From Larinioides sclopetarius (lineage: Eukaryota): DNA of 64,000 nucleotides. Every line of letters starts with the position of its first letter. Position 1 is the stretch's first letter. The DNA is taken from assembly GCA_964023285.1 (NCBI GenBank), contig CAXIEN010000102.1, positions 2,999,528 to 3,063,527 on the forward strand, in the 5' to 3' direction. A model generated the notes under the pieces. It ran no database searches. It had not been told where the DNA came from and worked only from the letters and a program-made list of their open reading frames with translations. Shown one piece after another: positions 1-64,000 of the stretch. Both the position numbers and the translations under genes were made by a program.

Positions 1-3000
1 GATAAGAATGGGGTACAAGTATCACAAAACAATAAATGACTTCCAAAATTTCTAGAATATTGAATGAGCATTCTATAGAGAAAGTAATGCTTTTTCATAA
101 GCTTTGATATTAATAATAAAAAATTAATTTTATGATTTTTATGCCTAATGTTAATTTTCAGATAACAGTTGACCTTATTTTGATTTGGCATCTCTAACTA
201 TGATGAAAGCTAATGATAGAAAAGCTTCAGTGTACATGAATGAAATCCTTGTACAACACTTGTGCCAACTAGGAATGTAACCAATATTTGGTGGCCAATT
301 ACGAAGCTGATATTAGACTAAATATTTTCAAGATGATTTTAAAAAAAAAATATCCTGTTATGAAAAAAACAAAAAATATTTTATAATTGTATTTTTTATC
401 CAAAAAAATACTAACATTTCCTCAGTTTTAAGTTGAAAAGTATATAAATGTATTCACTAACTTTACATGTCATTTATTAGATAAAGCCTGCAACTATAAT
501 TTAATAACAGCTCTTTACTGAATGCTTAAAAGATATTTACCTGAATATATTTTTAAAAATATATACTTATCAAAGAATATTGCAGAATTATATAATGATA
601 CATTATCAAAAAATCTTATAACATTTATTAAATTTTAGGGGAAGAATGAGCATTAGGTGAAATTCAACTATAGTGTGGTTTATAATCTAGATATACAAGT
701 ACTACAGTTGAAGGGTTAAAGAAAAAAAATTACTAGATGTGGGAAAATAGAAGTCAAAAAGATATATATTTTAAAGAATGTGAATTAATGTTCTGATTTT
801 AAAAAAAGAAATTTGTTTTAGTTAAATAAAAAACATGAATGATGACAAACAAGTGTTTTTTAAGTTTTAAATAAATTTTCTAATAATTTAATATTTTTAT
901 AAAATTATACTACAATATAATTAAGTTAGATCCCCATTGTCTTGTTCTTAGAAATCTTTTTATTTTAAATTAATTAATTAAACTGCAATAAAATTAATCA
1001 AATTGGTCTTATTATTCTTTTGGAGCAGCTGAAATATACCGCACTATTACTCAAAGACAAGTTAAGAAAATAACAAAGATAACGCTAGACTTCCGGTGAT
1101 GCACTCATCATCCAGGTAGGTCGTGTTTCTACGCGTTTAGGGGTTACTTTCTTTAGAGTTCGCCAATAAACCAAAGTAGATTTCTTTTTACATCTTGTGC
1201 ACCAACATTTCGTACTCAAAAAGCAAATCTTCTGTAGATTGAATTTTTTTTTCTGAAGGAAGCCTGATCTGAATTAAAGGGAAATCCGATAAATATCGAA
1301 AGTAGAAATCTCACATTAGAAGATTTTATGCAGAAAAAAAAAAGAATTGATTACATCAACCAAGCTTTCATGTTATCTTGAAATACAGGATATATTAATT
1401 AATAGTAATAAAAAAAGTTATTGAATGATGCTTGAATAATAATTGAATTGCAATTCAAATTTTAAACTGTTAAAACATTTTAGTTCATTAGTTAAACTTT
1501 TAGTTTATTTTACTAATATGGAGTTTTGAAAAATTGAGATAGGTCCATTGAATGCGAACAGCACAACCGAAAGATTTATATTGAATTGTAAATATTTTTC
1601 GTACCACGCTTATATTTTTCATTGTTTGCAAATTATAATCTGAGGGATAGAAATATTTTCATATATTTCTGCTAATTATTATTGCGTCAAGTATATTATA
1701 ACAAACGGTTAAATAAAAAAACTATTGTTTTAATATAATTTGAAGCATCAAATGAAAAGGATATCTAATTTTAACTACCTAATTAATCGTTATTTTAAAT
1801 TTTAACTTTTACATTTTGATTCATAAGTCTTTAACTTGACAGACGAAAGTGTTCATCAACAATAGTAATTTAATTGCAATATTTGTGATTGAAATATTGT
1901 AGGAACCGCATCTTTTTCTTTAACCAAGTCCCTCCGAATTTTTCTCGGTCGAAACAATCTTCACTAAAATGATTTGAACATATCAGAGTGCTATTCATCA
2001 CTTTGAAATTCTCCCTTTTCAATTTATTTTCCCATATTTTTTTTAACGATTTTCATCCTTTGGGAAGCTGAAATTTAAAAAATTTTTAAAATGTGTAAAT
2101 GAACTGTATCTAAACAAAAAGATAATTTTTTAGGTTTTATTCAGGTTCACATACAAAATTATTAATGATAAACTCTTTTATTTGTGAATTTTTTCAAAAT
2201 ATTAGTTTCCAAATGTATTAAACAAAGTTTTAATCATGACTTTTTACTTTACTAATTTTTATTTGAATTCGAGATGAATTCTTTCATTTAACAAACTCAC
2301 ACTGACGTCGCCAAAATGCGCGCCAATTCCATTTAAATGGATCTTTAAGATAAAAAATATTATGATAATGTATATAGAAATGATGAAATTTACTTAGCAA
2401 TGAAATGTTACCGGTCCTTTTTTAATGAATTTTTCATTACATCCAAAAACACAGCAGATTCTGACCATTTTTCATAAATTACGGCAGCTCTTCAAGAACG
2501 ATTCCCATAGAGTAACATTGGAAATGCAGCGAGGAAGAATTGATAGTCGTCTTGTCATGTGATAAAAACCAGTTTTATCTTGGTCCCCAGGTCGGCAATA
2601 GCTATGCGCGTTCCATAGTTTAGTAGTTCAATGGGAGTTCCGCTCAAACTCGGACACATGGAGCAAAAAAATATTGTTGAAATTAAAGAGCAAACATTTT
2701 GAAAATAGATTTTCATTGCAGAGAATATCAGTTGTTATTTAAAGCAAAATTCTGTTAAAATATGTCAATTACTTTAAAATAAATTAGGATAATTGGGGAA
2801 CTATTTCACTAGGCGGAATAATACAATTTCTTACTTTTGTTGTATAACAAACTTAACCTGTCTTGGACTATAGCATAAACAAAGATGGCAGATGTTCTTT
2901 CCTAAAGGTTTGCTGTGCCAATCAAATCAAACCTCACCAAATCCCTGTGTGGGTGCTATATATCCCAGCTGTACCCTTCTTTTCTATATTCATTTTATTC

Positions 3001-4619
3001 AAAACTAGCAGAATACCTGGCCTTGCAAAGTCTTTTTAAAGTCAAAAGTGCTTATAAGACTGGTTTCTGTATTATTATTACTATAAATATTTATATAAGT
3101 TTTTTATAACAAGAATAAATAGTTTTATGTGTGTATGTGAATATCTGTAACTCAATAGTATTAAAATAGCATTCCTTTAAAATATATCTTAGTGGGTAAT
3201 ATTACAAATATTCCTTGCACTATTCATTAGTTCGGGGGAACACTTTATTTTAGGAATCCTAATCATAAGAATTCCATGCTAATGTCGGGGCACTCAAGCA
3301 GGATCAAAGGACCGAAAATTTTCTGCAAAAGGGGCGGCGTGCCGTGTAAATACCACATAAAATGATAGCTGCTAATAAGTACCCCCTTCAAGAGCCTACT
3401 TGTTGAACTGAAATCAACTTGCTTAACAAACTATTACTATTCAAGTCTATTCTCATATATTGTCAACTAACAGACATGGCAAATTCACTCACAAAACTAT
3501 ATTGGTTAAGTGAAGTTAATTTAATAGAAGCATTCTATGGGCTTGGGAGTTAGCTTTTATACCTGTTTACACAGGAAATGATATTACAGGTAATGAAGTA
3601 ATGTCTTAAGTTTCTGGGGATTACTGGTTGAACAAAAAAGATATTCAAATGTTATCTAGAAAGTTCTATTCATCAGCAACTCATCAAGGTTTGTCTCAAA
3701 AATATCACCAAGTCATTGCATTTATACAGTTCGTAACATTATTGACTTAATCACACTTGATATATGAATGAAAAGTGAATATTTTTAGCAATATTTAAAG
3801 GAAGGTGCTTTAATTAGGAATTAAAAACAGCAATAATGAAACTTTTTGCTTCCAAATAAAAGTGTTTTCTATCTTGATGGTTTTCTTGCCAAAAAAAAAA
3901 AGGAAAAAACAGAAATCTTTTCTCCTTGAAGCACATTAACAGAATTTTTTGGGGTCAAGAGAAAGCAGTCTGGATAAAGACTTCATTTTATCAGGCTTTA
4001 AAAACCTTTTTAAAAGACTTTTTATTAAGTACAGTAGAAGTTTAATATCTTGAAATCCAATGAATCTGGAAAAAAAATTCATGGTAATGTGTGTGTGAGG
4101 TTACCCCTCCAAGCATTCAAATTTGCACATAATTATAAGGTTATGAATATATTGTAAAATATTACAGCCAGAGAGAATTAAATGTCTAAACACAACAATA
4201 ATTTGAATATCACAATTCATAGCAATGATATTAATTTCTTACTTGTATAAAATTATTAAAACAATGTATTTGTAATAACGCTTCAATTTAAAATTTCTTA
4301 AAAAGTTCAGCCTTCCATAGGTAATCAAGTTTTTGTTATCAAGATGACATTTTATTTTTTATCATTATTTATCAGTGAAGCTATTTAGTCAAGTTAAATC
4401 AGAATAAATCTTAAGATAATACTTAAAATATATATTAATTTTTGCATAGAATCTAATAGTAGATGCAAGGAAATATAGGAGGACTACGAGTCCTGTTTTT
4501 TAGGGTAAACAAACATGGCAGTTGTTTTGCAGCACCAACCAAACAAAATTTTGTAAAATTTCCAAGCTGTACCATAACCACCACTCAACAAGTTACTTGA
4601 ACCTTTATGTTAGAAATGT

Positions 4620-6009
4620 AGGGTAGATGCTCCAGTTATGGCCACCTTAAGAGAAAATTAATTGCAAAAATCACAGTAGATGACTGTTTAAAGCATATTG
4701 AACTATATACTGTTATTTAACAAATTCTATTTGCTGCCTGCTAGTTATAAAATCTTTCTTAAGAAAATCTTAGGTTTTGTATTATTTATAAAGAAATTAA
4801 TCCTGTTATGACCATTTCAATGAATTTTAAGTAAAAATAAATCATTATGCAATATGCATTTCAGTTACTTAAAAGCTGATTTTTTTGATGAATTTATAAA
4901 TTTTACCTAAACTGATTTCAGCTGCAGATTCATTTTTTTAACTAAAAATTAATTTAGTTTTGATAAAATACAAACTGTATGTACTCTTTCTTTTTTGCTG
5001 AAATATGAAACAAAGAATGGGGAACAAGGACAAGAGCACCTTTAGGTGTTTAAAAAACGAAGTTTCATAAGTGTTGTAAACTAAATGTGTGTTATACAAA
5101 ACACTTGCATCTTTACAACTTCCCTAAACCAATTTTTGATTTTATCCTCAGTGACATTTTTGCCCAGATGCTTTACTCAATTACTCAGCTTTCTTACAGC
5201 TAATTTTTGGATGCCTTGTCATAAAACACTAGTATCACATTCTGCCTGGCCTCCCATATTGAAATGGAGTTTCAATATTGCTGGCCTGAACAATCTTTTA
5301 AACTGAATCTAGAAGTTACTCTTTGGTATTCCCATTCGTGCTATTTTCAAAATCCATTCTTCTACATCTCTTCCTAATATTGCTTTAGGACCAGCAGTTC
5401 CATATGAAGTGGTGCTCGTCCTGCAATCTTGTGACACAAGGTGAGACGAGAAACTCCAAAAGTTCCTTTAGAAGATGAGTAGAAAAAACTTTATAGAAAT
5501 GTTACCTGGCTTCTTTTTAATTGGAGCTATTACTATATGGAAAGAAAACTAAATCAGTCAATTTTATTTTAGAAACAAAATTAAATTATTTTGTTTCATC
5601 TAGATATCCTTAAATTTATGTATTGTCTACAACCATAATAAAGTATGTGGCAATTGCATGGCCAAAACTGGCACATACTGCAAATTTGAAGAACCAATTT
5701 TAATATAAAATCAGAAGAATAAGAAAACTTATGTCAAGAACTCGAAGGAAAATCAGTTCTAGATTAAACATTCAATTCTGACAACCTGTAGAAGAAAAAT
5801 TACAAAACTTTAACAGTTGTGAGCATAAAATATTTGATCATGCATTTAATTTTTTAACGAATCACATCTTTGAGAAAAATGAACCAATCAGATTAAAAAT
5901 AGTAAAATAAGGATTGTTTCAAATGTTGGAATGTCTTTTATTGGTTAATTTCAACTTATTAGTTATTGGAAAAACAGATCCAATGTGGCCATAACTGGAG
6001 CATCTACCC
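4620..6009. mobile_element. Non-autonomous DNA transposon (Tc1/mariner- or Stowaway-like), 1390 bp, perfect 25-bp TIRs, TA target-site duplication
   Basis: GGGTAGATGCTCCAGTTATGGCCAC at 4620-4644 is the exact reverse complement of 5985-6009. TA lies immediately outside both ends (4618-19 and 6010-11). There is no long ORF inside. Confidence 0.6.
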
Positions 6010-6736
6010 TACCAAAACAAATTCTTCAAATCCAAAAGAAAAATCTTATTATTAGTTAATAGTAAACGCCTAGCAGAACTTGTTGCCATGCTTTGTAACC
6101 ATCTTTTGAACTAATTCAACCAAAAAACGCTAATAACAGTAAAACACAATTTTCAAGAAGCATTTAAGGCCTCTAACTTCATGAAATTAGTTCATAATCC
6201 AAAATGATATTGTAAATAACTTGAAATAAACATCAAGATTCATATATAATTTTGAAATTTATAATAATTATTAACAAAACATTAAATTTAATTGCTTGAA
6301 TTTTTTTACTCACCAAAAAAACTGCACCAAAATTGAATTATCATAAGCTAAGGGAGAAAAAACTAGTAAATACAAGGGCAATATTCTAATATAATAACAT
6401 AGAAAAGATCACTATTAATGAAAATGGCAAGGAATCTGATTTCTATATCGCACTTGTAAAATTACAACTTACCCACAATTGGCATTCTTATGCAAATCAA
6501 AAGTTTCAAATACATACTTTTTAACATTATAGTGATAATTTACCTTACTAGAATCTATAAACAAAAATTAACACAAGTATTGTGTAGAATACTTTTATTG
6601 AATTTTAAGGACAAGAACAGTGTAACTAGAACTTCTGAATACAATACAGGATTGTATTTGGGGTTAATTAATGTCCAAAATTTAAAAGATTGAAATCTTG
6701 TGTATATACTTTTGGATCTCACACTGAAACTGTTCT

Positions 6737-8046
<1,310 letters not shown>

Positions 8047-10791
8047 ATGACATTATCTGGTAATTTTAGTTTCCTCATCAATTTGACTATTCTTTTCATA
8101 TTAATTGCAATTGTTAATTCTCTTTATGAAGACCAAGTTGGAAAATTTGATTGGAGGCAGCAATATATTGGTAAAGTGAAATTTGCGTATATTGATCCTG
8201 CTATTGGAGGTTCACAGAAATTTATAGTTGCCACAGAGGAAAATGTTTTGGCCTGTTTAAGTGTACGCACTGGTAGTATTATATGGAGACAAGTTCTAGA
8301 AAGTGAAGATATAGGTGTAATTGATACTATCTCTGAAGAGGGTGATCTGATAACAATTAGTGGTGGAGGGCAGTTTATCCGAAGTTGGGATACAAACACG
8401 GGTGTTTTACTGTGGGAAACATCTTTCCCTAATGCACCCAGTACTGATGCATTACTTTACTTTCAAATTAGCTCTGCAACTAAGGAAATAATTAGAATTG
8501 AGATGTTACCTATGCAACATACCAAAGTTTCTGTGTATAGTTACACACGAGGATCCTTAAAAACTTCAAATATAATCCCCTCACCATGGTTTGATAAATC
8601 TTCTAACTGTAGTTTTATTTCCAATAACTACTTTGTTTGCATTGAAAGCAATAAGAAGAGCTTACAGCTCCTGTCAGTTAAAGATAGTGGTGCTTTTATA
8701 CCTGTTACTTTAGCAAGTCTGGGTATTGAAGTTGCACAAAATATTAAAGAAGTCAAAGCAGTAGCTTTACCATATCAAGGATCATCAGATAAACCATCAA
8801 TGGCATTACAGTTTGAAGATAGTGGAATGCTTTTGCAGATACATCCTCCTGGAATAAAGCTAATAAAAATTTTACCTAGCATAAGCAAAATTACTTCTAC
8901 TCTTGTAGATGATAAATTAGTTAAGTTTACTTTAGTACAATCTGGCAATATTTACAAAATAAAAGCTTTAGATATTGAATCAAAAAAAGAATTAGAAAAT
9001 TTAGACGGAACATTTTCTTTGTCAGAAGATCATGGAGACTTGGAACTATTCTTTATCCTTCCATACATTAAAAAAGATCATGGTGTTAGCTATAAAATGT
9101 TGTTACTATTTGAAGACCACTCAATTCTTGTGATTCATCAGCAGGGAAGATTAGTTTGGACCCGTGAGGAAGCTTTATCCAACATTGTTTCATCAGAAAT
9201 ATTAGACTTGCCACTGTCGGATACAGATGCGAATATCGAGCAAGAATTTGGACAACCAGATGCAAACCCTCTTAGTATGTTTTTGAACAGATTAAAGTCT
9301 CAGGTTTATTTATTGCAGTCATATTTATTACGTGTTCTCATTGGTTTCAAAGGTGACAGCGATCATGTTGGTGTAGATAAAAAAAGTCTAACTCGAGATA
9401 CTTTTGGATTGCACAAGATAATTGTTGTCATTACTAAACCAGGAAAAGCATTTGGAATTGACAACCTCTCTGGGTTAATTATTTGGAGCCATTTTGAGAA
9501 AGATCTCTCTCCTTTCAGCTTGAAAGAGAAACCTTATTTTTCGTTATTTGTCCAAAGAACAACAGCTCATTTTCCTTACCCTCCTGTTTGCACTGCTGTA
9601 GGAAGGCATGCCCATACTCAGCAGAGTCGCATCTATTCTTTTGATCCTATCACAGGTGTTACGATAGAATCAAAAGTTTTACAATATACTGTAATACAGG
9701 TGATGCCAGTTGGAACACTTAGTTATTATTTGCGAGAAATTCTTCTATTAGATTCAGACCTGAGGGTTCATGTTTATCCAGAATCTCATGATATATCAAG
9801 ACACAAAAATTCCCATTTTATGTTTACTGCAGAACCTGCTTTTGGTACCTTGATAGGTTACTCCATGGTCGCAGATAAAGCTAACAGTCTAAAAGCTATT
9901 GAAGCTTGGAAAATGAAGTTGCCTCAACCAATTATTAATGTAGCTACTAAAAGGCATTCAGAACATGTACACTCGCAAGGAAGAGTCATGGGTGATAGAA
10001 GTGTATTGTATAAATACTTGAATCCAAATTTGGCTGCAGTTTTCACTGAAGGTAATGACTCTATTCAAAAGACCTTCTGCAACCTTTATCTCATCGACAT
10101 TGTTTCTGGCCTGGTTGTTTACTCGGCCTCACACAAGAGGTGCAAGAGCCCTATTCACGTTGTTCATTCAGAAAACTGGATAATTTACAGCTACTACAAT
10201 GATAAATCAAGAAGAATTGAAGTTTCATCAATTGAATTATTTGAAGGAAAATATCAAAGTAATACTACAGCATTCTCTTCATTTGCACCACCTCCTTTAC
10301 CTCTTGTTGAGCATCAAACATTCATATTCCCATCAACTATTTTGACAATGGCAGATACAGTTACAGAGAGAGGAATGACTAACAAGCACCTTTTAATGGC
10401 TTTACCTTCTGGTGGAATTCTAGAGCTACCCAAAACTTTCCTGGATCCAAGACGTCCCATCACGCCTTTGCCGGAACATCGAGAAGAAGGTCTCATTCCT
10501 TATATTCCAGAACTTCCTATAATGTCTGAAGGCATCATAAATTATAATCAAAGTGTTTCAAGAGTTCGAGACATAGTCACTGCACCTTCTGGCCTAGAGT
10601 CAACTTGTTTAGTTTTTGTTCATGGACTTGATTTGTTTTATACTCGTATAACTCCATCAAAAACTTTTGACATTCTGAAAGACGACTTTGATCATTATTT
10701 AATTAGTGTAGTGCTACTAGGATTGGTAGCCTTGTCATATACTACAAAAAGGTTAGCAGCTCGCAAAACACTCAGAGCTGCATGGAAATAG
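8047..10791 (+). CDS. EMC1: ER membrane protein complex subunit 1 (EMC1), single-exon 914-aa ORF
   Basis: There is an N-terminal hydrophobic signal peptide, followed immediately by the conserved YEDQVGKFDWRQQYIGKVKFA motif found after the signal peptide in EMC1/KIAA0090 orthologues. PQQ-like repeats follow. The C-terminus has the DUF1620-type single TM segment (DDFDHYLISVVLLGLVALSYTTKRLAARKTLRAAWK). The ORF is continuous with no in-frame stops. Confidence 0.9.
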   Translation: MTLSGNFSFLINLTILFILIAIVNSLYEDQVGKFDWRQQYIGKVKFAYIDPAIGGSQKFIVATEENVLACLSVRTGSIIWRQVLESEDIGVIDTISEEGDLITISGGGQFIRSWDTNTGVLLWETSFPNAPSTDALLYFQISSATKEIIRIEMLPMQHTKVSVYSYTRGSLKTSNIIPSPWFDKSSNCSFISNNYFVCIESNKKSLQLLSVKDSGAFIPVTLASLGIEVAQNIKEVKAVALPYQGSSDKPSMALQFEDSGMLLQIHPPGIKLIKILPSISKITSTLVDDKLVKFTLVQSGNIYKIKALDIESKKELENLDGTFSLSEDHGDLELFFILPYIKKDHGVSYKMLLLFEDHSILVIHQQGRLVWTREEALSNIVSSEILDLPLSDTDANIEQEFGQPDANPLSMFLNRLKSQVYLLQSYLLRVLIGFKGDSDHVGVDKKSLTRDTFGLHKIIVVITKPGKAFGIDNLSGLIIWSHFEKDLSPFSLKEKPYFSLFVQRTTAHFPYPPVCTAVGRHAHTQQSRIYSFDPITGVTIESKVLQYTVIQVMPVGTLSYYLREILLLDSDLRVHVYPESHDISRHKNSHFMFTAEPAFGTLIGYSMVADKANSLKAIEAWKMKLPQPIINVATKRHSEHVHSQGRVMGDRSVLYKYLNPNLAAVFTEGNDSIQKTFCNLYLIDIVSGLVVYSASHKRCKSPIHVVHSENWIIYSYYNDKSRRIEVSSIELFEGKYQSNTTAFSSFAPPPLPLVEHQTFIFPSTILTMADTVTERGMTNKHLLMALPSGGILELPKTFLDPRRPITPLPEHREEGLIPYIPELPIMSEGIINYNQSVSRVRDIVTAPSGLESTCLVFVHGLDLFYTRITPSKTFDILKDDFDHYLISVVLLGLVALSYTTKRLAARKTLRAAWK

Positions 10792-13700
10792 TCAAAAAAT
10801 TGAACATTATATACCATACACTATGCAAAAAAAAAACTGTAATATAAATGTTGGGAAATATTTATTGCCATAGCATGTTTATAAAAATCATTGTTATATT
10901 ATTTATTTTGAAATTACATCTGATGTATACAGCAAATTGATGTTTATCTGAAAATATAATTTTTAAAAAAATTTATATTATACTTTTGGTTGTGTGTATT
11001 TTTTTAAACCATTGTTTCCCTGTATATATTTTATCTTTTAGCAGGAGAAAACATGCAGTATTGAAAATTTAGTGATTTTTTATCTCGTCTTTCATTGATA
11101 CTTTGAACAAAGCAGCCCAGAGAAAATATTTCAAAGGTTCATTGCATATTTTCTCTTAAAATATAACTAATAATAGCATTGATTTCAGAAGCATATATTT
11201 CTCCAGTATTCAAAAAGAAAAAAAATCATTGAACTGTGATTATGTAAATGAAATTTGATGAAAAATATTAAGTTTTCAAATTAGCTTTCAAAAAATTTTA
11301 TTTATTAGTCTATCTATAAAAAATCTATTTGTCTGTCTATAAAAAATAAACAAATATTATTGCATTGCATAGCAAGTTGTAAATATATTCTTTTTGTTTG
11401 TTAATAAATGAACTTGATCAATTTTTGACTGTTAAAAATTAAAATTTTGAGAAAAGCATACATATATGTGTGTAATGTATTCTTATTTTATTGCTTTAAA
11501 ATAACATGTTTTTGCTCTGAAATTAAACTTTAGAGAGATTTCTTAAAAGTACCTATTCTTTTTTTCCATGAATTTTATATTAATATGTTACATATTCTTT
11601 TTCTGACGACGTTAAAATGAATAAGTCATTGCTTGAAATTATTCTAGGTATACTGTTATAGTTTACTAGATATATGTTGTACATTGATAATTTGAAGGAG
11701 TGTTTCTTTCCAAGTTTTCTGACATAAGTATATTAAGAGATGTAATGTATTAAGTTACTTCAAATTCACTGCTTTGAAATAGTAGATTTATATATATAAC
11801 AGATTTTTATAGGATAACCAGAAGTGGGGAGCCTATTTTTTTTCACTGGGAGACCTTTTTAAATTCACAGCAGAATCTTACAGATTGTTTGATAAATTAT
11901 TATTTCACAGATGAGTATATTATTTCAATCCAAATTGAAATAACTGGTAAGGCAACATATCTCCCATGCTTAGGATTGCTATATATATGAATTTGAAAAA
12001 GTATCCATCACCATTTTTCTTGTGAAAGAGATATAAATGAATAGTTTATTAAAATTTTAAAATGGAAACTAAGATTTTTTAATTGTATAATCTGAAGTTA
12101 TTCTTAAAATATTTACCAACATATTCAATTGTATGAATTATTAGTAGAAACTTAATTGGCTTTGTAACTACAATATTGTTGTAATTATCTGAAAAAATTT
12201 ATAAGTACTGGAAAATGCTTGTTTTTTCCACAATACTATTTCAAAGCAGTATAGTTAATGAAATTAGATTTATTATATGAAGTATTGGAAAATTTTTTTA
12301 ATCTTCTGTAATTGATTCTTAAAATATAGTTTGAATTAAGAATATGAAGTGCCTATTAAAATTTAATTTTAAAGAATTTTTTTTATTTAAATGAAAAAAA
12401 TTTTAGTTTTTCTGTAGTTAACATTCTCTATAACAACAAGTACTAATATCCTTTTCAATTAATTTGGTTTCTTATATTAACAATTTGTTTCGGATATACT
12501 GTTGAAATCATAATTAACGAAGATTGGATTGGGGGGGGGGGGTAGCAACAAGTGAAAATCTTGGTTGGTATTTCAACTTCCTAGCTATACCAAGATAAAC
12601 AAATATGAACCACAGCAAAGTTAGTATTTCATAGACTTTTTATAAAATGGGGAAATTACAGCTGTTATTTTTTAATTGTTCTCTCAAGATCTTGTGACCT
12701 GGTTACTTTCAAACAGATTCCTTCACCCTATTTTATATTTAGTGATTAATCACTATGTAAAGTTTCTAATAAGCATTAACAGGGCTTAATTTTTATATTT
12801 TCTTTATTAATGTAGTAAAAAGTATTTGATATTAAAGCTACAGAATGTTACTGTCTTTAGTTTCACTAAAATGAATTCATCATTAGACTTAAGTTATAAT
12901 ACATGTAGACTTTGCATCTTAAATGATCATGTTAATATTTTTCTTCAAAAAATTGTATGTACATGCATTTTTTAAAAATATATATATAATGTTTAAATAC
13001 TTTTTAGCATCTTAATTGGACTGGCCCAGAGTATTTTCTCCAGTATATAAACTTGTTTAAAAGTTTTTTAATTTTTATAGTGTCCAGATTATGCAGCATT
13101 AAGGGATAATGTGATTTTTCAACTTGTGGTTTAAGAATTGTTAATAATTGGAATTAGAACAGATAACTGATTAGTTTAGAACAAGTTTTCATTTATAGAT
13201 CTGAAACATAAGTTTCTTTTTCTAGGGCCAGATATATGTTTATTGATGTTAATTAACATTAATAAATGGTTGTATAATTAATAAAATGAAAATATAATTT
13301 ATTTATAACGGAAATTGCTCATTTGCTGGACACTTTACTGAGTTGCAAATTAGATGCACTATTTTTGAGTATGTTGTCATTTACTGAAATTTTTTTTTAG
13401 TACACTAGATAAAATTTGGTTGAACTAGTGATATTAACTAGAAGGTGGCATACTAGAATGCATATATTAGTTTATTTTATTATTGAGTTGCAGAATAAGA
13501 CTTGGAATACTGAAGAAGGTGATTAGGTGAGGAACTGAAGAAAATAAATTAGCTAAACTATTAACATGATTGTAAATATCATGTATAATGGACTTATAGA
13601 AATGGGAAGAAAATGTATGGAGAATTACTGAGGCTGTTTCTAAATTTAAGATGTGATTTTTTAATAGATTTGTATGCAGTATTTTTAATGCATATAAGAA

Positions 13701-16700
13701 TTTTTTTTTCTATCATCTAACCTCTGAATCATTTTGTATTATATCACAGATGAAACTAATAATGTTAATTGCAAACATTCCCCTTGTACAAGACAAGTGT
13801 TTTGTTATATTACATTAAGGACTAAATGAACAATAAAAATATTTAAAAATGAAGATATGTGCAATGTATACATGTCTATAGTTAAAATATTGCCTTATAG
13901 ATTCCTAAGTGAGATATTTATTAATTAGAAATTATATTTATTTAATTGCAGCCTATCTCTCTTGTTGCATGTTTTAACTTAAAAAAAATTGTTAGAAAGT
14001 GCACATTTCAAAGCCTAAATGTCACAAAGCTCAGTGTTCAACTTTTACAGTTTTGTTACAAGATTTTTTTTAAAAACTTTGTTTGTGATTGTTGTTTTTT
14101 AGTATGCTGATGCATTCAAGACTGTCTTTTATAATAAATATGCACTCAACTTACATTCAAAATATCAAATAAAATGACTTATTCAGTACACATGTGTGTT
14201 TCAGTTTTTTAAACATCTCTTTAATATTTATTGAGTTCTGGAGTTCTAATTCTCAAATAACTCCAAACTTTCAACTTGTGTTCCAGATATATCTGGAATT
14301 TTGTTTTCTTAAATCGTGAATTTTCCTGCATTATTTTAGAAATTCAATATGATTCTCAGAATTTAAAATTTATTACTAGAGTATTTTTGAAATAAAAATT
14401 ATTAAATTTGCAGACTCTATCAAGTTTAGCAAAGTAATCAATCTTTTCTGAGTAAATGAGTGGAAATCCAGTATTTTATTTAATTCACATTAGCATATGT
14501 GTATAATATTACAGATTTAGAATTATCGAAAAATATTTGAGATTTTTACACCAGGCTAGAATTCAGAACTTTTTATATGTGGATACACAATCACCCTTGT
14601 TATTTTCTGCTAATACGGGTAGTTGTTCTGCAAAAAATATGACATTACTGTCTTACTTTTTTAACCAAAATCATCACTACATAGGCAAATGTATTGAGAT
14701 TGATACTTAAGACTGCCGTGCACACGCCACCTACATTTTCAAAACGTAATTTTATCCTATGGAGATTACTAATAAGGATTTTTCTCGCTTGGTATTGCAT
14801 TTTTTAGGATGCAATCAAGTGCATTTGATAGAAGAAACTAAAGTCCAGGTTTCTACCTAAGGAGGTTTTTTACCGATCACTCAAAGTATTTTTAATTACG
14901 TTTCAAAAGTCAAAATTTTCAAATTTTGACATTTAAACAATTTTATAAAAATTTTAAGCGTACCTAAAGTTAAAGTTATTAGATAGAAACCACCGTTTTG
15001 TTATCCTCTTTCCAATGCATATTTTTAAATTTTTCAAAAAATATATTAAAGTTGTGTTTTTACTCAATTTGTAGAAAAAGTGTTGCAATTTTCCCCCATT
15101 TCATGAAAGCTCCGCCCTTTGGCGGAGTGATACCAACTTTTTAGTGTGATTGATTACTTTTCTCCGATCTTCCCCTGTTTGAAGGAGGGTGGAGAATCCT
15201 CCCCCTCTTATCGCCGAATTAGTCTGTGAGAAAACTTCTAACTTCTTTTATTTCTTGACTGTGGGATTCGCAAAATTGGTCGCTTCGGACAGCGACGTGG
15301 AAGAATGAAGGAATTGCAAATGAATGAAGGAATTGTAATGGATAATGTCTAAACCATAAATTAGTCAGCCATTTAAAAAAGTTATGTAAAATGAAAATAG
15401 ATTAAATTGAAAAGGAATTATATTTTTGTATTTTATATGCTATTTTTGTTTGATCGTAACATTAGAAAGAAAGGAAAAACATTTCATTTTTTTAAAATTT
15501 TTAATAATGTAGAAAAGTTACTTTTTGAATAAAAAAAATAAATATATAATTGATAGGAAGGCAGATGATGTCTAGGTGCTGCGAGTGGATTGATTTTCAT
15601 AAATAAAAAAAATTGCTATATTTCAACCTTTTTTTAAATTTCTGATTTGTAATATAATCATTTTTATAAACAAAAAAAAACTTTATACGGTGAAGGGGTA
15701 AAAATGTACAGTTAATCAAAAAATATTAATTATTAGCTGAATGTGTTGAATTTAAATCCAGAATTATTGCTCCATGATGCATTTAACTACAGAAAAAAAT
15801 CACGTGACCTAATTATCACCTGAATAGTAGCTTTTGAAAATTATAAATGGCGACAAAATTTACTGACAACTAAAAATATTAGGAAGTATAAAAGGGATGG
15901 ACAACAAATACAAAAATATGGTAGAAAAATTATCTTGCATTTTCGTATTCGTTTGCCTATTTATAATTCTTTGTTTAAAGCAACCAAAAATAAATCAGAT
16001 TTAATTTCCCCCTCTTGCCCGAGGGAAAGACTTTCTCCGAACCACCGCCATGGAACACAATTATTATACTAAATTATATTTTGTGTTAGCCAAAGCTGAT
16101 AAGGAATAAAATAAATCTTATGGTTTATGATTCTAGAATTTATTAGATCTTGAACTTTTTCGCATCATGCAGCACAATAGAAACTCTATTAACCGAATTA
16201 GTCGGGACCGGACCTCCGTCGGTAAATTAAAAATTCAGGATAAAAGACAGCACTTGAAAAGAGACTAAAAATTTTGACACAGGAAATTTTTTGCAATTGG
16301 ATATTTACAAATTTTGAAATTGGATATTAAAGATGTATATATTAAACACAAAGTAAATAAATATGTAATGTTTTTAATTTTATTACTATAATTATGAAGT
16401 AGTCAGGTGGTCCGAAAAACGAATGAAATCTCCAGAAAAGGATGACAGTATAATGGAATATCCGACAGAAAAAGGATGTGAGGAAAATATGAAAGATATA
16501 GACACTACCTGCAGTAGAAATAGGTGCCCCAAAATATGACTTTTACATGATATTGTTTATGAAAAAAAATTACGGAAACAGACGTTGGTAAAACGAAGTT
16601 CCGTTTAAAAGACTTTCTGATAATCCTGATTCTACTGTAATCATATATATATATATATATGCACCCGAAAGGATATAAGATTTTTATCAGACTGTTGGAT

Positions 16701-17232
16701 AGATGTTAAGGAAATACTAATCAAGAGTAATGACGTGGTACACTAGAAGATCGTAATCACAAAACAAAACGTTAGAAATATTGCAAAAGAAAAGGAGCAG
16801 CAACAAAAAAAAAAAAAACGCGCAAAGGAAAAAAAATTCAATCAAATATATATCCAAATCGATAGTACAGCTATAGAGCAAACAAATAAGTTAATTTAAT
16901 TTTCTTATATTTTCCGAAACCGTCATTAAAAATATTAAAAATACTTAAAATTTCAAACCCTAGTACTCAAATGGGTAATCTCAAGTAAAAATAAAGATTA
17001 AAAACTGGACGAACAAAAACAGAAGCAACTTTATGCAATTTTTTTTTTCTCCTTTCCAAATGAGTAAAATACAAGTACGAGACCCGCACAATACGTCAGT
17101 AAAAAGGAGAAAATAAAAAAAAAATGTAATCATTAAATATCTCACAAAACAACATTTAAATCAGACTCTGATCCTTCACTAGTTCAGAAAATAGTAAATC
17201 CACAAAACTCCACTTTAGTCTAACAAAAATAA

Positions 17233-17745
17233 CTAGAATGATGTGGCCATCATAAAACTTTCTTCTATATAATTATATGATTGAAACCGAGATATACTAA
17301 AAACAAATATTGAAAAATTTATGAAAAAATTGAAATAGCAGCGCCACTTGTCAAGCAATCTGCACAAAAATTTTATCAACATTAATTTAAGTCAAGACAA
17401 AACTAAAAATGAAATTTCTCCCATTAGTTTTTTTATGTAGATTGGATACAAAAAGTCATAAAAAAAATGAATAGCAGCGCCACCTATTGAGCTATCTACG
17501 CTAAAAATCTAATCAGCACCAATTTATATTAAAATGCAACTAAATATGAAATTCATAAAATTCTGTCGAGTAGTTTTTGAGCTAGCGCGCCCACAGCACA
17601 CAGACAGACATTTTCTTAAAATAGTGAAATTGTGTTCAGGACCCCCCCCCCAAAAAAAAACGTGTAAATCCATCAAAAAACGGAGGTCGAAAATTTTCGC
17701 GATTCCAATACTTTCTTCTTATAGAAGAAAGTAAAAATTCAAGAA
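17233..17745 (+). repeat. Copy A1 of a non-autonomous interspersed repeat family (SINE/MITE-like), with two internal about 140-bp AATAGCAGCGCCAC.. subrepeats, a CACAGACAGACAT microsatellite core and a 3' hairpin
   Basis: It shares collinear blocks with 27598-28506, 61540-61994 and 63470-63905. The blocks are ctagaatgatgtggccatcat.., aatagcagcgccac.., cacagacagacatTTTC..AAAAT.GTGAAATTGTGTTCAG.., and aaacgtgtaaatccatcaaaa..gtcgaaaattttcg..tactttctt..gaagaaagtaaaa. Confidence 0.6.
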
Positions 17746-17829
17746 TAAACTAATCGAAGTTTAAAAATAAAGAAAAAGGTAAGCAAAAACTACCTATATT
17801 TTACGAATTATTTTAATATGTATAAGCAA

Positions 17830-18040
17830 GTAAAAATAGGGGAAGATGCTGTACCTCCGCCCCTTTTTTTTCACTTGAAAGAAAAAGTGATAAAAAGAGT
17901 TTAAATAGAGAAAGTGTTTTTTTTTCATTTTAATCTTTAATAGTAAAAGAGTTATGGCGGAAGATGCAGGATTGAAAAATGAAAATCGCTTTTCAGCTCA
18001 TAACTTCTAAGTAATTGTAGCTATAAAAAACTCAATTAAA
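17830..18040. repeat. Dispersed repeat copy (about 200 bp), paralogous to 19690-19890
   Basis: Shared blocks are ..ttcacttgaaagaaaaagtgataaaaagagt..gagttatggcggaagatgcaggattgaaaaatgaaaatcgcttttcagctcataacttctaag.. here, and ..ccctttaaagaaaaaagcgataaaaaagtcc..gagttatgacgaaagatgcaagattggaaaatgaaaatcgcttttcaactcataacttttaag.. in the other copy. Confidence 0.6.
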
Positions 18041-19689
18041 TCTAAAATTTGTTCATTATGGTATAATTCGCATTTTCTATCTTCAACCTTAAGGCAAACT
18101 GTATTTAAAATGTGAACAGATATTTAAAAAAGATAAATGCCAGATGAAGTCATTAATACAAAAAAAATTTCCCTTCTGGAAGATAGACAAGAATGGGAAA
18201 AAAAATTAAAACTAAATCACTGGTATTACTTTCAAATGCAAGAACAGTTACATATAACGCTAAAAAATTGTCTTTTTTCATTGTTGACAGAAGGGTGTTT
18301 TGAAATGCTTACTTCCAGAACTTGTAGATCCCAGATTCCCGAAATTAATGAAAATAAGAAATCCCCCTGGAATTGTAGAGGCCGAAAAGAAATGAAGGCT
18401 AAAAAAGCGAATCTTGATAAAAAAAATTTCTTCTCTTTAAATTTTATACCTTTCTATCTAGATGAATTCATTCATTTACCTTTCCCATTTGTATTTTAAG
18501 ATATAACAATTATAAATTTTTTTACAGTTTCATTATTTTTATCCTAAAATTTTAGCATCTCACGAATCGATATTGATATTTGTCAAAGTGTAACTAAATA
18601 TTTTTGCAATTCAGGAGTTTATAATTAATATTTGTAGATACTTTATAAATTACTTTTTCCCATGTAAATACGTTTATGCAACTGATTCCTGCATCTTAGC
18701 CCTTTCATCTCAGAAATAAATTTTAATATTTATCCGGAAATATATATTTAGGAACTTTAACATTTCACAAATTGATACCGATGTTTATCTTTGTCATTAT
18801 ATAACTAGTTTAGATTTAGGATTTCTTATATAATATTATTATATTAATACGCTTATGTCCTATATGATATACTAATTACTTTTATATATCAAAGATAATA
18901 TATGCAGATACTTCAATTGCTCAAGAAGTTTTTAAAATATATTTGCTTGTGTTACAATTCAATTCTTTTACTTACCGTTGTACCTGCATCTCAGCTCACT
19001 TTTAAATCGCATAGTTCTCAGGTTTTAATATAAAAATCCTTAAAAGCTTACTCTCTCAATTCAAACTTATAAGACCTAATTAATTACCACATGAACTGTT
19101 TCGAATAAACAACATTTTTGGTTTCACCGTTTGGAATATTTATGTAAAGATTGCTTAGAATTCTAATTCCAGAGCATGTCACGAGAGAAGCAAACTTGAT
19201 AAGGGCAAATTTGTTTAGCATCCATCCTAAATGATAAATTTTCAATATGTTGAACATTCCATGTATGAATAATATACGGTTCAAACAAACAGATATTGAC
19301 TTTTATTTATAAAGATTATGTGAAGAGTTAATTGATGTGCTCGAATTGTGTATTAATTGATGATTGTGATATTTTATCCACTTAATTTTTTGATTTTCGA
19401 AGTCAATTTCGAGAAAATTACTGAGTTGCAGAATTTGTAGTTTGTGTTGTATTGTCTTAAGACCCTACAACAAATATAAGAAAATTAAGAAAAATTTGTG
19501 ACCAATGTACCTGGTATTCTTATGCGTAGTAAAGTTAGGCAAAAAAATGCATGAATTGAAGACGCGAGTAAAGTAGTTCTACGTCTTTAATATCAGCGAT
19601 TGTTTGAAAAAGACAGCTTACTGTCTTTTTTTTTAAATTTTAAACCCCGTTCTGTCGTATTCGAAAAGATATAAGGCCTTTAGCAGACT

Positions 19690-19890
19690 TCTATATCTTC
19701 GTTCTTTTTTCCCCTTTAAAGAAAAAAGCGATAAAAAAGTCCAAAACAGAAAAAGTGATTTTTTTTTCTATCTTTAATTGTACAGAGTTATGACGAAAGA
19801 TGCAAGATTGGAAAATGAAAATCGCTTTTCAACTCATAACTTTTAAGCAATTCTATCTATCAAAAAATTCAATATAAAATTTGTAGAAAT
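19690..19890. repeat. Dispersed repeat copy, paralogous to 17830-18040
   Basis: See the previous entry. Confidence 0.6.
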
Positions 19891-22800
19891 ACTTTGAAGA
19901 GAGGGAATGTGCTCCTTGGGGCCCTTTTTTGAAACTTCAATTAGAATGTTAATTAAAAATTAAACAAAGTTTTGACGTCTTCCCTTAAAAACGTTTGAAC
20001 AGATTACAGCACAACAAATATTTTTACACCATCTAAAAGAGCAAAAAATTAACTTTTCATAGATTATCGTATATACATATATATATATTACTTTTCATAG
20101 CCTTTAGAAATATTTTCAAACATTTTAAGCGCAATCTTTATTCGCACGTTTTCTTGCACTCCCATCTCACTAGATGAAATTTATTTAATTAGGCATCTTG
20201 TATAAGAATTATTAAATTTTTCTTACATAACATGATCAATGTTTCCTTCTTTTGTGAAAATAGATTCGATTTTATGCTTATTTTAATTATTGCGTGAAAT
20301 GTTTATAAAAATAGTTACTTCTGAAAATGGCAACTAATAAATTATTTTATGTTGTTCCTTAAATATTTAATTTGATTTAGCATATAACCATTTGAGTGCC
20401 TATGGTTATTAATATTCGAGTAATGAGAAGTTGATTTCTTTGCTACTAATTGAAAATCGATATTTATTTTCTTTTAGACTCAACATTACACATAGACTCT
20501 TAATAATGAAATATTTTTAACCACCCAGCTTTATAATTGAAAAGCGATTTTGATTTTGAATGATTGAATGCATTGTCTGTATTAGTACATTATGAATGAG
20601 TCAATGTATTCTCGGCGAACCAGCTAGTTGCCGAATGCGCGGCTGGTTTCTCAATAAAAGAATATTATTTTTTAAATTAAAAGCAGAATTTAGTTCTTTT
20701 CTATTATGGACATGTTTTTTTTTGTGAATATGTGTGCTATCGAACTTCAACAGAAAATTTATTGTTACATACTTTAAAGGAAGAAATTTTTCTGCATAAG
20801 TAAATAACAAATTTAGACTAAATGAAAAAATGGATCAAATAGTAGAGATTTAGATTTTAGATAACACGAAGAAAAAAATTAAAGCGATATATATAAATTA
20901 TATAATTTGGTATTAAAAGGAAATTCACACTTCTTATATATAAGTTGTACAATTGAATTTTCTTTTTATTCCCATTGATTTACCTGCAAATGTAATTTTG
21001 TAAACTTGCCAATGGAATACTGATCGTACTGAATATTTAATGAGATGAAATTTATTATTCAAATGTTCTCATAGTCCCAAAAATATAAAATTTATTTAGA
21101 AATAGTTTATTTCAATTGTACCGAAATTGTGATTATGTGAATGTTCTGAGAAATAAATTGACAATGAAGAATATTACACTATAACTCATTATTGTTATTC
21201 TCAGATTATTGAAAATAAAAAAAAAACTATTATATTTTTAAGGTGCAATTTTTTTAACCATCTTCTTAGTTATTTTTGTCTATTGAATCCAAAAGTACCC
21301 GCAAACTTAAACTGTGTTTATATCAAGAATAAATTGGCTATAAAATGAAGTAAAAATAACGTTATTCTAGCTAGTCGCATTCCAAATTGCATTTAATGGA
21401 TTTCTGAAGAATTTATTTTTGTTCTAGGATTTACAAACGAATTCATAAAGAAATAAATTTTGTAATTTGATTACATATATATATAATTTTATCTTGTCAT
21501 TTGATTTTAAAATGCTACTATTTGGTTATTTGATTTATAAATTAGCGCGATTGCAAGGGTAATATTCAATCATACATATATCAAATAACTAAATGCAATA
21601 AATTATTATGTTTGCGGTAAGAAATTTCTTCTAAACCCTTGCAAGTCAACTTTATACTAAGACCCGATTTTGTTCGGGATGGTTCTGTAGATATCACTTC
21701 CAATTTATTAAAAAACTTAATTATTTATTGGATTAATTGGAAATTATGAATAGTACTTAATAATTGATTAGAAATAAATCCGATAGTTGGTAAAAGTCCA
21801 AAACTAGTGTAAAAATAATTCTTCTAACGCAGATATAACTATCACTATGACCAAATACAAATACGAGATATTTTAAGAGAGGGAATCGTGAAACAAATAG
21901 TAAACAACCATCCTCCATCCCTTCTTGGCTAGTATCAAATTTCCTCACAGTAGTAAAAGAACACAACCGGAAGGACAACCCCTCAAAATATAGTGCGTAG
22001 TCAGCGAAATTCCCATTACGGGTGTGATGAGGTTGTCAATCATGGAACTTCAGATACGCCTATTCCCCCCCCCCCCCAAAGACAGGCGGCGCTTTCGTCG
22101 ATTCGGAAAACCAGGTTGAGTAGAGGGGCCTCTTAAACTAACAACTGTAAGAAATGCAAAATATAATAAATGGCAAAGATTTTGTTTTTCTTTTTTGAGA
22201 CTCCTGACTAACTTGGAAATTTTTTTGACTGCTTGATGCCAACAATTATAACATAAAATATAATCAAACATCGCAAATCTGGACCTTTTTTCATTTGGTT
22301 ACCCCATCTCCCTGGAAAAGAAAAAAAACTTTTATCTAACAAATCAGAGTGAGTGAAAATCGATAGCAACTATCTGGGGAAGGGAAAGATTTAACCGCTT
22401 GGGTACAACAATGTGGACAAAAGGAGGAAAGAGGAGGTGAACGAATTGCAAAGTTAGAATATCTTACTGTCTCTAGAACTCAAAACAGATTAGTCCAGAA
22501 TGTAAGCAATATTAACAAATAAGATACACAATCAACTTCTCTCCTCTTCTGGCTCAGTGATTGAAAAAAAAAGAGAACTAAACAAGGAAAAGATCATGCT
22601 ATTATTCTAATTTTGATTATAGATCAAAACCTTCTTTCTAGAATAAACTTTGTAAATGACGGCATTAATGCTTTGATATCCTGAATTTCCTCACTAGAAC
22701 AAAAACACGGGGCAATCAGGTTAGCTTTGAATTACGTGGGGAAAAAAATCTTATGTGAACTTTGCATTTTAGATATTTGACACAAATCTATTCTAGTCAA

Positions 22801-24115
22801 AGATATTCTTTTCCTTACTAACACTTTGCAAGAAATCCTATTGGTACCAAATTAATTAACTCTATTGCCTTCTTTGGTAATCTTGTCACCACATTAAATA
22901 CCATAAATTCCATTGCGACTGAACAAAAAAAAAACAGTCACACATATCTGTTTTTAAGAAAAGTTGCATTATTTCAATAACTCACAAATTTCTGAAAGCC
23001 TACAATGCTTGGATCCATATTTTTTCATATACCCATCACTTTCTTTTTTACAAATATTACCAATAACTCTCTACTTTCTCTGCAAATCTGTCACTTTCTT
23101 TCTAACAAACGTAAATGGTCTTTGAATCCTTTTTTGTTTAAATTAAGACTTTCAAAAATAGTCGTTTTTTAATCTCCTTACAACAGCAAAAATTTGTGAA
23201 ATTTCAACTAAACATCACATAATAATTTAAGTAACATCATTGAATGTTTTCAAGAATGTTAAAGACCACAAAATAAAAACTAAAATAAGTGCATGCTATG
23301 AAATAACAGTGCTAGCTGGAAACCTGGCAGTGCTTGAGACCTATATTTTTCTATATATCAGTCGCGTGTTTTTTTCTTTATAAATATTTTCACTAACTTT
23401 CCCTGACACACACAATTCTTCTCTAAATCCTTTTCTGTTGTATTAAAATCTTAAAATATAGACTTTTTATCGCCTTATAGCATGCATAGTGTAAATGAAA
23501 ATGCTTCACTCTAGTAGGTTAATTAAAAAAAGTTAAGAAATTCAAAAGAATCATGGTGTAATATAAAACTAATGTCATTGGATGTTTGATTACATTTTAA
23601 GAGCTATAAAATAATAGTGGAAGTACCTTGACTATAGAAAACAATATTTCCTTGGTAATCATGTTTAAACATGACTGACAAAAGAAGAGTTAAAAATGCT
23701 TGCATAAAGGATTTGATGAAACAATCAATATATTAGATTTAATTTTATATCAATACCTAGATAAAAACTCAAACCTTCTTGGGATCCATATTTTTTCATA
23801 TACCTTTCCATGTTTTTCTATGAATATTATCACTTTCTCCAAGAAGATTAGAAAGAAAGATAATGCTGAGTAGATGAATAGCAAGAATCAAATTTTCAGC
23901 AAGATTAGAAGAATTTTAAAACAGAGATTATTACAGATGGCATTATTGCAGATATGGCTGAAAATAACAAGCCAGAGAGCAGAAATGATGAAAACTATAT
24001 TAACCAGAAGAAAACTGTACATTCTGAAGACCTAAGTTCGATTGAGAAACTATTGGTACACTGAGCAACAAGGAGACATCTACAATCTTGATGATATAAA
24101 CAAAATGATGTAACA

Positions 24116-24627
24116 TTGCAGAAATAAATGTATATCAGCCCATAAACAAAAAATATCAAGGACTTTTTTTAAAATGAATTATTTTAAAAAACAGAGATTA
24201 TTGTGATCGCTTAAAAATTCAAGGACAGTGGGAACCCTGCATTCAATATAAACCAATGAAGATGTTATAAAAGAATCTTTTAAAAATCATTATTAAAAAA
24301 TAGCAGTTATAGTAATGCCATTTGTTGCAACATAAAAATAGCGATTTCTATACTTTGGCAACTTGAGAATTTTCAGATTGAAAAAAACACATATACTAAA
24401 GTCATTTTCCGAAATAAATTTTTCTAAAATGTCATTACCAAAAATTTGGGATAAGCGAATTCTGGAAATTGTTCAGTTATTCTGACTGTTTTTACTAAGG
24501 GGATTATAGTGCATTTTATCTAAATAAAATGATAATAATTTATCATTTATAAAACCAAAACATTTCTCACTACAAGCATTTAAGTGCCAAGAATATGAAT
24601 TCTTAAAATTCATATATTATTTAATTG
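24116..24627. repeat. 512-bp segmental duplication, copy 1 (about 98% identical to 25439-25950)
   Basis: Direct comparison of the two stretches shows only a handful of mismatches. Each copy contains cagagattattg..tcgcttaaaaattcaaggacagtgggaaccctg, a motif with TIR-like similarity to 35690-36044 (cagggttcccactg..). Confidence 0.8.
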
Positions 24628-24832
24628 AATCAATAAAAAGAAAAACAGAAAAAGGTGTAAATAACTGTGATAGGCGGCTTCTTTGGGGGTACCATCCACC
24701 ACAGTCAAAACAAGAACCTTTTCTGCAGGCGAAGAAGTATAAACTAAAAACATCGCCTTGTACCCCGAAGGTTCTCAAACAGAAAAAGAAGTGTAAGTGG
24801 AAGTACCTTGGAAGTATTTCCAAGATATGGAA

Positions 24833-25008
24833 AAAATTAATTCAAAAGACAAGTAAAAATTAATTCAAAGTACAAGCAAAATTTATTCAAAAGACAAGTG
24901 AAAATACATTCAAAAGACAAGTGAAAAATACATTCAAAAGACAAGTCAAAATACATTCAAAAGACAAGTGAAAATACATTCAAAAGACAGGTAAAAAATA
25001 CAAATAAG
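24833..25008. repeat. Minisatellite, about 23-bp unit (attcaaaagacaagtgaaaatac) in about 7 copies
   Basis: Seen directly: ..ttcaaaagacaagtaaaaattaattcaaagtacaagcaaaatttattcaaaagacaagtgaaaatacattcaaaagacaagtgaaaaatacattcaaaagacaagtcaaaatacattcaaaagacaagtgaaaatacattcaaaagacaggtaaaaaatac.. Confidence 0.85.
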
Positions 25009-25438
25009 AAAAAACAGACCTATGAATGAAAAACAGCAAACTTTTTGAAACTATCCACCAACTGACAAACCAAGTTAAAAAAATACATTTAAGTAAAAGA
25101 AATAGAAGTAGGTGTTGCCAACCACTAAAAAAATGTTAAAACTTTACTGCTCTAGCGGGTTCACTCCCCGAATCTGAAAAAATAACCCTGTTAAAGGAAA
25201 ATGTTTTAATAATTTTTTATTTCGAAATTAATATTGTTTTAATAATTTTTTTATTTCGAAATTAATATTACAAAAATTAAAAGGAAAACAATTAATCTTT
25301 AAATTTTCAATAAAGTTATTGGATGCATCTTTAAAAGATTCGAAATTATTGCATATGTCAAAAATTCTATAAACCTGAGAAAAAACTAAATTCCTAAAAA
25401 TCTTTTTACTTAAATTAGAATCAAAATAAATGTATAAT

Positions 25439-25950
25439 TTGCAGAAATAAATGTATATCAGCCCATAAACAAAAAATATCAAGGACTTTTTTTTAAATGA
25501 ATTATTTTAAAAAACAGAGATTATTGGTGGTCGCTTAAAAATTCAAGGACAGTGGGAACCCTGCATTCAATATAAACCAATGAAGATGTTATAAAAGAAT
25601 CTTTTAAAAATCATTATTAAAAATAGCAGTTATAGTAATGCCATTTGTTGCAACATAAAAATAGCGATTTCTATACTTTGGCAACTTGAGAATTTTCAGA
25701 TTGAAAAAAACACATATACTAAAGTCATTTTCCGAAATAAATTTTTCTAAAATGTCATTACCAAAAATTTGGGATAAGTGAATTCTGGAAATTGTTCAGT
25801 TATTCTGGCTGTTTTTACTAAGGGGATTATAGTGCATTTTATCTAAATAAAATGATAATAATTTATCATTTATAAAACCAAAACATTTCTCACTACAAAC
25901 ATTTAAGTGCCAAGAATATGAATTCTTAAAATTCATATATTATTTAATTG
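25439..25950. repeat. 512-bp segmental duplication, copy 2
   Basis: See copy 1. The copies are direct repeats separated by about 810 bp that contain a minisatellite. No LTR-retrotransposon hallmarks are present (no TG..CA ends, PBS or TSD). Confidence 0.8.
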
Positions 25951-26797
25951 TTGTATATCAGTGGTTCCCAATCTGTTAGATTGTGTGGAGCACCAGCTGT
26001 ATGAAAATTTAGAGACCCAATAATTAAACTTACAATTAAATTGTATGGTTAATGTACTTCAAAAATAAAAATACTAGAATATAATTATATTCTAATTACA
26101 ATACAACCTTCTCAAAGGGGAAAAATATGCACAAGATTCCTTTTGTGCTAATAGTCTTAAGATAGTAGTAACAAATAAATTGTGCAATTGATCTTCAAAT
26201 TGATCTTTCTTGTTTTATGTACTGAATATTGGCACATCATACATAAATATAGTAATTCATGAGTCTAGTTTCCTTAAGTATGTAGCACATTTTAGTTAAA
26301 GGTGGAAAAAAAAGAAAAATGGAAAATTTCTCATTGATTTTAGTATTTATTGGTGGATATTTTCTTGTCTTCTGGTCTCTTTTCTTTATCAAAAAGGATA
26401 TAATATCTAAAATATTTACAGTTAACTTTAACATTGATGTTTGCAAGTAAGTTTTTTTTTAATAGCCCAGTTCTAAATATATATGGTTAAAATATATATG
26501 CTAATTATATTCAAAGAAATTTTCAGCCTCGGATAAAAATAAAGATAAACAATTAGGTAGATCAATAGTTAAAGACGGGAAAATGTAATATGTGGCAAAA
26601 TAACAAAGGCATGCACAATAATCATGAGGTTTTACATGGATTAGACAATTTTAGAAGTAGAATGTTCTACGTGCAGTGTTTTTATAGTGTTAAAAAATAG
26701 CAAACTCACAAACAAATTTTTTAATTAAAATGAAAAATATTTACATAATTTTTTTTAAATAATATGTTTAAAACAAGTAGATCTAACAATATAATTA

Positions 26798-27178
26798 TCA
26801 ACCAAGAGATGATAAATTATAACAATATACAAAATTATCTCGGCAACCAACAACCAAAAATCCATTCAATATAACTGGAGATGAAAATATTTCCCCACAA
26901 CACTTCAAAGTAAGTTTAATTTCGCCTGTGCTTTGACCTAGAATGTATATCATACCTGCAGCAGTTGCAACAGCAACATAATTATTTTGTTTCCATTGAA
27001 ATACAAATGGAGATGCATAAACTGGAGAGTCACTATCAAATTTCCATATACTTTTTCCATTAACATTAACACAGTATACAGCAGAGTCATGACAACCAAA
27101 TATAATATGGTTATTATCTGGAGGTAGAGCAGCAGTGGCAGATGAAAACACAGGGCCATTAGTACACAACTCAAATAC
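26798..27178 (-). CDS. AASDH: AASDH-like terminal coding exon (VFELCTNGPVFSSATAA..GKSIWKFDSDSPVYASP..GEIFSSPVILNGFLVVGCRDNFVYCYNLSSLG*), ending at the stop codon 26798-26800
   Basis: The acceptor is caattttcttag|G at 27179-27180. The exon has 126 codons carrying two further PQQ-like repeats. It is in frame with the upstream exon (..FNLSGTM|VFEL..). The stop codon is followed by AT-rich 3' flank. Confidence 0.75.
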   Translation of the reverse strand, partial: VFELCTNGPVFSSATAALPPDNNHIIFGCHDSAVYCVNVNGKSIWKFDSDSPVYASPFVFQWKQNNYVAVATAAGMIYILGQSTGEIKLTLKCCGEIFSSPVILNGFLVVGCRDNFVYCYNLSSLG

Positions 27179-27597
27179 CTAAGAAAATTGCACATTAGAA
27201 ACTTATCATTATGAAATATATATATATACTATTTGTAAACTTTTAACTTTGTTACAAACCTAAAAAATCATTTACGAATATAAAACAGCCTGAATAATGT
27301 GGAACATTATTTAAATTGAAAAATCATCTGTAATTATAGCTAAAGTTTGTAAAATTACAATAATAGTAAAATAAAATAAAGTAGGATGAATAGAAACACT
27401 TTTCAAAAAATAAAAAAAAACTGGAAATTGCAAAACAAAATATAAAAAAATTAAAATTAATGCAAAATTATTTTTTTTTGTTTACTTCTAACTTTAAATT
27501 AATAGTGAGTTTTATAGTTTGGTGTATTAAATTAAGCATCTCCCCTCCTCCCCAAGACCGGGGATTTCAGTGTGTTCATCACAAACCCCTCATGAAA

Positions 27598-28506
27598 CTA
27601 GTATGATGTGGCCATCATTAAATTTTCTTCGATATAATTATATAATTGACATGCATCAGAATCTATAGATATAACGCTTACTTTTATCCAAAACATGAAA
27701 CAAATTAATAAACTGCATCAAGCTTTTTCTTATATTTTAAGCAATGTTGAAGCTATGCTTTACCAAAGAAACAGAAAAATGCTTATAACAAGAATTTTAA
27801 AAATGCATAGCAGAGCCTCTTGTTGAGATACATGCATACAAACTGAATCAAAGTAAGTTCACAGAGTAAACATATTATGTATTAAATTTTATGAAGTTTC
27901 CAGGCAGAAACTGAGAAACCTAATCAAAAAAGCTTCCAAATTTCGAAAAATATGTGGAGGGGAAAGTGGAGTTTGAGCAATTTGTACCAAACTCCAATCA
28001 GCATCAATTTATGTTATGGTAAAACTAAATATAAAATTTCATGAAATTTTGCACATTAGTTTTTCCTCTAAAGCAGCCATAAAATTTCGCAAAATTGTGG
28101 GAAAAAAAGAAAAGCAGTGCCACCTGTCCAGTGATAGGCACCAAATCTAATCATCCATAATTTTTGTTATGATTGTAAATAATTTTTTTTTTGAAATTCT
28201 GCTTATTTGTTTTTATTCTAGAGTAGATAATACAAAATTTCTCAAACATCATGAAGAAACCGAATAGCAGCGCCCCCCCCCCATCTGTAGAGTGATCCCC
28301 ACCAAAACCAATTTATATCATGATACAGCTAAATATAAAATAGCATGGCCACAAAATTCGTGTCACACAGACGGACAGATATTTTCTAAAAATAGCCAAA
28401 TTCTGTTCAGTATTATTCAAAACGTGTAAATCCATCAAAATACGAAGTCAAAAATTTTCGCAATTCCATTACTTTCTACTTATGTACAAATAAAAGAAAG
28501 TAAAAG
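27598..28506 (+). repeat. Copy A2 of the same repeat family (longer, with an extra internal segment), in the last AASDH intron next to the Tc1 element
   Basis: See copy A1. There is 70-85% similarity over shared blocks, including 28261-28290 aatagcagcgcccccccccccatctgtagagtgatcc and 28370-28506. Confidence 0.6.
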
Positions 28507-28698
28507 GAGTATAAATTTTTAAGAATATATATGAAATAATGTCTTTTCCATCCTTGTTGGAAGCTTTCATTGACTAGATACACTCCTGGATTCCTTTCAA
28601 CAAATTCTTCTCTTTCAATTGGCTTTTATTCTTGATACATCCAGTTTTCTTTTCTTTATACCTTCAGTAAACAAAGCTTTGTGTCCATGCTTTTGATA

Positions 28699-29938
28699 CA
28701 GGTATAGGACACAATAATAGGGACAACTGTGAAAAAAATGAAAATTTTTTATTAGTAAGGAGTTGGGCCACCTTTGGCCTGAACGACAGCTTACATTCGT
28801 ACAAATAAAGGTTTTGAACAAATTTCATCAGAATTAGCACCCATTCCTCGTGCCATTTCGAGTTCAGATAGTGTGCATGGAGGAGGAAATCAAGCACGGA
28901 CTTTGTTCTCTAAATAACCCCACAAAGGCTTAATGATATTGAAATCAGGGGACTGAGGACACCAGGTTATATGTTCAACTTCATCATCACGCTCATGTAA
29001 CCATGTTTGAACACAGCGAGACATGTGAACAGGCGCGTTGTCATCATGCTGCGAACACAGGACGTTCTCCCGGAAAGCAAGTTTGAAGCATGGGGTGAAG
29101 ATGATCTGCAAGAATGCTTCAATAATGGTCGTCTGTGATCATACCCCTCAAGACAACGAGAGGCCCCAATCAACGGGAAGATATTGCGGCCCACACCATC
29201 ACAGAACAACCTCTATGTTTCATGGTTGGAACCAGACAGTCAACAGGAAATGCTTTTGCCGGTGTTCGCCAGACGAACACACGTTCGGTAGTTTGGAAAA
29301 ATGTAAACGAGGATTCATCAGACCAGATAACTTGTTCCCATTGCAGTTGTGTCCAGTTTAGGTGGTCTCTGCACCACTGTAGTTTCTTCATAGTATTCCG
29401 CGCCGAAACAAACGGTTTTGGAATTGCTACTCTGCCATGAATGTTCGCAGCTCATTGAATAGTTTTCATGGATACAGGGCTCTGAATTCATCTCGGATGT
29501 TATCTGCGACAGTGTAGTCTTGCGATTTTGAGCGACTGTCCTCTTCAACATTCGTCTATCACGGTCCTTAGACTTCGACTTTCGCCCACTGTTGTGCTTC
29601 GCAGAAGACACCTTACCCAGGTTTGTGTAGGCTGTCATAACCCTTGCCACAGTAGTCCTTGAAACACCCACAAGGTTGGATATTCTGGACACGGACGCTC
29701 CAGCGAGGTGAGCTCCAATTATCATGCCGCTTTTCACGTCGGAGAGGTTGGACATAATCACGCTTTGCTGGGAACAGAATTTTCTCATGCGAGTCTCACA
29801 CTGCCAAATGCTTGACTGGTATCTTCCCTTTCGCACTACTAGGTGGCACACTGTTGCGACATGAGGCAGCTGTTTATTGGATGGTCGAAAAATGACTCAT
29901 TTTTAAATGGGTGTTCCTATTATTTTGTCCTATACCTG
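28699..29938 (-). mobile_element. Tc1-like DNA transposon (Tc1/mariner superfamily, DD34E-type signature), about 1.24 kb, defective, inside the last AASDH intron
   Basis: Imperfect terminal inverted repeats are CAGGTATAGGACACAATAATAGGGACAAC at 28699 and its reverse complement caggtataggacaaaataataggaacacc ending at 29938. Each is flanked by TA (28697-98 and 29939-40). The internal ORFs encode a paired-like HTH (MIIGAHLAGASVSRISNLVGVSRTTVARV..RKSKSKDRDRRMLKR) and DDE segments (WSDESSF..; QHDDNAPVHMS..; WCPQSPDFNIIKPLWGYLE). These are split over three frames. Confidence 0.85.
28890..29755 (-). pseudogene. Frameshifted Tc1-family transposase remnant
   Basis: The transposase is spread over ORFs 29318-29851, 29170-29391 and 28890-29111 in different frames. 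No intact ORF spans the HTH plus DDE domains. Confidence 0.8.
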
Positions 29939-30549
29939 TATATTGTATTCAACGTCCTACATTTTGCAAGAATGCGTCCTATATTTTTTCTCTGCATCTA
30001 TTGGAAAAAATGAAACACCTTTTTTCAGGATAAAGCACTTTTAAGGTGTTTAAAAATGGTTTTCAAAATTAAGCACTTTTAATAACGCTATACACCCTGA
30101 TGTAATTTTTACAAAAATTTCACAAAATGAAGAAATTAAATTCCTCAACTTATTTGAAAGATACTGAATTAATATATTCATTTGTTTGTAAGTGAGATTA
30201 TAAGTATTTTTACGGTTTACCATTTATCAACTTAAATCTTTCTGAGAGAAAATGTTGATATAATATAAAATAGAAAATTAAAGGGATCCAAAATAACAAT
30301 GAAGGAGAGAAATTAAAAATAGATAAAAAAAATCTCTGGAAATAAATATTTGAAAAAAAGTAAAAAACGTATTATAAATACAATATATTCAAACCTATAC
30401 ATTCCACACAGAAAAATAAACGATTAAAAACATTTTTTTATAAGTCAAAAAGCTAATTCTAATAAACGGAATATTAATGATGAAACGTTTCAATAAAACT
30501 GGAACAAATTTTTAAAAAATATTTGAACTGATAATCTGTGAATACTTAC

Positions 30550-30681
30550 CATTGTGCCTGATAAATTAAAATGCAAGAAACAGTTATTTGTAGCACCAAT
30601 AAAAATTCCTGAAGCAGTAAGTAATGGAGAGGAAAATAATGGTTTGCCATAATTGTAGGTCCAAATTGTAATACCTGTATC
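30550..30681 (-). CDS. AASDH: AASDH-like PQQ-repeat exon (DTGITIWTYNYGKPLFSSPLLTASGIFIGATNNCFLHFNLSGTM)
   Basis: The acceptor is tgtatttag|G. The donor is ATG|gtaagt. The exon is 44 codons long, phase 0. Joined to the upstream exon it reads DGILAALKM|DTGITIW, which is PQQ-like. Confidence 0.7.
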
Positions 30682-31053
30682 CTAAATACACAAAGAAGGT
30701 ACACTAATTTTTCTTGAATACATAACATCTATATTAAAAATAATTTGGCACAAACATGAATACAATAATTAAATGTAGTAATACCCTCACTTATATGTAA
30801 TTACAGTTATGCAGTTCCTTATTTTACTCTACCACTTATGTAGAAGGAAAATATTCATTTTAAAATATGGTATAAGTAATTTAAAAATATATCAGAAATC
30901 ATTTCATTAATAATGTTTCACTAAACACCAAAGAAGAGAGAATTTAATTCTGCATTTCAAGAAAATTAATATTACTTTTATTTCTAACAGGATATAAGAA
31001 TTAGGGATTGCTAATGCAAAAAAAAGGTGTTTTATCCCTAGATGCATACAAAC

Positions 31054-31179
31054 CATTTTTAAAGCAGCAAGAATGCCATCCAAAGTTGCAACAGAAATAA
31101 TTGCAGATTCTTCAAATATTGCCGGGGAAGAAAAAATACTTCCTTTACCAATCATCTTTTTCCAAAGAAGTTCTCCATT
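31054..31179 (-). CDS. AASDH: AASDH-like PQQ-repeat exon (NGELLWKKMIGKGSIFSSPAIFEESAIISVATLDGILAALKM)
   Basis: The acceptor is ttttttcag|A. The donor is ATG|gtttgt. Joining to the previous exon gives ..HIYAINGE|NGELLWKK.., an ideal PQQ junction (lyAlD..tGe.lWk). The exon is 42 codons long, phase 0 to phase 0. Confidence 0.65.
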
Positions 31180-32155
31180 CTGAAAAAATTACTCTTTGTA
31201 AAGAATATTTTCTCCTGTTGACACTTTAAATTAAATGGTAAAAATAAATTGTGACATTAAATTAAAAAAAAATAAGCAGTCAGTATAGGGTAAGCTAATC
31301 CTTCTACACATCAAAAGTATAATATAAAAAAATCAAGACTCAAATCAAAATATTTTCAGACTATAAACAAAATAAATTAATTAAATCAACACAATTGGTG
31401 TAGAATTCAAGTTTAATACATAATTAATGAATTAAAATGAATGAAATTTAGTTTGGGCACAAAATTAAACTTAATGTAATAAATTTATCAAAATTGAAAA
31501 TCTAGTATTAAGCACATATCAGTAATACATTGGTGCCACCTAATAAACATAGTTATTTTCTTTTAAGGTGATTCTCATCATGCCTTATAATGACTTCAAA
31601 CATTTCCTTGATTTCACTTCTTCACAAGATCAGTAGCATAGTGTAGGGTGGAAGAAAAATGAAAATTATTAATATCCCAGGCAATAGTTTTCAGGGGTGT
31701 TGCAAAGATAAAATATTTGAGTGTTTTTTTTCACTTTTTATTCTAAAATGTGATAAAAAGGATGAAAAATAATACTTTGCCCATGCATCACTAATACTTG
31801 CTATACATGAAGGTGCTTGTATAAATACATTACATTTTATGTCCTTTTAAACCACAAAAAAATTATTCAACAAAGATACACGTAATAAAAAAAATATTAA
31901 CAGAAATTTATAATTTCGTTCCTCCTCTCCCTCCAAAAAATGCAGTACATCTTCTTCCACTGTGGGATATAAATGAAAATATACATCCTTGAAAGCATTA
32001 GTAACGAGGATAAACATTAAGGACTTTTAGGTAGATTCCTTATAGGAAAAATCTACCTATTGCAATGGTTCTCATGACGCGACTTCCGGAAAATTTTTGC
32101 ATATCTTCACCGATCATGACCCCTAGAACCCCAAACCACCCTCCGTTAAAAAGTT

Positions 32156-32190
32156 TATATATATATATATATATAGGTATATATATGTAT
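32156..32190. repeat. (TA)n microsatellite
   Basis: tatatatatatatatataggtatatatatgtata. Similar (AT)n runs occur at 16640-16660 and 35577-35600. Confidence 0.9.
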
Positions 32191-32278
32191 AACGCTGTTT
32201 TCCATGTTAATCTTGTGAACACGATAACTGAAGTAATTTTCATTTAAATTTAACCAAATTTGGAGATGAGGTAGAGAC

Positions 32279-33145
32279 AGTAAAAATCTCGGTCGAGTTC
32301 GTAGATGGGCTATTTAGCTCAAAGGGGGTGGAAATGGTGGGGGGTGAAAATTTTAATTTTCCCATAACTCCTTTACAATTGAAAATAGAAAGAAAATTCC
32401 AATTAGGCGAATTAGCGTCTTAGCATAACAAGCAACTTTTGTATTTAAACTTTTTTGATCGCTGCAATTTTTTAAAAGTTATGCGCTAAAAAGTGATTTT
32501 CCTTCCCTTCCCACCCCTTCCCATAGCTCAAATTGTCTTTCAACCTATACTTGTTACCCCTCGTTGGAAAGCTCTTGTCATTTGCAGTCTTTTCTACCCG
32601 TTTTCGTTCTTACAGCTCTAATCAGTTAGCGATTAGAGGGTGAAATGTTCATTTTCTTATATCAACGGGCTTAAAATTTTGCTCCTGTTTTGTTGAGAAC
32701 AAGATAGTTTAAGTTACTTTGAATAGATTGAAGACTGCAAGAAACTTGTTGCAAGGATAGTAAAAATCTCGGTTGAGTTCATAGATGGTCTCTTCAGCTC
32801 AAATGGAATGAAAATAGGAGAATAAGTGTGTGTGAAAGTTCTCATTTTTTCATAGTTCCTTTTACACCTAAAAATAGTAAGAAAATTCAAACCAGACGAA
32901 TTAACGTCTTATCATAACTACCACTTTTCCTTTAAAAATTTCTCAATAATTGCAATTGTTTAGAAATTATGAGCTGTAGTGTAGTTTTCTTCCCTTTTTG
33001 AAATTAAAATTATATTTCAACCTATAAATGTAGCACCTTGTTCTAAAGCTCTTTTTATTTGCAGTCTCTTACATCTTTTATAATTCTTGTAGTTCCAATA
33101 ATAATGAAAATCGAGCACGTTATGTTCCTTTCTTTATATCTCCAA
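32279..33145. repeat. Tandem duplication, about 480-bp unit in 2 copies (about 75% identity), within an AASDH intron
   Basis: Unit 1 is at 32279-32758 and unit 2 at 32759 to about 33145. Both start (c/a)agtaaaaatctcgg(t/t)(c/t)gagttc(g/a)tagatgg.. and share collinear blocks (..cttagcataac(a/t)a(g/c)caactttt.., ..aacctata..tgt..cc..gtt..aaagctctt..atttgcagtct..). Confidence 0.7.
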
Positions 33146-34178
33146 TTGCATGGAATCTACCTTTGCCTTCCGGCCCTGCCGACTGGGATTTTTTTATTAT
33201 TATTTTAGGCTTTAGATGATGCCTTTTATTTAGTTACAATCTTCACTACAAATCTTTATGATCTGAATAAAATAAATTCGCACAGTGCTCAGTCTCATTA
33301 ATATGACCTCCAATTAGTATAAAGAAAAACTTCCTTGTGCAGCAAGGTGGGAAGAAAGTAAAATATGGAGCCATGCTGACTTCAGGGGAGCTTGAGACAC
33401 ATTGGAATGAGAATGGTAATTGGTCTAAAAAGTAAACAATATGATCAAGGTGTACTGATTTAAGGCCTCAGATTCTAAATTGGATGTTATTCATAGAATC
33501 TGAAGGGAAGTACTGTGGATTTTACTTCCTAATCCTCAGCCACTCGTGTAGTTTCAGTTGTGAGATAAATAAAGATAAAATCATACACACAAGACAGTCA
33601 ACTGAATCTAGAGGTGTACATGGTCTGCAAGAATCAATACTAAATGAAATTTATTCATAGTACTCTATGCAATTGATTAGTAGTAGAGATGACACAAAAA
33701 TATTTCCTAGATCATAATAACAACAATTAGAGAAGGGATATGGAGAATTTATTCCAAGATTGTTTTTATACCATTCATCTGTTTGATCAAGCAATGAATG
33801 TGAATCATACGATATTTTGAAGGCATCATCATTGAAAGTCAATGCAGGACCTTTTGGAAATATCAACATTTTAGCAGATGAGCTTACTAATGCACTGTCA
33901 CCATCCATCTGCCTGAGCTTCTAATTGAGGAAATGAAAATCAGCCATTGTGAAAAGGTATATCTTCACTCATATACTCAAAGTTTAAAAGAATACAAATA
34001 TTCTCATGGGACTGGTGCTATGTTTTATTCACACAAGTCAAAAATTAAATTAACCCAGACCTTACAGGAGCTAGTCTGTTCATCTGAAATATTAAATTAT
34101 TGATATACAGGAGAGTGAAACAACTAACTGCTTTTATAGCGTTATATTTATAAAAATTCAGATTTTTGATAAACTCAC

Positions 34179-34339
34179 CTCACCATTTATTGCATATATG
34201 TGTTTATCATGAGAGCCTATAAACACAGCGTTTTGGGATGAAACTACAGGAGAGCTTTTAATTTCAGCACCAGTACTGAAAAACCATAAAATATTCCCAT
34301 CTTTAACATTCATACAATACAGATGATGATCATAGCATC
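34179..34339 (-). CDS. AASDH: AASDH-like PQQ-repeat exon (GCYDHHLYCMNVKDGNILWFFSTGAEIKSSPVVSSQNAVFIGSHDKHIYAINGE)
   Basis: The acceptor is cattttag|G. The donor is GAG|gtgagt, a perfect consensus. There is a clear PQQ repeat (DGxLW...SSP...GSxDxxxYAxNGE). The phase matches the upstream exon, which donates 1 nt. Confidence 0.7.
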
Positions 34340-35689
34340 CTAAAATGTAGAAAATTATAAACTTAATGATATTCACTCATTTAGGAATTAGCACTTCAAA
34401 TAAGACAAATCCAATGGCATATTTAATTTTCAATAATTTAATCTGACAGAAAAATCCTCGAATCTAATGAGGCAGTCTTTAATACCTTAATTATCAAGCT
34501 TCAGTGATATACTATTAAAATTCAAATTTATAGTTTAAACTAAACTGAATTATGAGCCAGACATGTAAATGTCTGACAATTGTAATATGCAAATAGAAAA
34601 ATGAGAAAGAATGCTTATTTTAAAATTTTAACTATATAAATAACAAAACAATACATATAATTGCAAAACACCATTATTTTTCCTCTTCTTCGTTTCAAAT
34701 AGAAACAGTTCTGTAATTAGAAGCCAACCACCAATTTTATAGGTTTCTAGTTTGTAGCTGAAGACTGCACTAATGTATATGAACATCGCTTGTAAAATTT
34801 TTAATAAGTTTAAACCCATTGCTCACATCAGAGTTTGATAAAGAATTTTTCTGTAATACTTATTAATAAAATATATCTTTAAATGTGTTTTTTGAAGGTG
34901 TTCTTCACTGTATAATTGCATAAAATTTCCCTCTTTCTTTCTATCAAAATAATATTTATGTAATACAAATTTACCACGCCCAAAAAAACTGAAAAGAGGG
35001 GATAACCACAGTCAACACTTTTTATAACCACCCACTCTACAACTAAAAGTTTTATATTCAATAATATATTTACCTTCCTCATTGACTAACTCACTGACTG
35101 ATCGATTCTATAACACTTAACTGTTGGGATTTTGATTGTTAAAAGCATTGTTAAGCCTCCTGTAATGCTGTGAGTTTGAAATATGAAAAAATATTGTTAA
35201 AAACACTGTGTCAAATTATTGTTTAAACAATGAATTTTTAAAAAAAATGTAATGTTGTTTAAACAATGAAAAACTTCAAAAATGTAATGTTGTTAAAATA
35301 ATATTGAAACCTTTTAAATGTATTGTTGTAGTTGCATAAATGGCATTTAATTATTGCATTAAAAATGACTGTGCCAGAAATCAAACAAATTTGAGATATT
35401 GTGGACTTTATTATGGCATCTTTCAACAATTCAAAAACTTTTTGATGAAATTGGAATTTGTATTATATTTTTGGAGAACAAATTTGTTACAATCAGTTCT
35501 GAGAAATAGTTTTCAGGCCAAAAGCCCGTTTTAGACGGGGCACAAAGTTTCTAGTAATGAATAGTGGCTATAATGGATATATATATATATATATATATAA
35601 CCAAGAAAAATATAAAACACAGCTAAGAATTTTTTCAATTGCCATTATAATGGATTGGTCTGTATAATACTGTCATTATAATGACCCAG

Positions 35690-36044
35690 GGTTCCCACTG
35701 TTATCAAAGAAAAAATTCAAGGACTTTTAAGGACCTTTTTAAGAAAATTCAAGGACCCTTTAAGGAAAATTCAAAGACTTTTTAAGGCAAATTCAAGAAA
35801 CTTTTACGGAAATTTCTTTTGCCATAAAATTAGATATTATAGATATTTGTACATAATTGAATATTTCATTTGAAAAACTGTAAAATCTATCTATTTTGCA
35901 TTTCTGAGCATTGAAGATTGCTGAGGGACAGAGATTATTAGCAGTTGCTTAAAAATTCAAGGACTTTCCAGGACCTAATCTTTTTTTCCAAGGACTTTTA
36001 AGGACCAAATTTTATCAAAAATATTTCAACCCTGTGACATGAAT
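35690..36044. repeat. Possible MITE fragment with Tc1/mariner-like terminus CAGGGTTCCCACTG and multiple aattcaaggac(c/t)ttttaagg subrepeats
   Basis: The terminal motif is the reverse complement of cagtgggaaccctg found inside the 512-bp duplicated segments (24226, 25551). The internal ..aaattcaaggac.. motif is also shared. It ends near ..tttcaaccctgtgac, a degenerate inverse end. Confidence 0.3.
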
Positions 36045-37308
36045 AACAGAATTAACCATAAACTGAATTATGCAACTAGATAGTAGCATCATCCATTTAC
36101 AATATTTACAGAATTACATAATAGATATGCGGAGATATGGCTATTATGCTTTAAAAAATACTTTTTTTCCTAGAACTGATTGCTATTATGCAGATGGAAT
36201 ATGAATGCATGATTGGTCGCAGTTTTGTAATGTATACAATTAATTAAAATTAAATAACTTGCAAGAACCAATCATCATTTTATTGATTTAGGAAATACTA
36301 CACTAAAAACTGTAACAAGGACTGCATAATTTATCATAAAAAATTAAAGAAATAAAATCCATTATACAACAAAAACTTAAAATGCAATAAGTAATTTGGA
36401 AAACATGCAAGATTAGAATTTTTTTTTCTTCTGTCAAGCTTTGTAAAAGCAGCAATATATGAACTGGTTAGAATGAAAATGTCAAAAGTCACAAAATTAT
36501 ACAATTTTGAGTTAAACATATATGTTTCAATTCCTTTCTGGTTATTTTGCTTAATGTGGTAGCTGTCTAATTCTATAATACATATAAAGGCCCAGATCTG
36601 GGATCAAGTAATGCTCTGACGTCCCTAACAATAAAACTTTAACAGCTATATAAAAATGCAAATGATGAAGTGATACATTTGAATTTTATAACAATAAAAA
36701 AAAGTTGTAACACAATCTGTGTTTAAAATAAATTTACAGCCCAAGAAAACATTGTATAATAATAAAATTTGTATAATTAAAAAAGATAATTCCCTGCTCT
36801 TAAGGTGATATAAAAATGATTTTCACACCATAAGCATTACAAAAGTAACTGGCAAGAAAGGTCTGCTTAATTTCCATTATTTAATTAAACAGAAACTTAC
36901 TTAGAACTTCCTTTTTAATGAATGTGTACCTTTACCAGTGTTAAGTTTCTTTTCTGTATGTTTGGTATTGTTAACGTGTATACACAAGATAAATATTGTG
37001 CTAAATTGTTTTTAAATCTGCCTTGGCATTCCATTTAATTTATACTTGATAATCACTTACTTATTAAATAAAAGATGATAAATTTTATGGTGTTTGGATT
37101 AGTTTAAGAATATTTTAAAGGAGATTTGAACGAATACAATAGACATAATACACATAATGAAAAGGCAACTTGCAACCATCATATCAAGATGGGTTATCTT
37201 CTAGTAGTACAATAAGTGATTACTAGGAGCAGCATTAAAAATATCTACAACATTGAACTACATGCAAACAGTTTTAGAAGATCTTCAATTACTCAAAACT
37301 AAGTTCAA

Positions 37309-37736
37309 AAAATTTTATTTACATTTTTTTTCCAAATTAACTTTATTATCCTTTTACAATAATTTTTCGAAATATAAATTTTACTTAAAAAAACAGCATT
37401 ACTTTCAAATTTAAATTATTATTTGGGAATAAATAGGTTTTAAATTTTTAGTTTCACTGATATTTCAGGCTTTTTATGCCATTTCTTTTTTTTTTTACCA
37501 TAATAACAAAATACCCTCTCTTTTTAAAAAATTTCTTAATAAATTTAGCTCTTAAAAATTTTACTTGATTAACTGTTAATTTTAAGCTTACATGCAAATA
37601 GCTAATCTTGAATTGAGTTTTTCATATCTTATATTTTTCTGTAGAGTTTTTTATTATGTAAATCTGATTTTTTTCCTAAAAAAACTCATGATTTTGATAT
37701 TTTAATTAATTTGAGTTATTAAATTTACACCACTAT
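37309..37736. repeat. Intact copy of a locally duplicated 430-bp AT-rich repeat. The paralogous copy at 40822-42801 is interrupted by the mariner element
   Basis: The sequence is near-identical to 40822-41138 plus 42709-42801 (..catgcaaatagctaatcttgaattgagtttttcatatcttatatttttctgtagagttttttattatgtaaatctg..). Confidence 0.8.
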
Positions 37737-37906
37737 CATTATTACCAGTTCATATAAAATATTTGAGCATTCAAGATATTTCCCTATCGGATAATTTCTC
37801 CAATTAAAATCTACAAATAGCAAATAAAATAAGAAACGTTTTATGATCAATAAAGTCTGTTTTAAATGAAAATGTACATTCTAGAAATGAACACAGATAA
37901 ACTTAC

Positions 37907-38058
37907 CAACAAAAACATATTTTCCACAAAATGATAAACATGATGAAGATTCAATTCTGTCTGGAAGTTTAACAGTCCACTTAAGAGAGGCCTCCATGAT
38001 ATTGAAACAACAAAAGAGTCCTGAATGTGATCCAATGAAACCTAATAATTCATTTTTC
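37907..38058 (-). CDS. AASDH: AASDH-like PQQ-repeat exon (KNELLGFIGSHSGLFCCFNIMEASLKWTVKLPDRIESSSCLSFCGKYVFVG)
   Basis: The acceptor is tatttttag|G. The donor is G|gtaagt. The PQQ/beta-propeller pattern (GSxxGxL...W...SS..vfvG) is present. Codon phase is consistent with both neighbouring exons. Confidence 0.7.
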
Positions 38059-41000
38059 CTAAAAATAGTAATATATATACTTATAATAAAAAAAATGAAA
38101 GAATAGAAGGAGCACCATGAAACAGAATAAAAAAAATTATAAACATGGAAAATATTTCTCAACTGGAAGATAAAATGAGATTCATATTTTGGATCTGTTT
38201 TTACTGCATCTAATAATTTAATGTTAAATATATGTAATTAGTTTTCAAAAAACACAAAACTAGAATCAAGTAAAAAAAAAATCATACAAGAAAATATATA
38301 CATCACACAACAAATACATTACACAGTTAAAAAAAATATTTTAAACTTCTCAGCATCTCAAGGGAGAGTAGAAAGTTTGAAGTAGGTTCCAATAAAAATT
38401 AAATGGATATGTCCAACTCCCAAAAGAACATAAACGAGAAGAAAGAATGAGGGGTGGGTGAGAAATAACGATGAAGAGATTGAGGAGACAGAGTAAAAAT
38501 ATATTTTTGAAGAAAGTCCATTTTTTAAAATGTCAATGTTAAAAATATTTGCTTCAATTGCATAGTGTTTATATGAAAAAAAAATGATTATGAATAGTGT
38601 TGTAATGAATTTTGCTAGAAAAATATATTCTATACAATACAAATGCAATTTCTTTTAAAATACCCATTGCATTTTATCATTTCAAAGCCATGTTATCTTT
38701 GTGATAAACATGTCTAAATTAGAAAAATTCAGCTTCATGGTAATTTTTGGGTTTTTTTAAGGTACACATACTGTATTATTGTACATAAGGTGAACAATAA
38801 TACACTGTCCTAGGTGCTATTCAATGTTTGATGTGACTGAAAATTATTATATCATCAATACACCTGTCTGGTTGAGATTGTTTAAGTAAATAATTTTACT
38901 TATTATTTTAAAAGTAGCGAACAATAGTTAAAATTCAGGATGTATCTCTAGTTAAAATTCAGGATGAAGTGTCTGTATGGTATAAACCAGGTGCAACATA
39001 AATTCGTGTAAGATTAAAAAATTCATTATAAAAAAGTAATGCTCGGAAAAAAAATTTGGATTGCATGAATAGGATGAGAGAAACGAATTTTTTCCATCCA
39101 TAAAAATTATTCAAGAATAAACTGAATGAGGGTGAGATATTTTATACAAATCAGACAAACATCAATCATCTGGCTAGAAATTAATTTCTTATTCAATTCT
39201 GGCAGCACGTGCTATTGTTACCAGATTGAAGGTTGGTGGTTAAACATACATACAAGAAAGGGGATTTCACATTTATTGCATTGCAAACATTTTACATAGA
39301 GAGAGAATTTAAGGTGTAAAAAGTGCACTATTTTATTGAATGAAATATTGAAATTAGGAATTTTTTTTATACGTGAAAAAGATTCAATGTCACTTTGATC
39401 ATATTCACACAAACCAAACTTTTTTCTGAACCTTACTTTTTTTATTTTGAATTTTTTAAATTTGTACAAATTTATAATAAACCCAGTTCTTGTGAATTTG
39501 AAGAAAAGGTTTTATTATATTCATTTTTATTGAAGATATACATTATAAAGCTTGTTCCAGAACAAACAGAATCAAAATAAACATTCAGAATATCTTTATA
39601 ATCACAGTTTTAAGAGAATTCAGGATTTCCGGAAGACTATCCAGAGTAATGCTTGTAAAGAAATCTTTAATATTATAAGTTTCTATGTATGTCATTCTGT
39701 CTTTATTGTTGTGAAAGAATTTAATATAGAATTGTAAAGTAGAATGCAATGTTTATGATTTAAATACAATTAGGGTTATTCTTTAGGAAGCCCTGTGGAA
39801 GACAGTTGCTGACACAGTGACAATGTTGCAGAATAGCAAAGAGTTTCTACAGAAAGATTTTCATTTTGGAATAAATAATATTTTTGGGGAATCTATAAAA
39901 TTCATATAAAAGTGCCAAAAATGTTACGCAGAATTTGCTTTCAAAAATTCTGGATCAGATGAAAGAGCAAGATAGAAGACCTTTCACCAATAGTTATAGA
40001 GATTATTGCTATTCAATTTGAAAATGGCCGTTTTTATTTGTTTATTTATTTTACAGACAACACAGTCTTTGTAGACACCAATTTGTGTCAGTTAACTTTA
40101 TGCTGTATAATTATTTTGAGATAAATGGAAATAAATTTCAGAAGTTCATAGGATAATTTAGGTTGTCGTAATATTAAGAATAATCGAAATTTCCAATAAT
40201 GCTATGAAAAATAAAATTCATATTAAAAATTTAAACTAAATTAATTATAAATTGCAACTAAGCAGAAACAAATATTAAGTGAATTTAAAGGTGAAACCAA
40301 TTATCACAATGTTTCCCTGTTGTAGAAAAATACAGTTGCAAAAAGCTAATGCTTGCTTTTTTGTTTTCAGATTTGTTTTTACAAAAAAAAATCTAATTTG
40401 GTTTCTGAATATTGATTGTTCAAGTGAAATAAAATGAATTCTGGTATAGCATTAAAAATAAAAGAGAAATGAAAGGAAAAAAATATTTTCAAAAGAAAAT
40501 GGTTTCTTAACATAGGTGACAAATAGACTTGGCAATACAATAAAATTATAATAAAAAACATATATTTAATGTGTTTAATAAATTGAAGACAGTCGATTCT
40601 GATTCTATAAAAAACAAAAGAACAATTAGGACTAGAAACTAGATATCAGAAAAACTTTAAGAACATTTTAGAAGAACATCATTTTTTTTGGCAAGAGATT
40701 CAAACTTAACAAGGAATCTTCAAATGACTCTAAACCAAGAGAAAATTCATTCAGAGTACTTTTTTTTATTACTATCTATATGTTTCTAAATCTAATTTTT
40801 GTTAAAAAACTTTAAAAAATAAAAATTTTATTTACATTTTTTTTCCAAATTAACTTTATTATCCTTTTACAATAATTTTTCGAAATATAAATTTTACTTA
40901 AAAAAAACAGCATTACTTTCAAATCTAAATTATTATTTAGGAATAAATAGGTTTTAAATTTTTAGTTTCACTGATATTTCAGGCTTTATGCCATTTCTTT

Positions 41001-41138
41001 TTTTTTACCATAATAACAAAAAACCCTCTCTTTTTTAAAAAATTCTTAATAAATTTAGCTCTTAAAAATTTTACTTGATTAACTGTTAATTTTAAGCTTA
41101 CATGCAAATAGCTAATCTTGAATTGAGTTTTTCATATA

Positions 41139-42708
41139 CAGGGTCTTTATAATTAAAGTTCCACTTTGAAATGGCTATAAAAATAAAACTACCCGACCAA
41201 ATGTCATCAAACTTGGTAAATGTCTATAAGAGGTCATGGGATTTTAGTTCCCGCAAAAAAAGTTCCAAAATTCACCACCAGCAGAGAATGGCGCTGTATT
41301 CAATAGCGTTAAACGAAATAAAAGAGGAAAACATCAGTTGCAAACACTTTTATTGTTGCTACATTTTCTGAAAGCAAATGAAATCGCAATATTGCATTCT
41401 CAACAGGACTTCTAAGCATATCTGGAGAAATGTTACGGACATGTCTGTGTATCGCATTCTTCAATTCCACTAAATTGGTTATGTTATCACCATAAGCAAT
41501 GGCTTTGAGATAACCCCACAACCAGAAGTCACAGGGGTTGAGGTCTGGTGATCGGGCTGGCCAAGAAAATGGGAAGTTTCGGGTTACAATAAGGTCGTTC
41601 GTGAAATGTTGCTGCAGTAACTGTTTGACACACCCACCAATGTGAGGTGGAGCCCCGTCCTGCATAAAGATCGTGGTGTCTAAAATGCCCCGTTGCTGAA
41701 GTTCAGGTATCACGAAACATCTGAGCATCGACTCTAAGCGAGCAGCAGTCACAGTGCATGTCACGGGCCCAGCTGCCGATGGCTCTTCAAAGAAAAAAGG
41801 TCCAATTATGAAATTTGCTGTCATATCGCGCCAAACGGTGACTTTAGGCGAATGTAATGGAACTTCGTGGATAATATGACGGATTTCTTTGGCCCAAATC
41901 CTGCAATTATGGGTGTTTACATCCCCATTTAAGTAAAAATGTGCCTCATCTGTCCACATAATGTTCCATGGCCAATTGATGTCCACCTCCATCCGTGCCA
42001 GAAAACTCAAAGCAAATGTTTCTCTTAAAGCCGGATCTCTAAGTTGAAGTTGTTGAACAAGTTTGATTTTGTAAGGGTAGTACTGCTACACTTTCCGAAC
42101 TATTTTGTATACCGTACTCAATGGTAAGTCGAGTCGACGTGCAACAGCACTTACGCTGCGCGTTCCCTGTCTGCTGTCCATTGATGCTTCCTCTACTGCT
42201 AATGCAACAGCCTCGATGGTTTACACAGACACAGATTTTCGTCCACGCCCAGGTGCTACAGATAACAAACCTGTGGCTTGAAATTTTGCTATCATTTTCC
42301 TTAAACCTTGCGGTGTCATTGGACCTCGGCGTTTTCCTCTTACAGTACGGAACTGTTGTAAAGCCCTCCGTTCATTGCTGTCTCATTCATAGTAACATTT
42401 CACGAGCAAAGCACGGTCTTGCATGGTAACAGACATTGTCGACTCAAAACACTGACAGCTCAGACAAGACGCCTCACTTTTATAACTGCAAAGTCACATG
42501 ACGTGTAAAACAAATTTGCATATTTCACATTTGTTTAACACTATTGCATACAGCGCCATTCTCCGCTGGTGGTCAAATTTGGAACTTTTTTTGCGGAAAC
42601 TAAGATCCCATGACCTCTTATAGACATTTACCAAGTTTGATGACATTTGGTCGGGTAGTTTTATTTTTATAGCCATTTCAAAGTGGAACTTTAATTATAA
42701 AGACCCTG
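41139..42708 (-). mobile_element. mariner-like (Tc1/mariner superfamily) DNA transposon, about 1.57 kb, with about 200-bp terminal inverted repeats, TA-flanked
   Basis: The left end is CAGGGTCTTTATAATTAAAGTTCCACTTTGAAATGGCTATAAAAATAAAACTACCCGACC.. (41139-). The right end is its reverse complement, ending ..AAGACCCTG at 42708. The two ends correspond to each other over about 200 bp, and both are translated by chance as MAIKIKLPDQMSSNLVNVYKRSWD.. on opposite strands. TA flanks lie at 41137-38 and 42709-10. Internally there is a transposase with a D..D..D catalytic motif (DEAHFYLNG; FMQDGAPPH; WPARSPDLNPCDFWLWGYLK). Confidence 0.85.
41309..42424 (-). pseudogene. mariner-family transposase, disrupted by in-frame stops in the N-terminal HTH region; the C-terminal 233 aa are open
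   Basis: The N-terminal translation reads MQDRALLVKCYYE*DSNERRALQQFRTVRGKRRGPMTPQGLRKMIAKFQATG..SV*. This is mariner-type HTH with two stops. The C-terminal ORF 41309-42010 carries DDE/D catalytic residues. By my count there are 42 residues between the second and third catalytic Asp. That would suggest a DD41D-like spacing rather than DD34D, but it needs a proper alignment. Confidence 0.7.
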
Positions 42709-43646
42709 TATTTTTCTGTAGTTTTTTATTACATAAATCTGATTTTTTTCCCTAAAAAAACTCATGATTTTGATATTTTAATTAATTTGAGTTATTAAAT
42801 TTAACTTTACTCATAAATAAATAAATTTCTAATTTACCTTAAGTTTCATTGATATTTCAGGTTATATATAATAATTTATTTCCTGAAATTCTTAATCAAT
42901 TATACTGCTTGATGTTAACACATTTTTGACAGCTAACTAATCAAATGCAAGTCTGGAAAAGGTCAAACAGCATGGATATTATCTCCGGTTAATAATATGT
43001 TAAAAGGGGATTTATAGAAAATCTAGCACATTGTGACAATCACCAGTGACCCACATTGATCTATTTAATTAATTACCTTTTCTCTACTATAATGAAAAAG
43101 TAGCAGAAAAGGGGCCATCTAATTAGATGGTTTGAACCCCAGGTATGAATCAGGGCATTAAACATATTAAATTTTTGCAAGAATTAATACTTTTATAATT
43201 TTGGTTATTGTCAAAAGGTTTATTTTTACTGTGAAAGACATTAGAATCATTCTGGACCTGATTTCGACATTGTTTAGAGCCAGTCTTTTTTTTTTCTTCC
43301 CCTCTAAAATTTCATAAATGTCAGAAGTTTCCTAAAAGCATTTGTTAAATGTGTTGTATTTAAGCATCAAGTAAAGCTGTCAAAATTCTAAGAAAATAAA
43401 TATTATATTATTTATGACTTACTCTTAAATTTGCATATTTGCAAATTCCTACTTTGAGGAAATTTTTCGCATAAAGATTTAGGTATTAAAGAAATTTGCC
43501 ACAGACAGCATAATTTTCTGCCACAGGGTTAGGAAGTTATATTTTCTAAAATGTTTGGTAGTTTAATTCTCAATGAATTATTCCATTCTAACATTCAGCT
43601 ATATGGACAATAATGCTATCATAAATGAAAAAAGAATTAGACTTAC

Positions 43647-44119
43647 TCAAAAAAATATGCAAGACATGGCGATGCATCTATACATTTCCTTAAATCAAAT
43701 TTGCATTTCATTTTCAAAGATAGCTCTTCACTGTTCTGTAAATCATTGTTGATTATTTTGGAACTACAAGGTTTCTCCTCTATGTGCTTACAAATTAAGG
43801 AATAACCTCTTCTAGTTACTACTTCAAAACATTCACAGCCAATAAGACGTGCTTTCTTTGGAGCAGATTCACTGAGCAAAACATTATTAGAAACAAATGC
43901 ATTCTGGGCTTCTTTTTTTTCCTGAGTGTCTTGCATATAAAATTTAATGAGTTCAAACACATCTTTAAATGTATTATTTAAAAGTTTATCAGTAATTTCT
44001 GGTATTTGTATAAGGAATTCCCATTCAATATCTGAAGTCAGTTGTAAAGCCATGAAAGAATCTCCACCACTCAGAATAAAATTATCCATATCCTTTACTG
44101 TCTCTTGATTAGTATATCT
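43647..44119 (-). CDS. AASDH: AASDH-like exon encoding the phosphopantetheine-binding (PCP/thiolation) domain and the start of the beta-propeller (..TVKDMDNFILSGGDSFMALQL..)
   Basis: The GGDS(F/L)xAxxL carrier-protein signature is present. The acceptor is ttttgttacag|AGA. The donor is GA|gtaagt at 43646-43641. The exon ends in phase 2 and joins in frame to the next exon (ga+g = Glu). Boundaries are good to about 1-2 nt. Confidence 0.7.
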
Positions 44120-47100
44120 CTGTAACAAAAGTAAAACCCCATTAAATAGAATAAAAATGTAAAAAATAATACATTTTTTGTTCCAACATATTTTAAAGGG
44201 GAATTTACAAATCAATTTCATTTTGCTTTTTCAAAAAAAAATCAATATATAATTAGTTTAAAATTTTATTATATGCACACATAATAATAAATTATTGAAA
44301 AAAACATATTACACTGTATATCGTAGTCAGTAATTTTAATCTATCACATAATAAAAATCTAAAATTAATCAATACTTCATTTATAATGCAATTAAAATAT
44401 TGAGTATAACGAACAGTAATCAGAATGAAAAACTATGCAAAAACATTTACACAATACAATTTTTTTAGTTACACTAATATCTTCAAAGAAAAAGAAAAAG
44501 TAAAATGTGAGATGGATGACAGTAAATAGTACAAATGAACGAGTTTATTAATCATAAATAATGCAGAGTACATATAAATTTCATCTTTATTTTTACAATT
44601 CTTAATGTATTGAAATGCAACACAGATGGAATTTGTATACTAATAAAGACATTATAATTAAAAACAAATAACGCAACACTAAATCATTTGAAAATAAAAA
44701 CTGTTTTGCAATGAACTTAAACATCATTTTGTATCTTTTTTTAGGAGGAAGAGGCGGTGCTCCTCTGACAAAAAACACTGTCGAGACATTGATTCTATTG
44801 AAGGCAGTAATGAAACATTCAAAGCACTATCTATGTGAGATGAAATAAAACGGTGATGAGAGCTTAATGATTCCTTTAATAAAACAGAATCCAGACATTG
44901 AACTCTTTTTCTTGGCCATACAAGCATATAATGTTAAATACTCGGGACAGGCCAGAAAGAAAAAAAATTATGACAATCGAGAATCTTCAATTCCCATATA
45001 ATTAGTAATCACTTCACGATTTAGTTATTAATTTCAACGTGCATCTTTATTTCTTACGAATCTGGAAAAAGAATTAAATGTTTGTTATATATTACATTAG
45101 AAAAGTTTACTACCATATGACAAATTCGGTCAAATATAAATACAAAAAAGCAATTAACATATAATTTAGAAGCACACACAGTGGCTGATGTGTTATATAG
45201 AAGTTAATGTGTTAAATAAGCAGAGGAATAATATATTGAATTTCTGCTCTTTTCATTAATAGCACATGTCTAAGATTGTGAAACTGTCACTAAATAGGAA
45301 CAAATTTCATAGGATCAAAGAGTATCTGACTTTCAAATAATTCTCCAAAACTTAAGTGTTTTATCAGCAAGTTCAACAAATAAATGTAGAGTAGATTAAC
45401 TTCTCTCTAAATATATCGCACAAAATAAAGAAAATCATAGTGTAATGCATGGCCCAGTTGTATATTTGGCATTTATTTTGCACTAAAAGATCTGTGACAG
45501 TCTAAAACAGGCTTTTAGTTTGACATCAATATCTCAGATTTCAAACTAAAGTTGTTGAAGAAAATCATCTCCACATTGCAAAATACTAAATAAATAAAAA
45601 AAAATCATGATCCATAATGTGTACCTGCACTAAAATCTCACTAAAAAAATATGCAAAAGAAAAACATCAAAATACTTTTTCTTTCAAAAGTAACGGAAGT
45701 CGCTCTCAGAATTTAAGGAACCTGCACCTCATCCCCAGTTCATCAGTAACTGAAGAATTGAGTTCCATCCTCTCTCAATTCTAGGAAAAAACCCTTGGTA
45801 ATTGGGGTCTATGTGAATGTTTCTGGGGAGCGCTGCAAATGCGTGTTTGGTACAATGACCGTTGTAGGAGAGGTGGCAAGTGGGTGCCTGGTATGGTAGG
45901 TCATAGCCAAGCCATGCTCATCATTAAAAGATGGTAGAGGACAAATATAATATAGAATGAAATTGAATAAATTTTTTAAACATATTTTATTGTTTGTATG
46001 TCATGCTACATATTATATTTTTAAAACAATTTTATAATTTGCATGCCATATAACTCATTGCTAGTACTTTTTATTTCATCAAATAAATAAATAGAAAAAC
46101 AGGACACTTGTACATTTAATGACATTTTTGTGTACTCAAACTAATCCAATGCTTTCAACACTTTGTTTGGTGAGAATAGTGCAAAATCATTACATTGATA
46201 TGAATTGTAACTAAAGCTAAATTTATAACAATTGTTATATTTCAAAATTACAGTATTGAGAATAATACCAAAAGCTAAATTAAGTGACAGTACATAGGTT
46301 GCAAAAACCATATTTAAATAATCAAAAACAGTTTTGCAAAACTATTACCTTCACTAAAGTAGATGTAGATGTCCTGTCAGCTCAATGTTAAGGGCTCATC
46401 ACCAATAACAATTTAAATACATCAAACCACATTATAACAACATTAATTTAGAAATTTAGTATAAAAAATAACAGTTATCCATCTAAATAATATCTGTCAA
46501 TGGCTATCCACAAATATCAAATTAGCATTTAATTTTTAAAGTGGGTAAAAACCTAAATATACATTCCAAAAATTTGCATAAATATGTTACAACCACTTTC
46601 TTACCTTCCACAATCTAGATAGAATATTCAAAACAGCTGAATCAGAAGTGTGCTGGCATAGTTTTCTTTCATTATTTCTTGAGTTTTTTAATGCAACCAA
46701 TTTGTTGTAATCTGCCTTTCCTTGAAATATTATAATTTGAAGTTAATTTAAATGAAATAAAAAAAGATCAAATTCATAGGATTAAAAAAGGATAAAAAGA
46801 AACAAATAGTCACATTCTAAAACGTCTAACATTACTTTCAATATGTTACAAAAGGTGGGAGGGAGAGTTACAGCATTTATTTATATATTCTTAAGAATAA
46901 GGATGAACTACAATGAAAAATGATTTTAAATAAAGTTCTAAAAATGAAATGTATATAAACTCAATTTTTTTAAAGCTGTTAATGATTTTATCTTTAAATA
47001 AAAAAATCTGGAAATAAGGAAATACAACAGAACTAACTTTTAAATATACTTAACAATTACAAAGTATAGCTTATAATCTAAATATTAATATTTATAATCA

Positions 47101-47174
47101 AACCCTTAATAATATTCCAATTTAAAATTAATAATAATATATTTTAATTTTGGAGTACAAGAAGCAGGTTTCTA

Positions 47175-47555
47175 ATAAAAAAATTATTTAAATAAAATAA
47201 AAAAATTAATATACCACGTTTTTAAAATCGACTAAAAAACATAAAATAATCTACCATTGGCCCATACAGATTTAAAACGAAAAACATGGGTGCATGCAGT
47301 AGATAATTGATGCATGAAATAGGTCATCTAAATTGCTAACAAACTTATTGCAATGCAAGTGATATGTGTGTAAGTTGTTGCATCAATTTTCTCAATGACA
47401 GAAACTCCCTAAACACCTTACTATTATATCTTGTATGCACCCCACGTTTTTTGTTTTAAATCTGTATGGGGCAATGATACATTATTTAATGTTTTTTAGT
47501 CCGTTTTAAAAACGTAGTATATTAATTTTTTGTATTTTATTTAAATAATTATTTC
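47175..47555. mobile_element. Foldback/MITE-like element with about 100-150-bp imperfect terminal inverted repeats
   Basis: 47177-47300 (aaaaattatttaaataaaataaaaaaattaatataccacgtttttaaaatcgactaaaaaacataaaataatctaccattggcccatacagatttaaaacg..) is the imperfect reverse complement of 47437-47553. A central loop of about 130 bp lies between the arms. Confidence 0.5.
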
Positions 47556-48822
47556 TAGCTTTTTAATCTAATGTGTCTAAAATTTTGCATACTGTGTTAT
47601 TCAAAAGCCCGTCAAGTTACGTGATGCACAGAGAACTTAAAGAAACAACTAGCATCAATAACAAAGCAATTTACTTCTCCTCCCTAGATTGTCACTCCTC
47701 TCCGAACTAATAATTTATTCTTTGATCTCCTCAGCTGCTAATTCTTGGAATGCACTTCTAAACTTCCCTCAAAGCATCTGCTATTTACGAGCGCCATCTA
47801 CCAGGACGTTGGGTTGTTTCAATGCAAAATATTAATTAAAGAATTAACAGACAAAAAAGTTTCTGTGTTTATATTGCATTATCATCTAGTTTTGAGCTAT
47901 GTTTAAAGTTGTCAGCTTATTGGAAAGTTAGTTAAAAATCGATTACAAAATTTGTACTAAATAGACAGATGGACACACAGACAGACAAGAAAGCGAGTTA
48001 ATAAAAACACGGTAAAAAAGAAGAAGACTTTAATTTATTTTATGTCAGCAAATAATTAGATTCAAACATAAACTACTGAAAACAAAGCTCTTTATATGTA
48101 TTTTGATACAGTAAAACCTGCTTAAAATGAACACTTTAAAAAAACGTGACCCTGTTTTAAGTGGAAAAAATATTTGGTCCTGACAGAAATCCTCATGTAC
48201 GTAATAATGAACCCTGTATCAAATGGAATCCTGTCTAAAATAGAAAATTTTTCTGGTCCTTTTAATGCAAGTTTCAACGTAACATTAATAAGCAATCTGT
48301 AGATTACTCAAGGCATAGATACTCTAATGGTTGGAAACTAATGGTACAATGTTTAAACATAAAATTTTCCCCCCTACAAAAGTTATATAACATATAATTA
48401 AAATAATTAAATAACAAAAACTTTTACAGTAATATCTGATCTAAGAATATGCAAATAAATGCTGCATTTTTTTCTCATTTATAATTATATATTATCTATT
48501 ATTAAAACTAGACACTGAAACAAAGTTTCCTTTAAATAATAAGAATCCTATTACTTCAATGATATATAATTTATTATTAAAACAAAAAAAAGGATCAAAG
48601 TAAGTAATGTGTAGAATGGTGGACCATCACCATAAATACTTTACTTACTCATAATCATTTTCTTTCCAAATATTTATAGGAGTTTTATTTTAAAATTATA
48701 ATAATACTTTTCAGTTTATCTGCAGTTCAGTAATTTTTAAACATTCAAAAAATTTCTAAGAATCCTTCAGAGAAAAAAGTTAATTTCATTTGAAAAATAA
48801 TAAGACCGAGGAGAAAGATAGT

Positions 48823-49214
48823 ACCATGTTTAGTTAGTGGAATGTAGGGCACAATTATCACTTCTGTTATAGGAAGACTAGAAATTGACTGCTGGAGTTT
48901 TTTCAGTACTTCATATCTAATATGTTCTTCACCAGTTCTCTTTTTGTCTAAAACAACAAACAGCAAAAGCTTTGAAGATTCAGGATCAAAATCCAAGTAA
49001 TGATTAGTGATTCTAGAAATACCTTCAACAAGAGTATTTATTGTAAGTAATGATAATTTTTGTCCTTTGAACTTTAAAACGTTATCTTTTCGGCTTTCAA
49101 AACAAAATGAATTGTCAGAAATTTGAAAAACATAGTCTCCTGTTTTACGCATAATTATGTGTTCATTATCTGGCCATTCTTCATCATTGATCACACACCA
49201 TCTTTTCTTTCCTC
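48823..49214 (-). CDS. AASDH: AASDH-like adenylation-domain C-terminal exon (A7/A8/A10-region: ..IMRKTGDYVFQ..SRKDNVLKFKGQKLSL..PYIPLTKHG)
   Basis: The acceptor is tgttttatttttttag|G at 49215-49216. The translation contains the Y(R/K)TGD and GRxDxxxKxxGxRxxL adenylation motifs and a PLTxxG A10-like end. The donor on its 3' side is not resolved. The best candidate is catg|gtact near 48822, so the 3' boundary is approximate. Confidence 0.55.
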
Positions 49215-49550
49215 CTAAAAAAATAAAACATAAGAATTTTTATTTTTAATTATAAATATAGCTAAAAAAGTTTATTTTTTTCAACCTTTTATTTCATCAT
49301 GAACATTAAGTTTTCAATAATGATTCACTCAAACACTGTTAATAATTTTATTTTTGCCACAAACTTATAGTCTGAGTAACCCCTATCCTTGAATCTTGGG
49401 AGCAGTCTGGTGGTACAAAATATACATGTCAATCATGACAGATTCAAAGGAACCACAACTACTGATTGGAATGTTTTATTCCTCACAATGGTTAAAGGCT
49501 GAGATTTAAGAGAGTTTGACAAAGGGCAGAACACGGCCCAATGTCTTATG

Positions 49551-50190
49551 ATTGTTGTGGAAGTGGTGGAGCTGGTGAGCTCTTCTTTTTCTAGAATAAT
49601 AAATATCTACAGAAAGAGACAAACACTAAGTATTAAAGCACAGTTGTAGGTGCCACAAGCTGTCATGTTTGGTACAGAACAATGGATGCCATTCTATCAC
49701 TTCAGTTGGTTACATATTTTAATGCAAACCAAAGCAGATATATTTCAGAGTACACAGATCAGTAAATACTGTCTTCATCTTTAGAACATCATCCGTTCAT
49801 AATTATTTTGGAAATGGTGGAGCTAGTTAGTTATTTTTATGCAAGAGCAAACAATATCTACAGAAAGTGGCAAACAGTAAGTATTAAAGCACAGTTGTAG
49901 GTGCCACAAGCTGTCATGTTTGGTACAGAACAATGGATGTCATTCTATCACTTCAGTTGATTACATATTTTAATGCAAACCAAAGCAGATATATTTCACT
50001 GTACACAGATCAGTAAATACTGTCTTCATCTTTAGAACATCATCCGTTCATAATTATTTTGGAAATGGTGGAGCTAGTTAGTTATTTTTATGCAAGAGCA
50101 AACAATATCTACAGAAAGTGGCAAACAGTAAGTAAGTATGAAAGCACAGCAGTAGATGCTCAGACTGTCATGTTTGGTAGAGTACCTTTG
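49551..50190. repeat. Tandem repeat, about 245-bp unit in about 2.6 copies, in the large AASDH intron
   Basis: ggaaatggtggagctagttagttatttttatgcaagagcaaacaatatctacagaaagtggcaaacagtaagtattaaagcacagttgtaggtgccacaagctgtcatgtttggtacagaacaatggatg.. is repeated at 49811 and 50056. A more diverged copy lies at 49557. Confidence 0.8.
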
Positions 50191-52039
50191 TTGCTTTTCT
50201 GAACTCATATTGACTGCTTATTTTAATACAGGGCAAGACAGATATAGGCCAGAGTACATAGCTCAGTGTGAATACTGTCTCCATCTTTTAAAAAAAGGGC
50301 TTCACTAATGCTACTAAATCTACATTCCATTATTCACTTGATACCATAATCATTTATGGTGAGGGCAAATTACTATAATCATCAGATCTCTGAACAGTGT
50401 AAAGGTATTGGTCACATTAACCTAAATTCTAGTCTTTCCTTCTAATGCATCATACATCTAGTACAGTTCTACCTACCTTCTAGTGCATCGTATCAGTAGC
50501 AGTATCAAAATGCATAAGTTCTCAAAGAAACAACTATCAGATAGATGTTAACTGATTGCAAATGCAATTCAGTAAATAAAAGGGGAGAATGTTCATTAGA
50601 TTGCCCTGTCATGGATCTGTTGTCATAGAGATCACACTATGAAAGCTATAGACTAACTTAATGCTTTTGTGCATCAGTTACATCCACTTAGGTACTTACT
50701 TTTCCAAATAGCAGACCCTTCCAACCAGTGATCTGGACTGAGGGACCCCAAAACTGGGTATCTTACAAAAAAATTTATTTTTGAATGCTGATTTGAAATG
50801 AAATATTCAGCGTTTAATAAATACTCCTCAAAACAAGCATTTGCACAAAAAAAGTATTTGTGGATGGTTATTCAGAATTAAACTTAAAATTTATAAATAT
50901 CCCAAAATGGGTATTAAGTAAAAATATAATTGAGGATAGTGAGATTCAAATAGAAGCTTTAATTGTATGACAACCTTTACACTGAATATTTTGTGCAAGC
51001 ATATAAAATTTATAACTTAACTCTTAACTGAAAATTTTACAAAAAAAAAAATGCATCTTAGAATTTTGATTCAAAATGAAACTTTAAAATAATAAATATC
51101 CCGAAACTGGGAATTTTTTAACAATTATTTGTAAATGGTGATCCAAAATAATTTTTTTTAAATAATAAAAAGTACACATAAACTGGGTATTTTGTAAAAT
51201 GAAAAAAGTATTTGCAAGATGACAATTTAAAATTAAACATAAAAGAATTTATAAGCATAGTAAATAGTTACAGATTTTTTTAAATTAAAGTTTTGACTAA
51301 ATTATATAATCAAAAGCCATTTGCTCTCTGGATGCAGAATAAAAGTGTTCTAAATCTTAAACCGAACTAGGGTATAATTTTGTTTCACTGATTGGAAATT
51401 CTGATATTTACAATAAAATAATTATTTAAAAAGTTGTTTATCTAATACCAGTTGCCTTTGGCGGCTAGCTGATTTGTGGGGAATATAATTTCAACTGACT
51501 CTTTTATGCATAGTTTGAAATTCCAGGACCAGAACAATTTACCTGAGTAATTTTACACTTCAAATTGTGACAGAGGTTTAGCCACGTTCTGTAAATACTC
51601 TAGCATATGTTCTGTTCCTTATCTATTTGGAAGTCTCTAATAAGATCAAGCTAATGTTCATTTCTAATTACTTCTAATTGTATGGAATCTATGTGAATGT
51701 GATATAACAAATTTATTTCAACATCAAAATACCTCAGCACTTTTTATGTCCAGTAGCATGTTAAATGGGTTAGAACAGGCTAATAAAATTAAACATAGTA
51801 ACCATAATCCTTGAATTTACTGGATTATTTCCTTTCATACTTACTATCTTGATGACTTTCTTTACAGATTCAGAAAAAAAAGATGATCAAGTAAGAAGAA
51901 AATTCAATGGAATATCATATTAACTTTAAACAATGGAAGAGAAAAAAAGAAATTAAATATTTGCTTAAACAAATGAAAACGGTTTGAATTCCAATGTTAC
52001 AATGTATGTAAGAAATATTTTTTTTAAAATTTACTAAAA

Positions 52040-52475
52040 TTAAAGAACAAAATCGAGTGAAAACTCGATTTTTAATCGACTATCATCATTGAAAATGTAA
52101 GTTGAATTTAGTTTTTTCAATGACATCATTGAAAAGGTAAGTTAAATTTTCAAACAGAGTAAAAAAATTGTTGTAATGTTCTTGGAAGTTATTAAGAAAA
52201 AAATCTAATACAACACTTATAGAACAAAATCGAGTTTATTAAGTAAAAGTATAATAAATTAAAGAACAAAATCGAGTGAAAACTCGATTTTTAATCGACT
52301 ATCATCATTGAAAATGTAAGTTGAATTTAGTTTTTTCAATGACATCATTGAAAAGGTAAGTTAAATTTTCAAACAGAGTAAAAAAATTGTTGTAATGTTC
52401 TTGGAAGTTATTAAGAAAAAAATCTAATACAACACTTAATTTTTTATTAAGTAAAAGTATAATTAAAATAGAAAA
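52040..52475. repeat. Tandem duplication, about 218-bp unit in 2 copies, each containing the perfect palindrome aaaatcgagtgaaaactcgatttt
   Basis: 52040-52258 and 52259 to about 52475 are near-identical (taaagaacaaaatcgagtgaaaactcgatttttaatcgactatcatcattgaaaatgtaagttgaatttag..). Confidence 0.8.
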
Positions 52476-54719
52476 TAATTACAAAGTACACATTCCTACT
52501 CTTCAAATTATGTTTATGCTAATTTTCTTTGCTCTAAGCCTGACTTTCTGCCTTGTACAGGGCCATAGCACAAATATTCTTCTTTATTATTATTAAAGAT
52601 AAACAACTCATTGAACAATGAATCTTGCGATCCATAATTTACTCACATTCTCATGCTAGAAGTCAAACATTTTAATTTTTATTGAATGAAAAGTAGTTAT
52701 TTACTTGGCTATTTCTGTCAATTTTATGATAAATATTTTTAAAAAATTTAAAGTTAATGTTAAGAAGGATAAAAGTATCTATTTTAAATTCTGCAATGTT
52801 AAGTACAATCTAGACCAACATAAAAGCAAATAAACAGACAAAAAATAAAAATATTTCCCAAGTGTTAGTAAATTAAAGCAGGTTTTGAGAGAGATGAAAT
52901 AAATAATGAACAATCTTTTAATCAGATTCTAACCATAACACTTAAACTTTAGTGTATTAATAACATTCAAGTACTGATGTTTACGATCCAAAAAAAGATC
53001 CCGTCTAAACAGAAAACTGTGTGTGTGTGTCTATACTATAAAGTAATATAACATATTCAGCTAAAAAGAAAAAAAAAGACGTGTGTCTTATTGCAATTTT
53101 TTTATGAAAAAAAATAATATACTTTTGTTGAAAGTAATGAGTCAATACTATTTTTAGAATAGTTCATATTAATAAACTGATAACCTATCAAATGTGTCTC
53201 GTACATTGATTAATTAATCCAAAAAAGAAATCATTAACATCTGTGTATCTTAGATTTAAGTTTCCATTATCAGCTTTTTATCATTTTTAAACCAAACTCA
53301 ACATTCTTTTTTTTTTATTTAATTGAGCTTTTAAAATGATTAATATTTAAGTAACATATTTTATGGACGATACGATGCATGATATAATATAGCGTTTTCA
53401 TTTTCCTTTTCTGATTTATTTTTGCTATTTTGTAGAATTTCAAAAGATCCGTATATTGTTAATTCTTTTTACCACACCTAATGCTCAATATATATTCTAA
53501 GCACATTTATATTATATAGAGACATCATATTTCACGGCAGTGCCCGAGTTTTATCAGAATAAGAATAATTAAAAAATAAATACCCTGGTAAGGATAATTA
53601 CCATTTTGGGTATTTATCCTTAAATTAATTAATAATAAAAATAAATAAATAAAAATAAAATTAAATTATTACATGTCTCCATAAATATAGCATACACAGC
53701 TGAGTTCAACTTTAAATGGCTTAAAACATGTTGATAAAAAGAGTTAAAACATAGTAATGTCGGATGGGGTAAAATATGTAATAAAAATATATAGTTTATG
53801 AAACAAAAGCTATTTAATTACATTTTTAGTTTTTTAAGTTGGATATTATTGTCAGCTGTTCTAATTTCCGTTTCTTAACTGATATTTTTTTTCAGTTTCT
53901 TTATAAGTGAGTGGTAACACATTAAACCGAAGAGGAAAAGCTCAAGCTTATGCCATATGTTATGCTTTTTAACTTTCACTGCCAGAATCAGACTATTGAG
54001 GAATTCTTATTAATCAGAGTGGCATTGTTATGATATTTGTTATGATTATTGTTATGTTTTTTGTTGACATTTTTACAGCTGCTTCAACTTGTAGCCAAAG
54101 GAAAATTTCTTTTTTCAATCTCTTATTTAGAAAATGGGATAAAATGGGTATATGGCCAGGCTTCACATTTTGCATCTTGTAAAAGAGAGATACAGAACAA
54201 TTTTTTTCTTTAAATAAATAATCATTAATATAAATTGAAAATTACTAAAACATAAATTTTCCCTTTCACAATTATTTCTAAAAATTATGTACATAAAGGA
54301 TCGGGAAAAAGAAAGAAAAGAAAGAAAGTAAAAATAGGAATAGCGAGATAGATAAAATTTGGTACACAATTTCCTCAACATAAATTTATGTCCATATAAA
54401 AGTTTGGGGAAAATCCGTTAAATGGTTAACCCTCGGTCGGTCTGCAAAATCAAATATTTGTAAAATTTATATCTCTTAAACCTTTTGCCGGAGTTATATA
54501 AAAATTTTTATGACGAATGCTATTAATAATTGTAAACCTGTGCAAAATTTTCGTCCAGATCGATTGAGAAAAAACTTTTTAAATATCCTTTTCAGTTTTA
54601 TAATTATTGCAATGAATCCGAACTCTTCGCGCATGAGCTCGTCTGCTTGACCTTCAGCCCGCCGCTGATTAATTACGTGAAAATAATTTTTCGAACGCGC
54701 AGAGTCAAAATTTTTATCA

Positions 54720-55065
54720 GGTTTATAGTTTTGCAGTCGGTGGGTTTTTTTTAATAATAATTATCAACGCTGGAAAATAGTAAAGGGAATAATTCAGGGG
54801 AACTATACGAGAAAGTTTGGGGAAGGCCACTTCCACTGGTTTTTTTCTTTTTTGGGGAATTCTGCTAGCGGTTGTATTATTTTTATTACGTGAAAATGAC
54901 GTTTCGCGCATAGAGCAGATTCAAAATTCTTGCCAGGTTTATAGTTTTCACAGTCGGTGGATTTTTTATTTTTCTTATCAACGATGGAGGATAGGAAACG
55001 AGGAATAATTCAGGGGAACTATACGAGAAAGTTTAGGGAAGGCCACTTCCACTGGTTATCTCTGT
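54720..55065 (-). repeat. Two tandem partial copies (5'-terminal about 120-210 bp) of the B-type repeat in inverse orientation
   Basis: aattcaggggaactatacgagaaagttt(g/a)gggaaggccacttccactgg at 54790-54841 and 55008-55062 is the reverse complement of the B1/B2 5' ends. The adjacent sequence matches the reverse complement of 60740-60850. Confidence 0.5.
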
Positions 55066-58000
55066 GATGATTATTACTTCCTCATTGCTTTAAAGTGCAT
55101 CGTAAAACAACAAGCGATTTTCTGACAACTGTTGAAATGAGCAGGTTTGGTACTATGATTTCTTCATTTTCCGAGACCGATTCCTCCACACTTCTTAGTG
55201 TGATATATCTTGATATGTTTCTGATATTTATGATGTCTGTTGCAATTTCGGAGTAAAATTTCTCTCCTGATATTTGTAAATTATTATATTGATACATATC
55301 ATAAAAAGTTTCAATCATTCCTTCTTCTTCATTGATGATTATTATCTCTGTAAGGTTAAAAACCTCATCAGAAATGTTTAGTTCACACTCTTTGTAGTAG
55401 TTTGATATTGTTTAGGATGAATCAATGCTCCATGAATTGCAAATTGTATGATGGAATTCAAAATAAAAACTGATTTTAATTTTAAATCATATGCACTCTG
55501 AAAGTTTGATTTTAAAAAACGGCAGTAATGGTTTTATTAACAGATGCTTTCAACATGTTTTGATCATAGAGTTGGGATAAATAGAGGAAGTCAGTTGTAT
55601 ATTTCCCTCCGAAAGGAGTGGACCCAAAATTACTCGCGTGACTTGTGGATTGGGTAAGAGCTGGGGCACCTTTTTTGGCGAAATATCGTTAGTCTGAGCG
55701 CGCAACAAACTTTCGTACTGTAACTTTTTTTAGGTGGACATGGCTTGCCCCTTGTTTTAACAATATTATTTGAAAACTACAACTACAATTCTAAAAACGT
55801 TTATCATTTTATATATATACTGTGAGGATGCTATTTTCAGTTATTATTATTCTTTTTTTATTTCCCGTTGAACTGAGGAATAAGAAAATCCATTCCCGAA
55901 ATATTTGAGAGTCAAAATTCGTTAGAATACTCTTTTCACAGTTCAAGAACATGCAAGAATGAATAAACTATAATGGAAGAATAAATTTTCTGCCAGAAAC
56001 GAAATTGTCAGCTTTCGGAATAGAAACGTGGATATAATAGTAATTAGATTAAGGACTTTAGCTACAAATTGCTTTAATCAAATTACCACTGGATCAAAAA
56101 TGCTTTTCAGTCATAACACCATTATTAGAGTATTGATTGAAATCATATTTACTTTTTTCTTTCGTTTTCCGAAAATATTTGAGCTCGTTTTTTTTCTTAA
56201 GAAATCATTTTAATTTTCTTATTTACATAGAAAAAGCATTTTAATTTTGCTAGTTAAAATGTTGTTGGTATTATTTCAAATGCTTAACATTTTTAAGAAC
56301 ACATTATAAAACTGAGCTATTAGACTTTTTTCCCCAAAAAATATGTACAGTATGTCAATGATATTCATGTCATTTGAAATAGACATGGAATTTAAACATG
56401 GATGTATATAGATATTGTGTGATTTTCTTATTAGATATTCTTGTTTTAAAAAAATTAAAACTTAAGTAAATTTTAGCATAATTTATTCATTGATTCTTAG
56501 AACAATATAATGTACAAGTAATACTTTAGTAGAAAATTTTTATAATGCCTTCTAAGAATTAACGAGATAACTTATTATTTTTTTAAAAAAAGGACCTTAT
56601 CATTGTAACCTGAATTATTTATTCTTAAGTATCAAAATGCTGTTCATTATAGTAATTTTGGACAATTTCTTTTAAATCGTTAGTTTCTTTTTAGATCTTT
56701 GCAGTAGATAATTGAAATACATTGAAAAATATGCTATTATGACAATTTTTTTTTATAAAATTCTATCAAACATAATTTTTAATTGCAGATACGTTTTCAA
56801 ATGCACTATTTCATTTCTAATGATGGCATTGACGTTCATAAGGTCACAATTCAAATAACTACAAGAAAAAAAAACTAAATATTTGAAATAATAAAGATTT
56901 AGTGTTAAATAACTTCCATTAGGGAAAAATTTCTGTTATTTATCATTAATGTTTATTACTTACATTTATGTTGGCGGGAAAAAAGTCACGCCAAGTTTGA
57001 AGCCAAACACGGGTAACATATTCAGGATTAAAATAAAGCAAGTAAGAAAATATACTGTAGTTACATCAGTTAAAATGATGCGTAATAACCAGTTTACTAC
57101 ATTAAATGCAATGAATACAGGAAATTATGAAATAATATTCAATTATTATATCAAAATCACCGAGTATTCGAAGGTACAGAATTATAAATAGATTCTAAAT
57201 GTGTATAAATAGAATATGTTTATTGTATGTTCTTGTGAAACGACACCTTGCAATCCTTAGAAGCTTTTTCTTTGCATCCAAACACACAACAATAATGCGC
57301 TATGATTTTAACAGGTTTTAAACTTATACAGTCAAAATCGGCGAACTAGCTGCCATAGGCAAGCAATGGAGAATGAAGAATGCGGTTGCAGTGAACACCA
57401 ATTCTGTCCACAAGTCATTTGATTTTATTTTGGCGTCGCGCCGAGTAGGGTTGCAATCTCTCTATCTACTATCCCAACTCTATGGTTTTGATGTTGTAAT
57501 GATTCAGTTTGTGAAGATTTGATTTTATAATCCAGTGATTTCATTAGTGGCGGTTACTATATGAATAAAAAATTGGCTCAATGAAATGAAACTTATGATT
57601 CTATAGCTAATTTTTTTTGCTTAGCCTTTAATAAATTAATAAATAAAAAACAATCTCATGCCAGTGAAAATGAAAAAAAATCACTTACAATAAAATACAT
57701 CCCCTATAAGCCTTTCAGTATAAGAACGGTTTAAAAAAAATACTAAATGCAATAAATATTCAATTCCAAACAGGAAAGAAAAAAAAACATTTAAACTAAA
57801 GCCGAAGTATTTTAAATTAATAATACAAAAAATTTAACTCTTGAATCAACAACTTTGTTTTACTTTCACTGAGAGTATAATGAAAATAAAAAGAAATGAA
57901 TCAAATGAAGAAATCTTATTGGCCTTTACAGAAATCCTGCGTGCACAAAAAATGGCGAAGGAAAAAAAAGCAAATAAAAAGTGACGAAAGTTATATTAAC

Positions 58001-60361
58001 AAAATAATCAAAATTATATTTCTGGTTGTATACATAGATGGACTTGTATGTGCTTTTGTTATATTTTTTTATGATAAAAGTTCTTTAATGATAATAAAAA
58101 TTACTGCTGTGCATTCAGCTGATTTTTATTATTATTACTTAAAAATAATGAGGTACACTTTTCATACAGAACTTTTCATTATTATCAGTTAGCATATAGA
58201 GTTAGGATTTAAATTATGAAGAAAACTTGTTGTTTTCCTTCATAGTTTGTTACATAAAGTATTAATTTTCTAAGAGAAGACAAACAATAAATATTTCAAA
58301 ATTTCAACTGTTCTTGTTTATAATTAAGTAAACTAAAGTAACATTGAATATTAAATATTTTCATGCCACTACGCTGAAGATGGAGCAAAAATTTGACAAA
58401 AGATTCCCTGGAAAAATAATAAGTGGAAAATCAATTATCCTTCATGCCCAGATCATCGCTATCCCGGTTATCTAAACTTCGTAATTTTCTGGATCCCCCA
58501 TTTTTTCAGCGATAGTTTTTCCGCTTTAAATTACTCTAACAAATAGTAAAGTATTTCTAAGAAGAAAACAGTAAAAAAAATCATTATAAATTTAGAAAAA
58601 TTAATGAAAAACTTTCAAGTACAGAAAAAAATAAGATAAAAATGCAATACAAAATTGACACTAATATTTATTTTTTATATGCATTTTTAAGCATGGATGG
58701 AAAATTAAGGAATCAAAAAATAGTTTGAACAAGAAATTGTTTTATAGCTTTTGTTATAACTTTCTTTACGATTATTTAAGTAGAGTCTATAAAATGTAAA
58801 TACACTTTGCTTTATTTCTGTAAAATATCAATTTCATACAGTGTGGTAGCTTATATGCTTCTTTTACCCCTCCCCCTTCCATAAAGATGGTCAAGCATAT
58901 TCTGAGAGGTTACTATATTTCTACAGATTATTATTATAGTTAAGTACGGATTAAGTATTCCGACTTTATTATTGAATTTTTAAAAAATGCAGTATTTTAT
59001 AGCTTTGTTTTAGTTCTCCAATCGAAAATTGGCACACAATTTAATTGAATTTTTTATGCATACTTTATTGTATTTTAAATAAAATATTACAACTCCATTA
59101 AATCTTTTATATATAATGTTAAATCTTCTATATTTATAACGAAAAAGTGCAGACTTTTTCAAAATTGGTGGAAAAGTTTGATATATTTTCCGAAAATGAC
59201 AAAAAATGCTTATTTTAAAAAAATGACAGAAAGAGAGAGTAAATTTTTTACAGTTTTTTAGTTCCTGGATAAAAAGGTCTGTACTGTAATTATTAAGTTT
59301 TTATCAATGTACATAAATTAAATTTTCAAGTATTTATTTATGTTATTTAAAATGAGATATTTATAAAATAATTTTAATAAACTTCAAAAGCTTTAAAGAA
59401 CCATACTGAATAGTTTGGCATGTAAAGGGTTAAAAAAAAATTCAAAAAACATGATATATTTTTAATAGAAAAAAATTAAAATCTTTTTTTAAACATGATA
59501 TTTTTTGAAAGTATAATGACTCTTTCAGCCTTTAGTATCCTTTTTTAAGTCTAGAATTATCCATGGGTTATATGAAAGATGATCAAATATTAAAAATTAT
59601 GAATGAGTCACAATTTAATAACAAATAATCATTAATTTTTTGAGCAATAACAGATACAAAATCATATTTTAAGGAGAAAAAACACTATTTTATTTTTTAC
59701 CAAACTTATAGCATAATTTGAGCCTTTTTAATAATAATTAATAAAAACTTATTTAAATCTGATTTTTATAGTTATTAAATCACTGTACAGCAAGAAATAA
59801 TTATTTTTAAAAACATCTGTTACGGTATCAGATTTAGAGACACCCATTTTACTCCACAACATACCAATTTTCACCTGGGTTCGATAGATTGGGTTCACAT
59901 AACATATGGTTAAAAACTATCCCCACAAGTAAATATATCTATATTATAATACCAATGAAACTTGCTTAATTTCACTCTCAAAATGTGTAACACAAAAAAA
60001 AGGTTTAAAAAATAATATTTTGAAAATATTTTTTTAAAGTGAGAATGAAAAATAAGCTGTTTCCTACCCGTTTGTTTGTTAGATTTTGTAAACCTTTTTT
60101 GTAAAAATGGTGATTAACTGCCAAAATACAATAGTACTTATTTTAATGCAACCCTACATATTCTATCTCAAGCTGTCCTGAAAGTCGTATGTTTATAATC
60201 AATGCTCTTTCATACTTTCCATTGTGTAATTGGCTCTAGATTTTACCAAACACCAAGAAAACTGAAATTCACATCTTCATAAATAATGAATTTAAATAAA
60301 CAATTTTTTTAAAAAAAATTTACTCAATAAATTAATATCAGATTATTGAGAAAATGCATAC

Positions 60362-60441
60362 CAACAGAAAGTTCACCTTCAGTGACTTCAATAACTGTAT
60401 CCAGAAGAGGTTCACCCAAAGGAATTGATGGGGAAAGATAC
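60362..60441 (-). CDS. AASDH: AASDH-like exon encoding the A5-region motif (.YLSPSIPLGEPLLDTVIEVTEGELSVG.)
   Basis: The minus-strand translation matches the adenylation-domain pattern IGxPIxNTxxYVLD...GELxIGG. The exon is flanked by an acceptor (tttaaag|G) and a donor (G|gtatgc). It ends in phase 2, giving GG at the junction. It is short, and nothing else cross-checks it. Confidence 0.45.
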
Positions 60442-60688
60442 CTTTAAAGTCATAAGTAAATGAACTATTAGAAATTAACTATTAACTATTTGTTATACTG
60501 TATTATGACCATTTGTATATGTGTATCAAAAGCAGAATGGACATATTGAAAAATTTAAATAAACTTATAACAAAACCATTAACATCAAAAAAAATTTTGA
60601 ACAATATGTATAAAATATGGTCAATGATATGAACAGAAAGAAAATATCTACTTAATTATAAATATTAGTTAACTCCAGTATCCAATTA

Positions 60689-61994
60689 TCACTAAAAGCA
60701 GTGGAAGTGGCCTTCCCTAAACTGTTTCGTATAAATCCCCAGAATTCTGCTGTTTCGCACCTTCCAAAAAGGATAAAAAAAATTCCACCGACTGTTTAAA
60801 TTATGTATAGGATACAGTTTTTGAATCTGCTCTATACCCGAAACGCCATTAATTCCACGTAACTAAAATAATCCAGTCACCATCAGAATTTGCCAAAAAG
60901 AAGGAAAAGTATCCAACGAGAAAGAAAAAAGCCCCTATGGATCGCTACTAGCAACGCTTTCCTTTGTTCACAAAACGACATGCTAAGAAAGTCATGTTTA
61001 TAAAATGGGATTCGCAAGTAAAACAATTCTATTGAACCGAATTGGGCGAAACTTTTACAGAAATTTGCAATTTATATTAGCATACATCACATAAAATTCT
61101 ATATATCTAGACTAAAAGGTTTAAGAGTTATACATTTTAGAAATATGTAACTATACAGACCGACTGACGATCAACCCTTTGACGGATTTGGAATTTTATA
61201 CAGGCTTACATTTTTGTCTTTGACGGATTTAGTCCAAAGTGTAATAAAGATCTACGATTTCGATGTAAAAATCAAAAATGAAATTTCACCCTTGTTGGAC
61301 GTGTCGCCTTCAAGCAACTGCACACGCGTCTTTCCGCAGCAGCTGCACCAAGGTCACGGGATCCGGAATTATTGTGGCGTCGTTTCGCCGCTTTTGGGGA
61401 ATTCGGTCAATGTATTCTCGCGGCGCGACACAACGCAACGCCGCAGAAGACTGCGAACTAAAATTAAAACAATTCAATTGAACCGAATGGAGCGAAATTT
61501 TTACACAAAATTACAATTTATATTAGCATACATCATACAAAATTTTATATAACTAGACTAAAATGTTTAAGAGTTGTAAATTTTATAAATATGTGATTAC
61601 ACAGGCCGACTGACGGTCAACCCTTTGACGGATTTGGCCCAAAATTTTATACGAACAGGAATTTATGATGTGGAAACTGTGTATCAAATTTTATCTATCC
61701 AGTTATTGAAGTTTTTGCGTTCACATGAACGTGGACAGACAGACAGACAGACAGACATACTTCCCGTATGCGGATTTTGCTCAAAATTTGATAGAATCTT
61801 ACAAATTATGTACAAAGACCACATGCCAAATTTCAGCTTCATAACTATAATGGTTTTTGATTTATCGTGTTCACAGACAGACATAATTCCAAAATTGTGT
61901 TTTTCGGACTCGGGGAGGTCTAAAACGTGGAGATTCGTCAAAATCTCGAGTTCGAATTTTTTGACGATTACTATACTTTCTCTATACGAGAAAG
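60689..61994 (+). repeat. Copy B1 of the same repeat family, full-length variant (about 850-bp unit) with an internal duplication and a CpG-rich insert. It has a 13-bp TIR CTTTCTCGTATAG..CTATACGAGAAAG
   Basis: It starts gcagtggaagtggccttccctaaactgtttcgtata. It contains the (cagacagaca)n core at 61737-61760 and the palindrome cgtcaaaatctcgagttcgaattttttgacg. It ends tactttctctatacgagaaag. It is collinear with 63049-63905 except for the duplicated block 61020-61200/61465-61640 and the insert at 61262-61470. Confidence 0.6.
61737..61762. repeat. (CAGA)n microsatellite within the B1 repeat
   Basis: gacagacagacagacagacagacata. Confidence 0.9.
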
Positions 61995-63048
61995 CAAAAA
62001 TATAGGAAATCATTATTTTCGTTTATAATATTTCACATCACATATTCTAAGCATTTATCTTCAATGAAGAAAAGTTTTGTTGTGTATGAGCACTTTTCAG
62101 TTGTAATATGATTCATTAGAAAGGATTAAGGGATAAAAAATTTAAACGAATTGCAAGTAATCTGTAAATTTGAGAATATTTGTTAATGTAAGCTTATCTA
62201 GTATTAAACATGTTCCTAAAATATTTGTGCTCGTAAAAAATATTGTGAAAAGGACATCTCCACATCAGAGTCCTCAACAGAAACTGTTTTCAATAGAAGT
62301 AACTCAAAATTTCAAATAACTTTGCAAATAGTATTGTTTATTGATTCTTTATGCAGCAAATTTAGGTTTCTCAGTTTAGAATTATTGAAAGCTTTTGTTA
62401 CAGCTCAAAATGTAGAAGAGTGAAGAAAATTACTCGGACACTCTTTAAAGGAAATAATAAAAATGGTGATTTCTTAATTAAATTAAGACTTTCCAGTATG
62501 AAACAGATAAATGCGGCTTTCTGCCTATTATTAAATTTAAAACGTTTTTGTTAAAGGGAAGGATATGTTTTCAAAAAATCTCTAAATTCCTTTCAAAGCT
62601 CAAATATATATTTTTTTAATTTAGAAACATTATATCCAATTATCTAAAATATAGTTGAAACAAACAATAAATAGATCTGAGGGAATTTTATTTTTACAAG
62701 AGACACGTAGTTTTCTTGAAATGCAAAACAAATAAAATTAAATTTTGCCACATCTTTAATCACAATTTAATTCGACATGAGGCTTTAAAAGAATTCAAAG
62801 TATATAAGGATCAATAGAAACAGGGAAAAAAAAGAATTCTATAATTAATCAACAACGTAATTTTTTTTAGTTTCTAAATTTAAGAGTATACAGAATAGTT
62901 GTTACTCCAGGGGTGCCCATCCCCCCTAGACAGTAAGGCTCACCCTCCCCAAAAAATAGTTGACCCCCCTTCCGCCAAAGCCAACTGTATACAATAATTG
63001 ACTTTTCACCACTCAGAAGTACATTTTCATATGCTATTATTAGTTGAA

Positions 63049-63905
63049 ACCAGTGGAAGTGGCCTTCCCTAAACTTTCTCGTATAGTTCCCCTAAATTGT
63101 GCCTTTTCCTATCTAACAGCGTTATTATAAAAAATTCCCCCGAATGTAAAATCTATAAACCTGATAAAAAAAAATGTTGAATCAGCTCTTGACGCGAAAC
63201 GTCATTTTCACGTAATTAAAATCATCTAACCAATACCAAATTTCACCAAAAGGGAGAAAAAGGAGCCAAATGAATGAAAAAAACACCTAGGAAGTCCACT
63301 AGACACAATATTCTCCTTTGCTCACAAAACGACGCTTTGCGCATGCGTGCGTATTAAAAATTTGGGGAAGCAGTTAAGCTACTTATATTTACACGAATGG
63401 GGCGAAATTTTTTACATAGGTTTGCAATTTATAATAGCATACACCATAATAAATTTTATAGATGTAGACCAAAGGGTTTAAGAGTTATAAATTTTGAAAA
63501 TATGGGATTATACAGACCACCTGACGGTCAACCCTTTGACGGACTTGGCCCAAAATTTTATACGGATAGGAATTTATGATGAGAAAACTGTGTATCAAAT
63601 TTTATCTATCTAGCTATTGAAGTTTTTGAGTTATTGAGTTCACATGAACGCGGACAGACAGACATACATCCCGTGGGCGGATGTTGCCCAAAATTTGATA
63701 GAATCTTACAAATCATATAAAAAGACCACATACCAAATTTCAGTTTCGTAGCTATAATAGTTTTTGAGTTATCGTGTTCACAGACAGACAGACATAATTC
63801 CAAAATTGTGTTTTTCGGACTCAGGGAGGTCTAAAACGTGGAGATTCGTCAAAATCTCGAGTTCGAATTTTTTGACGATTACAATACTTTCTCTATACGA
63901 GAAAG
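63049..63905 (+). repeat. Copy B2 of the same repeat family (about 857 bp), 13-bp terminal inverted repeat, subterminal palindrome
   Basis: 5' ccagtggaagtggccttccctaaaCTTTCTCGTATAGttcccc at 63049-63090. 3' tactttctCTATACGAGAAAGtaaaa at 63880-63905. The 13-mers are exact reverse complements. The last 19 nt form the hairpin CTTTCTC-tatac-GAGAAAG. Confidence 0.6.
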
Positions 63906-64000
63906 TAAAAAGGCACTTATTTCATTATACCAAATGAAAATTATTCAAATTTTAACTTCATTTTATTCACAGAATTTAAACCAGAAAAAAATTTAATAAA

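Follow-up and report, generated by a model that had tools for sequence, protein, structure and literature searches.

What kind of gene spreads 2,011 nt of coding sequence over 33.6 kb, and is it intact? The question is raised by the minus strand of a 64,000-nt stretch of DNA (the window, meaning the whole stretch that was analysed) from the araneid spider Larinioides sclopetarius. The original prediction, made by eye, had placed there a large gene combining adenylation, carrier and beta-propeller domains. We find that 26798-60441 almost certainly represents exons 6-14 of a single-copy, 14-exon orthologue of animal AASDH/ACSF4-U26, the beta-alanine-activating enzyme. The locus is ordinary, intact and already annotated, and the gene is a known one.

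Exons and splice junctions

Spliced mapping against the orthologous protein P0001, a check proposed with the original prediction, joins the exons on the minus strand with exactly one GT-AG solution for each intron. Nine exons result, all open, with neither a frameshift nor a premature stop, and they splice into a 669-residue frame. The eight introns are all GT-AG, their phases being in order 1,1,0,2,1,0,0,0, and their lengths range from 372 to 11,147 bp rather than from 3 to 11 kb as first thought. The eight exons claimed by eye are real, but the count was one short: an exon at 46605-46720 had been missed, although a small exon had been suspected between 44.1 and 48.8 kb, which is where it lies. 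The outer coordinates were exact, 26798 being the end of the stop codon and 60441 the base at which the most upstream exon in the window starts. That the nine exons are spliced together we infer from protein identity and from exon conservation across species.

Exon 6, the first in the window (80 nt; 60362..60441; minus strand, like all the exons), matches Araneus exon 6 in length and phase. It follows an AG acceptor at 60443-60442, completes the K335 codon with its third base, continues through YLSPSIPLGEPLLDTVIEVTEGELSVG and stops one base into the glycine codon that comes next; the donor, GTATGC, is at 60361. The string originally quoted for this exon had one residue too many: the exon reads ...PLGEPLLDTVIEVTEGELSVG and then enters the donor, the supposed final G being a split codon that the next exon completes. 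All the other quoted peptides are on the minus strand where they had been placed. Exon 7 (390 nt; 48825..49214; seen in the mapping, a 17-species alignment and Araneus) covers the C-terminal adenylation subdomain, with A7 (MRKTGDY), A8 (SRKDNVLKFKGQKLSL) and PLTKHG, and breaks off after one base of the A10 lysine codon. Its 3′ boundary, left open earlier, is settled at 48825, in phase 1, with GTACTA as the donor. Further coding sequence had been suspected in the 11-kb intron between exons 6 and 7 (49.2-60.4 kb), but none is missing. All orthologues run ...GELSVGG(E/K)KRWCV... from A6 to A7 free of gaps, and only one intron interrupts this part in Araneus, so an additional A6-A7 exon was rejected.

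Exon 8 (116 nt; 46605..46720; mapping, and 116 nt also in Araneus) encodes (K)ADYNKLVALKNSRNNERKLCQHTSDSAVLNILSRLWK, which finishes A10 (GKxD) and adds a linker and the first helix of the carrier domain. Exon 9 (473 nt; 43647..44119; mapping, alignment and structural model) carries the carrier (PCP) domain, where SGGDSFMALQL holds the phosphopantetheine-site serine, followed by a poorly conserved linker and by the start of the propeller at KCIDASPCLAYFF. The remainder is propeller. Exon 10 (152 nt; 37907..38058; mapping, Araneus and model) provides blades 1-2; exons 11 (161 nt; 34179..34339), 12 (126 nt; 31054..31179) and 13 (132 nt; 30550..30681) follow, each placed by mapping and Araneus; and exon 14, the last (381 nt, counting the TGA stop codon at 26800-26798; 26798..27178; mapping, Araneus and model), provides the final three blades. 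The five junctions quoted by eye were correct in position and phase, each being a unique GT-AG solution, save that 'YVFVG|G|CYD' counts one split glycine twice and should read YVFV-G-CYD. In sum, eight exons had been placed by eye with single-base accuracy and the ninth had been foreseen, and a verified exon/intron table results; beyond annotation quality, the significance of the locus is small.

A stand-alone module of three parts

Spliced together, the exons yield a product that agrees at 100% of positions with residues 336-1004 of CAL1277470.1 (1004 aa, L. sclopetarius; UniRef100_A0AAV2A3D3, 'Carrier domain-containing protein') and hence comes from the same gene; the window lacks the exons for residues 1-335. 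This identity and the propeller match given below go well past anything that chance would give. A database search gave 264 homologues at E <= 1e-5. The best matches come from spiders, ticks, crustaceans and vertebrates and carry the name beta-alanine-activating enzyme or AASDH; of the named proteins among the best 120 of the 264, nearly all go by beta-alanine-activating enzyme, ACSF4 or AASDH. Sequence identity drops with phylogenetic distance: 82-85% in Araneus (A. ventricosus beta-alanine-activating enzyme, P0002, locus BGPR01002406.1, with the domains in like order), 73% in Argiope, 58% in Trichonephila, about 33% in ticks and about 29% in vertebrates.

The gene encodes a stand-alone NRPS-like module made up of an adenylation domain, a carrier and a propeller. 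The Pfam propeller model PF13570 (Beta-prop_ACSF4), which is family-specific and has a cut-off of 133 bits, matches the window product over profile positions 1-329 of 329 (E 8.5e-113, 377.5 bits). In the full-length protein of the species (P0121), Pfam recognizes AMP-binding PF00501 (1.8e-35, residues 26-355) and Beta-prop_ACSF4 (1.9e-112), with PP-binding weak, and NCBIfam recognizes the amino-acid adenylation domain TIGR01733 at 1e-46. GELSVGG in exon 6, earlier labelled A5-like, is in fact the core of adenylation motif A6. Together with MRKTGDY, SRKDNVLKFKGQKL and PLTKHGKAD it aligns with all orthologues in the 17-species alignment, and arthropods, molluscs, echinoderms and vertebrates share conserved A7 and A8 motifs, the A10 lysine and the GGDS serine. 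Serine takes the place of the A8 glycine in Larinioides, Araneus and Argiope (ESRKD vs. GRKD).

The HMM search that had been suggested for the concatenated translation succeeded with the propeller, as given above, but left both PP-binding and PF01011 sub-threshold. Inclusion of exon 8 raises the PP-binding score of the window product from 16.0 to 18.4 bits; Araneus scores 19.9 and full-length Larinioides 17.8, against a Pfam gathering score of 20.8. Since Larinioides and Araneus fall below the cut-off alike, the carrier-domain assignment rests on the GGDS motif and its position. The SGGDS serine (S234 of P0001) is invariant in 30 orthologues, and the three-helix region of the carrier has an AlphaFold pLDDT of 85-93.

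With vertebrate ACSF4-U26/AASDH the spider protein shares the A-PCP-propeller architecture, the family-specific Pfam propeller, and the A7/A8/A10 and GGDS motifs. It differs in its low identity, in a shorter linker between carrier and propeller, and in the araneid serine of A8. The family matches, the full-length PF13570 hit, the conserved motifs and the Araneus-like exon structure bear out the AASDH/ACSF4-U26 identity, and nothing that we found contradicts it.

Adenylation and carrier chemistry is also common to Drosophila Ebony and to bacterial NRPS A-PCP modules (tyrocidine synthase 1, DltA), and the A-PCP part of the spider protein resembles NRPS modules of known structure in the PDB (tyrocidine synthase 1, residues 28-590, E 8e-30; also LgrA and DltA). 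Ebony, too, is described as activating beta-alanine (PMC10531068). The chance that the locus encodes an Ebony-type protein or a canonical multi-domain NRPS is nonetheless vanishingly small, being refuted by domain content. Pfam and NCBIfam scans found no condensation domain in the window product or in the full-length protein, and neither a thioesterase domain nor an amine-selecting domain of the Ebony type. At the C-terminus stands the ACSF4-specific, eight-bladed propeller (E ~1e-112), which is missing from Ebony and NRPS, and the named matches among the best 120 of 264 are overwhelmingly AASDH orthologues.

The AlphaFold model folds the propeller with a pLDDT of about 95 as 8 x 4 strands. 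The eight blades, which the fold match also indicates, replace the six or so PQQ repeats counted by eye; a low-pLDDT linker is found at residues 282-301 and 335-340 of P0001. The closest fold match is the 8-bladed Cake8 (TM 0.94, rmsd 2.1 A), with BamB and YxaL next. Is the historical name AASDH then literally right, and the protein a genuine PQQ-dependent 2-aminoadipate-semialdehyde dehydrogenase? The fold is an eight-bladed one of the PQQ type, weak matches to PQQ-dehydrogenase models exist, and some database entries are so named. The scores, however, are far under the cut-offs of the quinoprotein dehydrogenase models (PF01011, 18.7 vs. 26.7 bits; TIGR03075, 49 vs. 480 bits), and we consider a dehydrogenase highly improbable. 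The propeller of the AASDH orthologue is probably a binding platform and not a PQQ redox site.

By homology with the vertebrate enzyme, the adenylation domain would make beta-alanyl-AMP, the beta-alanyl group would move onto the carrier's phosphopantetheine thiol, and from there it might be handed to a thiol or another acceptor. Beta-alanine as the substrate of the spider enzyme is an extrapolation from vertebrate enzymes about 29% identical to it, and the residues that determine specificity lie outside the window. For the vertebrate enzymes, ATP-dependent activation of beta-alanine and its transfer to the carrier thiol are reported (Drozak et al. 2014, FEBS J 281:1585, as cited in PMC10531068 and PMC4882622).

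The 5′ part beyond the window

Exons 1-5 (residues 1-335), which encode most of the AMP-binding domain including motifs A1-A5, lie upstream, past window position 64000. Sensitive tblastn with three spider orthologues and the species' own protein, together with an exact 7-mer test, detected no exon for these residues in 60.4-64 kb or anywhere else in the window, in any frame. The gene therefore leaves the window, and the N-terminal adenylation subdomain (PF00501) is found in the annotated full-length protein of L. sclopetarius rather than here. The original prediction did not recognize the gene as incomplete in the window.

An isoform of the CAL1277470.1 gene, CAL1277469.1, is annotated as 'partial'. 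Its 17-21 distinctive N-terminal residues (GKTSTIISSEDHHILDI) are absent from the window in all six frames. CAL1277469.1 is more likely to be a gene-prediction artefact; it is doubtful that it represents a real transcript in which a short alternative 5′ exon outside the window takes the place of exons 1-5. If it were real, the protein would comprise only the C-terminal adenylation subdomain, the carrier and the propeller: a catalytically dead A-domain fragment that might serve as a free-standing carrier/propeller adaptor.

Intron growth in an intact gene

Exons 6-14 of 14 have the same intron phases in Larinioides and Araneus, and the Araneus exon lengths (80, 390, 116, 476, 152, 161, 126, 132 and 381 nt) differ only by a one-codon indel in exon 9 (473 vs. 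476 nt). The homologous part nevertheless occupies 33.6 kb in Larinioides vs. 18.3 kb in Araneus. The two araneid genera agree fully in the positions and phases of their AASDH introns, whereas the lengths of single introns differ up to six-fold (11.1 vs. 1.9 kb and 5.6 vs. 1.3 kb in the long Larinioides introns), partly through Tc1/mariner-type and repeat insertions.

One insertion is a probable, decayed Tc1/mariner-type DNA transposon at 41136..42711 (minus strand), in the intron that separates exon 9 from exon 10. Its terminal inverted repeats are 182 nt long and 96% complementary, with TA flanking CAGGGTC...GACCCTG on both sides. Its transposase-like frame has three in-frame stops, and the DUF4817 HTH (19.5 bits) and DDE_3 (16.9 bits) matches are below the Pfam cut-offs. 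The element splits a dispersed repeat of about 420 nt (40821..42803; families D4, D6 and D9; reference copy at 37307-37727 in the next intron) into 40821-41137 and 42744-42803, and is thus a nested insertion. The last intron contains a degraded Tc1-like transposase remnant (28893..29896, minus strand), with HTH_29/HTH_SB, HTH_Tnp_Tc3_2 and DDE_3 pieces scattered over three reading frames and a local GC of 40% vs. 29% in the window. In the 11.1-kb intron are a tandem repeat in which a 251-nt unit recurs about 2.3-2.5 times (49548..50179) and a duplication with a 219-nt period and 1.8 copies, 100% matching (52037..52438). Pfam found nothing in the further ORFs at 55085-55411 and 61687-62022, and neither Rfam (at gathering threshold) nor ARAGORN found an RNA gene in the window. 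The introns had been described as stuffed with transposable elements: several repeats and no fewer than two copies of Tc1/mariner type are indeed present, but repeats within the window cover only 3,310 of 33,644 bp (~10% of the span). The gene is dilute because its introns grew, in part by insertion of DNA transposons and repeats.

Could the copy be a decaying, non-functional pseudogene whose exons merely look intact? Transposons sit in introns much longer than those of Araneus, the 5′ third of the gene is outside the view of the window, and a 'partial' isoform is annotated, all of which would suit such decay. We hold it to be very unlikely in view of the exons themselves: besides their open frames, GT-AG introns and well-modelled propeller, no exon base falls within an intra-window repeat, the residues needed for catalysis and for the carrier are retained, as are 34 columns invariant in the family, and a full-length 1004-aa product is annotated in the species.

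Finally, an AATAAA/ATTAAA-type hexamer starts at 26725, about 70 nt 3′ of the stop codon of this intact AASDH copy, and is possibly its poly(A) signal.

Exon structure and extent of the AASDH gene

The AASDH gene described here is real, intact and ordinary; it is already annotated in L. sclopetarius, and the family is well known. The original prediction, which had assembled eight minus-strand exons by eye, was essentially right, and the reconstruction is now complete for the window. All the peptides that it quoted lie on the minus strand where it placed them. When four spider orthologues were used as tblastn queries, nine minus-strand coding blocks, not eight, were marked in this AT-rich eukaryotic DNA (29% GC). 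Splice sites were chosen such that the spliced translation exactly reproduced P0001 (CAL1277469.1, a partial isoform of the same species) with GT/GC-AG introns. Each intron had one solution, and all are GT-AG.

The blocks are exons 6 to 14 of 14, all on the minus strand: 60441-60362 (80 nt), 49214-48825 (390 nt), 46720-46605 (116 nt), 44119-43647 (473 nt), 38058-37907 (152 nt), 34339-34179 (161 nt), 31179-31054 (126 nt), 30681-30550 (132 nt) and 27178-26798 (381 nt, ending in a TGA stop). The introns, in the same order, measure 11,147, 2,104, 2,485, 5,588, 3,567, 2,999, 372 and 3,371 bp, with phases 1,1,0,2,1,0,0,0. Coding sequence thus makes up 2,011 nt, or 6%, of the 33,644-bp span.

The predicted end coordinate, 60441, is the exact first base of exon 6: the acceptor is TTTAAAG|G, so the exon's opening base completes a phase-2 split codon. 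It ends ...SIPLGEPLLDTVIEVTEGELSVG, followed by a GT donor. It had been suspected that exons were missing from the 11.1-kb intron that follows. There are none; all orthologues read GELSVGG(E/K)KRWCVIN gap-free, and Araneus has one intron there. The 3′ boundary of exon 7 (A7/A8), previously left open, is at 48825, where the phase-1 donor GTACTA splits the A10 lysine codon. A small exon surmised between 44.1 and 48.8 kb does exist (exon 8, 46605-46720); its product, (K)ADYNKLVALKNSRNNERKLCQHTSDSAVLNILSRLWK, completes A10 (GKxD) and starts the carrier domain, and its inclusion raises the Pfam PP-binding score from 16.0 to 18.4 bits. One junction, given as YVFVG|G|CYD, had counted the split glycine twice; the actual sequence is YVFVGCYD.

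The Araneus ventricosus gene, mapped by the same exact-splice approach, has 14 exons. Its exons 6-14 (80, 390, 116, 476, 152, 161, 126, 132 and 381 nt) have the same phases as in Larinioides, exon 5 ends in phase 2, and the sole difference in length is one codon in exon 9. Since the exon series are equal, the nine-exon model is confirmed independently of transcripts. The homologous part spans 18.3 kb in Araneus, whereas it spans 33.6 kb in Larinioides.

The P0001 cluster includes CAL1277470.1, a 1004-aa L. sclopetarius protein, whose residues 336-1004 match the 669-aa window product exactly. No 7-mer of residues 1-335 was found in the six frames of the window, so the 3′ two-thirds of the CDS lie inside and the remainder beyond 64000. 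Residues 1-17 of the partial isoform, GKTSTIISSEDHHILDI, are unlike every orthologue and are absent from all frames of the window; they are probably spurious or an alternative 5′ exon upstream of 64000.

Protein identity, motifs and fold

The predicted 629-residue concatenation retrieved 264 homologues (E <= 1e-5). The predicted AASDH/ACSF4-U26 identity is borne out: among the best 120 of these, almost every protein that carries a name is labelled beta-alanine-activating enzyme, ACSF4 or AASDH. The highest-ranking matches are from L. sclopetarius (94% identity), Araneus ventricosus (82%), Argiope bruennichi (73%) and Trichonephila (58%); among the matches listed, ticks, a scorpion, crustaceans, molluscs, echinoderms and vertebrates follow. 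The same concatenation matched the Pfam Beta-prop_ACSF4 profile along its whole length (E 7.8e-111). In the full-length protein, Pfam places AMP-binding at residues 26-355 (1.8e-35), a weak PP-binding at 525-570 and Beta-prop_ACSF4 at 673-1000 (1.9e-112). The NCBIfam amino-acid adenylation domain also matched (1e-46), under that model's bacterial cut-off, and the same scan found no condensation domain.

An alignment of 17 species shows that the window product retains MRKTGDY (A7), SRKDNVLKFKGQKL (A8, where three araneids carry Ser rather than the usual Gly), PLTKHGKAD (A10) and SGGDS (the carrier serine). Thirty-four columns, S234 among them, do not vary across 30 orthologues. The spider protein keeps all window-visible residues needed for adenylation and carrier loading. 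In the standard NRPS core-motif scheme GELxIxG is A6, a better label than the "A5-like" first applied; the A5-type NLYGLTE is in the upstream portion of the protein, outside the window.

The A-PCP part is similar to NRPS modules of solved structure (for example tyrocidine synthase 1, LgrA and DltA), and the propeller to PQQ-type propellers. The AlphaFold model (mean pLDDT 84; ~95 over the propeller) has eight four-stranded blades, the last closed by the N-terminal strand. Its best fold matches are themselves eight-bladed: the designed Cake8 (TM 0.94, rmsd 2.1 A), BamB and YxaL. The earlier count of about six PQQ repeats was therefore too low. The original assignment as a PQQ-dependent aminoadipate-semialdehyde dehydrogenase was never demonstrated, as passages in two articles state (PMC10531068, PMC4882622, citing Drozak et al. 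2014).

Transposons and repeats in the introns

The description of the introns as stuffed with TEs is plausible but shown only in part: transposon copies and repeats are present, but intra-window repeats cover ~10% of the AASDH span, and no exon base lies within a repeat. The exon 9-10 intron holds a 1.58-kb element (41136-42711) with 182-nt terminal inverted repeats (96% complementary) and TA at both flanks. Its transposase-like frame has three in-frame stops, with HTH and DDE_3 scores under Pfam cut-offs; by these features it is classed as a probable decayed Tc1/mariner-type copy. The insertion is nested, splitting a ~420-nt repeat copy (40821-42803) of which an intact copy lies at 37307-37727. 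The last intron carries a frame-shifted Tc1-like remnant at ~28.9-29.9 kb (HTH_29, HTH_Tnp_Tc3_2, and DDE_3 at 4.9e-8).

The 11.1-kb intron contains a tandem repeat with a 251-nt unit and, at 52037-52438, a tandem duplication of a 219-nt unit, presumably very recent given its 100% identity. A dispersed family has copies inside and upstream of this intron (61495-62000 and 63406-63911, direct; 54324-54599, inverted; 61019-61275) at 74-98% identity; its ORF at 61687-62022 had no Pfam match.

Other features of the window

No RNA genes were found in the window by ARAGORN or by Rfam at its gathering threshold. An uninterrupted 925-aa EMC1 ORF lies at 8014-10788 (+; Pfam EMC1_C 2.1e-73, Beta-prop_EMC1_N 1.9e-45). 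It appears intronless, in contrast to the 14-exon AASDH of the same genome, and may be either a retrogene or an authentic single-exon gene. Weak cross-matches link its N-terminal PQQ-like propeller to that of AASDH. Head-to-head with it, ~600 bp away, is an uninterrupted 221-aa NACA-type ORF (6740-7402, -; NAC domain 5e-24, UBA_HYPK-like domain 4.7e-12), which may be a processed copy or may have a bidirectional promoter in common with EMC1. Just downstream of the AASDH stop, at 24296-24616 and 25607-25939 (-), are two near-identical ORF pairs, YMNFKNSYSWHLN... and TISRI.LSQIFGNDILEKF..., whose likeness and ~1.32-kb spacing indicate a putative direct duplication or two repeat copies.
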